Shown: one piece after another, positions 1-64,000 of the stretch
Layout: each line of letters begins with the position of its first letter
How positions within the stretch are numbered: the first letter of the stretch is position 1
Assembly: GCA_030390025.1 (NCBI GenBank)
Contig: JASTWF010000808.1
Span: 1 to 64,000 of the forward strand
Reading direction: 5' to 3'
Source: Squalus acanthias
Lineage: Eukaryota
Length of the DNA stretch: 64,000 nt
The notes under the pieces: model-generated
What the model was told of the DNA's origin: nothing
Seen by the model: the letters and a program-made list of their open reading frames with translations, nothing else
Databases searched by the model: none
Program-made: the position numbers and the translations under genes

Positions 1-636
1 GGTGGGGTAGGAGAGAGGTGGGGGTAGGAGAGAGGTGGGAGTGAAAGAGGTCGGGGTAGGAGAGAGGTGGGGGTAGGAGAGAGGTGGGGGTAGGAGAGAG
101 GTGGGAGTGAAAGAGGTGGGGGTAGGAGGGAGGTGGGGGTAGGAGAGAGTTGTGGGTTGGAGAGAGGTGGGGTTAGGAGGGAGGTGAGGGTAGGCGGGAG
201 ATGGGGGTAGGAGGGAGGTGTGGGTAGTAGAGCGGCGGTGTAGGAGAGAGGTGGGGTAGGAGGGAGGTGGGGGTAGGAGAGAGGTGGGGGTAGGAGAGGT
301 GTGGGTAGGAGGGAGGTTGGGGTAGGAGGGAGGTGGGAGAGAGAGGTGGGGGTAGGAGGGAGGTGTGGGTAGTAGAGAGGTGTGGGTAGGAGAGAGCTGT
401 GGAAAGGAGAGAGGTGGGGTAGGAGGGAGGTGGGGCTCGGAGGGAGGTGGAGGTCGGAGAGAGGTGGGGGTAGGAGAGAGGTGGGGTAGGAGAGAGGTGG
501 GGGTAGGAGAGAGGTGGGGTCGGAGAGAGGTGTGGGTAGGAGATAGGTGTGGGTAGGAGAGAGGTGGGGTAGGAGAGAGGTGTGGGTAGGAGAGAGGTGG
601 GGTTAGGAGGGAGGTGTGAGTGAGAGAGGTGGGGTG
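1..636. repeat. G-rich minisatellite, ~18-19-bp unit GGTGGGGGTAGGAGAGAG
   Basis: More than 30 imperfect copies; runs off the window start. Confidence 0.95.
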
Positions 637-944
637 AACCTCTCTTACCTGTCTCGGCCGTCTTCGTGTTGCTGTTTCTCACTCTGTCTCTCGGATTGAT
701 TTTATATTGAGATGAATTTGGGTGGGTGTGCGGAGCGAGTGGTAAACCCCATGATGCTGGCTTGAGGATCAAGTCTCGTTAACTGTTCAAGAACGGGCTG
801 CCCTCCTGATCACCTGCAGAACCAGGTAGCCCGCCCACATGACCTTCGCACTTTCCGACACTGTTCCCGAGGCCTACTTATTGTGGGGGTGCACCTCTTG
901 AGGTCAGGTCGAATCACCTCCCTGAGTTTTTTTTTCAAGAATAC

Positions 945-1375
945 TGGAAAAGATTGTGGTTGCACAGATCAATCAAAGGGCTGCATCCCGCTTTTCAGAA
1001 GTCTCCTCAGAGGTCACAGATAGTGAGGCAGGAGGGACTGCATGTGATGAAAGACCCAGGACCAAAGAGCAGCACCAGGCAGTGGGGGGCAGGGACAGCC
1101 CAGGAGAGACCTCGCCAGAGAGTGTGGTCCTCTCCCAGCTTTGCTGAGGAGGACAGAGATGAGGACTGCGATGACCCAGCAATGAGAAGAAAACTGCTGG
1201 CCTCACACAGACCATGAGGTATTGGAAGCATGCCAAGGAGTTCAGCACTATGGCTGAGAATGTCGAGGAGTCCGCATCTAACTTGCATAGTGTCATCTTT
1301 CATGACATAACCACTCTGTAGTCTACCCTGGAGAGTGTGGCCACCTCCAGGGTCACTACAGCCGGGCCCTCACAA
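945..1375 (+). mobile_element. Possible remnant of a Harbinger Myb/SANT-like ORF C-terminus
   Basis: DEDCDDPAMRRKLL...MAENVEESASNL resembles DEDLPGPSFRRRLM...GMEESVFSL at 17659-18195(-). Confidence 0.35.
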
Positions 1376-1384
1376 CTCTATTAG

Positions 1385-2650
1385 TTTAGAAAGGTGAGAG
1401 AGAGAAACCAGGATCTTACAGACCTGTTAGTCTAACATCTGTTGTGGGGAAGTTATTGAAATCTATAATAAAGGACAGAGTGACTGGGCACTTAGAGACA
1501 TTTGAGCTGATTAGAGAGAGACAACATGGATTTGTAAAGGGGAGGTCATGTCTAACGAGCCTAATTGAATTTTTTGAGGAAGTAACTAAAGTAGTCGACA
1601 GGGGAATGTCTATGGATGTAGTTTATATGGACTTCCAGAAGGCATTTGATAAGGATAAACATAAGAGACCATTAGGTAAAGTTAAAGCTCAGGGAATTGA
1701 ACCCATAATATTGACCTGGTTAGGAGATTGGTTAGGCGGTAGAAGACATAGAGTAGGGATAAGGGGTATGGACTGGAATTAGAAAGAAGTGTCCCACAAG
1801 GATCTATGCTGGGGCCTCAACTATTCACTGTATTTATTAATGACATAGTTAATGCAAGAGAGAGCCATATATACAAGTTTGTCGATGACACAAAGATTGG
1901 TGAAAATTGGAACATAAAAATAGAAAGAGACATTGATAGATTCAGTGAGTGGGCAAAACTGTGGCAGCTGGATTTCAACGCAGGTAAGGGTGAGGTCCTC
2001 CATTTTGGACCAAAAAGGATAGATCTGAGTATTTTTCAAATGATAAAAAGCTAGGAACTGTGACAGGCCAAAGAGATTTAGAGGTCCATGTACACAGATC
2101 AGTAAAATGTAGTAGTCAGGTTCAAAAAATAATGTAAAAGGCTCATGGAATGTGGGCCTTTTGGGCTTGAATATAAAGGGGAGGAGGTTTTGCTATGACT
2201 ATACAAAGCTCTAGTTAGACCACTTCTGGAGCACTGTGTACTGTTCTGGGGCACCGCCCTTTAGAAAGGATATATTGACCTTGGAAGGAGTGCTGTGCAG
2301 ATTCACCAGCATGTTACCAGGGCTGCAAGGATTAGATTATGAGGAGAGATTACATAAACTAGGCTTGTATTCTCTGGAATATAGAAGGCTAAGGGGTTAT
2401 TTGTTTGAGGTTTTTAAGATTTTGAAAGGAATTGATAGGGTTATAGAGGGAAACTTTTTCCGCTGGTGGGTGGGGGTCCAGGACAAGGGGACATAACCAT
2501 AAACTCAGAGCCAGGCCATTCAGGAGGGAAGTTAGGAAACACTTCTTCACACAAAGGGTGGTAGAGGTGTGGAACTCTCGCCCACAAAAAGCAGTAGATG
2601 CTCGCTCAATTAATAATATTAAAACCGAGATCAATAGATTTTTGGCACCA
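1385..2650 (+). mobile_element. CR1 LINE ORF2 RT fragment, degraded
   Basis: QHGFVKGRSCLT, VYMDFQKAFD, LGPQLF, KFVDDTK motifs broken across frames. Confidence 0.9.
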
Positions 2651-2799
2651 GATCCTTTCAATGGGAATAGCATAACATAAACACCTATATATATATAATT
2701 CCTTCAGAGCCTTCAACATCCCCTTTCAGTAATTCCAACAGTCACTTTGGTAAATATCTTTACTCAGTTATAAAGTTTTACACTAAAGACAAATATATT

Positions 2800-3540
2800 G
2801 GCCCAGAAATTAAAGACTGAGTGTTGACGCGGGGGTAAGGCTTCCCCGCGATCTCTCACTCCGCGTTGGCTTTTTCAGTTCCAGCTCGCACGAACTTGAT
2901 GTTCTAGACATCAGCTGGGCAGTGCTTGCGTATCCCACCGGCGTAGTGAATTTGTGCGAGCTGTGGGATCACGTGACTCAGTTAGAGCCAATGGCAGCAC
3001 ACCATCTTCCATTCATAAGTTTCACATAAGTGCTGTGAAAGCTATGAATCTTACACACCCCCAAAATAACAGCTAAACCTCAATTAATTTTTTTTTAAAA
3101 ACCATCACATTAATAAAATAAGTATAGTTAAATAAATTAACCATTTTAAATAAAAAATTAAATTTTTGAAAAAATTTAAAATCTTTTAAAAAGTTATAAA
3201 AATAAACTTACCTGTCTTTAAAGTCTCTAAAAAAGATATACCTGTTAAAAAAAATTCAAAATAATACTTAATTCACTACTTACCTTGTTAAAAGTGGGTC
3301 TTACTCCTTTTTTCATTTCTAAAATCTTCCGTACTTACCTGCGCGTCCAAAGCACTAAGTGCACAGCGTGCGCGCAGCCTGTAGCGCGCACGCGGTGCAC
3401 CGAGGAACCGCCCCCTTTTCCATTCACCAAGTGCCGGTTTTCAGCGCATGCGCAGAGCATGCAGAAAACCGGCAATTGGAGACAGAATACGCGAGAGTAC
3501 ACAGTGCGTACTCTCGCGTCGCGGGACTAATTTTTGGGCC
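2800..3540. mobile_element. MITE-like element (probably PIF/Harbinger) with multiple internal hairpins
   Basis: Terminal inverted repeat ggcccagaaatta / taatttttgggcc; CpG-rich arms around an AT-rich core. Confidence 0.6.
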
Positions 3541-3664
3541 AAAATGTTTACAAAGTCCTTTAGTGTCAACACCATTCAGAAACCAGTAGGAGCTAAAGAC
3601 CACAGAGAATTCTGCCTTATATATGCATAATTTCTTTATCGTTGAATGAGTTCCTTTGCTGTTG

Positions 3665-4450
3665 AACGGGAATGATGTGGAGCACACTACAGAGCCCCTC
3701 CCAAACTGAAGGCAGAATAAACGTCCCTTTAAGACCCCAATGGTCCTCTCAATGCCCACTCTGGTAGAGGCATGAGCCTTGTTGTCATGCTCCTCTGTCA
3801 CTGTTCAGAAAGCTCCTACTGGGGTCATTCTCCTTGGAGCAGGGATCGGCTTTGTCACCCACAGGCCATCTGTTGACATGGCTTTCCTCCAGAAGAGTTC
3901 AGAGAGGGTCATTCAGGGAGTGGAAGACCCTCCTCTTGAGGTCATTGAGGGGATTCACTGTAGGAGTTTGTAAAGCAACATGGGTCACATTGACTGCACC
4001 GTGAACCTTGGGAAAACCAGCAAACCATAAAGCTGGGTGTTCTATCTCACTGCTGCCTCGCTCTGCTATCAAACTGTTTGAATTTGTCAGCTCTCCTGTA
4101 AAGTGCGTCAATCACCTGAGAATGGAGGCCCGTACCGAACCCCGCCTGATATTACAGAGATCGCCTGTGACTGCCAGAAATGATCTGGGCCACAAGCATT
4201 GAGTCTGGTCATCCCCTTTCTAACCACAGAATGAGCAGTGTGGGCAGAAACTGTGACTACAGGTCTTCATTGCAGTAGGTGGCAGTCTGCCCCATTGCCT
4301 CTTCGATGAAGCGCATTCTCCTAATACACTTCTCCTCAGTAAGGTCCTTGAATGACCTGTGTGCCCTCTAGATTGTATGGGTGGGTGCAATAGCTGGTGA
4401 GCTGTATCCTCCTTAAATTCTGCCTCACTCTCCATTGCCCCATCCCTCCT
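3665..4450 (-). mobile_element. PIF/Harbinger (HARBI1-like) transposase remnant
   Basis: FAGFPKVHGAVNVTHVAL...FHSLN and AHASTRVGIERTIGVLKGR motifs, with stops and frameshifts. Confidence 0.8.
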
Positions 4451-6160
4451 CCTCCTGCTCCTCCATGATAAACTCATACAAAGAATGCCCACAGGGAATG
4501 GCGCTCCTGCTCGAGAGAATCCCTCACTGTGGGTGGGGAGGGGTCAACACATGCCAGTGGTCTCACACCCCGCGGGCAGTCAGAAGCAGGACGCTGGAAA
4601 TAATCGTTCCAGAAAGTGGTTTCCAGCTGCAGAAATGGCTGCTCAAACTCTCCACACGCTTCAGGCTCAGAAACTCTCACTTCCCCTGTCTCAGCTGATC
4701 CTGGGGCATCAAACCAGCGTAAACAGCTTCTCCCCAATTTTGCTGGACAAAAATGGCACGGAATTTCAGGGCCACAGAAATTATAACACACAAGGCCGCT
4801 CGGTCCATTGGAGTACAGGTTCAATGGGCCGAATGGCCTCCTTCTACAGCCACCTCGCCCCATCTACAAAAGCTTTTTCAAAATCGAACTCTTCAGCCAT
4901 TCCTTTGGTTACTCCCCCCCTCCCCCTTACTGTCCTAATTTCTCCTCAGTGCCTATCCCATGCCCCCCCCCCCCCCCCACCTTGCAAACAACCTTGGAGG
5001 TGAATTCTCTCGGAGTTTCTCTCGCTCCACCGTGGTAACTTTGGCTGAAGTTTGGTGAACGGGGTTTCCACCGGTGGAAGAGCAAGAGGAACACTGAGGA
5101 AATTCACCTCCTTGAGATATTTCACTGTGTTAAAGTATGAGTGTCAGCTGGTGGTCTTAATGAGATCAGTGCTTCTGTTCCCTGATGCATCCAATGCGAT
5201 AAGAGTGAATTGTGCTGACAATATCAAACTATTTCAGACAATCACAAATAAATTCCAGTCAACAACTAGTGACACCTCTCTGCTCCACATCTCATTGGTT
5301 AATAGTGGAGATGGGGGAGGTGCTATTGTTGAGCAGATCAATAGTTTATTGCTTTGTTCAACCAGTTTATAACATGGTTTGAACCACATCCAGGGACTTT
5401 CCAGTTATCACTTCCTTAAGACTGAACAGTCCCTTCCCAGTACAATGCACATTGCTGGTTTGGTCATTTAAAGCTGGTTTCACAATCGGTGCAGGAAAGG
5501 TGCCTTTGTTAACCATTTGCAGCCCAGTGTTTATCTTCAGGAGAACTTTTAACCAGGCAGACACTTTGATTCCCTGCAATCCCCCATCCTGATCTCTGCC
5601 CTGCGTTCTCTTCATTGTAAACTGTGAGCTCTCGTCTCCTTGTCCATGCCTCCTTCGACTAGTCGCATACTTCAATAGATTATAAATCATTCCCGGCATG
5701 TGTTCCCTATGGTTCCGTCCATCCCGAAGAGCCTGAAGAACCGGCCTCAGACATCAGTAGAATCCCCATTGGAATATTGCATTCCCAATCTTCAGATCCC
5801 ACATCCCAATTCTAGATCCTTAGTGTTGATTCCCTCAAACATTAACTAGCAGGACATTTGGAATTGTTGTTACGTGGAGTGAAGTGTGTGGCAGGATGGC
5901 TCAATTTGTAATTCTCAGCTTTGAATTGGACAGTTGTTAATTTTATCAGAAAGACAAACACATATGAAACATTTGGAGAAAATTAAGCAACTGGGATGTG
6001 ATGAAGGGACATAATCCATGCCAAAAGAAATTGTGGTGTGGGGATGTGACACACCCCTCTCATCCCTCCCCAGTGATTGTGCCTAAGGTCCAATCCACAT
6101 ACTGAGGTTTCTAGACTGACACTGCAGTGCAGTACTGAGGCAGGGCTGCATCATTAGACA
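4148..6160. repeat. Local segmental duplication, copy A
   Basis: 4148-5630 matches 9869-9934 + 12803-14429 in direct orientation; 5626-6160 matches ~14950-15471 inverted. Confidence 0.9.
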
Positions 6161-8227
6161 AGATCTAATCTCCTCTGGAGATCTTCCCCCATGGCCGCCA
6201 ACCTCATAGTTCTCCAACCCCGCACAGCCCGCTTCTACCTCCTTCCCAAGATCCACAAACAGGACTGCCCTGGTAGACCCATCATTTCAGCCTGTTCTTG
6301 CCCCACGGAACTTATCTCTTCCTATTTCGACTCTATTTTTTCTCCCCTTGTCCAGTCTCTTCCCACCTACATCTGCGACTCTTCCTGACGCCCTCCGCCA
6401 CTTTAACAGTTTCCAGTTTCCTGGCCCCAACCGCCTCCTTTTCACTATGGATGTCCAATCCCTCTACACCTCCATCCCCCACCAGGATGGCCTGCGGGCA
6501 CTCCGCTTCTTCCTTGAACAGAGGCCCAACCAGTCCCCATCCACCACCATCCTCCTCCGCCTGGCTGAACTTGTTCTCACATTGAACAACTTCTCCTTTG
6601 ACTCCACTCACTTCCTCCAAATCAAAGGTGTTGCTATGGGAACCCGCATGGGTCCTAGCTATGCCTGCCTTTTCATGGGATATGTGGAACACTCTTTGTT
6701 CCAGTCCTACTCGGGTCCCCTCCCTCACCTCTTTTTCCGGTACATTGATGACTGTATCGATGCCGTTTCCTGCTCTCGCCCTGAACTAGATAATTTCATG
6801 CACTTTGCTTCCAATTTCCACCCTTCCCTCACCTTCACATGGTCCATCTCCGACTCTTCCCTTCCCTTCCTCGACTTCTCTGTCTCCATCTCTGGGGATA
6901 GGTTATTGACAAACATTCACTACAAGCCCACTGACTCCCACAGCTACCTGGACTACACTTCCTCCCACCCCGCCTCCTGTAAGGACTCTATTCCATTCTC
7001 CCAGTTTCTCCGTCTCCGCTGCATCTGCTCTGATGATGCCACCTTCCATACCAGTGCTTCCGACATGTCTTCCTTTTTCCTCAACCGAGGGTCCCCTCTA
7101 CAGTGGTTGACACGGCCCTTGAGCGTGTCCGTTCTATCTCCTGCACTTCTGCCCTCACCCCTGCCCCTCCCTCCCGGAACCACGATAGAGTTTTCCTTGT
7201 CCTCACCTTTCACCCCACTAGCCTTCACATTCAACGGATCATCCTCCGCCATTTCTGCCACCTCCAGCGTGATCCCACCACCAAATGCATCTTCCCCTCA
7301 CCTCCCCTTTCAGCATTCCATAGGGACTGCTCCCTCCGCGACACCCTAGTCCACTCCTCTATCACCCCCAACACCCCATCCCCTTTGCCCGACACCTTCC
7401 CATGCAAGCGCAGGAAATGCAACACATGCCCTTATACCTCCCCCCTTCCCACTGTTCAGGGCCCCAAACACCCCTTCTAGGTGAAACAGCGATTTACTTG
7501 TACTTCTTGCAATTTAGTATACTGTATTCGCTGCTCACGATGTGGTCTCCTCTACATTGGGGTGACCGCTTTGCGGAACACCTCCATTCAGTCCGTAAGG
7601 GGGACCCCGAGCTTCCGGTCGCCTGTCACTTTAATTCACCGCTCCATTCCCACTCAGACCTCACCGTCCTCGGCCTCTTGCATTGTTCCACGGAAGCTCA
7701 GCGTAAGCTCGAGGAACAGCACCTCATCTTTCGATTAGGCACTTTACAGCCTTCTGGACTCAACATAGAGTTCAACAATTTCAGATCATAACCTCGGCTC
7801 CTATCATATATATATTTTTTATCCACACTCTTTGGCTGTCTTTTCTTTTCTTCTCCCCCACATGGCAGCTGTCTTTTATTCTGCCAGCGCAATTTACACT
7901 TCATCGAGCCATCCTTTGTTTCTTAACCTGTCTCATTACCATCTCCTTTTGCCTTGAATATCTCTTAAAGTCTCTTAACTTCTCCTGCCTTCTATCCTAT
8001 CACAGACCTTCCCTTTTGTTCTTTCATCCCCTCCCCCATTTCCCAGCCCCCACACTTGCTTAAAAATCTGTTCCATTTCCTGTTTTATTCCAGTTCTGAC
8101 GAAAGGTCATCGACCTGAAACGTTAACTCTGCTTCTCTCTTCACAGATGCTGCCTGACCTGCTGAGTGTCTCCAGCATTTTCTGTTTTTATTTCAGATTT
8201 CCAGCATCTGCAGTATTTTCTATTTGT
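6161..8227 (+). mobile_element. Penelope-like element (RT + GIY-YIG), 5'-truncated, TSD attagaca
   Basis: LPKIHK, MDVQSLYT, GVAMGT, RYIDD, HYKPT RT motifs; LVYCIRCSRCGLLYIG endonuclease; attagaca at 6153-6160 and 8228-8235. Confidence 0.92.
8092..8128 (+). ncRNA. Minimal hammerhead ribozyme-like motif in Penelope 3' end
   Basis: agtt-CTGACGA-a-AGGTC(atc)GACCT-GAAAC-GTT-aact. Confidence 0.65.
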
Positions 8228-8402
8228 ATTAGACAGGAGTCTTTTGGTTGATATGTATTTCTGAGGTCCTTTGCCTTTCCAGGTGGAAGTTAAAGGCCCA
8301 CTATACTATCCTCAACAAAATTCCTCTCGCAACCAACACCACCATAAACAATTAATCCTAGGGTCGAAATCACTACTGGCGACAATGGTTGATGAATACT
8401 TA

Positions 8403-9176
8403 GGTCTGGAGTTTCTGCTTGTAATCTGCCCAGATATGAGCGCAATGTGGGCGGAATCGAATGAAGTTGCACAAAAATCGTGGAATTTAAAACATAACTG
8501 AGTTACGTCCATTACTATTTACTCTCGAGTTTCCACAATCGTTTACGCTGCTTCAAAAGTCAATTCACCCAAAACAGTCCCCGCCCACAAAACCGGCCAC
8601 CCTAACCCCCCCTCCCAGGTCGCCATGGCGAGTTTCCACCGATTTCGCCCATTTGGGGGTTGTTCATCACATTGCGTCCAAAACTTCGGCCGCACAGGTA
8701 CCCGTGGTCACATTTGTCCATCGTAAGTGACCTGCAGCTCCAGCGACCAGCGGTCAATTAAAGCCCCTCTCAGCTCTGCCTCTCATACTGAAACTACAAT
8801 TACTTTAAATTACTTTACATTCAGTTGAAATGAGTCTAAATTGAGTCAATGGATCTGCCCTTGGTACAGAATCCCTGTGACCAGCAATCAATTGAAACCA
8901 CTGATTGGCCTGTTTCTTCAATTTCCTGAACACATTTGCAGTTTCAATTAGTTGAATTCAATAATCCTGAGGCCCCACTGCCCATGGTCCAGTCATGAAT
9001 CGATTACGATCGATAACGCTGCCCGATTGCGCTGATTCATGGGAGATTTTACGTTCAGGCTTTGAGAATGAGTTTGAACGGAAACTCGGGCGTATGTTCA
9101 CCTCAGCAAAACTAGTGCAATTTCCAGCGCATTTTGAGCGCTTTCCCGATTGTGCCCCTCACAGAAACTCCAGGCC
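8403..9176. mobile_element. PIF/Harbinger-type MITE
   Basis: TIR ggtctggagtttctg / cagaaactccaggcc (1 mismatch), TTA on both sides (8400-8402, 9177-9179). Confidence 0.85.
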
Positions 9177-9613
9177 TTAATGTTTTCCTAAGACATTCTT
9201 CAATAATCATTTGTGGTGTAATGTATTTTAAGATATTAGGATGAGATAATTTGCTATATACATTGTATTTTAGTTTTATGAATGAGTAACGGTGTCAGTT
9301 TAAACAATGGAAAACAGATGAATTCAGAAAAACAGTGTGAATCTTCTGTAAATAGAAAATCCTGGTCCTTGGTCCAGCCCAGTCCCATATCTCAGATACA
9401 ATCCAAGGCCAGCAGGACTCCTATTCCCCATTAATGCCCCTACCCTAACCTCAAACCAATCACACATCAATCAGAACACTACATCTTAAAGAGGGAGTAC
9501 CAGCATCAATGTGTGTGACCTGAGAATACCTTGTTCTGTCTGTGATAGTGTTTTGGATCAGTTTGTTTGAACAGTGTGATCATGAAAAATAGGCTGAGGA
9601 TACTGGCCATAAC

Positions 9614-9757
9614 ACAGTAGGGAGATTGATCAGAACCATACGAGACACAGCTGTCAATACAGGGCACTGTCTGGGAGGGGTTAGTGGGGTAACACTGTGA
9701 GGGAGATTGATCAGAACCATACGGGACACAGCTATTAATACAGGGCACTGTCTGGAG
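9614..9757. repeat. Two-copy tandem repeat (period ~80 bp)
   Basis: gggagattgatcagaaccatacg.gacacagct...aatacagggcactgtctgg occurs twice. Confidence 0.8.
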
Positions 9758-9995
9758 GTGAGAGACAGGGATCAGAGAGAGATGGATGTGAGAAGTGGCG
9801 AGGCTGAGAGAGAGGTGGGGGTGAGGGAGATTCGGGGGTGAGGGAGAGGCGGGGGTGAGAGAGGCCGGGATATTACAGAGATCGCCTGTGACTGCCAGAA
9901 ATGATCTGGAGCCACAAGCATTGAGTCTGGTCATAACAACAGAAAACACTGGAAAAACTCAGCAGGCCAGGCAGCATCCGTGGAGAGAGAAACAG

Positions 9996-10032
9996 AGTTA
10001 ACGTTTCAGGTCGAAGACCTTTCGTCAGAACT
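9996..10032 (-). ncRNA. Minimal hammerhead ribozyme-like motif in Penelope 3' end
   Basis: Reverse complement reads agtt-CTGACGA-a-AGGTC(ttc)GACCT-GAAAC-GTT-aact. Confidence 0.65.
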
Positions 10033-12534
10033 GGAAAAAAGCAGTAAATGAAATAGATTTAAGGCAAGGATAAAGCTGGGAAAAGGGGGAGGGGATGAAT
10101 GAACAAAAGGAGAGATTAAGAGACATTGAGAGACATTAAGAGATGATCAAGGCAAGAGGTGGTGTTAATGTGACAGGTTAAGGCTAAAAGAAGTGTGAAA
10201 TGCACTGGCAGAATGAAGGACAGCTGCCAGCTTCTGGGAGAAAAAAAAAAGGGGGGCCAAACAAAAGGGTGGATGAAAAAATAAAATAAAATATAAATGT
10301 GATAGGGGCTGAGGTTATGATCTAAAATTGTTGAACTCGATATTGAGTCCAGAGGCCTGTAGCGTGCCTAAACGAAAGATGAGGTGCTGTTCCTCGAGCT
10401 TACGCTGAGCTTCTGTGGAACAGTGTAATAGGCCGAGGATGGTGAGGTCAGAGTGGGAGTGGAGTGGAGAATTAAAGTGACAGGCCACCGGGAGCTCGGG
10501 GTCCCCCTTACGGACTGAACGGAGGTGTTCCACAAAGCGGTCACCCAATCTGCGTTTGGTCTCCCCAATGTAGAGGAGACCACATCGTGAGCAGCGAATA
10601 CAGTATACTAAATTGCAGGAAGTACAAGTAAATCGCTGTTTCACCTAGAAGGGGTGTTTGGGGCCCTGGACAGTGGGAAGAGGGGAGGTATAAGGGCATG
10701 TGTTGGATTTCCTGCGCTTGCACGGGAAGGTGCCGGGCGAAGGGGAAGGGGTGCTGGGGGTGGTAGAGGAGTGGACTAGGGTGTCACGGAGAGAGCGGTC
10801 CCTGCGGAATGCTGAAAGGGGAGGTGAGGGGAAGATGCGTTTGGTGGTGGGATCACGCTGGAGGTGGCGGAAATGGCAGAGGATGATCCGTTGAATGTGG
10901 AGGCTGGTGGGGTGAAAGGTGAGGACAAGGGGAACTCTATCGTGGTTCCAGGAGGGAGGGGCAGGGGTGAGGGCAGAAGTGCGGGAGATAGAACGGACAC
11001 GGTCGAGGGCCATGTCGACCACAGTCGAGGGGAATCCTCGGTTGAGGAAAAAGGAAGACATGTCGGAAGCACTGGTATGGAAGGTGGCATCGTCAGAGCA
11101 GATGCAGCGGAGATGGAGAAACTGGGAGAATGGAATAGAGTCCTTACAGGAGGCGGGGTGGGAGGAAGTGCAGTCCAGGTAGCTGTGGGAGTCAGTGGGC
11201 TTGTAGTGAATGTTAGTCCATAACCTATCCCCAGAGATGGAGACGGAGAAGTCGAGGAAGGGAAGGGAAGAGTCAGAGATGAACCATGTGAAGGTGAGGG
11301 AAGGGTGGAAATTGGAAGCATAGTGAATGAAATTGTCTAGTTCAGGGCGAGAGCAGGAGACGGCACCGATACAGTCATCAATGTATCGGAAAAAGAGGTG
11401 AGGGAGGGGACCCGAGTAGGACTGGAACAAAGAGTGTTCCACATATCCCACGAAAAGGCAGGCATAGCTAGGACCCATGCGGGTACCCATAGCAACACCT
11501 TTGATTTGGAGGAAATGGGTGGAGTCAAAGGAGAAGTTGTTCAATGTGAGAACCAGTTCAGCCAGGCGGAGGATGGTGGTGGTGGATGGGGACTGGTTGG
11601 GCCTCTGTTCAAGGAAGAAGCGGAGCGCCCTCAGGCCATCCTGGTGGGGAATGGAGGTGTGGAGGGATTGTACGTCCATAGTGAAAAGGAGGCGGTTGGG
11701 GCCAGGAAACTGGAAACTGTTAAAGTGGTGGAGGGCGTCAGAAGAGTCACGGATGTAGGTGGGAAGAGACTGGGCAAGGGGAGAAAACATAGAGTTGAGA
11801 TAGGAAGAGGTAAGTTCCGTGGGGCAAGAACAGGCTGAAGCGATGGGTCTACCGGGGCAGTCCTGTTTGTGGATCTTTGGAAGGAGGTAGAAGCGGGCTG
11901 TGCGGGGTTGGGTAACTATGAGGTTGGCGGCCGTGGGGGGAAGATCTCCAGAGGAGATGAGGTCAGTGACGGTCTTGGAAATGGTGGTTTGATGTTCGGT
12001 AGTGGGGTCATGGTCCAGGTGGAGGTAGGAGGAGGTGTCGGAGAGTTGGCGTTCAGCTTCTGCTAGGTAGAGGTCGGTACGCCAAACAACAACAGCACCA
12101 CCCTTGTCAGCAGGTTTAATGACAATATCGGGGTTGGATCTGAGGGAATAGAGTGTTGCAAGTTCAGAGGGAGGTAGGTTGGAGTGAGAGAGGGGAGCAG
12201 AGAAATTGAGACGGCCGATGTCACGCCGGCAGTTGGCAATGAAAAGATCTAGAGAGGGTAAGAGGCCAGAGGGAGGGGTCCAGGTAGAACGGGAATTCTG
12301 AAAGCGGGAGAAAGGGTCAGCCATGCGGGGGGAAGACTCCTGGCCAGAGAAGTGGGCACAGAGGCGAAGGCGGCGGAAAAAGAGCTCCGCATCGTGCCGA
12401 GCTCGAAATTCATTGAGGTGGGGGGCGTAAGGGGATGAAGCTCAGGCCTGTGCTGAGGACTGATCGTTCGGGGTCAGAAAGGGGAAGGTCAGAAGGGATA
12501 GTGAAAACGCGGCAGGGGGTGAGATAGGGAGAAG

Positions 12535-12790
12535 GGGGGTCAGAGGAAAGTGAAGGGGAAGAAGGTTCTGGAGGGAGATTGGGAGAATGGGGGTCAGAGG
12601 AAAGTGAAGGGGAAGAAGGTTCCGGAGGGAGATTGGGAGAATGGGGGTCAGAGGAAAGTGAAGGGGAAGAAGGTTCCGGAGGGAGATTGGGAGAATGGGG
12701 GTCAGAGGAAAGTGAAGGGGAAGAAGGTTCCGGAGGGAGATTGGGAGAATGGGGGTCAGAGGAAAGTGAAGGGGAAGAAGGTTCCGGAGG
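12535..12790 (-). repeat. 54-bp tandem repeat (~4.7 copies) in the Penelope 5' coding region
   Basis: Encodes (PPEPSSPSLSSDPHSPNL)n in frame with PCRVFTIPSDLPLS. Confidence 0.9.
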
Positions 12791-12802
12791 GAGTCTGGTC
12801 AT

Positions 12803-15471
12803 CCCCTTTCTAACTACAGAATGAGCAGTGTGGGCAGAAACTGTGGCTGCAGGTCCTCATTGCAGTAGGTGGCAGTCTGCCCCATTGCCTCTTCATGAAG
12901 CGCATTCTCCTAATACACTTCTCCTCAGTAAGGTCCTTGTATGACCTGTGCGCCCTCTAGATTGAATGGGTGGGTGCAATAGCTGGTGAGCTGTATCCTC
13001 CTTAAATTCTGCCTCACTCTCCATTGCCCCATCCCTCCTCCTCCTGCTCCTCCATGATAAACTCATACAAAGAATGCCCACAGGGAATGGCGCTCCTGCT
13101 CGAGAGAATCCCTCACTGTGGGTGGGGAGGGGTCAACACATGCCAGTGATCTCACACCCCGCGGGCAGTCAGAAGCAAGACGCTGGAAATAATCGTTCCA
13201 GAAAGTGGTTTTCAGCTGCAGAAATGGCTGCTCAAACTCTCCACACGCTTCAGGCTCAGAAACTCTCACTTCCCCTGTCTCAGCTGATCCTGGCAACAGC
13301 TGTGCCTTATTCCTCTCAGTCTAACTTACCCTGAGTGCATTTCCAGTGTAACAGCAGGAAATTCAGGGGGCAGTGCCACTAAATGTATTGTTATTTGCTG
13401 GGTGGGGACGACTCTGCGAGTGGATCATAGGAAGGACTAAATTGTGTTTGGAAACTCAGGAGGAATTTTGGGGCACCAAACCAGTGTAAACAGCTTCTTC
13501 CCCTTTTCGCTGGCCAATCAACTGAGTTGTTCCAATTTTAGGCCCAGCAATACCAAAAATGGCACAGAATTTCAGGACCATTGGGATTACAACACACAAG
13601 GAGGCCGCTTGGTCCATTGGAGTACAGGTTCAATGGGCTGAATGGCCTCCTTCAACAGTCACCTCTCCTCATCTTCAAAAGCCTCTTCAAAATCGAACAC
13701 TTCAACCATTCCTTTGGTCACCCCCCCCCCCCCCCCATTACTCTTCTAACTTATCCTCAGTGCCCAATCCCTTGCAAACAACCTTGGAGGTGAATACTCT
13801 CTGAGTTTCTCTCGCTCCCCCGCCACAACTTTGGCCAAAGTTCGGTGATCTAGGCTTGCACCGATGATCCGGTGGTGGAGCAGGAGGAACGCTGAGGAAA
13901 TTCACCCCCTTGAGATGTTTCACTGTGTTAAAGTATGAGTGTCAGCTGGTGGTCTTAATGAGATCAGTGCTTCTGTTCCCTGATGCATCCAATGCGATAA
14001 GAGTGAATTGTGCTGACAATATCAACCTATTTCAGACTGTCACAAATAAATTCTAGTCGACAACTAGTGACACCTCTCTGCTCCACGTCTCATTGGTTAA
14101 TAGTGGAGATGGGGGAGGAGTTATTGTTGAGCAGATCAACAGTTTATTGCTTTGTTCAACCAGTTTATAACATGGTTTGAACCACATCCAGGGACTTTCC
14201 AGTTATCACTTCCTTAAGACTGAACAGTCCCTTCCCAGTACAATGTGCATTGCTGGTTTGGTCATTTAAAGCTGGTTTCACAATCGGTGCAGGAAAGGTG
14301 CCTTTGTTAACCGTTTACAGCCCAGTGTTTATCTTCAGGAGAACTTTTAACCAGGCAGACACTTTGATTCCCTGCAATCCCCCATCCTGATCTCTACCCT
14401 GCGTTCTCTTCAGTGGAAACAGTGAGCCCGATGACCCTTCATGTGGTGGCATTGCTGTCGTTGGATCGATGTGGTGCGGTGTGTTGAGGCTGTGAAACAG
14501 TGTCGATAGCCATGGTTGAAAGGGATAGCCCTTGTCCCCGAGCAGCCATCTTGTCTTTTCTGCCTTCCTGAGGTTGAGTTTGATGAAGTTTCTTCAATTG
14601 TAAGGCAAAGTGCTCAAACTGAGCATTTAGTGAACAGCCACAACACTCTGAAGCCAACAAGCCCAGTTACACTCAGGTGCAGCTGATCTGAGTGACCGCA
14701 GCTCGCGTTCACTAAACATTCTCCAGAAAACCCCGCCAGGGTGTCCCTAACGGGGTGTTTTTTTTAACAGTGGTGTCAGACTGAGAATTACATTCGCTGG
14801 CCCTGATTTATATGGTGTCTGTGTGACCCTCGCCTGCCAGCTGCGGGATCCTCGCCTCACTTGAAAGACGGTTATTATAAAATGCCCCCAGGTGGGAATG
14901 GAGTGGCCTACAATGGACTTGGGGTATTTACATATCAATTAAAGATTCCTGTCTAATGATGCAGCCCTGCCTCAGTACTGCACTGCAGTGTCAGTCTAGA
15001 AACCTCAGTATGTGGATTGGACCTTAGGCACAATCACTGGGGAGGGTTGAGAGGGGTGTGTCACATCCCCACACTACAATTTCTTTTGGCGTGGATTATG
15101 TCCCCTCATCACATCCCAGTTGCTTAATCTTCCCCAAACATTTCATCTGATAAAATTAACAACTGTCCAATTCAAAGCTGAGAATTACAAATTGAGCCAT
15201 CCTGCCACACACTTCACTCCACGTAACAACAGTTCCAAATGTCGTGCTAGTTAATGTTTGAGGGATTCAACACTAAGGATCTAGAATTGGGATTTGGGAT
15301 CTGAAGATTGGGAATGCAATATTCCAATGGGGATTCTACTGATGTCTGAAGACAGTTCTTCAGGCTCTTCGGGATGGACGGAACCATAGGGAACAAGTTC
15401 CGGGAATGATTTATAATCTATTGAAGTATGCGACTAGTCTGAAGGAGGCATGGACAAGGAGACGAGGGCTC
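12803..15471. repeat. Local segmental duplication, copy B (direct part 12803-14429, inverted part ~14925-15471)
   Basis: Direct sequence match to 4213-5630 and reverse-complement match to 5626-6160 + 8236-8255. Confidence 0.9.
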
Positions 15472-15733
15472 TCCATTGGGCTCCTCAAGCAACGGGGGCT
15501 CCTTGCAACATGCTGCAGACAGAGTCCCCCAAATAATATTCGCCTCCTGCGTCCTACACAACATCGCCACCCAGAGAGGATTGGAGCTTCAGGAGGCAGA
15601 TGAGCACGGAGACCCATCCTCCCATCAGGAGCAGGTGAGCGAATGTGACACGGAGGTAGAGGAAGAGCGACCAACAGGTGAGCGTACAGGTAGAGATGTA
15701 AGGGTCCTTCTTATTAAGCAACACTTCCTCTGA
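15440..15733 (+). mobile_element. Harbinger transposase C-terminal remnant
   Basis: IGLLKQR...GGSLQH...IIFASCVLHNIATQRG plus acidic tail. Confidence 0.75.
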
Positions 15734-16779
15734 GCAGCTCAATCCCCGTCCAGTAAACATGAAACCAATGGCCCAAGCAGTCATAGTCCTGATCAACTCA
15801 GTCATCTCTCCCTTAATTCTGCATTCTCTAACACTAAACCATTCAACCAACTTTCACATCAAGGACTTAATGAGAAAAGATACTCAAAGCTGTTCTACAA
15901 ACATTCTAAAGATAAATTGAGGAAGATTTTAATGAAGACTCAGACACAATCTTATCCATCAAATTATAAATCACCCAAGTGTCAATCTATAGTTCCTTTT
16001 TTAAAAGAAGGTTTACTCACTCTGCTACTTCTATGAAGTGTTTCCCTTGTGGCTTCAGCAGAGCTGGTGGTAGGCTGCTGTAGATCATGCTGGGGTCCAT
16101 GAGATACTGGTGACCTCTGGCACTTCAGGGAAAGTGCACCACATAAGAAAGGGGCTGTTTCCCCAGGGTACTTTAGGCACTAAAGAGTCTCCGAGGTGGT
16201 CAAGATGGGGTGTTGAGCTGCAACGCCTGGTTAGCCCGCTTTTAGAGCAAGATGCCATCTTGGTAAAGGAGTTGAAATGCACACTAGGAATGGCCGCCCT
16301 GAGAATGATTAAGGCTCTGATGACCAATTAAATTGGCCCCTAACGCTCATTAAAGAGGCTGCATGCCATTTTGCTGGCTAATGCTGCAATTAACGACCTC
16401 TCCAACAGCGACCATCTGAACAGGAGTACAGAAGTCGTTGGTGAGGATTGCGAGCGCTACTGAAAGCCATGCTCAGGTTTCAGCGTTCACTTGCTGCTGG
16501 AGATCGACTGACTACACTGCATTTGAAGAGGACTTTTGATGCACAGCGGGAGACTTTCTGGGATCCTTTGTTAAGAATTCACCAACTCTCTATCAACATC
16601 TATTCTGGAAATTCTCTGAGGACGTCACCTAAAAAGAGTGAGTGCTGTGCTACTCTACCTTATTGGACACTTATAGGAGTCACCAGGAGAAAGGGAGTGA
16701 TTGGTCATGGGCATCTTGCTAGGGGTTCCCCTTGGTCTGGAGGAGGAATGGAAGGAGGAGTTGAGGCCAGGCAGAGCAG

Positions 16780-19140
16780 CACTGGCTGCTGGAGGAGAGA
16801 GGGACAGGAGAGCCAGGAGGGCTCCAGGTTCGTGGTGACTTGCTGCATGCTCCACAGTCTGGTGATCATGAGAGATCAGCCGATACCACCAGCAATTGTG
16901 CCAGAGGGTCAAGCTCAGGAGCCACAAGAGGAGGAGGAAGAGGATGAGGAGGAAAGGGAAGAGGAGGAAGTTGCGGAGGAGGAGGAAGACGATGGGGACG
17001 GGGTGTGGGGGGGGGGTGTACAGGTAGACATCCCGCACCTGGGAGGGATGCTCCCCGCCATCTAATTGAAGATGGCTTTTGAGAGACGCCCTCCACCATC
17101 AGACTTCGGAGCACTGTTGCCACATGCCTTACCTTCCATGACTGAGGATCCAAGTCCACCATCTGCACTCAATCCTCCCAACACCTTCCCCATGAAGAAC
17201 ACAATAAAAAAGACCACCAATTCCACCACTACCCAATTACCATAATCACTCTTTACCTAGAGCAAAAACAAACAATAAAACCATGACACAATCAACAGCT
17301 CTTACAAATATTAAACTATTCACCCTGGTGCTTACCCTTAGTGGCTATCCTATCAGTGCTCTTGCCTACTCCGGTGCTTCTACCAAGTGCAACCCGAGTG
17401 GCACGCGAGGTGGATGGCTGCTGAGAATCTGAAGAGGGCTGTTCAGATGTCCTCCTGCACCACCCTTGAGAGGCTGTGGGCCGTGATGGCCCCAACTCAG
17501 ACTGCACCATCTCAGCATAGGCTTGAGCAGTCTGGGCAGCCTGGCTGACAAGGACAATGGTGGAGTGGTAGGGGAGGGAGCAGGAATGCTGGAATCCATG
17601 AGAGAGGCCAGTAGGTTCCTGCTCCATGATTCTCACACCACTTTCTCAGGGTGTCTGTTCAGCCAGCCCAGTGATCTGCTGGAAGACAGCTCTCTGGGCA
17701 GCTGAGACTCTCTGCAAGCCCTTTGAAACAGGAGCCCAGATCCACCATGGCAGCTGCCTGAGCTTTCATTGCAGCACTTTGCCGTGCCATGGAAGCAGTG
17801 TGGCATTGCATGGAAGCTGCTATGACTGCAGTGGAAACTCCGACCTTAGTCATCAGCCGCTGCCTGATGTTGGGCTCCACAGGTCCCTGGTTGGAATTTG
17901 CCAGCCTCTCCACACTGGAGAGGATGAGTTCCAGGCTCTGCGTCAAGCCACGGGCCAAGCTGAAGACGGACTCCTCCATCCCCCTAGCCACGACCTGTAA
18001 GCTTTCAGGCAGGCTGTCCATTGCACCAAGCATTTGGTTTGTCAAACTCATCAGCCTTCTTCTGAAGCTTGGCCCTGGGAGGTCCTCATCTGACTCCTCT
18101 ACAGCAGAACTAGTGTGCGACCTTGCCCCCACCCCCCCCCCCCCACCCCCGTAGCGCCTGTGGTGTCTTTTCCACCCAGCATGGCTGCTGCCCACTAGTG
18201 CCCAGTGTGCCTCACTGTGAGGATCCGTGTTCTAACCTAGCTTCTACGTTACATGTGGTACCAGTCTCTGATCTGGTGCCTGCGACAATGGTAGCGATTG
18301 ACACAGTGCCTTTTTCCTCACTCTCCTCCTCTTCCTCTGGAGGGCGAGGTGGCTCTTCCTCTTCTTCCAGTTCCTCTGGGGGGGTGAGGTGGATCTTGCT
18401 CCTGGGAGCCTGCAGTGATAAAGCTAGAAGGGTTAGGGTGCAGCGTGTGTTGCCACTATAGGAGAATGTGTGTGATGAGAACATATGGAGATTGTGAGTG
18501 AGGATAGGTTTGGGGGATTAGGGATCAGGAATATTTGTGGATATGTAAGGAAGCTGGAGTGGCCACATACCTCTAGGCAATATGTCCCCTGCTCTGCCTG
18601 TGGCCACGGCCTCTGCCACTCCCCTCCCAATTACCACCAGCACTCCTCAAGAGGAGTGATCTCATGCAGTTGTGCTTCCCCTCTCCCGGTCAGGTCCTGC
18701 TGGCGCCTGTTATGTGCTACCTTGTCCTGGAAGAGAAAGAGTGGTGATTGTGATTGAGTGTATTGGCAGGTGTGTTTGTGTGTGTGTGATGCCTCACATG
18801 TTTGAAGAGCTGTGAGATGTGCCTGAAGTGTGAGTAGTGCCTGTCAAGGATGCGGTACTGTGGGTTGTGTGAATGTTAGATGGTGGATGAAGTGTGTTGA
18901 GGTTGTGATGCTGGTGGTGGGGCGGTTATTGAGCAGTTTGTTTGTGAGATGGGCTCTTACCTTGATCAGTCGTGTCAAATCATTAATTTTTTTGCGTCAT
19001 TGGAGCTATGTCCTGGGGCATGGCTCCTGGCTGTCACCTCCCGGGTGATCTCCTCCCACATCCATCGCATTAGGTGCTTCTGTGGCCTCCTTGACCCGCA
19101 GGGTCAAGGACATCCCTCCTCCTCTGGACCTCCTCCACCA
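16780..19140. mobile_element. Decayed PIF/Harbinger element: transposase C-terminus (+, ~16780-17065) convergent with a spliced Myb/SANT-like ORF (-, ~19140-17316)
   Basis: FVVTCCMLHSL + acidic tail on +; on - WEEITREVTARS..RT*LQ*RKKINDLTRLIK|gtaag, ag|DKVAHNRRQQDLTGRG..ITPLEE and a long last exon. Confidence 0.75.
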
Positions 19141-19349
19141 GAATTGCAGTTTGCAAAATTTATTGCCCCACAAGCCAGTCACTGGAGGTGAGATGCCTAA
19201 GTCCTGGGTTGGAGGCCACCAGCAGTGTACCTCCTAAATGTACCCTTTTGTTTTTCTCATTTATTTCACGTTATGTTGTCTTATTAATCCATTTAGGTCA
19301 CAATTGCAAATATTGGAAATCTGAAATAAGAACAAGGTTGCTAGAAATA

Positions 19350-20090
19350 AGAGTCTGAATGGAGTAGATGAGCAAAGGAGTTTCGGGGAACAGATATACA
19401 CAAATCATTTAAAGTAGCAACGCAGGTTAACAAAACCATTTAAAAAAATGCATCTAAGCACTGGGGTTAATTTCTAGAGAATAAAATTGAAAAGCAGAGT
19501 AGTTATGTTGAATTGCATAGAATCTTAGTTAGATCATACTTAGAGTACTGTGCACAGTTCTGGTTTCCATATTACAAAAAGAATATGGAGGCATTGGAGA
19601 AGGTGCAAAAATAATTCAAGGATAATACCAGAAATGAGGGGTTAGAACTATAAGGAAAGACAGAACAGGCTGGGGCTCTTTTCTCTAGAAAAGAGAAAGC
19701 TGGAGTGACCTAATAGAGGCCTTTAAAATTATGAATGGGTTTGATAAGGTAGACATAGAGAAAATATTTCCACTTGCATGGTGTCCAAAGCAAGGGACCA
19801 TAAATATAAGATAGTCAGTAATAAATCCAATAAAGAATTCAGGAGAAACTTCTTTATCCAGACAGTGGTGAGAATGTGGAACTTGCTACCACAGGGAGTA
19901 GTTGAGGCACATAACATCAATACATCTAAGAAGAATCTAGATAACGACATGAGGGATAAAGGAATAGAAGGATATGCCGATGGGGTTAGATGAAGAAGGG
20001 TGGGAGGAAGCACGTGTTGACCATAAACACCAGCATGGATCAGTTGGGCCCAATGGCCTGTTGCTGTGCTGTAAATACTACGTTATTCTA
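19350..20090 (+). mobile_element. CR1 LINE 3' fragment, degraded
   Basis: EYCAQFW.., FRRNFFIQTVVRMWNLLP and CR1-type 3' stem-loop. Confidence 0.85.
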
Positions 20091-20427
20091 TGCAGACAGA
20101 AGGTCTTGCGATGCCTATAATGGGAGAGCAACATCTCGGCTGTAGCTCCTTTGTCAGAACGGAGAATTGCCAGGTAAGAGAGCTCTTTATTGGAAAATGA
20201 ATGAAACGCAGGGAGAGAGATAATTGGTAGAATGGACAGGCAGCTTTTTGAAAGCTAGAAAGAGATGAAAACTGCTAAAGATCACCACAGTGAGGCAATT
20301 AAAAACATTAAAAGAAATGGAAAACAGCTGCATAAGGAAAAGAAGAAGAGAAAATACTGGGACACCCAAAAGATTTCTTTATTTCACCCCTCGCTCATTC
20401 ATTTATTTGAATGTAACTATTGAAATC

Positions 20428-20562
20428 AGTTCTGATGACAGGTCATCGACCTGAAACGTTAACTCTGTTTCTCTCTCCACAGATGCTGCCTGACCTGCTG
20501 AGTATTGCCAGCATTTTCTGTTTTTATTTCAGATTTCCAGCACCCGCAGTTTTTGGATTTTG
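20428..20562 (+). mobile_element. Solo Penelope 3'-end derivative carrying a hammerhead-like motif (20428-20464)
   Basis: agtt-CTGATGA-c-AGGTC(atc)GACCT-GAAAC-GTT-aact followed by the same tail as 8129-8220. Confidence 0.75.
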
Positions 20563-21988
20563 ATTCATTTGGGGTGAGATTGGTCCACACCAGTCGCGTG
20601 AAACGGGCTCTTAGTGAATTGGCCGCCCGTTTTACACCGCGCCCCATTCTCTTCTCCAATTAAATGAACAGAAAAGAAAATGGGACGCGGTATAAAACCA
20701 TTCTCTATTGGTCCACACCAGGAGTTTCACGCTCCAATTTCACCCCCAATGTTTGTAACCCGATTAATGAGAGAATGTAAAACTCCTCCTATAGGGGGAG
20801 ACATTGTAAAGCCACTGTGTTTATCACAGGATGAAGTTCAGCTTTGAATACTCTGCGTGAGTTTGGGTTAAACACTTGTCCCGGTAACCGCTGATCTCAG
20901 CCAAGCCGTGCTCTGATTGACTACTGGTGTAATCTGGATTATCTATTCAAGCAGCAATTCAGGGCATTTTCAAGTGAAACCAGTTACTCAAGGGGATTCC
21001 CATTCTGTAATGATCTGGAGGAACTATCAGCTTCCCCAGTCACAAACTGCAGGAACAGACCGCATATTGAGACGCTGCCACAGTGTCTGAGTCTTTGTCA
21101 CACTCTCTGCATTCATTGGGGTACAAATTGGACTTCAGCTGTAGAGCAAAACAGGCAATATTTTATTTCATCCCAGCCTCACTGACTCATTGAGCTCAAT
21201 GGAAAAGAAAATGTGATGGCGTGTAAAACGGGCCGCTGATTCGCTATTGTCCATTTTGCACTACCGGCCAAAACAGATTTCTACATTTTCACTGCCCCAA
21301 ATCTGCTGATTTAAACTTTGTAGTTGATCAGATGGGGCTGATTTAATGGCATTATGCCCACTGCCAATGATGAGAATCAAAGTGACATGTCCATTAATAT
21401 TCATTAACTCATTCTGACCCTCCCAACCCATCACCTGTACAACCAGTGTCAGAAAAACATCAGAATTTCTCAATCGATAATGGTCTGACTCGTTGTTGGA
21501 TGTACTCGGGGTGGAGTGGGTTAGACCGACTCTAGTCATTCATCTCTTGGATTCATATCCAACCTCGACTAATAGGCTGAAGCTTTCTCCTGACTGTTGT
21601 CTGCAATGGTCTATTCAAAGCTAGTGTGAACACTCTCACCCCAACTCTCAGCCTAAAACTGCACTAGTTCAGCGTTAGTGACAATCTCAACTCAAACAGG
21701 TTATAGGGGCCTAGAGTATCATCATAACTACCCATGAATAAGACATTTTCCTGCTAGGACTGCCGATCATAATTTTGGGCACAAATTGCTCGTCATTTCC
21801 CATCAAACTTTAATAGACAATAAAACGTCTGCAATGCACACCCAAATTTCCAATAGAAACTCCCAGTGGGTGAAGCTCATTCTTGGATACCGAAGACAAA
21901 AATCTAGGCCAGGATTCCTGGTGTGTGAAAAAAACATCATACTTGTGAGTCGGGGTAATCTTCTGATTTTAGGCAATGTAGCGCAGCT

Positions 21989-22630
21989 CGACTCTGTATC
22001 TAACCCATGACACTGCAGAGGGAGCTTTACTCTGTATCTAACCCATGACACTGCAGAGGGAGCTTTACTCTGTATCTAACCCATGACACTGCAGAGGGAG
22101 CTTTACTCTGTATCTAACCCATGACACTGCAGAGGGAGCTTTATTCTGTATCTAACCCATGACACTGCAGAGGGAGCTTTATTCTGTATCTAACCCATGA
22201 CACTGCAGAGGGAGCTTTACTCTGCATCTAACCCATGACACTGCAGAGGGAGCTTTATTTTGTATCTAACCCATGACACTGCAGAGGGAGCTTTATTCTG
22301 TATCTAACCCATGACACTGCAGAGGGAGCTTTACTCGGTATCTAACCCGTGCTGTACCTGCCCTGGGAGTGTTTGATGGGACAGTGTAGAGGGAGCTTTA
22401 CTCTATCTAACCCATGCTGTACCTGCCCTGGGAGTGTTTGATGGGACAGTGTAGAGGGAGCTTTACTCTATCTAACCCGTGCTGTACCTGCCCTGGGAGT
22501 GTTTGATGGGACAGTGTAGAGGGAGCTTTACTCTATCTAACCCGTGCTGTACCTGCCCTGGGAGTGTTTGATGGGACAGTATAGAGGGAGCTTTACTCTG
22601 TATCGCACTTGTGCTGTACCTGCCCTGGGA
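21989..22630. repeat. Compound minisatellite: ~9 x 38-bp units, then ~4 x 65-bp units
   Basis: Both units share agagggagctttactct(gt)atctaaccc. Confidence 0.95.
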
Positions 22631-23210
22631 CAGTTTTATGGGGAAGTGTGGAGGGAATCTGATCTTTGGTAGGCCATGTGTGCGACATTAATAGCAGGAG
22701 CTGAGGGTGAGGCAGGGCTGGCAGTAAACAATTACACACTCACCAGAATTTATTGTCAGCACCAAAGGTTGAAGGAAACCTGTGTCTTTCCCTTTGCCTC
22801 TCGGTTTGGCCTGATTTGAGAGGAAGGAGGGATCGGGAAGGGCTGACAACAGAGACACTGTGAGAGTGACCCTTGAGCAAGAGGAGCACAATCCCTAACT
22901 CAAAACTGTGGCATTTTCAAACGCTGTGAGATTGTGATTTTCACTGACCAATTTCAGTGTCTGAGGCACCTGCCCCGCTTGTCTTACCTTATTCCCTGTG
23001 TAGTCAGCATCTTCAGCAGAGGGGAAGGGAGAAAAAGGCACCATAAAGGGGAAAGTTCTGGAGTATTTGACACAGACAGACAGACTTGCATTTATATAGC
23101 GCCTTTCACGACCACTGGATGTCCCAACGCGCTTTACAGCCAATGAAGAAGTGTAGTAACCATTGTAATGTTGAGATTCCACCATTTAGTGTCTGAAATC
23201 GAGTTTGAGA

Positions 23211-23396
23211 ATGGTTGATGAAAAGAAAACAGTTGCCAAGAAGGGCGCCAAAAAAACCATCACTAAAGCGCCAGCGAAGAGTGGTAAGAAGCGCAGAGAG
23301 TCGAGGAAGGAGAGTTACTCAATCTACATCTACAAAGTGATGAAGCAGGTTCACCCGACACCGGCATCTCCTCCAAGGCCATGAGCATCATGAACT
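23211..23396 (+). pseudogene. H2B: Truncated histone H2B pseudogene (N-terminal half, 1-bp frameshift)
   Basis: [15 protein letters not shown]...[32 protein letters not shown], then an abrupt switch to CR1 sequence. Confidence 0.92.
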
Positions 23397-23874
23397 AGAT
23401 TGATTCTTGGGATGAGAGGGCTGTCCAATGAGGAGAGATTGTGTAGAATGGGCCTATACTCTCTGAAGTTTAGAAGAATGAGAGGTGATCTCATTGAAAC
23501 ATACAAGATTCTGAAGGGGATTGACAGGGTAGATGCTGAGAGCTTGTTTCCCCTGGCTGGAGTGTCTAGAACTAGGGGGCATAGTATCATGATAAGGGGT
23601 AGGCTATTTAAGACTGAGATGAGGAGGAATTTCTTCACTCAGAGGGTTGTGAATCTTTGGAATTCTCTACCCCAGAGGGCTGTGAATGTTGAATCTTTGA
23701 GTATCTTCAAGCCTGAGATAGATAGATTTTTGGACTCTAGGGGAATCAAGGGATATGGAGATCGGGCGGGAAAGTGGAGTTGAGGTTGATGATCAGCCAT
23801 GATCTTATTGAATGGCGGAGCAGGCTCGAGGGGCCATATGGCCTACTCCTGCTCCTATTTCTTATGTTCTTATG
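23394..23874 (+). mobile_element. CR1 LINE 3' end joined to the H2B fragment
   Basis: RRMRGDLIETYKI...FFTQRVVNLWNSLP; stem-loop and (ttcttatg)2 tail. Confidence 0.92.
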
Positions 23875-23923
23875 AACTTTATGCCATTACATTTAACCTC
23901 ATGATCGACGGTTCTGGTCAATA

Positions 23924-24023
23924 CTGATGAAACATCATCAACCTGAAACGTTAACTCTGTTTCTCTCTCCACAGATGCTGCCGGACCTGCTGAGTGTTTC
24001 CAGCATTTTCTGTATTTATTTCT
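23924..24023 (+). mobile_element. Solo Penelope 3'-end derivative with degenerate hammerhead-like motif
   Basis: CTGATGA...cctGAAACGTTaact retained, stem II disrupted; same tail as the other copies. Confidence 0.7.
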
Positions 24024-24295
24024 GATGAATACTGTTAAATTAAACAGAATGGATGTGGTGCTTTCCACTCGACCTCTTAGCTGGGAATATGGAATGTTCA
24101 TGGAGGAGAGCAGCAGGCACTGGAGAGAGAGAGTAAAACCATTAACAGAAACTGTTCGGGTCAATACAGATAAACAAATATCTCTTCATATCCAAACATC
24201 TCTACTTAAAAAAGATCTTCATTTCACTGCAATTATTTCTGAAATAAAGCAAGCTCAAGGCTCATTCGTGAAATTCAGAGCAGGCTTGCATTTCA

Positions 24296-24338
24296 CCTGG
24301 AAACAGCTGATGAGGGAGATCTCAGTTTGTGATTGGCT
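24296..24338 (+). promoter_or_regulatory. MHC class II X box / Y box promoter module
   Basis: cctggaaacagctg (X1-like, 24296-24309), a 19-nt spacer, then gtgattggct (Y box, inverted CCAAT), about 150 nt upstream of the ATG. Confidence 0.8.
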
Positions 24339-24490
24339 TATTAACCCTCAGCCTCACGTCAATTACAGAGTGATACTTCTGTAAAGTGAGTGAGATAGAA
24401 ACTTCACTTCAGAGAGAAACTGACAGCAGATTAAGAGGAGCTGGCACTGGGTGAAGACTGATCGCACTTGGGAGACTCGAGAGGATCAGA

Positions 24491-24557
24491 ATGGAAGCTG
24501 GACATTACTTTACTGTGTTCGCGCTGGTTTTAATACACGGAGCTTGGGCTGGGAAAT
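24491..24557 (+). CDS. DAA: MHC II alpha exon 1 (signal peptide)
   Basis: ATG in agaATGG context, 22 codons + 1 nt, followed by gtgagt donor at 24558. Confidence 0.92.
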
Positions 24558-27500
24558 GTGAGTTATTAAATAATAAAAAGTAATATAGATTCTAAATATT
24601 ATTAATAATCCTGATCTCACTGGGGTCGGTGTGGTGTTATTACAGGGAGTGCAGGCTGTGAGTTATTATATTATATTAATAATCCTGATCTCACTGGGGT
24701 CGGTGGGGTGTTATTACAGGGAGTGCAGGCTGTGAGTTATTATATTATATTATATTAATAATCCTGATCTCACTGGGGTCGGTGTGGTGTTATTACAGGG
24801 AGAGCAGGCTGTGAGTTATATTATATTATATTATATTAATAATCCTGATCTCACTGGGGTCGGTGTGGTGTTATTACAGGGAGGGCAGGCTGTGAATTAT
24901 TATATTATATTAATAATCCTGATCTCACTGGGGTCGGTGTGGTATTATTACAGGGAGTGCAGGCTGTGAGTTATTATATTATATTATATTATATTAATAA
25001 TCCTGATCTCACTGGGGTCGGTGTGGTGTTATTACAGGGAGAGCAGGCTGTGAGTTATATTATATTAATAATCCTGATCTCACTGGGGTCAGTGGGGTGC
25101 TATTACAGGGAGTGCAGGCTGTGAGTTATTATATTATATTATATTAATAATCCTGATTTCACTGGGGTCGGTGGGGTGTTATTACAGGGAGAGCAGACTG
25201 TGAGTTATTATATTATATTATATTAATAATCCTGATCTCACTGGGGTCGGTGTGGTGTTATTACAGGGAGTGCAGGCTGTGAGTTATTATATTATATTAA
25301 TAATCCTGATCTCACTGGGGTCGGTGTGGTATTATTACAGGGAGTGCAGGCTGTGAGATATTATATTATATTAATAATCCTGATCTCACTGGGGTTGGTG
25401 TGGCGTTATTCCAGGGAGTGCAGGCTGTGAGTTATTATATTATATTAATAATCCTGATCTCACTGGGGTTGGTGTGGTATTATTACAGGGAGTGCAGGCT
25501 GTGAGTTATTATATTATATTATATTATATTAATAATCCTGATCTCACTGGGGTCGGTGTGGTGTTATTACAGGGAGTGCAGGCTGTGAGTTATTATATTA
25601 TATTATATTAATAATCCTGATCTCACTGGGGTCAGTGTGGTGTTATTACAGGGAGTGCAGGCTGTGAATTATGTTGTGCTACAGGTATGTGCCTTGATTC
25701 TCTTGTATTCGGTGCGCCCAAATGATTTCACAGAAGTTTACGGCTCAGAAGGAGGCCATTGGGCCCATCGTGTCTGTGCCGGCTATTTAATAGTCAAAGG
25801 AACAGGAAATTCTTTCCTCAGAATCTTTTATGTTTAAATCGTCCTGGATTTCCCACTCAAGTGAAATCCTGAAAATTAAGGGCCCGATTTTGCGGTCAGC
25901 AACGAAGGAACGGCGCGCGCCGTTCATTACGCTTACAGCTGCCCACAGAATATTCGTGGGCTTTTGCATAGCAACTTATGGCCATTTCAGGGTGGCGCCC
26001 TCTACATAGGATCTGTGGCATAACTGAACAGGAGAAGCAACAGCATTTCTCTTCAACCAATCAGATTGAAGAATCCTCACTGCCAAGCAGAATCTCAACC
26101 AGGAAGTGTCATTTAGAGTATTTAATTCAATGTAAAATCATGTACAGAAAGCAAAATTAAGAGAGGGAAAGAAAGATGGGATCACGATAGAGAGATAAAA
26201 GAGACAAAAAGAAAAAGTAAAAAAAATTTTTTTTTAATATCTCCAACAATAATTAAAATCTGAAGGAATGACACTCCAAGCTTGTAAAAGTAAATTTTCA
26301 GTGCCAAAGAGGTTGTTTGGTAGTAATTAAGACTTCTCACCACGCATTAAAAGAAACAGGCCACGCAGAACAAGGAGAAGTTGACAGGGAACAATGCTGA
26401 TCACGCTGTTAAAAGGGTCCTTACACTGGAATGGACCAGCCCTAACTTTCTCTGGCGTGTTTAGTGTGTATCTAGTGGGTAAATACAGCAACGTCACGCC
26501 CTTCATGTGTTTCAATGCCGAGTCTCTCGGCGAGGTACCGGTGTAGCGCAGCTTGTGGAGGAGCAGGGCGACTCGGACAGCAACTTTCTGATTTCCTGAA
26601 TTCCGGGTTTAACTGTGCGTGTGTGGAGGCCGGAATTTGCTGTCTGATCTCTTCCTCAATAACGGTGAGTGCTGATGGCCTACTGTTATTCCTACCACAA
26701 AATCCGGGCCAATATGATAAAGCACAATTCGCATTCACTGATGATGTGAGTTGATCGTGCAACAATTTCCGGGAGGAGCCTAAATTTAATATTGGCAGCA
26801 AGCTCCGAGCTACATGAGCACGATTGATTGGGAGGTTGTCATTTGAGGAGGCAGGAAATGGCATTGAAAGGCCTGCAGCAGCTTAAAGGGGACACCACAC
26901 CTAAAACTGATTTGGAGGCAAAATATAACTTGAGATAGTTAAAAATATTTTTAAGGGCAGCAGGAGGGCCTAAAGCGTCAAGGATTTTAGAAGAATCTGT
27001 TATAAAGTGCTTCTGAATGGGGTGAGGCAGTGGGAGCGTGACATTATTTAGAATGGATAAAGGCCCCTGTAATAAATGTATGTCTTGTTGTAGATACCTT
27101 CTCAGGTACAGTGGTGCCAGTCGCTCGCCTTTGTGGTCTGAGCATTTTATTTTTATGGGAGTTGAATCATACTGTCCTATATCTACTTGAACACACGGTG
27201 ACCCCCCAATAATGGAACACCCGGTGCCCTACCACCCAATAATGGAACACCCGGTGCCCACCCCTCAATAATGGAACCTCCGGTACCGTCAGCCCCAATA
27301 ATGGAACACCCGGTGCCCCCCCAAAAATATTGGAACACCCAGTGCCCCACCCCCCCCCAATAATGGCACACCCGGTGCCCCCCCCCAATAATGGAACACC
27401 CGGTGCCCCCCCAATAATGGAACACCGGTGCCCCCCCCATTATGGAACACCCGGTGCCCCCCCAATAATGGAACACCCGGTGCCCCCCAAATAATGGAAC

Positions 27501-30500
27501 ACATGGTGCCCCCCCAATAATGGAACACATGGTGCCCCCCCCAATAATGGAACAACCGGTGCCCCCCCTATAATGGAACACCCGGTGCCCCCCCAATAAT
27601 GGAACACCCGGTGCCCCCCCAATAATGGAACACCCGGTGCCCCCGCCAATAATGGAACACACGATGCCCCCCCAATAATGGAACACACTGTGCCCCCCAA
27701 TAATTGAACACCCGGTGCCCCTCCAATAATGGAACACCCGGTGCCCCCCCAATAATGGAACACCCGGTGCCCCCCCCCCAATAATGGAACACCCGGTGCA
27801 CCACCCAATAATGGAACACCCGGTGCCCTCCCCAATAATGGAACACCCGGTGCCCCCCCCAATAATGGAACACCCGGTGCCCCCCCAATAATGGAACACC
27901 CGATACCCCCACCCCCCAAAAATGGAACACCCAGTCCCCCAGAAGATGTAGGTGGGGTTTTAAATGAATATTTTGCTTCTGTGTTCACTATGGAGAAGGA
28001 CGATGTAGGCATAGAAATCAGGCAGGGGGATTGTGATATACTTGAACAAATTAGTATTGAGAGGGAGGAGGTACTAGCGGTTTTAGCGGGCTTAAAAGTG
28101 GATAAATCCCCAGGCCCAGACGAGATGTATCCCAGGCTGCTGTGTGAGGCAAGGGAGGAGATTGCAGGGGCTCTGACACAAATTTTCAGAACCTCTCTGG
28201 CAGCAGGGAAGGTGCCAGAGGACTGGAGAACAGCTAATGTAGTACCATTATTCAAGAAGGGTAGTAGGGATAAACCAGGGAATTACAGGCCAGTGAGCCT
28301 AACATCAGTGGTAGGGAAATTATTGGAAAAAATTCTGAGGGACAGAATTAGTCTCCACTTGGAGAGGCAAGGATTAATCAAGGATAGTCAGCATAGCTTT
28401 GTCAGGGGGAGATCATGTCTGACCAATTTGATTGAATTTTTCGAGGGGGTGACTAGGTGTGTGGATGAGGGTGGTGCAGTTGATGTGGTCTACATGGACT
28501 TCAGTAAAGCTTTTGACAAGGTCCCGCATGGGAGACTGGTCAAGAAGGTAAGAGCACATGGGATCCAGGGCAACTTGGCACATTGGATCCAAAATTGGCT
28601 TAGTGGCAGGAGGCAGAGGGTGATGGTCGAAGGTTGTTTTTGTGACTGGAAGCCTGTGTCCAGTGGTGTACCACAGGGATCGGTGCTGGGTCCTTTGCTG
28701 TTTGTAGTGTACATTAATGATTTAGATATGAATGTAGGAGGTATGATCAGTAAGTTCGCAGATGACACGAAAATTGGTGGGGTGGTAAATAGCGAGGAGG
28801 GAAGCCTCAGGCTACAGGACGATATAGACGGGTTGGTCAGATGGGCAGAACAGTGGCAAATGGAATTTAACCCTGAAAACTGTGAGGTGATGCATTTTGG
28901 GAGGACAAACAAGGCAAGGGAATACACAATGAACGTAGGATCCTAGAAAGGACAGAGGATCAGAGGGACCTTGGTGTGCATGTACATAGATCCCTGAAGG
29001 CAGCAGGACTGGTAGATAAGGTGGTTAAAATGGCATATGGGATACTTGCCTTCATTAGCCGAGGCATAGAATATAAGAGCAGGTAGGTTATGATGGAGCT
29101 GTACAAAACGCTAGTTAGGCCTTAGAAACATAGAAACATAGAAACATAGAATCTAGGAGCAGGAGTAGGCCATTCGGCCCGTCGAGCCTGCTCCACCATT
29201 CAATACGATCATGGCTGATCATCCAAATCCAAATCTTAGCTGGAATACTGTGTGCAGTTCTGGTCGCCACACTATAGGAAGGATGTGATTGCATTGGAGA
29301 GGGTGCAGAGGAGATTCACCAGGATGTTACCTGGGCTGGAGTGCTTCAGCTATGAAGAGAGACTGGACAGGCTGGGGTTGTTTTCCTTAGAGCAGAGAAG
29401 GCTGAGAGGGGACCTGATTGAGGTGTATAAAATTATGAGGGGCACAGATAGGGTAGATAGAAAGGAACTTTTCCCCTTAGTAGAGGGGTCAATAACCAGG
29501 GGGCATAGTTTCAAGGTGAGGGGCAGGAGGTTTTGAGGGGATTTGAGGGGATTTGAGGGAAAACTTTTTCACCCAGAGGGTGGTTGGAATCCGGAACTCA
29601 CTGCCTGAGAGGGTGGTAGGGGCAGGAACCCTCACAACATTCAAGAAGCATTTAGATGAGCACTTGAAACGCCATAGCATACAAGGCTACGGACCAAGTG
29701 CTGGAAAATGGGATTAGAATAGACAGGGCTTGATGGCCGGCACAGACACGATGGGCCGAAGGGCCTCTTTCTGTGCTGTTTCACTCTATGATTCTATGAC
29801 CCTGTGCCCCCTAATAATGGAATACCCAGAGGCCCCCCCCCCCCATTATGGAACACCCGGTGCCCTCCCCCAATAATGGAACAGCCGGTGCCCCCCCAAT
29901 AATGGAACAGCCGGTGGCCCCCCCCCCATAATGGAACAGCCGGTGCCCCCCCCCCCCCAAAAAAATGGAACACCCGGGGTAGGCGGAGCGGGCAGGAGTA
30001 GTGCCGCCCCCGGTGGTGGAGGCATAGCCTACTGGCCTTTCAATGACCAGCTTTGTCGGAGGCCGGCAACCCCCAGAAGGTCTCTCTGGAGCCCGGGTTG
30101 AGCAGCAGTTCTGTGTCCGAGAGGCTGGTCCGCCGCTGTTTGTCGGGGCTCGGGAGCTCGCTCTTCTCTCACACCCTCTCTCTCTCTCTTCCAGATCTGT
30201 ATGATTACACACAGGTGTATTTTGTCCAGCAGCAGAGCCCCGACAAGCATTTCGATCTGTTGGAGGACACGGATGAGGTTTTCTACATGGATTTCAACCT
30301 GAAGAAGGAGGTGGCGCGGATCCCCGAGTTTAAAGACCAGGCCATGCGGGGAGGAGAGGCGGGGATCTCTGGCAATATCGCCATCCTGAAACAGAATCTG
30401 AAGGTTGACATGAACCTGTCGCGCGGGAGCCCGGAACCCAAAGGTGAGAACCGGACAGCGGCGCCCCTCAACCGGGCCCCGACCCGGTGAATGGAGCCTG

Positions 30501-33500
30501 GGGTTTGAGCCGGGCCCACACCCGGTGAATGGGGCCTGGGGTTTCAGCCGGACCGACACCCAGTGAATGGTCTCTGGGGTTTGAGCCGGGCCCACACCCA
30601 GTGAATGGTCTCTGGGGTTTGAGCCGGGCCCACAGCCGGTGAATGGTCTCTGGGGTTTGAGCCGGGCCCACAGCCGGTGAATGGGGCCTGGGGTTTGAGC
30701 CGGGCCCACACCCGGTGACTGGGGCCTGGGGTTTGAGCCGGGCCCACACCCGGTGAATGGGGCCTGGGGTTTGAGCCGGGCCCACAGCCGGTGAATGGGG
30801 CCTGGGGTTTGAGCCGGGCCCACACCCGGTGAATGGAGCCTGGGGTTTGAGCTGGGCCCACACCCAGTGAATGGGGCCTGGGGTTTGAGCTGGGCCCACA
30901 CCCAGTGAATGGGGCCTGGGGTTTGAGCTGGGCCCACACCCAGTGAATGGGGCCTGGGGTTTGAGCTGGGCCCGCACCCAGTGAATGGGGCCTGGGGTTT
31001 GAGCTGGCCCACACCCAGTGAATGGGGCCTGGGGTTTGAGCTGGGCCCACACCCAGTGAATGTCTCTGGTGTTTGAGCCGGGCCCACACCCAGTGAATGG
31101 GGTTTGAGCCGGGCCCACACCCAGTGAATGGAGCCTGGGGTTTGAGCCGGGCCCACACCCAGTGAATGGGGCCTGGGGTTTGAGCTGGGCCCACACCCAG
31201 TGAATGGGGCCTGGGGTTTGAGCTGGGCCCACACCCAGTGAATGGGGCCTGGGGTTTGAGCTGGGCCCACACCCAGTGAATGGGGCCTGGGGTTTGAGCT
31301 GGGCCCACACCCAGTGAATGGGGCCTGGGGTTTGAGCTGGGCCCACACCCAGTGAATGGGGCCTGGGGTTTAAGAACATAAGAAATAGGAGCAGGAGTAG
31401 GCCAATCGGCCCTTCGAGCCTGCTCCGCCATTCAATAAGATCATGGCTGATCTGATCCTCACCTCAAATCTAAAGAACACAAGAAGTAGGAGCAGGACCC
31501 GGCCACTCAGCCCCTGGGCCCGCTACGCCACCCACAGGGCCTTGACCGATCCGAACTCAGCCCCATGTCCAATTTCCTGCCCGCTCCCCGTAACCCCTAA
31601 TTCCCTTTACTTCTAGGAAACTGTCTATTTCTGTTTTAAATTTATTTAATGATGTAGCTTCCACAGCTTCCTGGGGCAGCAAATTCCACAGACCTACTAC
31701 CCTCTGAGTGAAGAAGTTTCTCCTCATCTCAGTTTTGAAAGAGCAGCCCCTTATTCTAAGATTATGCCCCCTAGTTCTAGTTTCACCCATCCTTGGGAAC
31801 ATCCTTACCGCATCCACCTGATCAAGCCCCTTCACAATCTTATATGTTTCAATAAGATCGCCTCTCATTCTTCTGAACTCCAATGAGTAGAGTCCCAATC
31901 TACTCAACCTCTCCTTGTATGTCCACCCCCTCATCCCGGGGATTAACCGAGTGAACCTTCTTTGTACTGCCTCGAGAGCAAGTATGTCTTTTCTTAAGTA
32001 TGGACACCAAAACTGTATGCAGTATTCCAGATGCGGTCTCACCAATACCTTATATAACTGCAGCAATACCTCCCTGTTTTTATAATCTATCCCCCTAGCA
32101 ATAAAAGCCAACATTCCGTTGGCCTTCTTGATCACCTGCTGCACCTGTATACTAACTTTTTGATTTTCTTGCACTAGGACCCCCAGATCCCTTTGTACTG
32201 CAGTACTTTCCAGTTTCTCGCCATTAAGATAATAACTTGCTCTCTGATTTTTCCTGCCAAAGTGCATAACCTCACATTTTCCAATATTGTATTGCATCTG
32301 CCAAATCTCTGCCCACTCACCCAGCTTGTCTATATCCCCTTGTAGGTTTTTTATGTCCTCCTCACTTTCTACTTTCCCTCCCATCTTTGTATCATCTGCA
32401 AACTTTGATATGTTACACTCAGTCCCCTCCTCCAAATCGTTAATATAGATTGTAAAGAGTTGGGGACCCAGCACCGACCCCTGCGGAACACCACTGGCTA
32501 CTGGTTGCCAGTCCGAGAATGAACCATTTATCCCAACTCTCTGCTTCCTGTTAGATAACCAATCCTCCACCCATGCCAGAATATTCCCCCCAATCCAGTG
32601 ATTTTTTTATCTTGAGCAATAATCTTTTATGTGGCACCTTGTCGAATGCCTTCTGGAAGTCTAAATACACTACGTCCATTGGTTCCCCTTTATCCACCCT
32701 GTACGTTATGTCCTCAAAGAACTCAAGCAAATTTGTCAGACATGATTTCCCCTTCATAAAGCCATGCTGACTTTGTCCTATCAAATTATGTTTATCTAAA
32801 TGTTCCGTTACTGTCTCCTTAATAATAGACTCCAAAATTTTACCCACCACAGATGTTAGACTAACTGGTCTATAATTTCCAGCTTTCTGCCTACTACCCT
32901 TTTTAAATAAGGGTGTTACATTAGCAGTTTTCCAATCTGCTGGGACCTTTGCTGATTCCAGGGAATTTTGGAAAATTATTACCAAAGCATCCACAATCCC
33001 TACTGCCACTTCCCTCAAGACCCTAGGATGTAAGCCATCAGGTCCAGGGGATTTATCCGCCTTGAGTCCCATTATTTTACTGAGTACCAATTCCTTAGTG
33101 ATTTTAATCGTATTTAGCTCCTCCCCCCCCTAGAGCCCCCTGTTTGTCCAGTGTTGGGATATTCTTAGTGTCCTCTACCGTAAAGACTGAAACAAAATAT
33201 TTGTTCAGCATTTTTGCCATCTCCATGTTTCCCACCATTAATTTCCCGGTCTCATCCTCTAAGGGACCTACGTTTGCCTTAGCCACCCTTTTTCTTTTTA
33301 TATAACTATAGAAACTCTTGCTATCTGTTTTTATATTTTTTGCTAATTTATTTTCATAATCTATCTTACCTTTCTTAATCAATCCTTTAGTTACTTTTTG
33401 CTGTCTTTTGAAGACTTCCCAATCTTCTATCCTCCCACTAAGTTTGGCTACCTTATATGTCCTTGTTTTTAGTTGGATACTATCCTTAATTTCTTTACTT

Positions 33501-36500
33501 AGCCACGGATGGCTGTCATTTCTTTTACACCCTTTTTTCCTCAGTGGAATATATATTTTTTGAAAGTTGTAAAATAACTCCTTAAATGAACACCACTGCT
33601 CATGTACCGTCTTACCCTTTAATCTATTTTCCCAGTCCACTTTAATCAATTCCGCTCTCATACCATCATAGTCTCCTTTATTCAAGCTCAGTACGCTTGT
33701 CTGAGAACCAACCTTCTCACCCTCTAATTAGATATGGAATTCAACCATGTTATGGTCACTCATTCCAAGGGGATCCTTAACTAGGACATTATTAATTAAT
33801 CCTGACTCATTACACAGGACCAGGTCCAAGGTTGCTTGCCCCCTTGTAGGATCAGTTACATACTGCTCAAGAAATCCATCCCTAATACACTCAATAAACT
33901 CTTCCTCAAGGCTGCCCTGCCCAATTTGATTTGTCCAGTTAATATGATAGTTAAAATCCCCTATAATTATAGCTGTTCCCTTATTACATGCCCCAACTAT
34001 TTCCTGATTAATACTTCTTCCAGCAGAGTTGCAACTATTAGGAGGCCTATATACTACTCCCACTAGTGTTTTTTTCCCTTTATTATTCCTTATCTCCACC
34101 CAAACTGTTTCATTATCCTGATCCTTTGACCTAATATCATTTCTCTGTAATACAGTGATTCCTTCCTTTATTAACATAGCTACCCCACCCCCTCTTCCTT
34201 CCTGTCTGTCCTTCCTGATTGTTAAATACCCTGGCATATTTAATTCCCAGTCGTTGTCACCCTGCAGCCATGTTTCTGTAATGGCCACAAGATCATACCC
34301 ATACGTAGTTATTTGTACCGTCAATTCGTCTATTTTGTTACGAATGCTGCGTGCATTCAGATAAAGAACTTTAAATATGTTTTGTGACAATTTATTCCTG
34401 CTTTTACCCCCTTTACTACTTTACCTTTATCTTTATATATTCTGTCCCTTCCTGACACGCTCTGGTTTTTAATTACCCCACTGCTACTTTGCTCTATTGC
34501 CTTCTCCGCTGACATTTTTATTTTTTGCTCTCTTGAAACCTCCCCCCCACTAATTAGTTTAAAGCCCTCTCTACAGCCCTAGTTATTCGATTCGCCAGGA
34601 CTCTAGTCCCAGCACTGGCCAAGTGAAGTCCGTCCCAACAGAACAGCTCTCTCCTGTCCCAGTACTGGTGCCAGTGTCCCAGGTAGCAAAACCCATTTCT
34701 CCCACACCAGTCTTTGAGCCACGCATTTAACCCTCTGATTTTATTTACCCTAGCCAAATTTGCTCGTGGCTCAGGTAGTAATCCAGCGATTACTACCCTA
34801 GAGGTTCTGTTTTTTTAATTTGGCCCCTAGCTGCTCATACTCCCTCAGCAGAACCTCATTCCTTGTTCTATCTATGTCATTGGTACCAACATGGACCACA
34901 ACAACTGGATCTTCCCCCTCCCACTCCAAGTTTCTCTCCAGCCCAGAGGAGATGTCCTTAACCCTGGCACCGGGCAGGCAACATAGCCTTCAGGACTCGC
35001 TCTCGGCTGCAAAGAACCCTATCTATCCCCTTAATGATACTATCCCCTACCACTACAACATTTCTTTTTACTCCCCCCACTTGAATGGCTCCCCGTACCA
35101 CAGTGCTGTGGCCAGGTTGCTCATCCTCCCTGCAGTCCCTGCTCCCGTCCTCACAGGGAGTAAGAGCCTCGAACCTGTTGGACAAGAGCAAGGGCTGCGG
35201 CTCCTCCAACACTACCTCCTGGATCCCCGTACCTGCCTCACTCGTAGTCACACCCTCCTGTCCCTGATCATGGGCTACATCTGAATTAGTTAATCTAATT
35301 GGTGTGACTACCTCCTGGAACACAGAGTCCAGGTAACTCTCCCCCTCCCTGATGTGTCGCAGTGTTTGAAGCTCGGACTCCAGCTCATCAACACGGAGCC
35401 GGAGTTCCTCGAGCAGCCAACACTTACTGCAAATGTGATCACCGTGAACATCAATGGTGTCCTCCAGCTCCCACATATTGCAGCAGTAACACATCACCTG
35501 CTCTCCCATTCTATGTAATTAATTAAATTTATTATTATTTACCCTTTAATTAATTTAAATTAAAACAATACACTTCTGTGACAGTTTGATCTGAGTCTCT
35601 TCACTCTCCGTCCTGTGGCAGTTTGATCTGAGTCTCCTCACTCCGTCCTGACAGTTTGTTCTGAGTCTCCTCACTCTCCGTCCTGTGGCAGTTTGTTCTG
35701 AGTCTCCTCACTCTCCGTCCTGTGGCAGTTTGATCTGAGTCTCCTCACTCTCCGTCCTGTGGCAGTTTGTTCTGAGTCTCCTCACTCTCCGTCCTGTGGC
35801 AGTTTGATCTGAGTCTCCTCACTCCGTCCTGACAGTTTGATCTGAGTCTCCTCACTCCGTCCTGTGACAGTTTGTTCTGAGTCTCCTCACTCCGTCCTGT
35901 GGCAGTTTGTTCTGAGTCTCCTCACTCCGTCCTGTGGCAGTTTGTTCTGAGTCTCCTCACTCCGTCCTGTGGCAGTTTGATCTGAGTCTCCTCACTCCGT
36001 CCTGTGGCAGTTTGTTCTGAGTCTCCTCACTCCGTCCTGTGGCAGTTTGTTCTGAGTCTCCTCACTCCGTCCTGTGGCAGTTTGTTCTGAGTCTCCTCAC
36101 TCCGTCCTGACAGTTTGATCTGAGTCTCCTCACTCCGTCCTGTGGCAGTTTGAGCCGGGCCCACACCCAGTGAATGGTCCTGTCTGTCTGATCTGTCCAT
36201 TCCCCTCTGTTCCATAGTTCTGTCTAATCTGTCCATTCCCCTCTTCCATAGTTCTATCTGATCTGTCCATTCCCCTCTGTTCCATAGTTCTATCTGATCT
36301 GTCCATTCCCCTCTGTTCCATAGTTCTATCTGATCTGTCCATTCCCCTCTGTACAGTAGTTCTCTGATCTGTTCATTCCTGTGTACAGTACTATTTGATC
36401 TGTCCATTCCCCTGTGTACAGTAGTTCTATCTGATCTATCCATTCCCGTGTACAGTAGTTCTATCTGATCTGTCCATTCCTGTGTACAGTAGTTCTGTCT

Positions 36501-39500
36501 GATCTGCCCATTTCCCTCTGTTCAGTAGTTCTATCTGATCTCTCCATTCCTGTGTACAGTAGTTCTCTCTGATCTGTCCATTCCTCTGTGTACAGTAGTT
36601 CTATCTGATCTGGCCATTCCCCTTCCCAATGTCCAATTCAAGATGGCTCCTGGGTGAGCTGCTCCCTCTGGCGCTCCTTTGCTGTGCACCTCTATCCATT
36701 GCCATCCTTTCCCTTTTCTCCCCCAATTTCTTCTCTTCCGCTGTTTACGTTCCCCTGTCTATAAGCGTGGGTGTATTTTAGCCCCAACAACAGATTCCAG
36801 CTGCAAGTTTAAAGTTACCTAGTTCCTCCTGCCCAACTCCCGACACTGCCCATCGCCTAACCCTGCCCGATGCCCAGCCTCTGCCCCTGCCTGCTCTTTG
36901 TTTTCCTCAGTGAGCACTGGGTCTTTGCTCAAATTTGTCTTCATAATTCCTGGACTTCTCCGGTCACCAAGACTACCCTTCTCCACGGGACTGCACTGTA
37001 AGACTCAGCTGCTGTGACTCTGATCTGCTGCTCAGTTGCTTCAGTTTTAAGGTAACTTTGTCGGGCCTACAGCCCCTCCCCACCGCTGCTGTTACCTGCT
37101 GAGCTTATGACTGTCCGACTGCTCCCACTGGTTTTTCAGCTTTATTTTGTTAGTCTGGTTCCTGGCCAGAATTTCACTCTCGTGGGCCGCAGTCCATTCT
37201 CCGCCACTTCTGGATCTTATGGTGACCTCTAAGCTCACCACCGTTTCTCTGCCCCGCGATCGATTCTGCACACCTCCTGGATCTTCATTACCACGGAAAT
37301 ACCTCCATCAGTGGGTCCTCCGATACTCAACCCTTCAAATAGCTTCTGGCTCACTCACCCTCCACACCTGTCTCCGAACCTGGACATCAGTTTGTTGATG
37401 CTCCAAGCTGACTCCACCCTATCTACATCAACTTTATCCCACCACAGGACCTCTGACTTTAACTCTGGACTGTTTGCTATTGTCTCCTCTCTCTTCCCTG
37501 TTTATTATCAGGACATATCTATCCTAATCTTGCTACATAGCCAGGCCTATATAATTTGTTTCCCTGTGTCTATGCGCGACGTGCTTTGGCTGCCCCTCTG
37601 GAGCTGAGCCCATCACTTCTACTTCCACTTTATTATTTTCTCTACCCCTCCTAGGCCCCTCTCTCCTCTCCCAAATCCCTACCCCAATCCTTAAACACTC
37701 CTCGACCTTCCTACTCTCCTGCCGGCATCCTAGGCTTGACTCCCTCTGTGCCTCTCTTGGCATCCTCTGAAGGGTCCATCGAGGCACTCTTCACTGCCTC
37801 CTTACGAGCAGCAACCCCAACTGCCCCATCCACTCCCAACCCCAACACTCGCACCAACCTTCCCGTCCCACTTGCCCCTCCCAATGCTGATCCCGTGGAC
37901 CGTGCCTGGGGATTTTCTATGACCGCCCCTCTCCGCATCTCCCTCCAGAATGTCCATTCACTTGTGAACAAGGCCCTTGCCATCCAGGACCGTATTGTGG
38001 ATGATTGCATCAACATCATGGCCTTGACGGCAACCTGGCTGACTGATAATGACACCTTCCCCCTTAATGAAGCCTCTCCTCCTGGCTGTACCTTCCACCA
38101 CTTGCCCTGACCAAACCATGGCAGTGTGGCTCTTAAAAATCACACCTTGGCCGGCCCCCCTACTCCTGACACCTTCTCCTCCTTTGAGCATCTCACCTTG
38201 TTCCACCCCTTTTGCCTCATTTAAAATCTTCGTTCTCTACTGCCCACCCAAGTGCAACCCAAGTATCTCCGAGATATCTTCACTGGTTTCCTCCCTCAGC
38301 CTCTGTACCGAGCGACTTCTCATCCTCGGTGACTTCAACCTCCATCTCAACTCATCATGCTTCCTCTCCTCTGAGTTCACCACCCTCCTATCCTCCCTTA
38401 ATCTCTCCCTCCATATAAACTCTCCTACCCGTGTTAGAAGAGCATGCCAGGAGCAGCACCAGGCGTACCTGAAAATGAGATGCCAACCTAATGAAGCTTC
38501 AAAATGGGACTACATGCGTGCTAAGCAGCATGCTATAGACAGAGCTAAGCGATCCCATAACCAACAGATCAGATCAAAGCTCTGCAGTCCTGCCACATCC
38601 AGTCGTGAATGGTGGTGGACAATTAAACAACTAACGGGAGGAGGCGGCACCATGAACATCCCCATCCTCAATGATGCTGATCCCAGCATTTGAGTGCAAA
38701 AGACAAGGCTGAAGCATTAGCAACCGTCCTCAGCCAGAAGTGCCGAGTGGATGATCCATCTCGGCCTCCTCCTGAGGTCCCCACCATCACAGAAGCCAGT
38801 CTTTAACCAATTCGATTCACTCCACGTGAAAAAGAAACGGCTGAGCACACTGGATACAGCAAAGGCTGTGGACCCCAACAACATCCCGGCTGTTGTGCTG
38901 AAGACTTGTGCTCCAGAACTAGCCGCGCCTCTAGCCGAGCTGTTCCAGTACAGCTACAACACTGACATTTATCTGACAATGTGGAAGATTGCCCAGGTGT
39001 GTGCTGTCCACAAAAAGCAGGACAGATCCAATCTGGTCAATCTACTCTCAATCATCAGCAAAGTGACGGAAGGTGTCGTCGACAGTGCTATAAAGCAGCA
39101 CTTACTCACCAATAACCTGCTCACAGATGCCCAGTTTGGGTTCTGCCAGGACCACTCGGCTCCAGAACTCATTGCAGCCTTGGTCCAATCATGGACAAAG
39201 GAGCTGAATTCTAGAGATGAGGTGAGTGACTGCCCTTGACATCAAGGCAGAATTTGACCGAATGTGGCATCAAGGAGCCCTAGTAAAATTGAAGTCATTG
39301 GGAATCGGGGGGGAAACTCTCCAGTGGCTGGAGTCATACCTAGCACAAAGGAAGATGGTTGTGGTGGTTGGAGGTCAATCGTTGACTGTTGAGGTTAATG
39401 GGTGAAAAACGGTGAACTGCTGAGCCCTGGTGAAGAGGGTGTCTGTGATCTGCTTAACTGAGCTGTGTATTGCAGGCTGGGAGAAATCCCCTGTGACAGA

Positions 39501-41900
39501 GTAGAAAGAAGTTAAGGGCTGTGGTGAAACGGAGAGCCACAGGCAAAGTGTGGTCCCCCTGGACCAGCAGTCAGCAGGTGCTGTTGCAGGAGGTTGCAGA
39601 GGTCTGAGACAGACTGGAGAAGCACGATCTCCTCCTGCACTGCTGCTCAGATGGTGACTGGGCCTGAACACCCTGTGTGCTGGGTATGGCCTCCTAGCAT
39701 AGCTCCACCTCACTGGTGTCTCTCTGAAAGCTTCTAAAGCTGCTACTGATCATCTTCCTCCATCTAATAAATAAGTGGCAATAATCGCACCCCTAATGAT
39801 GACAAAATGTTTGAGGTAAAGTAAAGGAAAAAAGTGGTTAAGAAGCAGTCTGGAAGCTGGAGACTCTCTTAATGAACCAGAACACTGAAGGTCCAATGAC
39901 TCACTAAGCTGCAGCTGTATGCCCCTTTTATACTGCCTCAGACTTCTAGTCGCATTGGGCGGGCCTCCCATTTTGGCGGGATAATATCGTGTTGCGGCAT
40001 TGGGCTATAACTTTTGCATTTAAAGTAGGCCCCCATCTGGTTGGGGAGGGCTCCTAGTTAAATGGGGAGGTAGAAACGCGCCAGTGACCCCCACCCGCAA
40101 TTATAACAACCCACCGACCTGGTCAGGCTGGGTTAGAATCAGGGCTCTAGAGTGAGAAAGGTTCAGGGTAACACCTACTCTTCACGTTCTTAACCTGATG
40201 TGGCTTGTAGATGTGTTTCTCCTTCTTTTGGATTATTTACAATTTTTCTTTTTTTTTTGCATCTTGTATACTCTCTGGGATACTCCTTATATATTTATCC
40301 TGATGTGTATATAATTGTTTATATTGTATAATAGACCTCTTATGTGTCCCACCTTTTTCACAGTTCACCCTGATGTCTCTGTGTACTCTGAAGACCTTGT
40401 AGAATGGGGATGGTCCAACACGTTGATCTGTCTGGCTGATGGATTCTACCCTCCGCACATCACCATGGAGTGGAGAAGAAACAATGAACCCATGAGTGAT
40501 GGAGACTACATCACAGAGTTCTATATTAAAGAGGATTTTTCATTCCGGAGGTTCTCGTACCTAAGCATTGTCCCGAGTCCTGGAGACATGTACTCCTGTC
40601 ATGTGAAGCATGAGAGCCTGGAGGAGCCAACTACTGTATTCTGGGGTCAGTGAGAGTTTTGATTATAAACTGACATCAGCACTAGTTTAAAATAGACTTT
40701 TGTGCAACATTTTAACTTAATTTGCAAAAGACAAAACTGCAAATGCAAGAAATCTGAAATAAAAACAAACAATAGAAATGCATGTTACTGGTAAGGAGAA
40801 TAGACAGGTTATGACCTTTTGAGTGTTTAGCCCTTAGAATCATAAATTCTTAGAAATTTACGGCACAGAAGGAGGCCATTCGGCCCATCGTGTCTGTCGG
40901 CTGAAAAAGAGCTATCCAGCCTAATTCCACTTTCCAGCTCTTGGTCCATAGCTTTGTAGGTTGCAGCACTTCAAGTGCATATCCAAGCACTTTTTTAATG
41001 TGTTGATGGTTTCTGCCTCTACCACCCTTTCAGGCAGTGAGTTCCAGACCCCCACAACCCTCTGGGTGAAAAAAGTTCTCCTCAACTCCCCTCTCATCCT
41101 TCTACCAATTACTTTAAATCTATGCCCCCTGGTTAGTGACCTCACTGCTAAGGGAAATAGGTCCTTCATATCCACTCTATCTAGGGCCCTCATAATTTTA
41201 TACGCCTCAATTAAATCTCCCCTCAGTCTCCTCTGTTCCAAAGAAAACAACCCCACCCTATCCAATCTTTCCTCAGCTAAAATTCCCCAGCCCAGGCAAC
41301 ATCCTTGTAAATCTCCTCTGCACCCTCTCTAGTGCAATCACATCTTTCCTGTAATATACTGACCAGAACTGCACGCAGTACTCTAGCTGTGGTCTAACTA
41401 GTGTTTTATACAGTTCAAGCATAACCTCCTTGCTCTTACTTTCCTTTATTAGCTGAGGCATAGAATGTATCCCGTATGCCTTCTTAACCACCTTATCTAC
41501 CTGTCCTGCTACCTTCAGGGATCTGTGGACATGCACTCCAAGGTCCCTCTGATCTTCTACACTTCTCAGTATCCTACCATTTATTGTGCATTCCCTTGCC
41601 TTGTTAACTCTCCCCAAATGCATTACTTCACAATTCTCTGGATTGAATTCCATTTGCCATTGTTCTGCCCACCTGACCAGTCCATTGATATCTTCCTGCA
41701 GTCTACAGTTCTCTCACTATCAATGGTATCATTCCTTTCTTTCTTCTTATACAGATCAGGAAGTACCTGAGGAAAAGTCTGGTCCTGGGACAGTGATCTG
41801 TGCTCTGGGACTCACTCTGGGAATCATCAGTGCTGTTGTAGGGATCATCTTGCTGATCAAAGAGAGACAGCGGCAGCAAGCTCAGCAACAGGGCATCTAA
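24491..41900 (+). CDS. DAA: MHC class II alpha chain, 4 coding exons join(24491..24557,30195..30443,40364..40645,41755..41900), 247 aa
   Basis: Exons of 67+249+282+146 = 744 nt splice through three phase-1 GT-AG introns into one open frame: leader MEAGHYFTVFALVLIHGAWAGK, alpha1 YLYDYTQVYFVQ...FYMDFNLKKEVARIPEF...NIAILKQNL...NLS, C1-set alpha2 NTLICLADGFYPP...YSCHVKH, TM ICALGLTLGIISAVVGIILL and a short tail. It closely resembles shark class II alpha as I recall it; the symbol follows shark DAA nomenclature and orthology is not established. Confidence 0.96.
24600..25670. repeat. Intron-1 minisatellite, 14 units of ~71-85 bp with variable (attat)n
   Basis: Unit atcctgatctcactggggtcggtgtggtgttattacagggagtgcaggctgtgagttattat... 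Confidence 0.95.
25880..26710. mobile_element. MITE-like element (same family as 55573-56430)
   Basis: gggcccgattttgcggt / accacaaaatccgggcc inverted ends; shared internal gcggtcagca.cgaag, ccaatca and aggaagtg. Confidence 0.65.
27190..27940. repeat. ~29-bp minisatellite ccaataatggaacacccggtgc(c)n; resumes at 29803-29978
   Basis: About 25 copies before and about 6 after a CR1 insertion. Confidence 0.95.
27942..29799 (+). mobile_element. CR1 LINE 3' half inserted in the minisatellite; contains an antisense CR1 tail at ~29125-29235 flanked by cttag
   Basis: Long RT frame ([32 protein letters not shown]) and attctatg tail. Confidence 0.93.
30195..30443 (+). CDS. DAA: MHC II alpha exon 2 (alpha1 peptide-binding domain)
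   Basis: (tc)n-ttccag acceptor; gtgaga donor at 30444; two Asn in NIAILKQN, NLS sequon, no alpha1 cysteines. Confidence 0.96.
30470..31371. repeat. 38-bp GC-rich minisatellite (~24 units) immediately 3' of exon 2
   Basis: Unit ccgggcccacacccagtgaatggggcctggggtttgag; one orphan unit at 36148-36180. Confidence 0.95.
31372..35515 (-). mobile_element. Near full-length CR1 LINE (ORF1 zinc-finger/esterase, ORF2 APE + RT) with few disruptions
   Basis: CYCCNMWE..HICSKC and VVVVGDSII in ORF1; LNARSI, TETWL, GDFN, SDH in APE; complete RT; about 4 stops/frameshifts. Confidence 0.95.
35575..36150. repeat. ~35-37-bp minisatellite ctgtggcagtttgttctgagtctcctcactccgtc
   Basis: About 16 copies. Confidence 0.95.
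36181..36622. repeat. ~35-bp minisatellite ctgatctgtccattcccctctgtacagtagttctat
   Basis: About 12 imperfect copies. Confidence 0.9.
37700..38430 (+). mobile_element. LINE (L2-like) AP-endonuclease fragment
   Basis: LQNVHSLVNK, MALTATWL, LYCPPK, ILGDFNLH. Confidence 0.75.
38435..39385 (+). mobile_element. LINE (CR1/L2 group) ORF2 fragment of a second family
   Basis: SSREWWWTIKQL, LKTCAPELAAPL, WKIAQV, LLSIISKV, QFGF. Confidence 0.8.
39390..39720 (-). mobile_element. Harbinger transposase N-terminal remnant
   Basis: RRPYPAHRVFRP... and a downstream ALNF/GxFQ-like region, degraded. Confidence 0.5.
40364..40645 (+). CDS. DAA: MHC II alpha exon 3 (alpha2 Ig C1-set domain)
   Basis: ctttttcacag acceptor; 282 nt; LIC..GFYPP..W..YSCHVKH motifs; gtcagt donor at 40646. 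Confidence 0.96.
40850..41705 (-). mobile_element. CR1 LINE 3' fragment filling most of intron 3
   Basis: MEFNPENCEVMH, LVRPQLEYC, FFTQRVVGVWNSLP. Confidence 0.92.
41755..41900 (+). CDS. DAA: MHC II alpha exon 4 (connecting peptide, TM, cytoplasmic tail, stop)
   Basis: Pyrimidine tract + acag acceptor; CxxGxxxG TM motif; TAA at 41898-41900; gtaagt donor at 41903. Confidence 0.95.
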
Positions 41901-42174
41901 GGGTAAGTACAGGAGCTCTTCATAACCTGAGTATTATTAGCGTTACTGAAGGAGATCAGAGGGTGAAGTTTACAAGGCTCCACTCCATGATTCATTGCAC
42001 TCCACTTTTTCAATGCTGGATTTGGGGCATGGCACAACAGGCATATGGGAGTCCCATTTAAATAGTAGATTTATTAAAATTGGTGACCCATAACAAGTTT
42101 CATGACTTTGGGTTCCATTTGTCCCATCAAGGCTGCACTGCCATTTTGTTAACTATGGAAGCTTAATCACTTTA

Positions 42175-43605
42175 AGGGTACAGTTGTGTAGTGGATAAGG
42201 TACTGGATTAGCAACCCAGAGGTTAGGGGGAAAAATTTCGGTTGCTTTGCGCCTCCCGTTAGCGTCCTAAGAGGGTGATAATGGGGCGCAACGCAACGCA
42301 ACTAGCACCCGGGCGCGGCGATGCTTGCGCCGCTCATAAAATTGACCAGAGTTTTTGCGGCATCGCTAAACACTACCGCCACGATCTCCTGCGCCGGCAG
42401 ATCGTGACGTCAGTCGAGCGTGCAACCCCCCGGTAGCGCCCCGGACCGGATATTGAGTCACGGCCCCTTCCTTTCCGCCTGCCGCTAGCATCGACAGGTT
42501 GAGAGGAACGCTTTGCAGTCGGTAAGGGGCTGGGGGAGCGCTATTTAAAGGCGCCCTCTTCCTGCCTGCCTTTTTTTGTGGGAGACACTTTTGCACCACG
42601 CATTGAGAGAGAGACACACTTCTGGAGAGATTCAACGCTGTGTGAAGGAGTTTTGGGTGCTGAGCATCACTTTGCAGGTTCATTGTATCGATTTAGAAGA
42701 GACTGTGGGGGCTGCACTCTGAGCTCATTCCCTGGGCCTCTCCATTGTTCTTTCCAGCAGAATTGATGTAGAGGTTTCTCCAGGCTGAGATTCAAGGCTG
42801 CAATGAGCAGGGTGTGGATGGAGAGCAAGATCGACCCTCCCCTTTAAGAACTAGCCGGCGTCAGTGTGTCTGTGTTCCATGACTAACTGACATCACATGA
42901 GCTTCGCCAGTGCTCTGAGGTAGTGCCTCGCTCCTCAGCATAAGCGCCTTATGAGAGGTGTGCAGCATCTGATTTAGTGCTCCAATCACCTCCGGGGCGA
43001 TAGAAGCCAAGTTTGCAGTTGGAGGCGATAATTAGCGCCAGGCGCTAAACTTTGTGCCCGGCCGGTAATTGCGCCCCAAATGGTGCGATATCGAATTTCT
43101 AACCCTATGAGTTTAAACCCACCATGTGAGGTTGTGGAATTGAATGGAGGTAATTTTTCACTGTCACTGTCTGGGATGTAATCTGATGATGTGGATCACC
43201 TGCCCATTATAGAACCGGCCAGATTTTCATCCCATTGATTTCAATGAAAGTGAAACTCCAGACAGGTTCTACAATGGGCAGGTGATCCGCTCCACCGGAT
43301 TACATCCCAGATGGCAAAGTGAAAATTACCCGCATAAGTCTGGTAACTTCTGCATTGGCACCAGAAAAATAACCTTGAAAGCTGCCAGATTGTCATAAAA
43401 CCCAACTGGTTCACTCGTATCCTTCACAGAAGGAACCTGCCACTCCTACCTGGTTTGGCCTATGTGTAACTCCAACCCCACACTATGTTCACGCTTAATG
43501 CCCTCTGAAGTGGCCTAGCAAGCCACCAATTTGTAAAAAGAATTGCTACTAAGGGCAGTAAAAGGACCCTTGTCAGCATTGCCCACATTGAGAACAAATA
43601 AAATA
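42175..43605 (+). mobile_element. tRNA-headed SINE split by two nested inverted-repeat elements (~42226-43085 and 43149-43330)
   Basis: A-box-like gtgtagtggataagg..cagaggtt resumes as atgagtttaaaccc after the first insert; LINE-like tail near 43600. Confidence 0.6.
43149..43330. repeat. ~180-bp fold-back (palindromic) element
   Basis: Arms pair along their whole length (tctgggatgtaatc/gattacatcccaga; ggatcacctgcccatt/aatgggcaggtgatcc) around cattgatttcaatg. Confidence 0.85.
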
Positions 43606-44689
43606 ATCTGTTCTCTCTGCCTTCTCTCCATATCACTTAATCCCCTTGCTTCCCAAGTATCATCTTTTAAAGACCTCAATTGATTGTGTATCATTAACCT
43701 TCACATCCTCACTACCTTTTGTGTGAAGTATTTCTCCTGGATTCACTTTTTAAATCGCCTTTGTTTAAATACTAAGAGCTGCCCCCCTGTTCTGGATTCC
43801 CCTACTACATGGAAGAGTCATTCACTGTCTATCCTGTCAATTCCCCTCATTATTTTAAATGCCCCAACCAGATCAGTCCTCCACATTCTCAACTCCAGAG
43901 AATATAACCCAAGTTTACCCAGTCTCCCATCACAACTCAGTCCCTTCATTCCAGTTATCGTCTTCGTAAATTGTCATTCGACTTTCTGCAGGGTCAGTAT
44001 ATCCTTCCGAAGTAGGGCGCCCGGAACTCAACTCAATGGACCCAGTTTCCATGTTCATTAAGCTTCGGAAATGAGTGCACATGGACTGAACACCAGAAAT
44101 AGGCTCGTGTTTAACAATATTACAGGGAAGGTGATAGTTATGTCTGAGTTTTTTTTCTAACTTTCTTCTAGAGTTTTTTAAGATGTGTCTCAATTGAATT
44201 CCAACTTCCTGTGCCATTTTCCTGAGCCTGGATATCTAGTTCATCTTTCAGTATTGTGTCCCAAGATAACAAATTGAACAACTATTCAGCTATCTTAGCT
44301 ACTGGAATTGTCCTATGTCTCCATAGGATCTCTCTTCTGTCTTTGAGTGATTGAGCATCACAACTTTAGATCTCATTTTCGGTTTAAAATAGTAAATGAA
44401 TTTTTAAAAAATATATTTACAATGGAGGTCCTTCGATGTAGGTCCTTTTTAATGGACCTACAATGAGCGGTCTCAATCTAATTGTTAAACATTTGTTTGT
44501 AGAATATTTGTATATATAGTGTTTCTTTCCTTGTATTTCTTACCACTGTGGGAGCTGCAATTGGCTTGAAGTATTAGCTGGAGATTTTTAATAACTGCCA
44601 ACCATATTTAAAAATAACTGGCTGTCATACATCTAACTGAAGAAACCAGTCTGTGCTTAAAGCTTTACAAATATCCAGATGAAACTTGA

Positions 44690-45227
44690 CACAAAGATGG
44701 ACTGGAAATAAAGGTTCTAAATTGGAGGAAGGCCGATTTTAATATGATAAGGCGGGATCTGGCCAAAATGGACTGGGATCAGCTACTTGGAGGAAAATCC
44801 ACATCAGAGCAGTGGGAGTCTTTCAGAAAGGAAATAGAGAGAGTACAACGCCAACATGTTCCCGTAAAGGTCAAGGGTGGGACCAACAAGCCCAGGGAAC
44901 CCTGGATGTCAAGGGATATACAAGAATGGATTAGGAAAAAAAGGGAAGCTTTTGGCAGATACAAAGGACTAAAAACAGTGGAAGCCCTAGAGGAGTATAG
45001 AAAGTGCAGGGGGGTACTTAAAAAAGAAATTAGGAGAGCGAAGAGGGGGCATGAAAAAACACTGGCGGGCAAAATAAAGGAAAATCCCAAGGTGTTTTAT
45101 AAGTATATTAAGGGCAAGAGGATAACCAGGGAAAGAGTAGGACCCATTAGGGACCAAAGTGGCAATCTGTGTGTAGAGCTGGAAGATGTAGGTGAGGTTT
45201 TAAATGAATATTTTGCATCTGTGTTCC
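44690..45227 (+). mobile_element. CR1 ORF2 tether-region fragment
   Basis: LNWRKADF...PWMS...KENPKVFYKYI...LNEYFASVF. Confidence 0.88.
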
Positions 45228-45394
45228 CAAAATCAGCATGTCATTCTTAGCATTATCTCAACTGTCAGTTCAGCAACTTAAGGCAGCTTACTTCTGCAAA
45301 AGGTGTACTTCTGCAAAAAGACTTATTAGCTCATTTAGTTCCTGAGACCCATTCTTAACCCTTTAATCATAGTAGAGCTCTAAAGTCCCACTTC

Positions 45395-45660
45395 CGGGAT
45401 ATTGGTTGAGGAATAAATATTGGCCAGGACACCAGGGAGAACTCCCCGACTCCTCTTCGAATAGTTCCATGGGATCTTTTACGTCCACCTGAAACAGCAC
45501 ATGGGGTCTAGGTTTAACGTCACATCTGAAAGACAGCACTTCCCTCAGTACTGCACTGGAGTTTGTCTGTTTGTTTCTTTTTGTGCTCAAAGTCTCTGGA
45601 TTTTTGACTTGAACCCACAACCTTCTGACTCCGAAGGGAGAGTGCTACCACTGATGCCTA
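45395..45660 (-). mobile_element. tRNA-derived SINE (Deu-domain-like)
   Basis: Reverse strand has A/B-box-like cagtggtagcact...gggttcaagtc and caggtggacgtaaaagatcccatgg; related pieces at ~6030-6150(+) and ~23077-23170(-). Confidence 0.65.
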
Positions 45661-46290
45661 ATGTAATAGTGTATATAAGAAATACAGCAAGAAGTGCTGT
45701 AAATCTTTGCATCAAATTCTGAAGAAATTTGCTGATTGAAGTCAATGGAAAATAAAATTTGCACGCTGTGTAAAAGGGGCTGCCAATTTCACCCTCCCAG
45801 ACTCTCAAATCTTTTCACTTGAATTTCTTTCTCTCTGCCCCCTCCCCTGGTTGTCCATGACATTTATCATTAATATGTCATATGATGGCTCATCAGTTAA
45901 GGTGAAATACTGTAGAACTAATTCATGGTCAATAAAATGTGTGCTTTTTGCAGGGAATCCTGTCCCATGAAAATATACATTGCAATTAGTTACATTTATT
46001 TGGAGCTCTCTGCCAGCAGTACAGAGCTGTAGAATGACCTCCATTCTTTTTATCAGTTATGGTGGATGGCTACTTTGGCTGTAACCATACTTTTGGCATT
46101 TCATATTATAAAAATCATGGCCATCCCACTCATGCAAAAAAATTGGCTGTTACACTAAGCAGTCTACATTATATTTTAATTGATATTCCACACACAGCCC
46201 ATGTAGCAAGGAGAATGAACAGATAACTGAAGTCAGTACTATTATGGTTTATTGATGCCTTTGTGATGGTTGGTCTTTTCATCTGTTCAG

Positions 46291-46690
46291 GTACTTCCAT
46301 TGAGATGCAGAAAGAAGATGCAGAAAGTCAAAGCAGCAGGTTCTGTGTTCTGTGAAACTACCAAGCTAAAAGTTGTTTCTTCAATAATTCAGAACTGGCC
46401 TATGATGTAGTCTGATGTAAGTTATGACTGGGTGGAAATCTACTAATGTCTTCAGATTTTGTAATCGGCTTTTATTTTCATTAGCACAATATCTCCTGTC
46501 CCTGAATGTTAACATACAAGTCATGTAATATAACAAGGCCAGCTCATTAATCTGCTAATGGAATCTTGATTTATTAAAACTGTACCAGTGTCTGCATTTT
46601 GTTAGCTCATTTTCCTGTTAGATTTTCAATGTTCCAGAAATCCCTGTTCTGCAATCTATTGTACAATAAATACTGTTAGCTTATTACTTT
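46291..46690 (+). other. Probable non-coding exon 5 (3' UTR) of the MHC II alpha gene
   Basis: Donor 2 nt after the stop implies a further exon; candidate acceptor tcttttcatctgttcag ends at 46290, followed by non-repetitive sequence and AATAAA at 46665-46670. Confidence 0.5.
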
Positions 46691-47305
46691 GTGTTCAAGT
46701 TTTCTTTTACAATATAACAAGAAAAACAAATATAATGTGACTACTACAATAAAATGAGATTTTAAAATAAGTGAATCATTGGATGACAATAAATAGCGTA
46801 AATGAACTTTGATTTCTTGGAGACACTTGGCTGGGTGAAAGACCCTTTGGATACTGGATAAAAGGGCCAAGTCAGCATTAATGCAGTCTGAGTATTGACC
46901 AATGCACTCTAGCTCATCAAACTGGACTAGTAGGCCTAAGCACTCAGTCATAAGGTGCCAAATTCTGCAATTAAAATAAAAATTACCAGCTAGTTGAGAC
47001 TCGCACAGAGAATGTTTGATCCTCATTGCATTTATTCACTTTAGTCAATTGCATGTAAATTGGTTCCACACTGAAATTGCCGATCTTAATCAGATGTTTG
47101 CTCCCTCAAACCTCCTCACCCATTTAGAACAGGTGTTGCTGGGATTTCCTGTTCTGGCCAGTAGAAGTATGATTCTTGAAGGGGTGGTTCACAGTTTAAG
47201 ATAGTGTTTAATCTTTTTTGTGCTTTTTTAATCTTGCTGCATCTGCATTTGCTTTGGTGCCTTGCTTTCTGCTGCTGCATTTCTGCATTTTTCTTTTTGT
47301 TCTTG

Positions 47306-48523
47306 ACGACGACGACATGCAAGCCGTGATCCTGACCAACGGTTCCACCACAGACCCAATTCACGTACGAACCGGGGTCAAGCAAGGCTGTGTCATCGCA
47401 CCAACGCTCTTCTCGATCTTCCTGGCTGCAATGCTCCATCTCACCCTCGGTAAGCTCCCTGCTGGAGTGGTGCTAATTTACAGAACAAACGGGAAACTGT
47501 TCAACCTCCGTTACCTCCAGTCCAGATCCAAGGTCGTCGCATCCTCTCATCGAATTACAGTATGCAGACGACGCTTGCGTCTGCGCTCACTCGGAGGTCG
47601 AACTCCAAACCATCGTCAACACCTTCACCGAAGCATACGAGAGCACGGGCCTTGCACTAAACATCCGTAAGACAAAGGTCCTCTACCAAACTGCCCCCGC
47701 CACACAGTACTGCCCACCGATTATCAAAATCCACGACAAGGCCTTGGACAACGTGGACCACTTTCCATACCTTGGGAGCCTACTGTCAACAAGGGCAGAC
47801 GTCGATGACTAAGTCCAACACCGCCTTCAGTGTGCCAGTGCAGCCTTCGGTTGCCTGAAGAAGAGAGTGCTTGAAGACCAGGACCTCAAACCCGGCACTA
47901 AGCTCATGGTCTACAGAGCAGCAGTGATCCCGCCCTGCTGTATGCCTCAGAGACATGGACCATGTACAGCAGGCACCTCAAAGCATTGGAGAGGTACCAC
48001 CAACGCTGCCTCTGCAAATCCTGCAAATCCATTGGCAGGATAGGTGCACCAACGTCAGTGTTCTCGCTCAGGCCAGCATCGAAGCTTTGACCACGCTCTA
48101 TCAGCTCCGCTGGACGGGTCACATTGTCTGCATGCCCAATACGAGACTCCCAAAACAAGTTCTCTACTCGGAGCTCCGGCACGGCAAGAGAGCCCCAGGT
48201 GGGCAGAGGAAACGCTTCAAGGACACCCTCAAAGCCTCCTTGGAAAAAGTGCAACATCCCCACTGACACCTGGGAATCCCTGGCCCAAGACCGCACAAAG
48301 TGGAGGAGAAGCATCCGAGAAGACGCTGAACACCTCGAGTCTCTTCGCCGGGAGCAAGCGGAAGCCGAGCGCACGTCAACCCAAGCACCCCACCCACCCG
48401 CCCCTTCAACCACCGTCTGCCCCACCTGTGACAGAGACTGTAGGTCCCACATTGGACTCATCAGTCACCTGAGAACTCATTTTTAATGTGGAAGCAAGTC
48501 ATCCTTGGTTCCGAGGGACTGCC
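47306..48523 (+). mobile_element. RTE-clade LINE, 5'-truncated, flanked by ~109-bp direct repeats (47197-47305, 48524-48632)
   Basis: TGVKQGCVIAPTLF, YADD, LRWTGHI, C-terminal CPTCDRDC..IGLISHLRTH. Confidence 0.9.
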
Positions 48524-48632
48524 TAAGATGGTGTTTATTCTTTTTCGTGCTTCTTGCTTTGCTGTATCTGCATTTGCTTTGGTACCTTGCCTTCTGCTGC
48601 TGAATTTCTGCATTTTTTTTGTTTTGTTCTTG

Positions 48633-49605
48633 GGAAGTGGGCATCGCTGGCAAGGCTGCTTTCTGCACCCCCCTGCCCATTTCTAGTTGCTTTGAGAAGG
48701 TGGTGGCATGTCTTCTTAAACTGTTGCAGTCCGTGTGGTGAAGGTACTCCCACAATTCTGTTAGCTAGGGAGTGACAGGTTTTTGACCCAGAGACGATGA
48801 AGAAACGGACAATATATTTCCAAGTCAGCATGGTGTGTGACTTCGAGGGGAACTTGGAGGTGTTCCAATGCTACTGCTGCCTGTGGCCTTCTAGGTGGTA
48901 AAGGTCACGGGTTTGGGAGGTGCTGCTGAAGAAGCTTTGGCGAGTTGCTGCAGTGCATTCTGTAGATCATATACACTGCAGCCACGGAGCACCGTGGTGG
49001 AGGGACTGGATGTTCAGCCTGGTGACCGAGATTCTATTCAGGTGAACTGCTCTGCCCTAGTTGGTGTGGAGCTTCTTGAGTGTTGTTGCAGCTGCACCCC
49101 TCCAGGCAAGTGGAGAGTATTCCATCAAACTCCTGACTTGAGCCTTGTAGGGGGTTAGTCACTCACTGTAGAATGCCCAGCCTCTGACCTGTTCTAGTAG
49201 CCATGGTGTTGATATAGGAGCGTATAGCACAGAAGGAGGCCATTCAGCCCATCGTGCCTGTGGCAACTCTTTGAAAGAGCTATCCAATTAGGCCCACTTA
49301 CCTGCTCTTTCCCCATAGCCCTGCAAATTTTTCCCCCATCCAATTCCCTTTTGAAAGTTACTATTGAATCTGCTTCCACCACTTTCAGGCAGTGCATTCC
49401 ACATCATAACAACTCGCTGCGTAATTTTTTTTTCCTCATGTCTCTTCTGGTTCTTGTCAATTATCTTAAATCTGTGTCCTCTGGTTACTGACCTTTCTGC
49501 CACTGGAAACAGTTTCTCCTTATTTACTCTATCATGATTTCTGAACACCTCATCAAATCTCCCCTTAACCTTCTCTGCTCTAAGTAGAACAATCCCAGCT
49601 TCTCT
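48633..49605 (-). mobile_element. Adjacent LINE 3' fragments (CR1/L2-group 48633-49210; CR1 49222-49605)
   Basis: GVPSPHGLQQFKK..HHLL and TQRVVMMWNALP motifs. Confidence 0.75.
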
Positions 49606-49606
49606 A

Positions 49607-49742
49607 ATACAAAAGCAAAATACTGCGGATGCTGGAAATCTGATATAAAAGCAGAAAATGCTGGAAATATTCAGCAGGTCAGGCAGCATCTGTGGAGAGA
49701 GAAACAGTTAACGTTTCAAGTTGCTGACCTTTCATCAGAACT
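49607..49742 (-). mobile_element. Solo Penelope 3'-end derivative with hammerhead-like motif (49706-49742)
   Basis: Reverse complement agtt-CTGATGA-a-AGGT(cagca)ACTT-GAAAC-GTT-aact plus tail. Confidence 0.72.
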
Positions 49743-50099
49743 ACTGAGTAGTAATGAATTTAGTCTTATGGATATGTGCTTCTAACGTTGCTAATGTATG
49801 TTGAAGAAAATGCAGACTTGTGTCTCTGCACTATGCAGTAGCCAGAGACTACCATATTAGGCAATGCCTGCTCCAGTTTGATAAGAAAACAGTGCATAAA
49901 TGTAAGCTTTTTCCTTTGTTCGAGAGCACGAAAGGACCCATGCCTACGTTCACGTGCTCTACCTGTGACTATACTCCGCTTGTAAATTGCTTTCTACGCT
50001 GAAGCTAATGAATAAAATTATTATAACCAGAAGACTACTCCTTACTACTGAAGTGAGCAAACACAAAGTTTGTTTTAAGATGGCACAATCCCATCTGAA

Positions 50100-50890
50100 A
50101 TAATCTAATCCATGAGTGTAACTCCACACCATTCATGATTTCCTAGTATCTTGATTACCTGTTCTAATTGTTTATTATCTTGTAGCATATGCACGGTATG
50201 TTTTTGCGAGGTTCTCGTTCTGTAGATTATGGATTTTAAGCTGAGGGATAGTGGAGGTATATAATGTCCATTGTGTGAGATTGCTTGAATCGTCTCATTC
50301 TCCAAAGGCAGTTTCACTTGTAGTTGGGTCACATTATGATGGTGTGCCGGCACCAATGTTTTATCACTGATTTGGGTTTTTCCCAGCTGGAAACGCACAG
50401 AACCAGTGTTCCAGTATAGGCCATCTTGTTAATCCAACAGTCATAACAGTCACACTATCTTTCCTTGCCTTTGTAGTCTGTCCCTCTTCCCAGAGTCTTT
50501 GACTCATCTGAAAATTGGGTGATTCTGCATCAATTATGAACCTGCAGGCTGGAATGGTATGTTTTTATACCACATCACACCTACAAACTCAAGTGGTCCC
50601 GTTTAGGGTGCAGCACTCTACATCCGGTGCTATCCAAGTTCCAGCATTCTTTATCAGATGGCTTGGGTATTCTTAATATGTATCAGGTCTATTGCGAAGT
50701 CTTTACTCACTTCGATAGACTTTACCGGGTACACTTTCCCCAGGTTGACTCCCATTCTTGCTAACAAGGGTAGTGCCAGTACCACCGGTGTGAGATCCTC
50801 ATCCCCGCCCTCATTTCGGAGGGCCAAAAATACCATTCCCATCTGGCGCATCATATTATAGTCTATATCGTGGTTCCTTTGAACCATTTC
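50100..50890 (-). mobile_element. Decayed env/fusion-glycoprotein-like coding remnant
   Basis: VVLALPLL..VYPVKSI..HIKN/PSHLI..WIAPDVECCTLNGTT*VCRCD..AC: Cys-rich with N-glycosylation sequons, downstream of an LTR/PBS-like repeat. Confidence 0.4.
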
Positions 50891-51007
50891 CTCAGTTGTT
50901 CTTCATGAATAAATGAAGAAATTTGATTACCCTCTATATTATCCAGTCCCTCTGTATCACAAATATCGCATAGAGGCTACACACGATCCCTCTAGTAAGG
51001 TCTTGAT

Positions 51008-51205
51008 GGCTGGCTTGCCAAATGTTTTAAGCTGTCTTCTGTTGAGTCGTAACTAATTCATTTTTATGGTTATAATCGCTTTATTTTTCCTACTTTAACA
51101 AAAAAAATCTAAAAATGGAGCATAACTTCTTCAGAGTATAACAGTTTACAAGTGGAATTTTGTCAGCACTCACTCTTGTAGGTTTCTCTCGCCTTGCAAC
51201 TTAAC
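51008..51205 (-). mobile_element. LTR 3' end + PBS-like sequence, copy 1
   Basis: ~190-bp direct repeat of 58305-58525; on - strand AATAAA, ...aaca terminus, then tttggcaagccagcca (close to the tRNA-Arg PBS TGGCGAGCCAGCCA). Confidence 0.6.
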
Positions 51206-51225
51206 CCTTGAATTCTGGTAAATCG

Positions 51226-51650
51226 CTACACTCCCTCCAAGGCCAACATATCCTTCCTAAGGTGTGGTGCCCAGAACTCCAGGTGTGGTCTAACCAGGGC
51301 TTTGTATAGCTGTAGCATAACTTCTACCCCCTTGTATTTTAGTCTTCTAGATATAAAAGCCAGCATTCCATTTGCCTTTTTAATTATTTTCTGTACCTGT
51401 CCATGACATTTTAATGATGTATGTACATGGATCCCCAAGTCTCTTTGGACCTCCACTGTTTCTAGCTTTTCACCATTTAGAAAATAATCTGTTCTATCCT
51501 TTTTAGGTCCAAAGTGGATGACCTCATATTTGCCTACATTAAAATCCATTTATCACAGTTTTGCCCATTCATTTATTAATATCTCTTTGTAATTTTATGC
51601 TTCCATCTACACTGCTTACATTGTCACCTTTTGTGTCATTGGCAGACTTG
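51226..51650 (-). mobile_element. CR1 RT fragment
   Basis: EVQRDLGIHV..KANGMLAFI..LVRPHLE. Confidence 0.85.
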
Positions 51651-51719
51651 CAGTAACAGCTCTTTGTAGTTGTTCAAATTGATATAAGACCTCGTGTCTT
51701 TAAACAGTTTTTTTTTACA

Positions 51720-54700
51720 TCGGATATACGGCACAGAAACAGGCCATTCGGCCCAATCAGTCCATGCCGGTGTTAATGCTCTACTCGAGCCTCCTCCTGT
51801 CTTTCCTCATCTATCAGCATAACCCTCTATTCCCTTCTCCCTCATATGCTTGTCTAGCCTCCCCTTAAATGCATCTATACTGTTCACTTCAACCACTCCC
51901 TGTGGTAGCGAGTTCCACATTCTCACCACTCTTTGGGTAAACAAGTTTCTTCTGAATTCCTTATTGAATATTTCTATGTTGATGGCCTCTAGTTATGCCC
52001 TTCCCCACAAGTGGAAACTCTCTCTGTATCCACTCTATCAAAACCTTTCATAATTTTAAAGACCTCTATTAAGTCACCCCTCAGCTGCCTTTTTTCAAGA
52101 GAAAAGAGACCCAGCCTATTCATCCTTTCCTGATATGTATACCCTCACATTTCTGATATCATCCTTGTAAATCTTCTCTGCACCCTCTCCAGTGCCTCTA
52201 TATCCTTTTTATAATATGGTGACCAGAACTGTACGCAGTACTCTAAGTGTGGTCTAACCAAGGTTCGATACAGGTTTAGCATAACTTTCCTGCTTTTCAA
52301 TTCTATACCTCTAGAAATAAACCCGAGTGCTTGGTTTGCTTTTTTTATGGCCTTGCTAACCTGTGGTGCAACTTTTAGTGATTTGTGTATTTGTACTCCG
52401 AGATCCCTTTGTTCCTCTACCCCACCTAGACTCGCACCCTCCAAGTATTAAGTGACCTCCCTATTCTTCCTACCAAAATGTAATACCTCACATTTATCAT
52501 TTGCCAATTATATGCCCATTCTGCAAATGTATTAATGTCCTCCTGTAATTTGTTGCAGTCCTCCTCAGTATTGACTATCACCCCCAATTTAATGTCATCC
52601 GCAAATTTAGAAATTGTGTTTTTGATTCCAAAGTCTAAATCATGAATATAAATTGTGAACAACAGTGGTCCCAGCACTGATTCTTGTGGAACACCACTAC
52701 CACTGTGAATAGCTACCTTTTACCCCTACTCTCTGCTTTCTGTCTTGAAGCCAGCTAGCTATCCATTCTGCTACTTGTCCCCTGACTCCGCATTCTCTGA
52801 CCTTGTTTGTCAGTCTATTATGGGGTACCTTATTGAAGGCCTTTTGAAAATCTAGATAAATTACATCTACTACATTACCATTGTCTATTCTCTCTGTTAC
52901 CTCTTCAAAAAATTAAATGAGGTTGGTCACGCAAGACTTTCCATTTTGAAATCCATGCTGACTATTCATTACTATGTTTTTGGTTTCTAGATGTTCTTCT
53001 ATTTTCTCCTTTAGTAGGGATAGAAGCATAGAAGATAGGAGCAGGAGTAGGCCATTCGGCCCCTCGAGCCTGCTCCGCCATTTAATGAGATCATGGATGA
53101 TCATCCAAATTCAGTACCCTTGTCCCTGCTTTCTCCCCATATCCCTTGAACCCTTTAGCCTTAAGAAATATATCTATCTCCTTCTTGAATATATTTAATG
53201 AATTGGCCTCAACTGCCTTCTGTGGTAGAGAATTCCACAGGTTCACCACTTTCTGGGTGAAGAAATTCCTCCTCATAGATACATAGATACATAGAACAGT
53301 ACAGCACAGTACAGGCCCTTCGGCCCTCGATGTTGTGCCGAGCATTGTCCGAGACCAAGATCAAGCTATCACACTCCCTATCACTCTGGTGTGCTCCATG
53401 TGCTTATCCAATAACCGCTTGAAAGTTCCTAAAGTGTCCGACTCCACTATCACAGCAGGCAGTCCATTCCACACCCCAACCACTCTCTGAGTAAAGAATC
53501 TACCTCGGACATCCCTTCTATATCTCCCCCCATGCACCTTATAGTTATGCCCCCTTGTAACAGCTGCCTCTACCCGAGGAAATAGTCTCTGAACATCCAC
53601 TCTATCTATCCCCCTCATCATCTTATAAACCTCTATTAAGTCGCCTCTCATCCTCCTCCGCTCTAAAGAGAAAAGCCCCAACTCCCTCAATCTTTCCTCA
53701 TAAGACCTCCCCCCCAAACCAGGCAGCATCCTGGTAAATCTCCTTTGCACTCTTTCCAATGCTTCCACGTCCTTCCTATAGTGAGGTGACCAGAACTGCA
53801 CACACTATTCCAAATGTGGTCTCACCAAGGTCCTGTACAGTTGCAGCATAACCTCACGGTTCTTAAACTCAAACCCTCTGTTAATAAACGCCAACACACC
53901 ATAGGCCTTCTTTACTGCTCTATCCACTTGAGTGGCAACCTTCAGAGATCTGTGGATATGAACCCCCAGATCCCTCTGCTCCTCCACGTTCCTCAGAACC
54001 CTGCCGTTGACCCTGTAATCCTTATTCAAATTTGCCCTACCAAAATGAATCACCTCGCACTTATCAGGGTTAAATTCCATCTGCCATTTTTCGGCCCAGC
54101 TCTGCATCCTATCAATGTCTCTTTGCAGCCTACAACTGCCCTCCACCTCATCCACTACTCCACCAATCTTGGTGTCATCAGCAAATTTACTGATCCACCC
54201 TTCAGTCCCCTCCTCCAAGTCATTGATAAAAATCACAAACAGCAGAGGACCCAGCACCGACCCCTGTGGCACCCCGCTGGTAACTGGTCTCCAGTCCGAA
54301 AATGTTCCATCCACCACCACCCTCTGCCTTCTATGAGATAGCCAGTTACTTATCCAATCGGCCAAATTTCCCTCTATCCCACAACTCCTTACCCCTTATC
54401 CTTAGACTGGGACCTCTGGTTCTGGACTCCCCCGCCATCGGGAACATCCTTCCTGCATCTAGTCTGTCTAGTCCTGTTAGAATTTTATAAGTTTCAATGA
54501 GATCCCCTCTCATTCTTCGAAACTCTAGCGAATATAAGCCTAATCGACTCTTCTCTCTTCATACGTCATTCCTGCCATCCCAGGTATCAGTCTGGTAAAT
54601 CTTCGCTGCACTCCCTCCATGGCAAGAACATCCTTCCTCAGATAAGGCAACCAAAACTGCACACAATACTCAAGGTGTAGTCTCACCAAGGCCCTGTACA

Positions 54701-55245
54701 ACTGCAGCAAGACATCCTTGCTCCTGTACTCGAATCCTCTCGCTATGAAGGCCAACATACCATTTGCCTTCCTAATCGCCTGCTGCACCTGCATGCTTAC
54801 CTTCAGCGACTGGTGCACAAGGACTCCCAGATCTCGTTGCACTTCCCCTTTTCCCAATCTAGTGCTGTTCAGATAATAATCTGTCTTCCTGTTTTTGCCA
54901 CCAAAGTGGATAACCTCGCATTTATCCACATTATACTGCATCTGCCATGCATCTGCCCAATCACCCAACCTGTCCAAATCATACTGGAGTTTCTCTGCAT
55001 CCTCCTCACAGCACACACGCCCACCCAGCTTTGTGTCGTCTGCAAACTTAGAGATATTACATCTAGTTCCCTCGTCTAGATCATTCCATTATCTTTCCTA
55101 CCACCGATGTTAAGCTGACTGGTCTATAATTCCCTGGACATGTTCTATCCCCCTTCTTAAATATCGGTATTATGTTAGCTATCCACCAGTCCTCTGCCAC
55201 TACACCTTTTTCTAATGAATTATTAAATATGTGTAGTCATGCCTC
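51720..55245 (-). mobile_element. Three nested CR1 elements (host 51720-53020 + 55085-55245; second 53021-53275 + 54388-55078; third 53276-54387)
   Basis: Three separate 3' tails, with RT frames resuming on the far side of each insert. Confidence 0.85.
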
Positions 55246-55572
55246 AGGGTAATAGATTGGAGAAAAGCTGACTTTGAGGGGCTGACTTTTGTCCAATGTT
55301 TTGAAGCGTTCAAATTCATTTTCTACCAGACACCATGGCAACCATAACTTCAAGGCTGAAGCTTGGGACTGAAATTTACCTTTTGTAAAACAAACCTTTT
55401 GTTGCTTTTCTCAGTTGCACAAGTAAATATTAGTCAAAATAAATCCGCACCAGCATTTTTAACTTAAAATATAATTAAAAGTTTTTTACCCAACTTCTGG
55501 GTGCACAATCTTAAATTGAAATGAACATACCCAAACAAATATATTCACACTTTCATGCAACTTTAAAATATA

Positions 55573-56430
55573 GGCCCAGAATTTGCGGTCAGCAGCGAAG
55601 CGAAGGCATTCGCTGCTGGCCCTGAAGTCACTCTGCACAAGGATCTCATAATCCCTGTGTTGAGAACTTCGGGGTTTCCGACCTTCAATTCAAATCAATG
55701 GAGTATCGTGGGGATCCCCTTCTGCGAACTGCTGTGATGTCAACAGGCTGTCTCAGCAGCCAATCAAAATGCAGAATTCTCACACAGCGAACAAGGAAGT
55801 GAATAAGCTCTTAAAATTCTAACTTTAAAAATGTTAGAGAGAGTAAAACAAAGATTGGGGCTCTCACCTGGGGAAAAGACAAACCTGAAACAAATTTTTT
55901 TTTTAATTTTTAAAATGTTTCTGAAAAGTTTCTTTAAAAATGTAATTTTTATTCAAACGGACAAATTTCACACTGCACAAAATTAAAATTAGTGTTCCAG
56001 GCCTTTAAAATTCCTTTAGCGGGGAAGTGGGACTAGCTGAAGTGTTCTTGTAGAGAGCCAGCACGGGCTCGATGGGCCAAATGGCCTCCTCCTGTGCTGT
56101 AACCATTCTATGATAACGCTGTTAAAACTCCAGTTACACCTAATCCCTTTGGGTCTAACTTTTAGTGAGTGGAGAATTTAACAGTGTAATTACTGTGGAG
56201 AGTTGATGTTTTCGTCAGTTTCCCTGATTTGGTTGATTACACAGATTGCCGGCTCTGTGGGGTCAGGGTCACAGCGCAGCCTGTTTCGGAGCTGTCATTA
56301 ACAGACCCCAACTTCAGGATTTCCATATGTGCCTGCTCATGCGCCAAATCCTGAAGATGCGGTCAGTTTCAAAGGTGGAATGACGGTGAACGCTGCCAGT
56401 TTGCCTCCATCCCGACCGCAAATTCCGCAC
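55573..56430. mobile_element. MITE-like element containing a short CR1 tail (~56020-56113)
   Basis: aatttgcggtc / gaccgcaaatt subterminal inverted repeat; homologous to 25880-26710. Confidence 0.65.
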
Positions 56431-57059
56431 CATAATGACGATTTCTTATCTCTGGCTCTCTCAACATTGTTTGAGTCTGTCACCCTTAATTCTGTCGCCT
56501 TTTGATACGAGTCCATGTCTCGAAAACGGCACTAATTTCTTATCTCTGGCCCTTGCGCCTTTGGATTTGGACCCTATTGGAGGTGATCAGTCTCCCCTAT
56601 TTTTCCTTCCATTGATCCCTGCAATGGCTTATGTGCCAAAATCTATGTGATATTCCCTGGTCGCGAGCCAAGAAACATTCATACACACTTTTGGAAACTT
56701 TTTCCTTTTTTTAAAATGAAAATAAAACATGCTGAAGATGCTTATCCTATTTCTTCCTCACAGGGATCCTATTTCTTTAACTGTGGCTGCAGGCTTTTTA
56801 ACTTCTTTCTCCTTTTCCTAACCCCTTTTGTTGCACATCAAGTGTTCAACTCCGTGTTTTTTATTAACTGCTATTTACGCAACAAACTTATCAGGCAACA
56901 TCATGCCTCGAGGTAAAGCAGCCTGCAGCAGTAGAAATGTATCCTTGTCTGTCAACCTGTGTGCCTGCTATAGCCATCGAACTTTATTTAATAACTGAGT
57001 TGGGTCTCCTATTCCCTCATATGTGGGCAATTGGCCACTGAGTTGGCACAATTCTGAAA

Positions 57060-57900
57060 GGGTCAGATCCTGACTTACTTCTTTATTCATACACTACTCG
57101 ACTTTCCCCGTTTGTCGTCCCTCCTGTGTGCAGGTGTTTGATAACTATGGCTGCCATCTCAACACATCTGTATAACCCCGTACTCTCACTTGTTTTAGAC
57201 AGGGTATAATCGGCGACACTCCCTGGATTACTACTGATACTGGAAGTATCACGTTCCCCCCCACGCTTGGCATCTGAAACCTCCACCTTCAGTGGTCTTC
57301 TGAACTGTGGGGGCGCTGTTCGGAGGACTGGATCATCCTTGTCATCATCACTGCTGGGTTCCTCCTCATGAGTGCCAAAGGACAAGGCTGCCACTCTAAC
57401 TTTTAATTCTTTCATCTTTCTCTTGTTCTCTGCTCTTCCCGTCTCTCCTCTCTTCATCGCCTTACCACCACTCTATCCTTGGTTCCCTGTGACAAATTCC
57501 ATAGTTCTTGATAAGCTATTTTGGTATCATCCAATTTTCCCTGCACCTTAACTATTGCTTCTGAAGAACTCTGCAGCTGGGCGCATAATTGAGTTATTAC
57601 CTGGTGCATCTCCAACTGTTGGTTGGCGGCTAATCTAAGTTCTGCCTGTACAGCACCCAATTTGTTTTTAAATCTCTCTTTGTGCCTAAAGAGTCTGAAC
57701 CTGGCTATACTGTTTAGTGAATTTCTCATTCAAACTATTTATTATCTGAACCATTGCCATTATGCAGTTGGCCTTTTTTACTTTCTTATTTTTTTCATTT
57801 ACATTTCAATTATCATTGTTACGCTCCTCAAAAGGTCCTTCCCTAGGGTGCTTTTGGACATAACTTTCTGCCCACAACATCCACGATAATACTCCTTTAT
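57060..57900 (-). mobile_element. Decayed gag-like coiled-coil ORF of an LTR element
   Basis: Broken frames (57729-57454, 57457-57083) with heptad-rich then acidic/Pro-rich segments, downstream of an LTR/PBS; no hallmark gag motif seen. Confidence 0.4.
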
Positions 57901-58304
57901 TATTTATTTTTAGCTGTTCTCGGTTTGGCCCTCTCCTTCTTGGACTTGGTCTTTATTGGAGGTGATCAGTCTCCAATTTCCCCACTTACAACAACCTCCC
58001 CTTTTCTAGGATGCCTATAAAATATTGAGGACTATATGATTAGCACAGTGATCTCCAGCCACTGTCTCGTTAAAACACCATATAACTTGGTATCTGCTGT
58101 ACTCTCTTATCAAATTGAATACGACTCACACGTGCTTGCGTTCTTTATCCTGAGTCCTGCTGCGTTGCCTTGGTATGTTGACGGTGAAAGTAGGCTACCT
58201 CCTGTCCTAGAGCTCATTCACGATGAGTTTTTGATGGTTGAGGTTCGACTTCAGTCCGGTCTCGATGCCCCCAGTTTTCAGATAGCAAAACATTCAGGTC
58301 CTTC

Positions 58305-58525
58305 ACTCAGCTAGCCAAATGTTGTTTTAAACAATCCGCTGTTGTTCACTTGAGTCGTAACACATTCAGCCTTATGGTTATAATCACTTTATTTTTCCTA
58401 CTTTAACATAAACATACTAAAAGTGGAATATAACTTCTTCAGTTTACAAGCAGAGTTTTGTCAGCAGATTTGAACGTAGGCATGCGCTCATCCTTGTAGA
58501 TTTCTCTCTCCTAAAACTTAACACA
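58305..58525 (-). mobile_element. LTR 3' end + PBS-like sequence, copy 2
   Basis: Repeat of 51008-51205; ...aacaaca|tttggctagctgag on - strand. Confidence 0.55.
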
Positions 58526-58917
58526 AAAGCTTCTTTTTTTATACACTGATCTCTTTATCAAACTGGAAATGGCCTTGTTTTATATTGTAGTCTCCAGTCA
58601 ATGCACCATCCTTCAGCCGATTCTTACACACACAAGTTTGCATTTCTCTACAACATTCGCATATCAATATTTTTGCCAATATACATCAACATTCCTTTGC
58701 ATAGGTTGCAATGCCCTTGTTGAACATCCTATTGGCAGGAATCCCAGTTTCAGTCCCAAGGTACTAAAACTGGTCACTTGAACAAGCTGACTGTTGCTAA
58801 GTGAAATCTGTATCTCTCGCTCTCTCTTCAATGATGCCAATCATTATTTTTGCTCTATATTGAATGAGCTAAAAATGAACACCTTTCAGAAGCCGAATTT
58901 GCCGAGTTCCATGTACC

Positions 58918-59182
58918 AACAGATGCAAAGTACTCATTTAGTACCTCAGCCGTGCCCTCTGCCTCCACAGGAACATCTCGTTTTTGGGCCCTAATCGGCT
59001 CCACCCTTCCTTTGACTAGCCTTTTACTATTTATATGTTTATAAAAGGTTTTTGTGTTCTCTTTTATGTTACCTACAAGTCTATTCTCATACACATTCTT
59101 TGCCCCTCTTTTTTTCCTTTTTCAGTTCTCCTCTGCACTTTCTGTATTCTGCTTGGTTCTCTACTGTATTATGAACCTGACA
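58918..59182 (-). mobile_element. CR1 ORF2 fragment
   Basis: YENRLVGNIKENTKTFYKHI...EVLNEYFASV. Confidence 0.85.
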
Positions 59183-60893
59183 TTTGAACAAATATTTTGT
59201 ATCGGTCTTCATGGTAGAAGACAATAAAAGCATCCCAAAAATGGAAAATCAAGGGACCATTGGGGTAGGGGGGGGGAACTTGAAACAATCACTATCACTA
59301 GAGAGAAAGTACTAGGCAAACTAATGGGACTAGAGGTGGACAAGTCCCCTGGACCCGATGGCCTGCATCCTAGAGTCTTAAAAGAGGGGGCTGCAGAGAT
59401 AGTGGATGCATTGGTTGTAATCCACCAAAATTCCCTGGATTCTGGAGAGGTTCCAGCGGACTGGAAAACCGCAAATGTAATGCCCCTATTTAAGAAAGGA
59501 GGGAGACAGAAAGCAGGCAACTATTGACCAGTTAGCCTAACATCTGTCATTGGGAAAATGCTGGAGTCCATCATTAAGGAAGTGGTAGCAGGACATTTAG
59601 AAAATCATAATATAGTCAAGCAAAGTCAGCATGGTTTTATGAAAGGGAAATCATGTTTGACAAATTTGCTGGAGTTCTTTGAGGATGTAACGAGCAGGGT
59701 GGTTAAAGAGGAACCAGTAGATGTTATGTATTTGGATTTCCAGAAGGCATTCGATAAGGTGCCACATAAAACGTTACTACACAAGATAAGAGCTCACGGG
59801 GTTGGGGGTAATATATTAGTGTGGATAGATGATTGGCTAACAAACAGAAAACAGAGAGTCGGGATAAATGGGTCATTTTCAGGTTGGCAAACTGTAATTG
59901 GGGTGCCACAGGGATCAGTGCTAGGGCCTCAACTATTTACAATCTATATTAATGACTTGAATGAAGAGACTGAGTGTAATGTATTCAAATTTGCTGATGA
60001 TACAAAGATAGGTGGGAATAAATTGTGTGAAGGACGCAAAGAATCTCCAAAGGGATATAGATAGGCTAAGTGAGTGGGCAAAAATCTGGCAGATGGAGTA
60101 TAATGTGAGCAAATGTGAGGTTATCAACTTTGGTACGAAAAATAAAAAAGCAAATTATTATTTAAATGGGGAGAGATTACAAAATGCTGAGGTACAGAGG
60201 GATCTGGGGGTCCTTGTACATGAAGCACAAAAAGTTAGCATGCAGGTACAGCAAGTAATTAGGAAGGCAAATGGAATGTTGGCCTTTATTGCAAAGGGAA
60301 TGGAGTATAAAAGTAGGGAAGTCCAGTTACAATTGTACAGGGCTTTGGAGTACTGCGTACAGTTTTGGTCTCCTTATTTAAGGAAGGATATATGTGCATT
60401 GAAGGCAGTTCAGAGAAGGTTCACGAGGTTGATTCCTGAGATGAAGGGGTTGTCTTAGGAAGAAAGGTTGAGCAAGTTGGGCCTATACTCATTGGTGTTT
60501 GGAAGAATGAGAGGGGATCTTATTGAAACATATAAGATTCCGAAGGGGCTTGACAGGGTAGATGCAGAGAGGATGTTTCCCCTTGTGGGGGAATCTAGAA
60601 CTAGGGGGCATAATTTCAGAATAAATTAAAACGGAAATGAGGAGGAACTTCTTTCAGAGGGTCGCGAATCTTTGGAATTCTCTTCCCCAGAGAGCTGTGG
60701 AGGCTGGGTCATTGAATATATTTAAGGTGGAGATAGACAGATTTTTGAAAGGTAAGGGAGTCAAGGGTTATGGGGAGCGGGCAGGGAAGTGGAGTTGAGG
60801 CCAAGATCAGATCAGCCATGATCTTATTGAATGGCGGCGCAGGCTCGAGGGGCCAAATGATCTACTCCTGCTCCTACGTCTTATGTTCTTATG
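59183..60893 (+). mobile_element. CR1 LINE 3' half
   Basis: KSPGPDG, QHGFMKGKSCLT, FADDTK, (ttcttatg) tail. Confidence 0.92.
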
Positions 60894-60938
60894 ACATTTA
60901 ACATAAGCCTCCTTTTTCTATTTCATTTTAATCTTTAT

Positions 60939-61624
60939 AGCTTGGAGTTTCCACTCGACTGTGCTGGATTTTTCAGCGCAATTCACCCAAAATCAGCGTA
61001 ATTGCCGCAAAAGATCGTGGAATTTTAAGCGCAAATTGCGTTCAATGCAACTCGACTGATCTTTTGCACTAGTTTTAAAATCATCGGGCTAGAGGCAGGC
61101 CCCGCCCACAGAACTGGCCACGCCCATTGATTAATTAATTGCCATTGGGAGTTTCAGCTAATTGCGCCCGTTTGGAGGCCTTCGTGGAGGCTCCAAAAAT
61201 TAAGCTGGATCTTTTGGGTTACTCACAGGTGGTGGACTAGACACTGATTTTAAAATGCTTATTTTTTGTGATAAACCCATTTTCAGCTGTATTAAGCAAA
61301 CTGCACCTAGTTACCACTCTTAAATATATCAAAAATACCTTTTAAGACAATTTTTTTTAAATTACGTTTTAAACGCTGCCCAATTGCACTGGTTCATGGC
61401 AGATTGTGTGTTTGGCAATATGCAAATGGAGGAGCAGGCTCGAGGTGCCGAATGGCCTACTCCTGCTCCTATTTCTTATGTTCTTATGTTCTAACCTCAC
61501 TTGTGAAGCAGAGAGGGTGAAGCAGAGAGAGTTTGAGGAAAAAAACACGTTTTAAAATGGGCACAATTTTGGCCCCAATTTGCACCGGAATTGCCAATTG
61601 CGCCCAAAGCGGAAACTCTACCCC
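60939..61624. mobile_element. MITE related to 8403-9176, containing a CR1 tail (~61425-61490)
   Basis: ggagtttcc / ggaaactcta ends; shared ccccgcccaca.aac.ggccac motif. Confidence 0.6.
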
Positions 61625-61671
61625 TATATCTTTAGTCATCCAGGGAGCTCTAGCTTTGGATGCCCTTCCTT

Positions 61672-62800
61672 TCCCTTGGGGGCAAGGTATTGACTTGGAT
61701 AGAGAACTGGTTGGCAGACAGAAAGCAAAGAGTTGGAATAAACGGGTCTTTTTCCGAGTGGCAGGCAGTGACTAGTGGGGTACCACAGGGATCAGTCCTT
61801 GGACCCCAGCTATTCACAATATATATTAATGATCTAGACAAGTGAACTAGATGTAATATCTCCAAGTTTGCAGACGACACAAAACTGGGTGGGCGTGTGT
61901 GCTGCGAGGAGGATGCCGAGAAACTCCAGGATGATTTGCACAGGTTGGGTGATTGGGCAGAAGCATGACAGATGCAATATAACGTGGATAAATGCGAGGT
62001 TATCCACTTTGGTGTCAAAAACAGAAAGGCAGATTATTATCTGAACGGCAATAGATTGGGAGAAGGGGAAGTGCAACGAGACCTGGGTGTCCTTGTGCAC
62101 CAGTCGCTGAAGGTAAGTATGCAGGTGCAGCAGGCGGTTAAGAAGGCAAATGGTATGTTGGCCTTCATAGCGAGAGGGTTTGAGTACAGGGACAAGGATA
62201 TCTTGCTGCAGTTGTACAGGGCCTTGGTGAGACCACACCTTGAGTACTGTGTGCAGTTTTGGTCGCCTTATCTGAGGAAGGATGTTCTTGCCATGGAAGG
62301 AGTTCAGCGAAGATTCACAAGGCTGATACCTGGGATGGCAGGAATGACGTATGAAGAGAGATTGGGTCAATTGGGCTTATACTCGCTGGAGTTTAGAAGA
62401 ATGAGAGGGGATCTCATTGAAACTTATAAAATTCTGACAGGACAGGACAAACTAGATGCAGGAAGGATGTTCCCGATGGTCGGGGAGTCCAGAACCAGGG
62501 GTCACAGTCTAAGGATAAGGGGTAAGCCATTTAGGACAGAAATGAGGAGAAATTTCTTCACCCCAGAGAGTGGTGAACCTGTGGAATTCTCTCCACAGAA
62601 GGCAGGAGAGGCCAATTCATTAAATAGATTAAAGAAGGAGTTGGATATATTTCTTAAGGCTAAAGGGACCAAGGGATATGGGGAGAAAGCAGGGACAGGG
62701 TACTGAATTTGGATGATCAGCCATGATCGCATTGAATGGCGGAGCAGGCTAGAGGGGCCGAATGGTCTACTCTTGCTCCTATCTTCTATGATTCTATGAT
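61672..62800 (+). mobile_element. CR1 LINE 3' fragment (same subfamily as the nested 53021-55078 copy)
   Basis: [13 protein letters not shown], long RT C-terminal frame, (attctatg) tail. Confidence 0.92.
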
Positions 62801-63458
62801 TCCCCGTCATGGGAATATGTCTAGTCTGTACCTGAACTATCTCCTCTTTGAAGGCCTCCCAGTGCTCATTTACTGATATGGCTGATTCAGTTTAGCTTCT
62901 GGTCAATGGGGACCCACCAGGATATTGATGGTGAAGGACTCCGTGATGGTGGTGCCTTTGAAGGTCAAGGGGAGGTGTCTAGGTTTTCTCTTATTTGAGA
63001 TGGTAATTACCTGGCATGTATGTGACATGAATGTTGCCCATCACTTACCAGCCCAAGCCTGGATGTTACCAGGACCTGCTATAGGCTGGCATGAGCTGCT
63101 TCATTATTGGAGAAGTTGTGAATGAAGCTGAACACTGGAATCAGCAGTCAGCGGCCTCACTCCTGACTTTGCTAGACCTGTTTTATGGAGATCTTTTCCC
63201 ACAGGTTGTTGCTGACAGCAGCTATTCCATTTGTGATGAGAAAAAGGCTCAGTATGAGAATACCAATGGGCTTCAAATGAAATGGGAAAATTAAAGGAGG
63301 ACGAGATCAAGCAAAGAAAACAGGCACATCTGATTGTACCTCAAGCACCTGGCACCCACTTTTCATCATCCCAGGAAACAAGTCTTCTGACATAGACACA
63401 CCTCTTTGGACATATCTAAAGAGCCCTACCTTCACCCTCTCTGCTTCCAAGTGAGGTT

Positions 63459-64000
63459 AGAACATAAGAAATAGGAGTAGGTCATTCGGCCCCTCGAGCC
63501 TGCTCCACCATTCAATAAGATCATGGCTGATCTTCTACCTAACTCCACTTTCCTGCACTATCCCCACATCCCTTGATTCCCTTAATATCCAAAAATCTAT
63601 CGATCTCTGTCTTGAATATACTCAACGACTGAGCCTCCACAACCCTCTGGGGTAGAGAATTCCAAAGATTCACCACCCTCTGAGTGAAGAAATTTCTCCT
63701 CATCTCAGTCCTAAATGGCTGATCCCTTATTCTGAGACTGTGACCCCTAGTTCTAGACTTCCCAGCCAGGGGAAACATCCTCCCTGCATCTACCCTGTCA
63801 AGCCCTGTAAGAATTTTGTATATTTCAATGAGATCACCTATCATTCTTCTAAACTCTAGAGAATATAGGCCTAGTCTACTCAATCTCTCCTCATAGGACA
63901 ATCCCCCATCCCAGGAAACAGTCTGGTGAACCTTCGTTGCACTCCCTCTACAGCAAGTATATCCTTCCTTAGGTAAGGAGACCAAAACTGTACACAATAC
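63459..64000 (-). mobile_element. CR1 LINE 3' end (continues beyond the window)
   Basis: RRMIGDLIEIYKI..FFTQRVVNLWNSLP and tail. Confidence 0.92.

Follow-up and report, generated by a model that had tools for sequence, protein, structure and literature searches.

Minimal hammerhead motifs in the end repeat of a Squalus acanthias Penelope-like element, and short solo copies with 5' ends gathered at stem I

Five hammerhead-like motifs lie in a 64,000-nt stretch of Squalus acanthias DNA (contig JASTWF010000808.1, positions 1 to 64,000; hereafter the window), two of them in Penelope-like elements (PLEs) and three in solo copies of the PLE end repeat. This arrangement raises the question of whether the motifs are ribozymes of the element, and of how the solo copies arose. 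The relevant features are listed below.

6162..8232, + strand: 5'-truncated PLE, subfamily A, with broken RT and GIY-YIG ORF, 3' UTR, hammerhead and long tail
8092..8128, + strand: minimal hammerhead 1, intact; cleavage predicted after 8124
9935..12790, - strand: 5'-truncated PLE, subfamily B, with RT and GIY-YIG; short tail
9996..10032, - strand: minimal hammerhead 2, intact
20428..20560, + strand: solo end repeat, long tail, beginning at stem I
20428-20464, + strand: hammerhead 3, in this solo
23924..24020, + strand: solo end repeat, short tail, beginning at about C3; 7-nt exact target duplication
23924-23956, + strand: hammerhead 4, broken, in this solo
40726..40773, - strand: old 48-bp tail fragment of the same family, no hammerhead
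49603..49742, - strand: solo end repeat, long tail, beginning at stem I
49706-49742, - strand: hammerhead 5, damaged stem II, in this solo

An earlier sequence-only reading had overlooked the tail fragment; its coordinates and strands for all five hammerheads proved correct when the sequence was re-checked. The core pattern matches five times in the window against 0.46 expected, a count never reached in 100 shuffles. A stricter structural descriptor passes 4/5 copies (copy 4 fails) and gives no match in 50 shuffled windows. CUGANGA, GAAA and NUH stand in type I order in 5/5 copies; helices I and II can form fully in copies 1-3, partly in copy 5 and not in copy 4. As originally observed, all variation among copies 1-3 falls at N7, at the extra base and in loop II. 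The motif formula quoted for the set breaks down for copy 5 too, where stem II is down to four pairs with one C-A mismatch. Copy 4 lacks stem I, its first base being C3 or lying 3 nt ahead of C3. The extra base of hammerhead 3, a C, can pair with core G12. Stem III has no loop, as had been stated, but its working palindrome is the 4-mer ACGU and not AACGTT, A14 and U17 being core positions in the established numbering. An Rfam scan of the window returned eight weak unrelated matches and, up to E 5, no hammerhead.

Alignments of genomic copies place these motifs beside a second Penelope family (family 2). The palindromic 15.2-16.2 stem is ACGU in family 1 and AGCU in family 2, without loop 3. 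The G10.1-C11.1 pair is absent in family 1 (A-U in 34/50 rows, G.U in 16/50) and is G-C in family 2; it is usual, not absolute, for minimal type I hammerheads. Between the families the 11 core positions are identical, while 8/10 pairs have changed on both sides and none is broken; in family 2, pair 2.3-1.3 alternates between C-G and U-A. The covariation check proposed earlier came out positive, with few independent events because only two families enter it. An excess conservation of CUGANGA/GAAA over the flanks, also anticipated, was not seen among genomic copies of either family. Rare changes run at 3.1% in the core versus 2.1% in the flanks (family 1) and 2.7% versus 1.1% (family 2), figures biased by a search anchor that lowers the flank value and truncated rows that raise the core value. 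This fits decay after insertion and says nothing on selection in active lineages.

The host is an EN+ PLE. RVT_1 matches (E 2e-4 and 2e-6, below cut-off) and GIY-YIG matches (E 9e-5, above cut-off) lie upstream of hammerheads 1 and 2, and one ORF carries RT with a C-terminal GIY-YIG, as in EN+ PLEs. The RT-EN linker is Zn-finger-like: the CX4CX2C linker of the first element reads CKRRKCNTC, and the second has lost one Cys. Judged from sequence, this motif suggests the Neptune/Nematis type, which is defined by such a linker (PMC8557442); matches in the Atlas carry no clade name. An 8-nt duplication (6153-6160 and 8228-8235) bounds the first element and a 12-nt target duplication (9923-9934 and 12791-12802) the second; the host repeat has another copy, at 4170-4240, in which the 12-nt sequence is single. 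Copies of the family include partial tandems (pseudo-LTRs, pLTRs), inverted arms, an optional tail and target-site duplications (TSDs), and the 3' ends of insertions are fixed at either of two positions, about +97 or +132 from C3. The coding frame begins at the hammerhead and is open for 433 codons from the core in 3/5 of the full-length junctions listed and frameshifted in the other two. The PLE is very abundant: exact matches to the hammerhead core number at least 29,748 in the genome, and pieces of the family occur at 44-68 per Mb. Structural descriptor, RT/GIY-YIG domains and family alignments agree, in line with the original claim, that on sequence criteria all five belong to the minimal type I hammerheads and lie in an EN+ PLE end repeat.

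The predicted lowest-energy fold of family 1 is an inactive rod that buries the hammerhead core, and folding z-scores of the motifs range from -0.5 to -2.6, which is uninformative. For family 1, an active-like dimer is predicted to be less stable than two inactive monomers (-9.7 vs -18.2 kcal/mol, in a model that ignores tertiary contacts). Tandem-dimer pairing is possible for none of the five window copies; same-strand copies lie 3.5 to 40 kb apart, and copies 1 and 2 are in convergent orientation. Cleavage probably needs help from protein, and the ribozyme in dispersed genomic copies is probably inert.

Two of the three solos begin at stem I (20428..20560 and 49603..49742), as had been noted, and neither has a flanking duplication of 6 nt or more. 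The length of about 140 bp assigned to the solos does not extend to that of copy 4, at about 100 bp. That the solos are real, separate insertions mobilised by this PLE, as the sequence-only reading held, stands. Target duplications of at least 7 nt flank 9/28 and 4/9 unpaired copies, where mismatched pairs give about 3%, and are found in 9/10 and 5/6 inverted pairs, all of which (10/10 and 6/6) combine a long-tail arm with a short-tail arm.

The 5' ends carry the main result. In a 1.4-Mb sample of the genome, with positions counted from C3, 21/47 at-risk family 1 copies start in -8..+10 (rate ratio 8.0, p 6e-10), and 13/35 do so once paired inverted arms are removed (ratio 8.1). This zone was picked after inspection of family 1, so that the fresh test is family 2 only, where 11/32 copies start within it (ratio 6.7, p 3e-5). 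One of these 11, L108, may reach about -17. Solo 5' ends are thus non-random, as anticipated, and pile up at the stem I edge in both families over a width of 19 nt rather than at a single base. The cut site, 33 nt downstream of the 5' edge of stem I and at +29 from C3, has no excess of 5' ends (3 vs 1.8 expected in family 1, 1 vs 1.0 in family 2); the solos are therefore not cleavage-delimited. The stop position is equal in long-tail and short-tail copies, hence not a fixed cDNA length. Among copies that contain the ORF start, 1/32 independent copies ends at stem I versus the 21/47 terminal copies (Fisher p 2.6e-5), these 32 being the best-scoring, youngest matches, mostly of subfamily B, with ends assigned by hand; within subfamily B alone the contrast is 1/30 versus 6/18 (p 0.008). 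Full-length copies have broad 5' ends, from -29 to beyond -1366. Exact counts over the whole genome show only a modest loss, with 54% kept across -11..-1 versus 64% across a 10-nt control.

On balance, we favor the explanation that the solos are short cDNAs, primed by the element's enzyme inside the 5' repeat of its RNA and run off at an RNA end at stem I. Reverse transcription would start within that repeat, and the presumed RNA end would release the enzyme; the stem I edge likely marks the start of the element RNA. A linear RNA beginning there would yield only a 100-140-bp stub, and long copies would require a template in which the 3' UTR precedes the repeat, possibly supplied by tandem read-through, a template jump or a circle from hammerhead cleavage. 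There are hints that long copies derive from longer or circular RNA. In vitro, the RT of a Poseidon PLE has two internal start sites close to the beginning of the ORF and depends on ORF sequence past these sites (PMC11167929); that work concerns Poseidon, not the Squalus element. A more specific version, which we regard as possible but doubtful, holds that two templates exist: linear RNA from the hammerhead's first base, giving stubs only, and a hammerhead-cut, ligated circle, around which the RT could travel with no end to stop it, giving all ORF-bearing copies with their variable pLTRs.

Other causes of the stem I boundary must be weighed against run-off. Something local might end the cDNA at stem I, either a finished cDNA hairpin that frees the RT or front-edge microhomology to the target. 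The stop does follow the ribozyme in two families of differing sequence, and several target duplications extend into the element's first bases, but 31/32 ORF-start copies pass the same sequence, which argues against a local block and makes this reading unlikely. We consider it quite unlikely that the solos are a SINE-like or retrozyme-like non-autonomous family that makes a short RNA of its own and relies on Penelope protein in trans for mobilisation, as the sequence-only reading had suggested. Fixed 5' and 3' ends and the target duplications are what such a family would show, PLE-derived retrozymes are known (bioRxiv 10.64898/2026.07.22.740005), and solos cluster weakly in a tree of 46 rows (11 changes between solo and long labels vs 15.4; 8/500 shuffles as low). 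At least four of these changes are, however, forced by well-supported branches, and no solo-specific lineage apart from autonomous copies appears in this tree, whose 86 columns give low power. Solos occur in both subfamilies (15/29 copies in A, 6/18 in B), intermixed with long copies, and one solo matches a long copy without any difference. The absence of a cut-site excess also speaks against a separate ribozyme-delimited family, as does the absence, among the window's copies, of tandem units each with a hammerhead, the mark of non-LTR retrozymes. Moreover, the solos lack ORF sequence past the tail, which the Poseidon protein needs in vitro (PMC11167929).

An improbable alternative treats the stem I edge as a splice acceptor (pyrimidine tract, CAG) and the solos as products of spliced RNA. 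It draws on the intron of Drosophila virilis Penelope, which ends at helix I (PMC4209133), and on TTTTTCCAG immediately ahead of the final two stem I bases in family 1. Family 2, however, has the same pile-up and no AG there, and no common upstream exon was seen in solo flanks inspected by eye. Among the 15 joints listed (137 more lie beyond the listing) from four sequencing runs, all contigs and so blind to RNA starts, none is a GT..AG joint into the motif. Recombination between end repeats of full-length copies, in the manner of solo LTRs, would preserve the target duplication, and recombination or deletion has been proposed for some rotifer solo pLTRs (PMC3846280). We hold it highly improbable here: it predicts 5' ends spread as widely as in full-length copies instead of a stem I pile-up and leaves inverted two-armed stubs unaccounted for. 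Snap-back self-priming at stem I was considered and rejected; the inverted arms it expects near -4 and +33 occur in 0/10 family 1 pairs.

Copy 4 lies near X-box-like (24296-24313, + strand) and Y-box-like (24330-24336, + strand) sequences, which we assign to the promoter of an MHC class II alpha gene, a neighbour outside the element; a PF00993 match lies at 30047-30487. The distance of 270 bp to the X box given earlier holds from the 3' end of the insertion (about 24020 to 24296) and becomes 340 bp from the motif. Co-option of copy 4 as a regulator of this promoter is extremely improbable. The insertion, 276 bp from the X-box-like site, is present in 4/4 promoter copies found (92-100% identical), but one insertion before duplication explains all four. 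A link between the hammerhead itself and MHC II finds no support, since the ribozyme is broken in 4/4, with stem I missing and differing stem II lesions; at the family's density, about 2-3% of sites have a piece within 400 bp. This neighbour is a decayed insertion.

The motif and stubs as such are ordinary, of a kind described since 2014, when Cervera and de la Pena reported minimal hammerheads of metazoan PLEs (PMC4209133). The Squalus motifs share with those of PLE pLTRs the type I layout without loop 3, the palindromic 15.2-16.2, an extra base after A9 and a short helix I, and likewise occur mostly as single dispersed motifs or opposite-strand pairs in several covarying consensus families. 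They differ in that family 1 lacks the usual G10.1-C11.1 and helix II has 5 bp; the portion of that paper available to us names no cartilaginous fish and gives no 5'-end statistics. Poseidon PAc of Anolis carolinensis (Frangieh et al. 2024, PMC11167929) is alike in a hammerhead that overlaps the ORF start and an optional tail set by two internal RT start sites; the PAc ribozyme is inactive without protein, and RNA-seq shows no ends at its cut site. Unlike PAc, the Squalus element carries a Neptune/Nematis-type CX4CX2C linker, and no fixed 5' boundary of short copies is reported for PAc in the accessible text. The insertion features of EN+ PLEs (PMC8557442, PMC3846280), namely pLTRs, an inverted 5'-truncated arm, a 30-40-bp tail, 8-10-bp TSDs and solo pLTRs, are all present here, including a tail on one arm only; the available parts of those papers describe variable pLTR length and no start at the ribozyme edge. 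Animal non-LTR retrozymes, reported in one chondrichthyan genome, are likewise non-coding, related to PLE pLTRs and equipped with type I hammerheads, but are tandem repeats with the hammerhead in at least two consecutive units (bioRxiv 10.64898/2026.07.22.740005, in part), whereas the Squalus copies are dispersed monomers or head-to-head pairs. Our literature search, mostly of papers outside subscription, listed no work that treats hammerheads of shark PLEs or a stem I 5' pile-up.

The contrast between terminal and ORF-start copies makes the role of the PLE hammerhead and the regeneration of pLTRs directly testable. If the two-template reading were true, the hammerhead would be a switch that makes transposition productive, and the contrast of 21/47 versus 1/32 would be its genomic footprint.

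All five minimal type I hammerhead motifs assigned to the window by the sequence-only reading were found in place, and the core pattern matches five times there against 0.46 expected. A stricter descriptor, combining the core, stems I and II and pairing 15.2-16.2, accepts copies 1, 2, 3 and 5 and scores no hit across 50 shuffled windows; in copy 4 stem I is missing and stem II disrupted, and stem II of copy 5 is shortened. A scan against Rfam returned no hammerhead match in the window. Copies 1 and 2 terminate two 5'-truncated Penelope-like elements (PLEs) in tail-to-tail orientation (89% identity) with RT and GIY-YIG matches and a CX4CX2C linker, a Neptune/Nematis mark according to the available text of PMC8557442. 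Copies 3, 4 and 5 are solos, holding just the last 100-140 bp of the element.

The copy 2 element carries a 12-nt target duplication, and its empty site is visible at 4170-4240 in the second copy of the host repeat that it splits (window 4148-4611 and 9868-9934 / 12791-13200; 98% identical). Its 5' end (window 12521-12793) consists of tandem copies of a 54-bp segment from the element's ORF. A transposase-like frame, which we take to be Harbinger-like, lies at window 3424-3804, and CR1-like fragments are numerous throughout the window.

We identify a pile-up of 5' ends at stem I in this family (family 1). Positions take C3 of the hammerhead core as 0; on this scale stem I starts at -4, and established numbering puts the predicted cut at +28/+29. 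The genome sample was drawn at fixed coordinates from the 20 largest contigs, as 140 pieces of 10 kb each (1,398,500 called bases). Searching it with an anchor placed downstream of the ribozyme gave 63 copies of family 1, of which 61 were kept at at least 88% identity and 55 start at or before +45; a few copies escaped the anchor or were miscalled (L031, at -3; L182; one arm in L195; L147). Their 3' ends form two groups, near +97 (short-tail) and +132 (long-tail). Within -8..+10, a zone picked after inspection of these data, 21 of 47 copies at risk have their 5' end (rate ratio 8.0, p 6e-10; the per-base hazard is 0.029, compared with 0.003-0.006 at other positions), and long-tail and short-tail copies share the stop position. 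The cut-site zone +24..+33 holds no excess in the family 1 sample (3 ends against 1.8 expected). The structural descriptor picked up a second Penelope family in the sample, family 2.

Family 2 minimal hammerheads in the genome sample
L035:2891-2928, hammerhead
L067, hammerhead
L053, hammerhead
L179, hammerhead
Sample as a whole, 35 anchored copies

These have stem I UCAC/GUGA or UUAC/GUAA, G10.1-C11.1 and an AGCU palindrome; the GIY-YIG region shows 32-41% identity (3 anchored copies), and a search of the window found no family 2 copy. In the same zone 11 of 32 family 2 copies stop (ratio 6.7, p 3e-5); 5' ends are non-random in both families. Whole-genome exact counts fit the pile-up only modestly: -11..-1 is kept in 23,768 of 43,736 cores (54%) and 0..+9 in 29,748 of 41,805 (71%), against 26,571 of 41,805 (64%) for a 10-nt downstream control that is crude because subfamily variants are counted within it. 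Genome-wide, exact matches to the 32-nt core number 29,748; its reversed control has 0.

A block imposed by local sequence could cause the stop at stem I, and would be expected in terminal copies and in copies retaining the ORF start alike. Thirty loci were fetched by +140..+500 only. Seven of these begin downstream of +10, and one duplicate was dropped. Of the remaining 22, one ends at -2 and the others run from -29 to beyond -1366. Adding 7 and 3 from two other fetches, repeats removed, gives 32 ORF-start copies, the best-scoring and youngest matches, of which 1 stops within the zone against 21 of 47 terminal copies (p 2.6e-5); within subfamily B the figures are 1/30 and 6/18 (p 0.008). ORF-start copies mostly pass stem I and show no pile-up there. 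Since a local block would hit both groups, a template end at stem I is the better reading.

Solos are separate insertions, because target duplications flank them above the mismatched-pair rate: a duplication of at least 7 nt flanks 9/28 and 4/9 unpaired copies and 9/10 and 5/6 inverted pairs, the rate for mismatched pairs being 3%. Among window solos, copy 4 alone has one. Inverted pairs join one long-tail and one short-tail arm in 10/10 and 6/6 cases, the pattern expected from priming at two sites on the two strands; tails on one arm only have been reported before (PMC8557442, PMC3846280, available text). The proposal of a ribozyme-delimited, non-autonomous family holds for separate insertion with a fixed start, but not for delimitation at the cut site, where ends show no excess, nor for a lineage of its own: a tree of 46 rows by 86 columns has no solo-only clade, although solos need 11 changes against 15.4 for shuffled labels (a value this low arose in 8 of 500 shuffles), and one solo has exactly the sequence of a long copy. 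Solo 3 (window 20422-20570) and L058 show a short inverted match between flanks instead of a direct duplication, and further copies of solo 3 with the same flanks lie on C3751 and C30. L060, L144 and L146 are older inverted pairs with GAGAC for GAAAC, a broken core and flanks shared past both arms, possibly a larger repeat carrying a dead stub.

An upstream motif copy is reached in 13 of 30 loci fetched with the 5' part of the ORF. Of five full-length junctions inspected, three keep a reading frame of 433 codons open from the core onwards and the other two carry frameshifts; a solo unit therefore consists of the hammerhead and the frame's first 30-45 codons. An ATG inside the core is the minority state, since C occupies N7 in 38 of 50 rows; further in-frame ATGs, at +51 and beyond, may also serve as the start codon. 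Same-strand cores 1.6-1.7 kb apart, some with a different upstream variant, at G000:C1:6988689-6992103 and 7052562-7059142 may represent an internally deleted element in tandem arrays that could form dimers.

Excess conservation of the core over its flanks, a proposed sign of function, is absent; the core decays like the flanks among genomic copies. Where a variant reaches at least 14% of rows, it lies at N7, in loop II, at H17, in the flanks or at a stem position where pairing is preserved, and the largest in-core variants are G-to-A (5/50 rows). Between families 1 and 2 the core is identical and 8 of 10 pairs are changed on both sides. Family 1 lacks G10.1-C11.1, and in its predicted lowest-energy fold, which is 3 kcal/mol more stable than the hammerhead shape, the core is paired to the cut site; both count against activity. 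Window copies have no tandem partner; published minimal hammerheads showed no activity as monomers and little as dimers (PMC4209133, available text).

The window's MHC class II alpha gene (contig C3672; genome 3.7 Gb) has three further promoter copies, 92-99% identical.

Further MHC class II alpha promoter copies
G000:C3751:410022, promoter copy
G000:C3751:53792, promoter copy
G000:C30:630645, promoter copy

Copy 4 is present in all four promoters and broken in all four, and at 44-68 family pieces per Mb its position needs no special cause. Minisatellite arrays lie at window 27183-27984, 29811-31463, 24590-24900 and 36027-36521, some inside the gene.

In the Poseidon element PAc the hammerhead likewise overlaps the ORF start; there, in the text available, RT initiation is internal, at two sites near the ORF start, the first 172 nt of the ORF are required, and the hammerhead cleaves only with protein (PMC11167929). 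We propose that a linear RNA with its end at stem I would give rise to stubs, and that long copies may derive from tandem, jumped or circular templates. At its front edge family 1 has an initiator-like sequence, YYANWYY being the initiator consensus; family 2 fits in some subfamilies only, so the stem I edge may also be an RNA end trimmed behind a bound protein. Earlier papers describe the motif class as well as dispersed single copies, inverted arms and tails (PMC4209133, PMC8557442, PMC3846280, PMC2377424, PMC6155905, available text); the text available of PMC8782182 holds nothing relevant to prior knowledge of these features, and no paper listed in our literature searches reports a stem I 5' pile-up. 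The motif is of a known kind, and the data add one testable clue to PLE replication.
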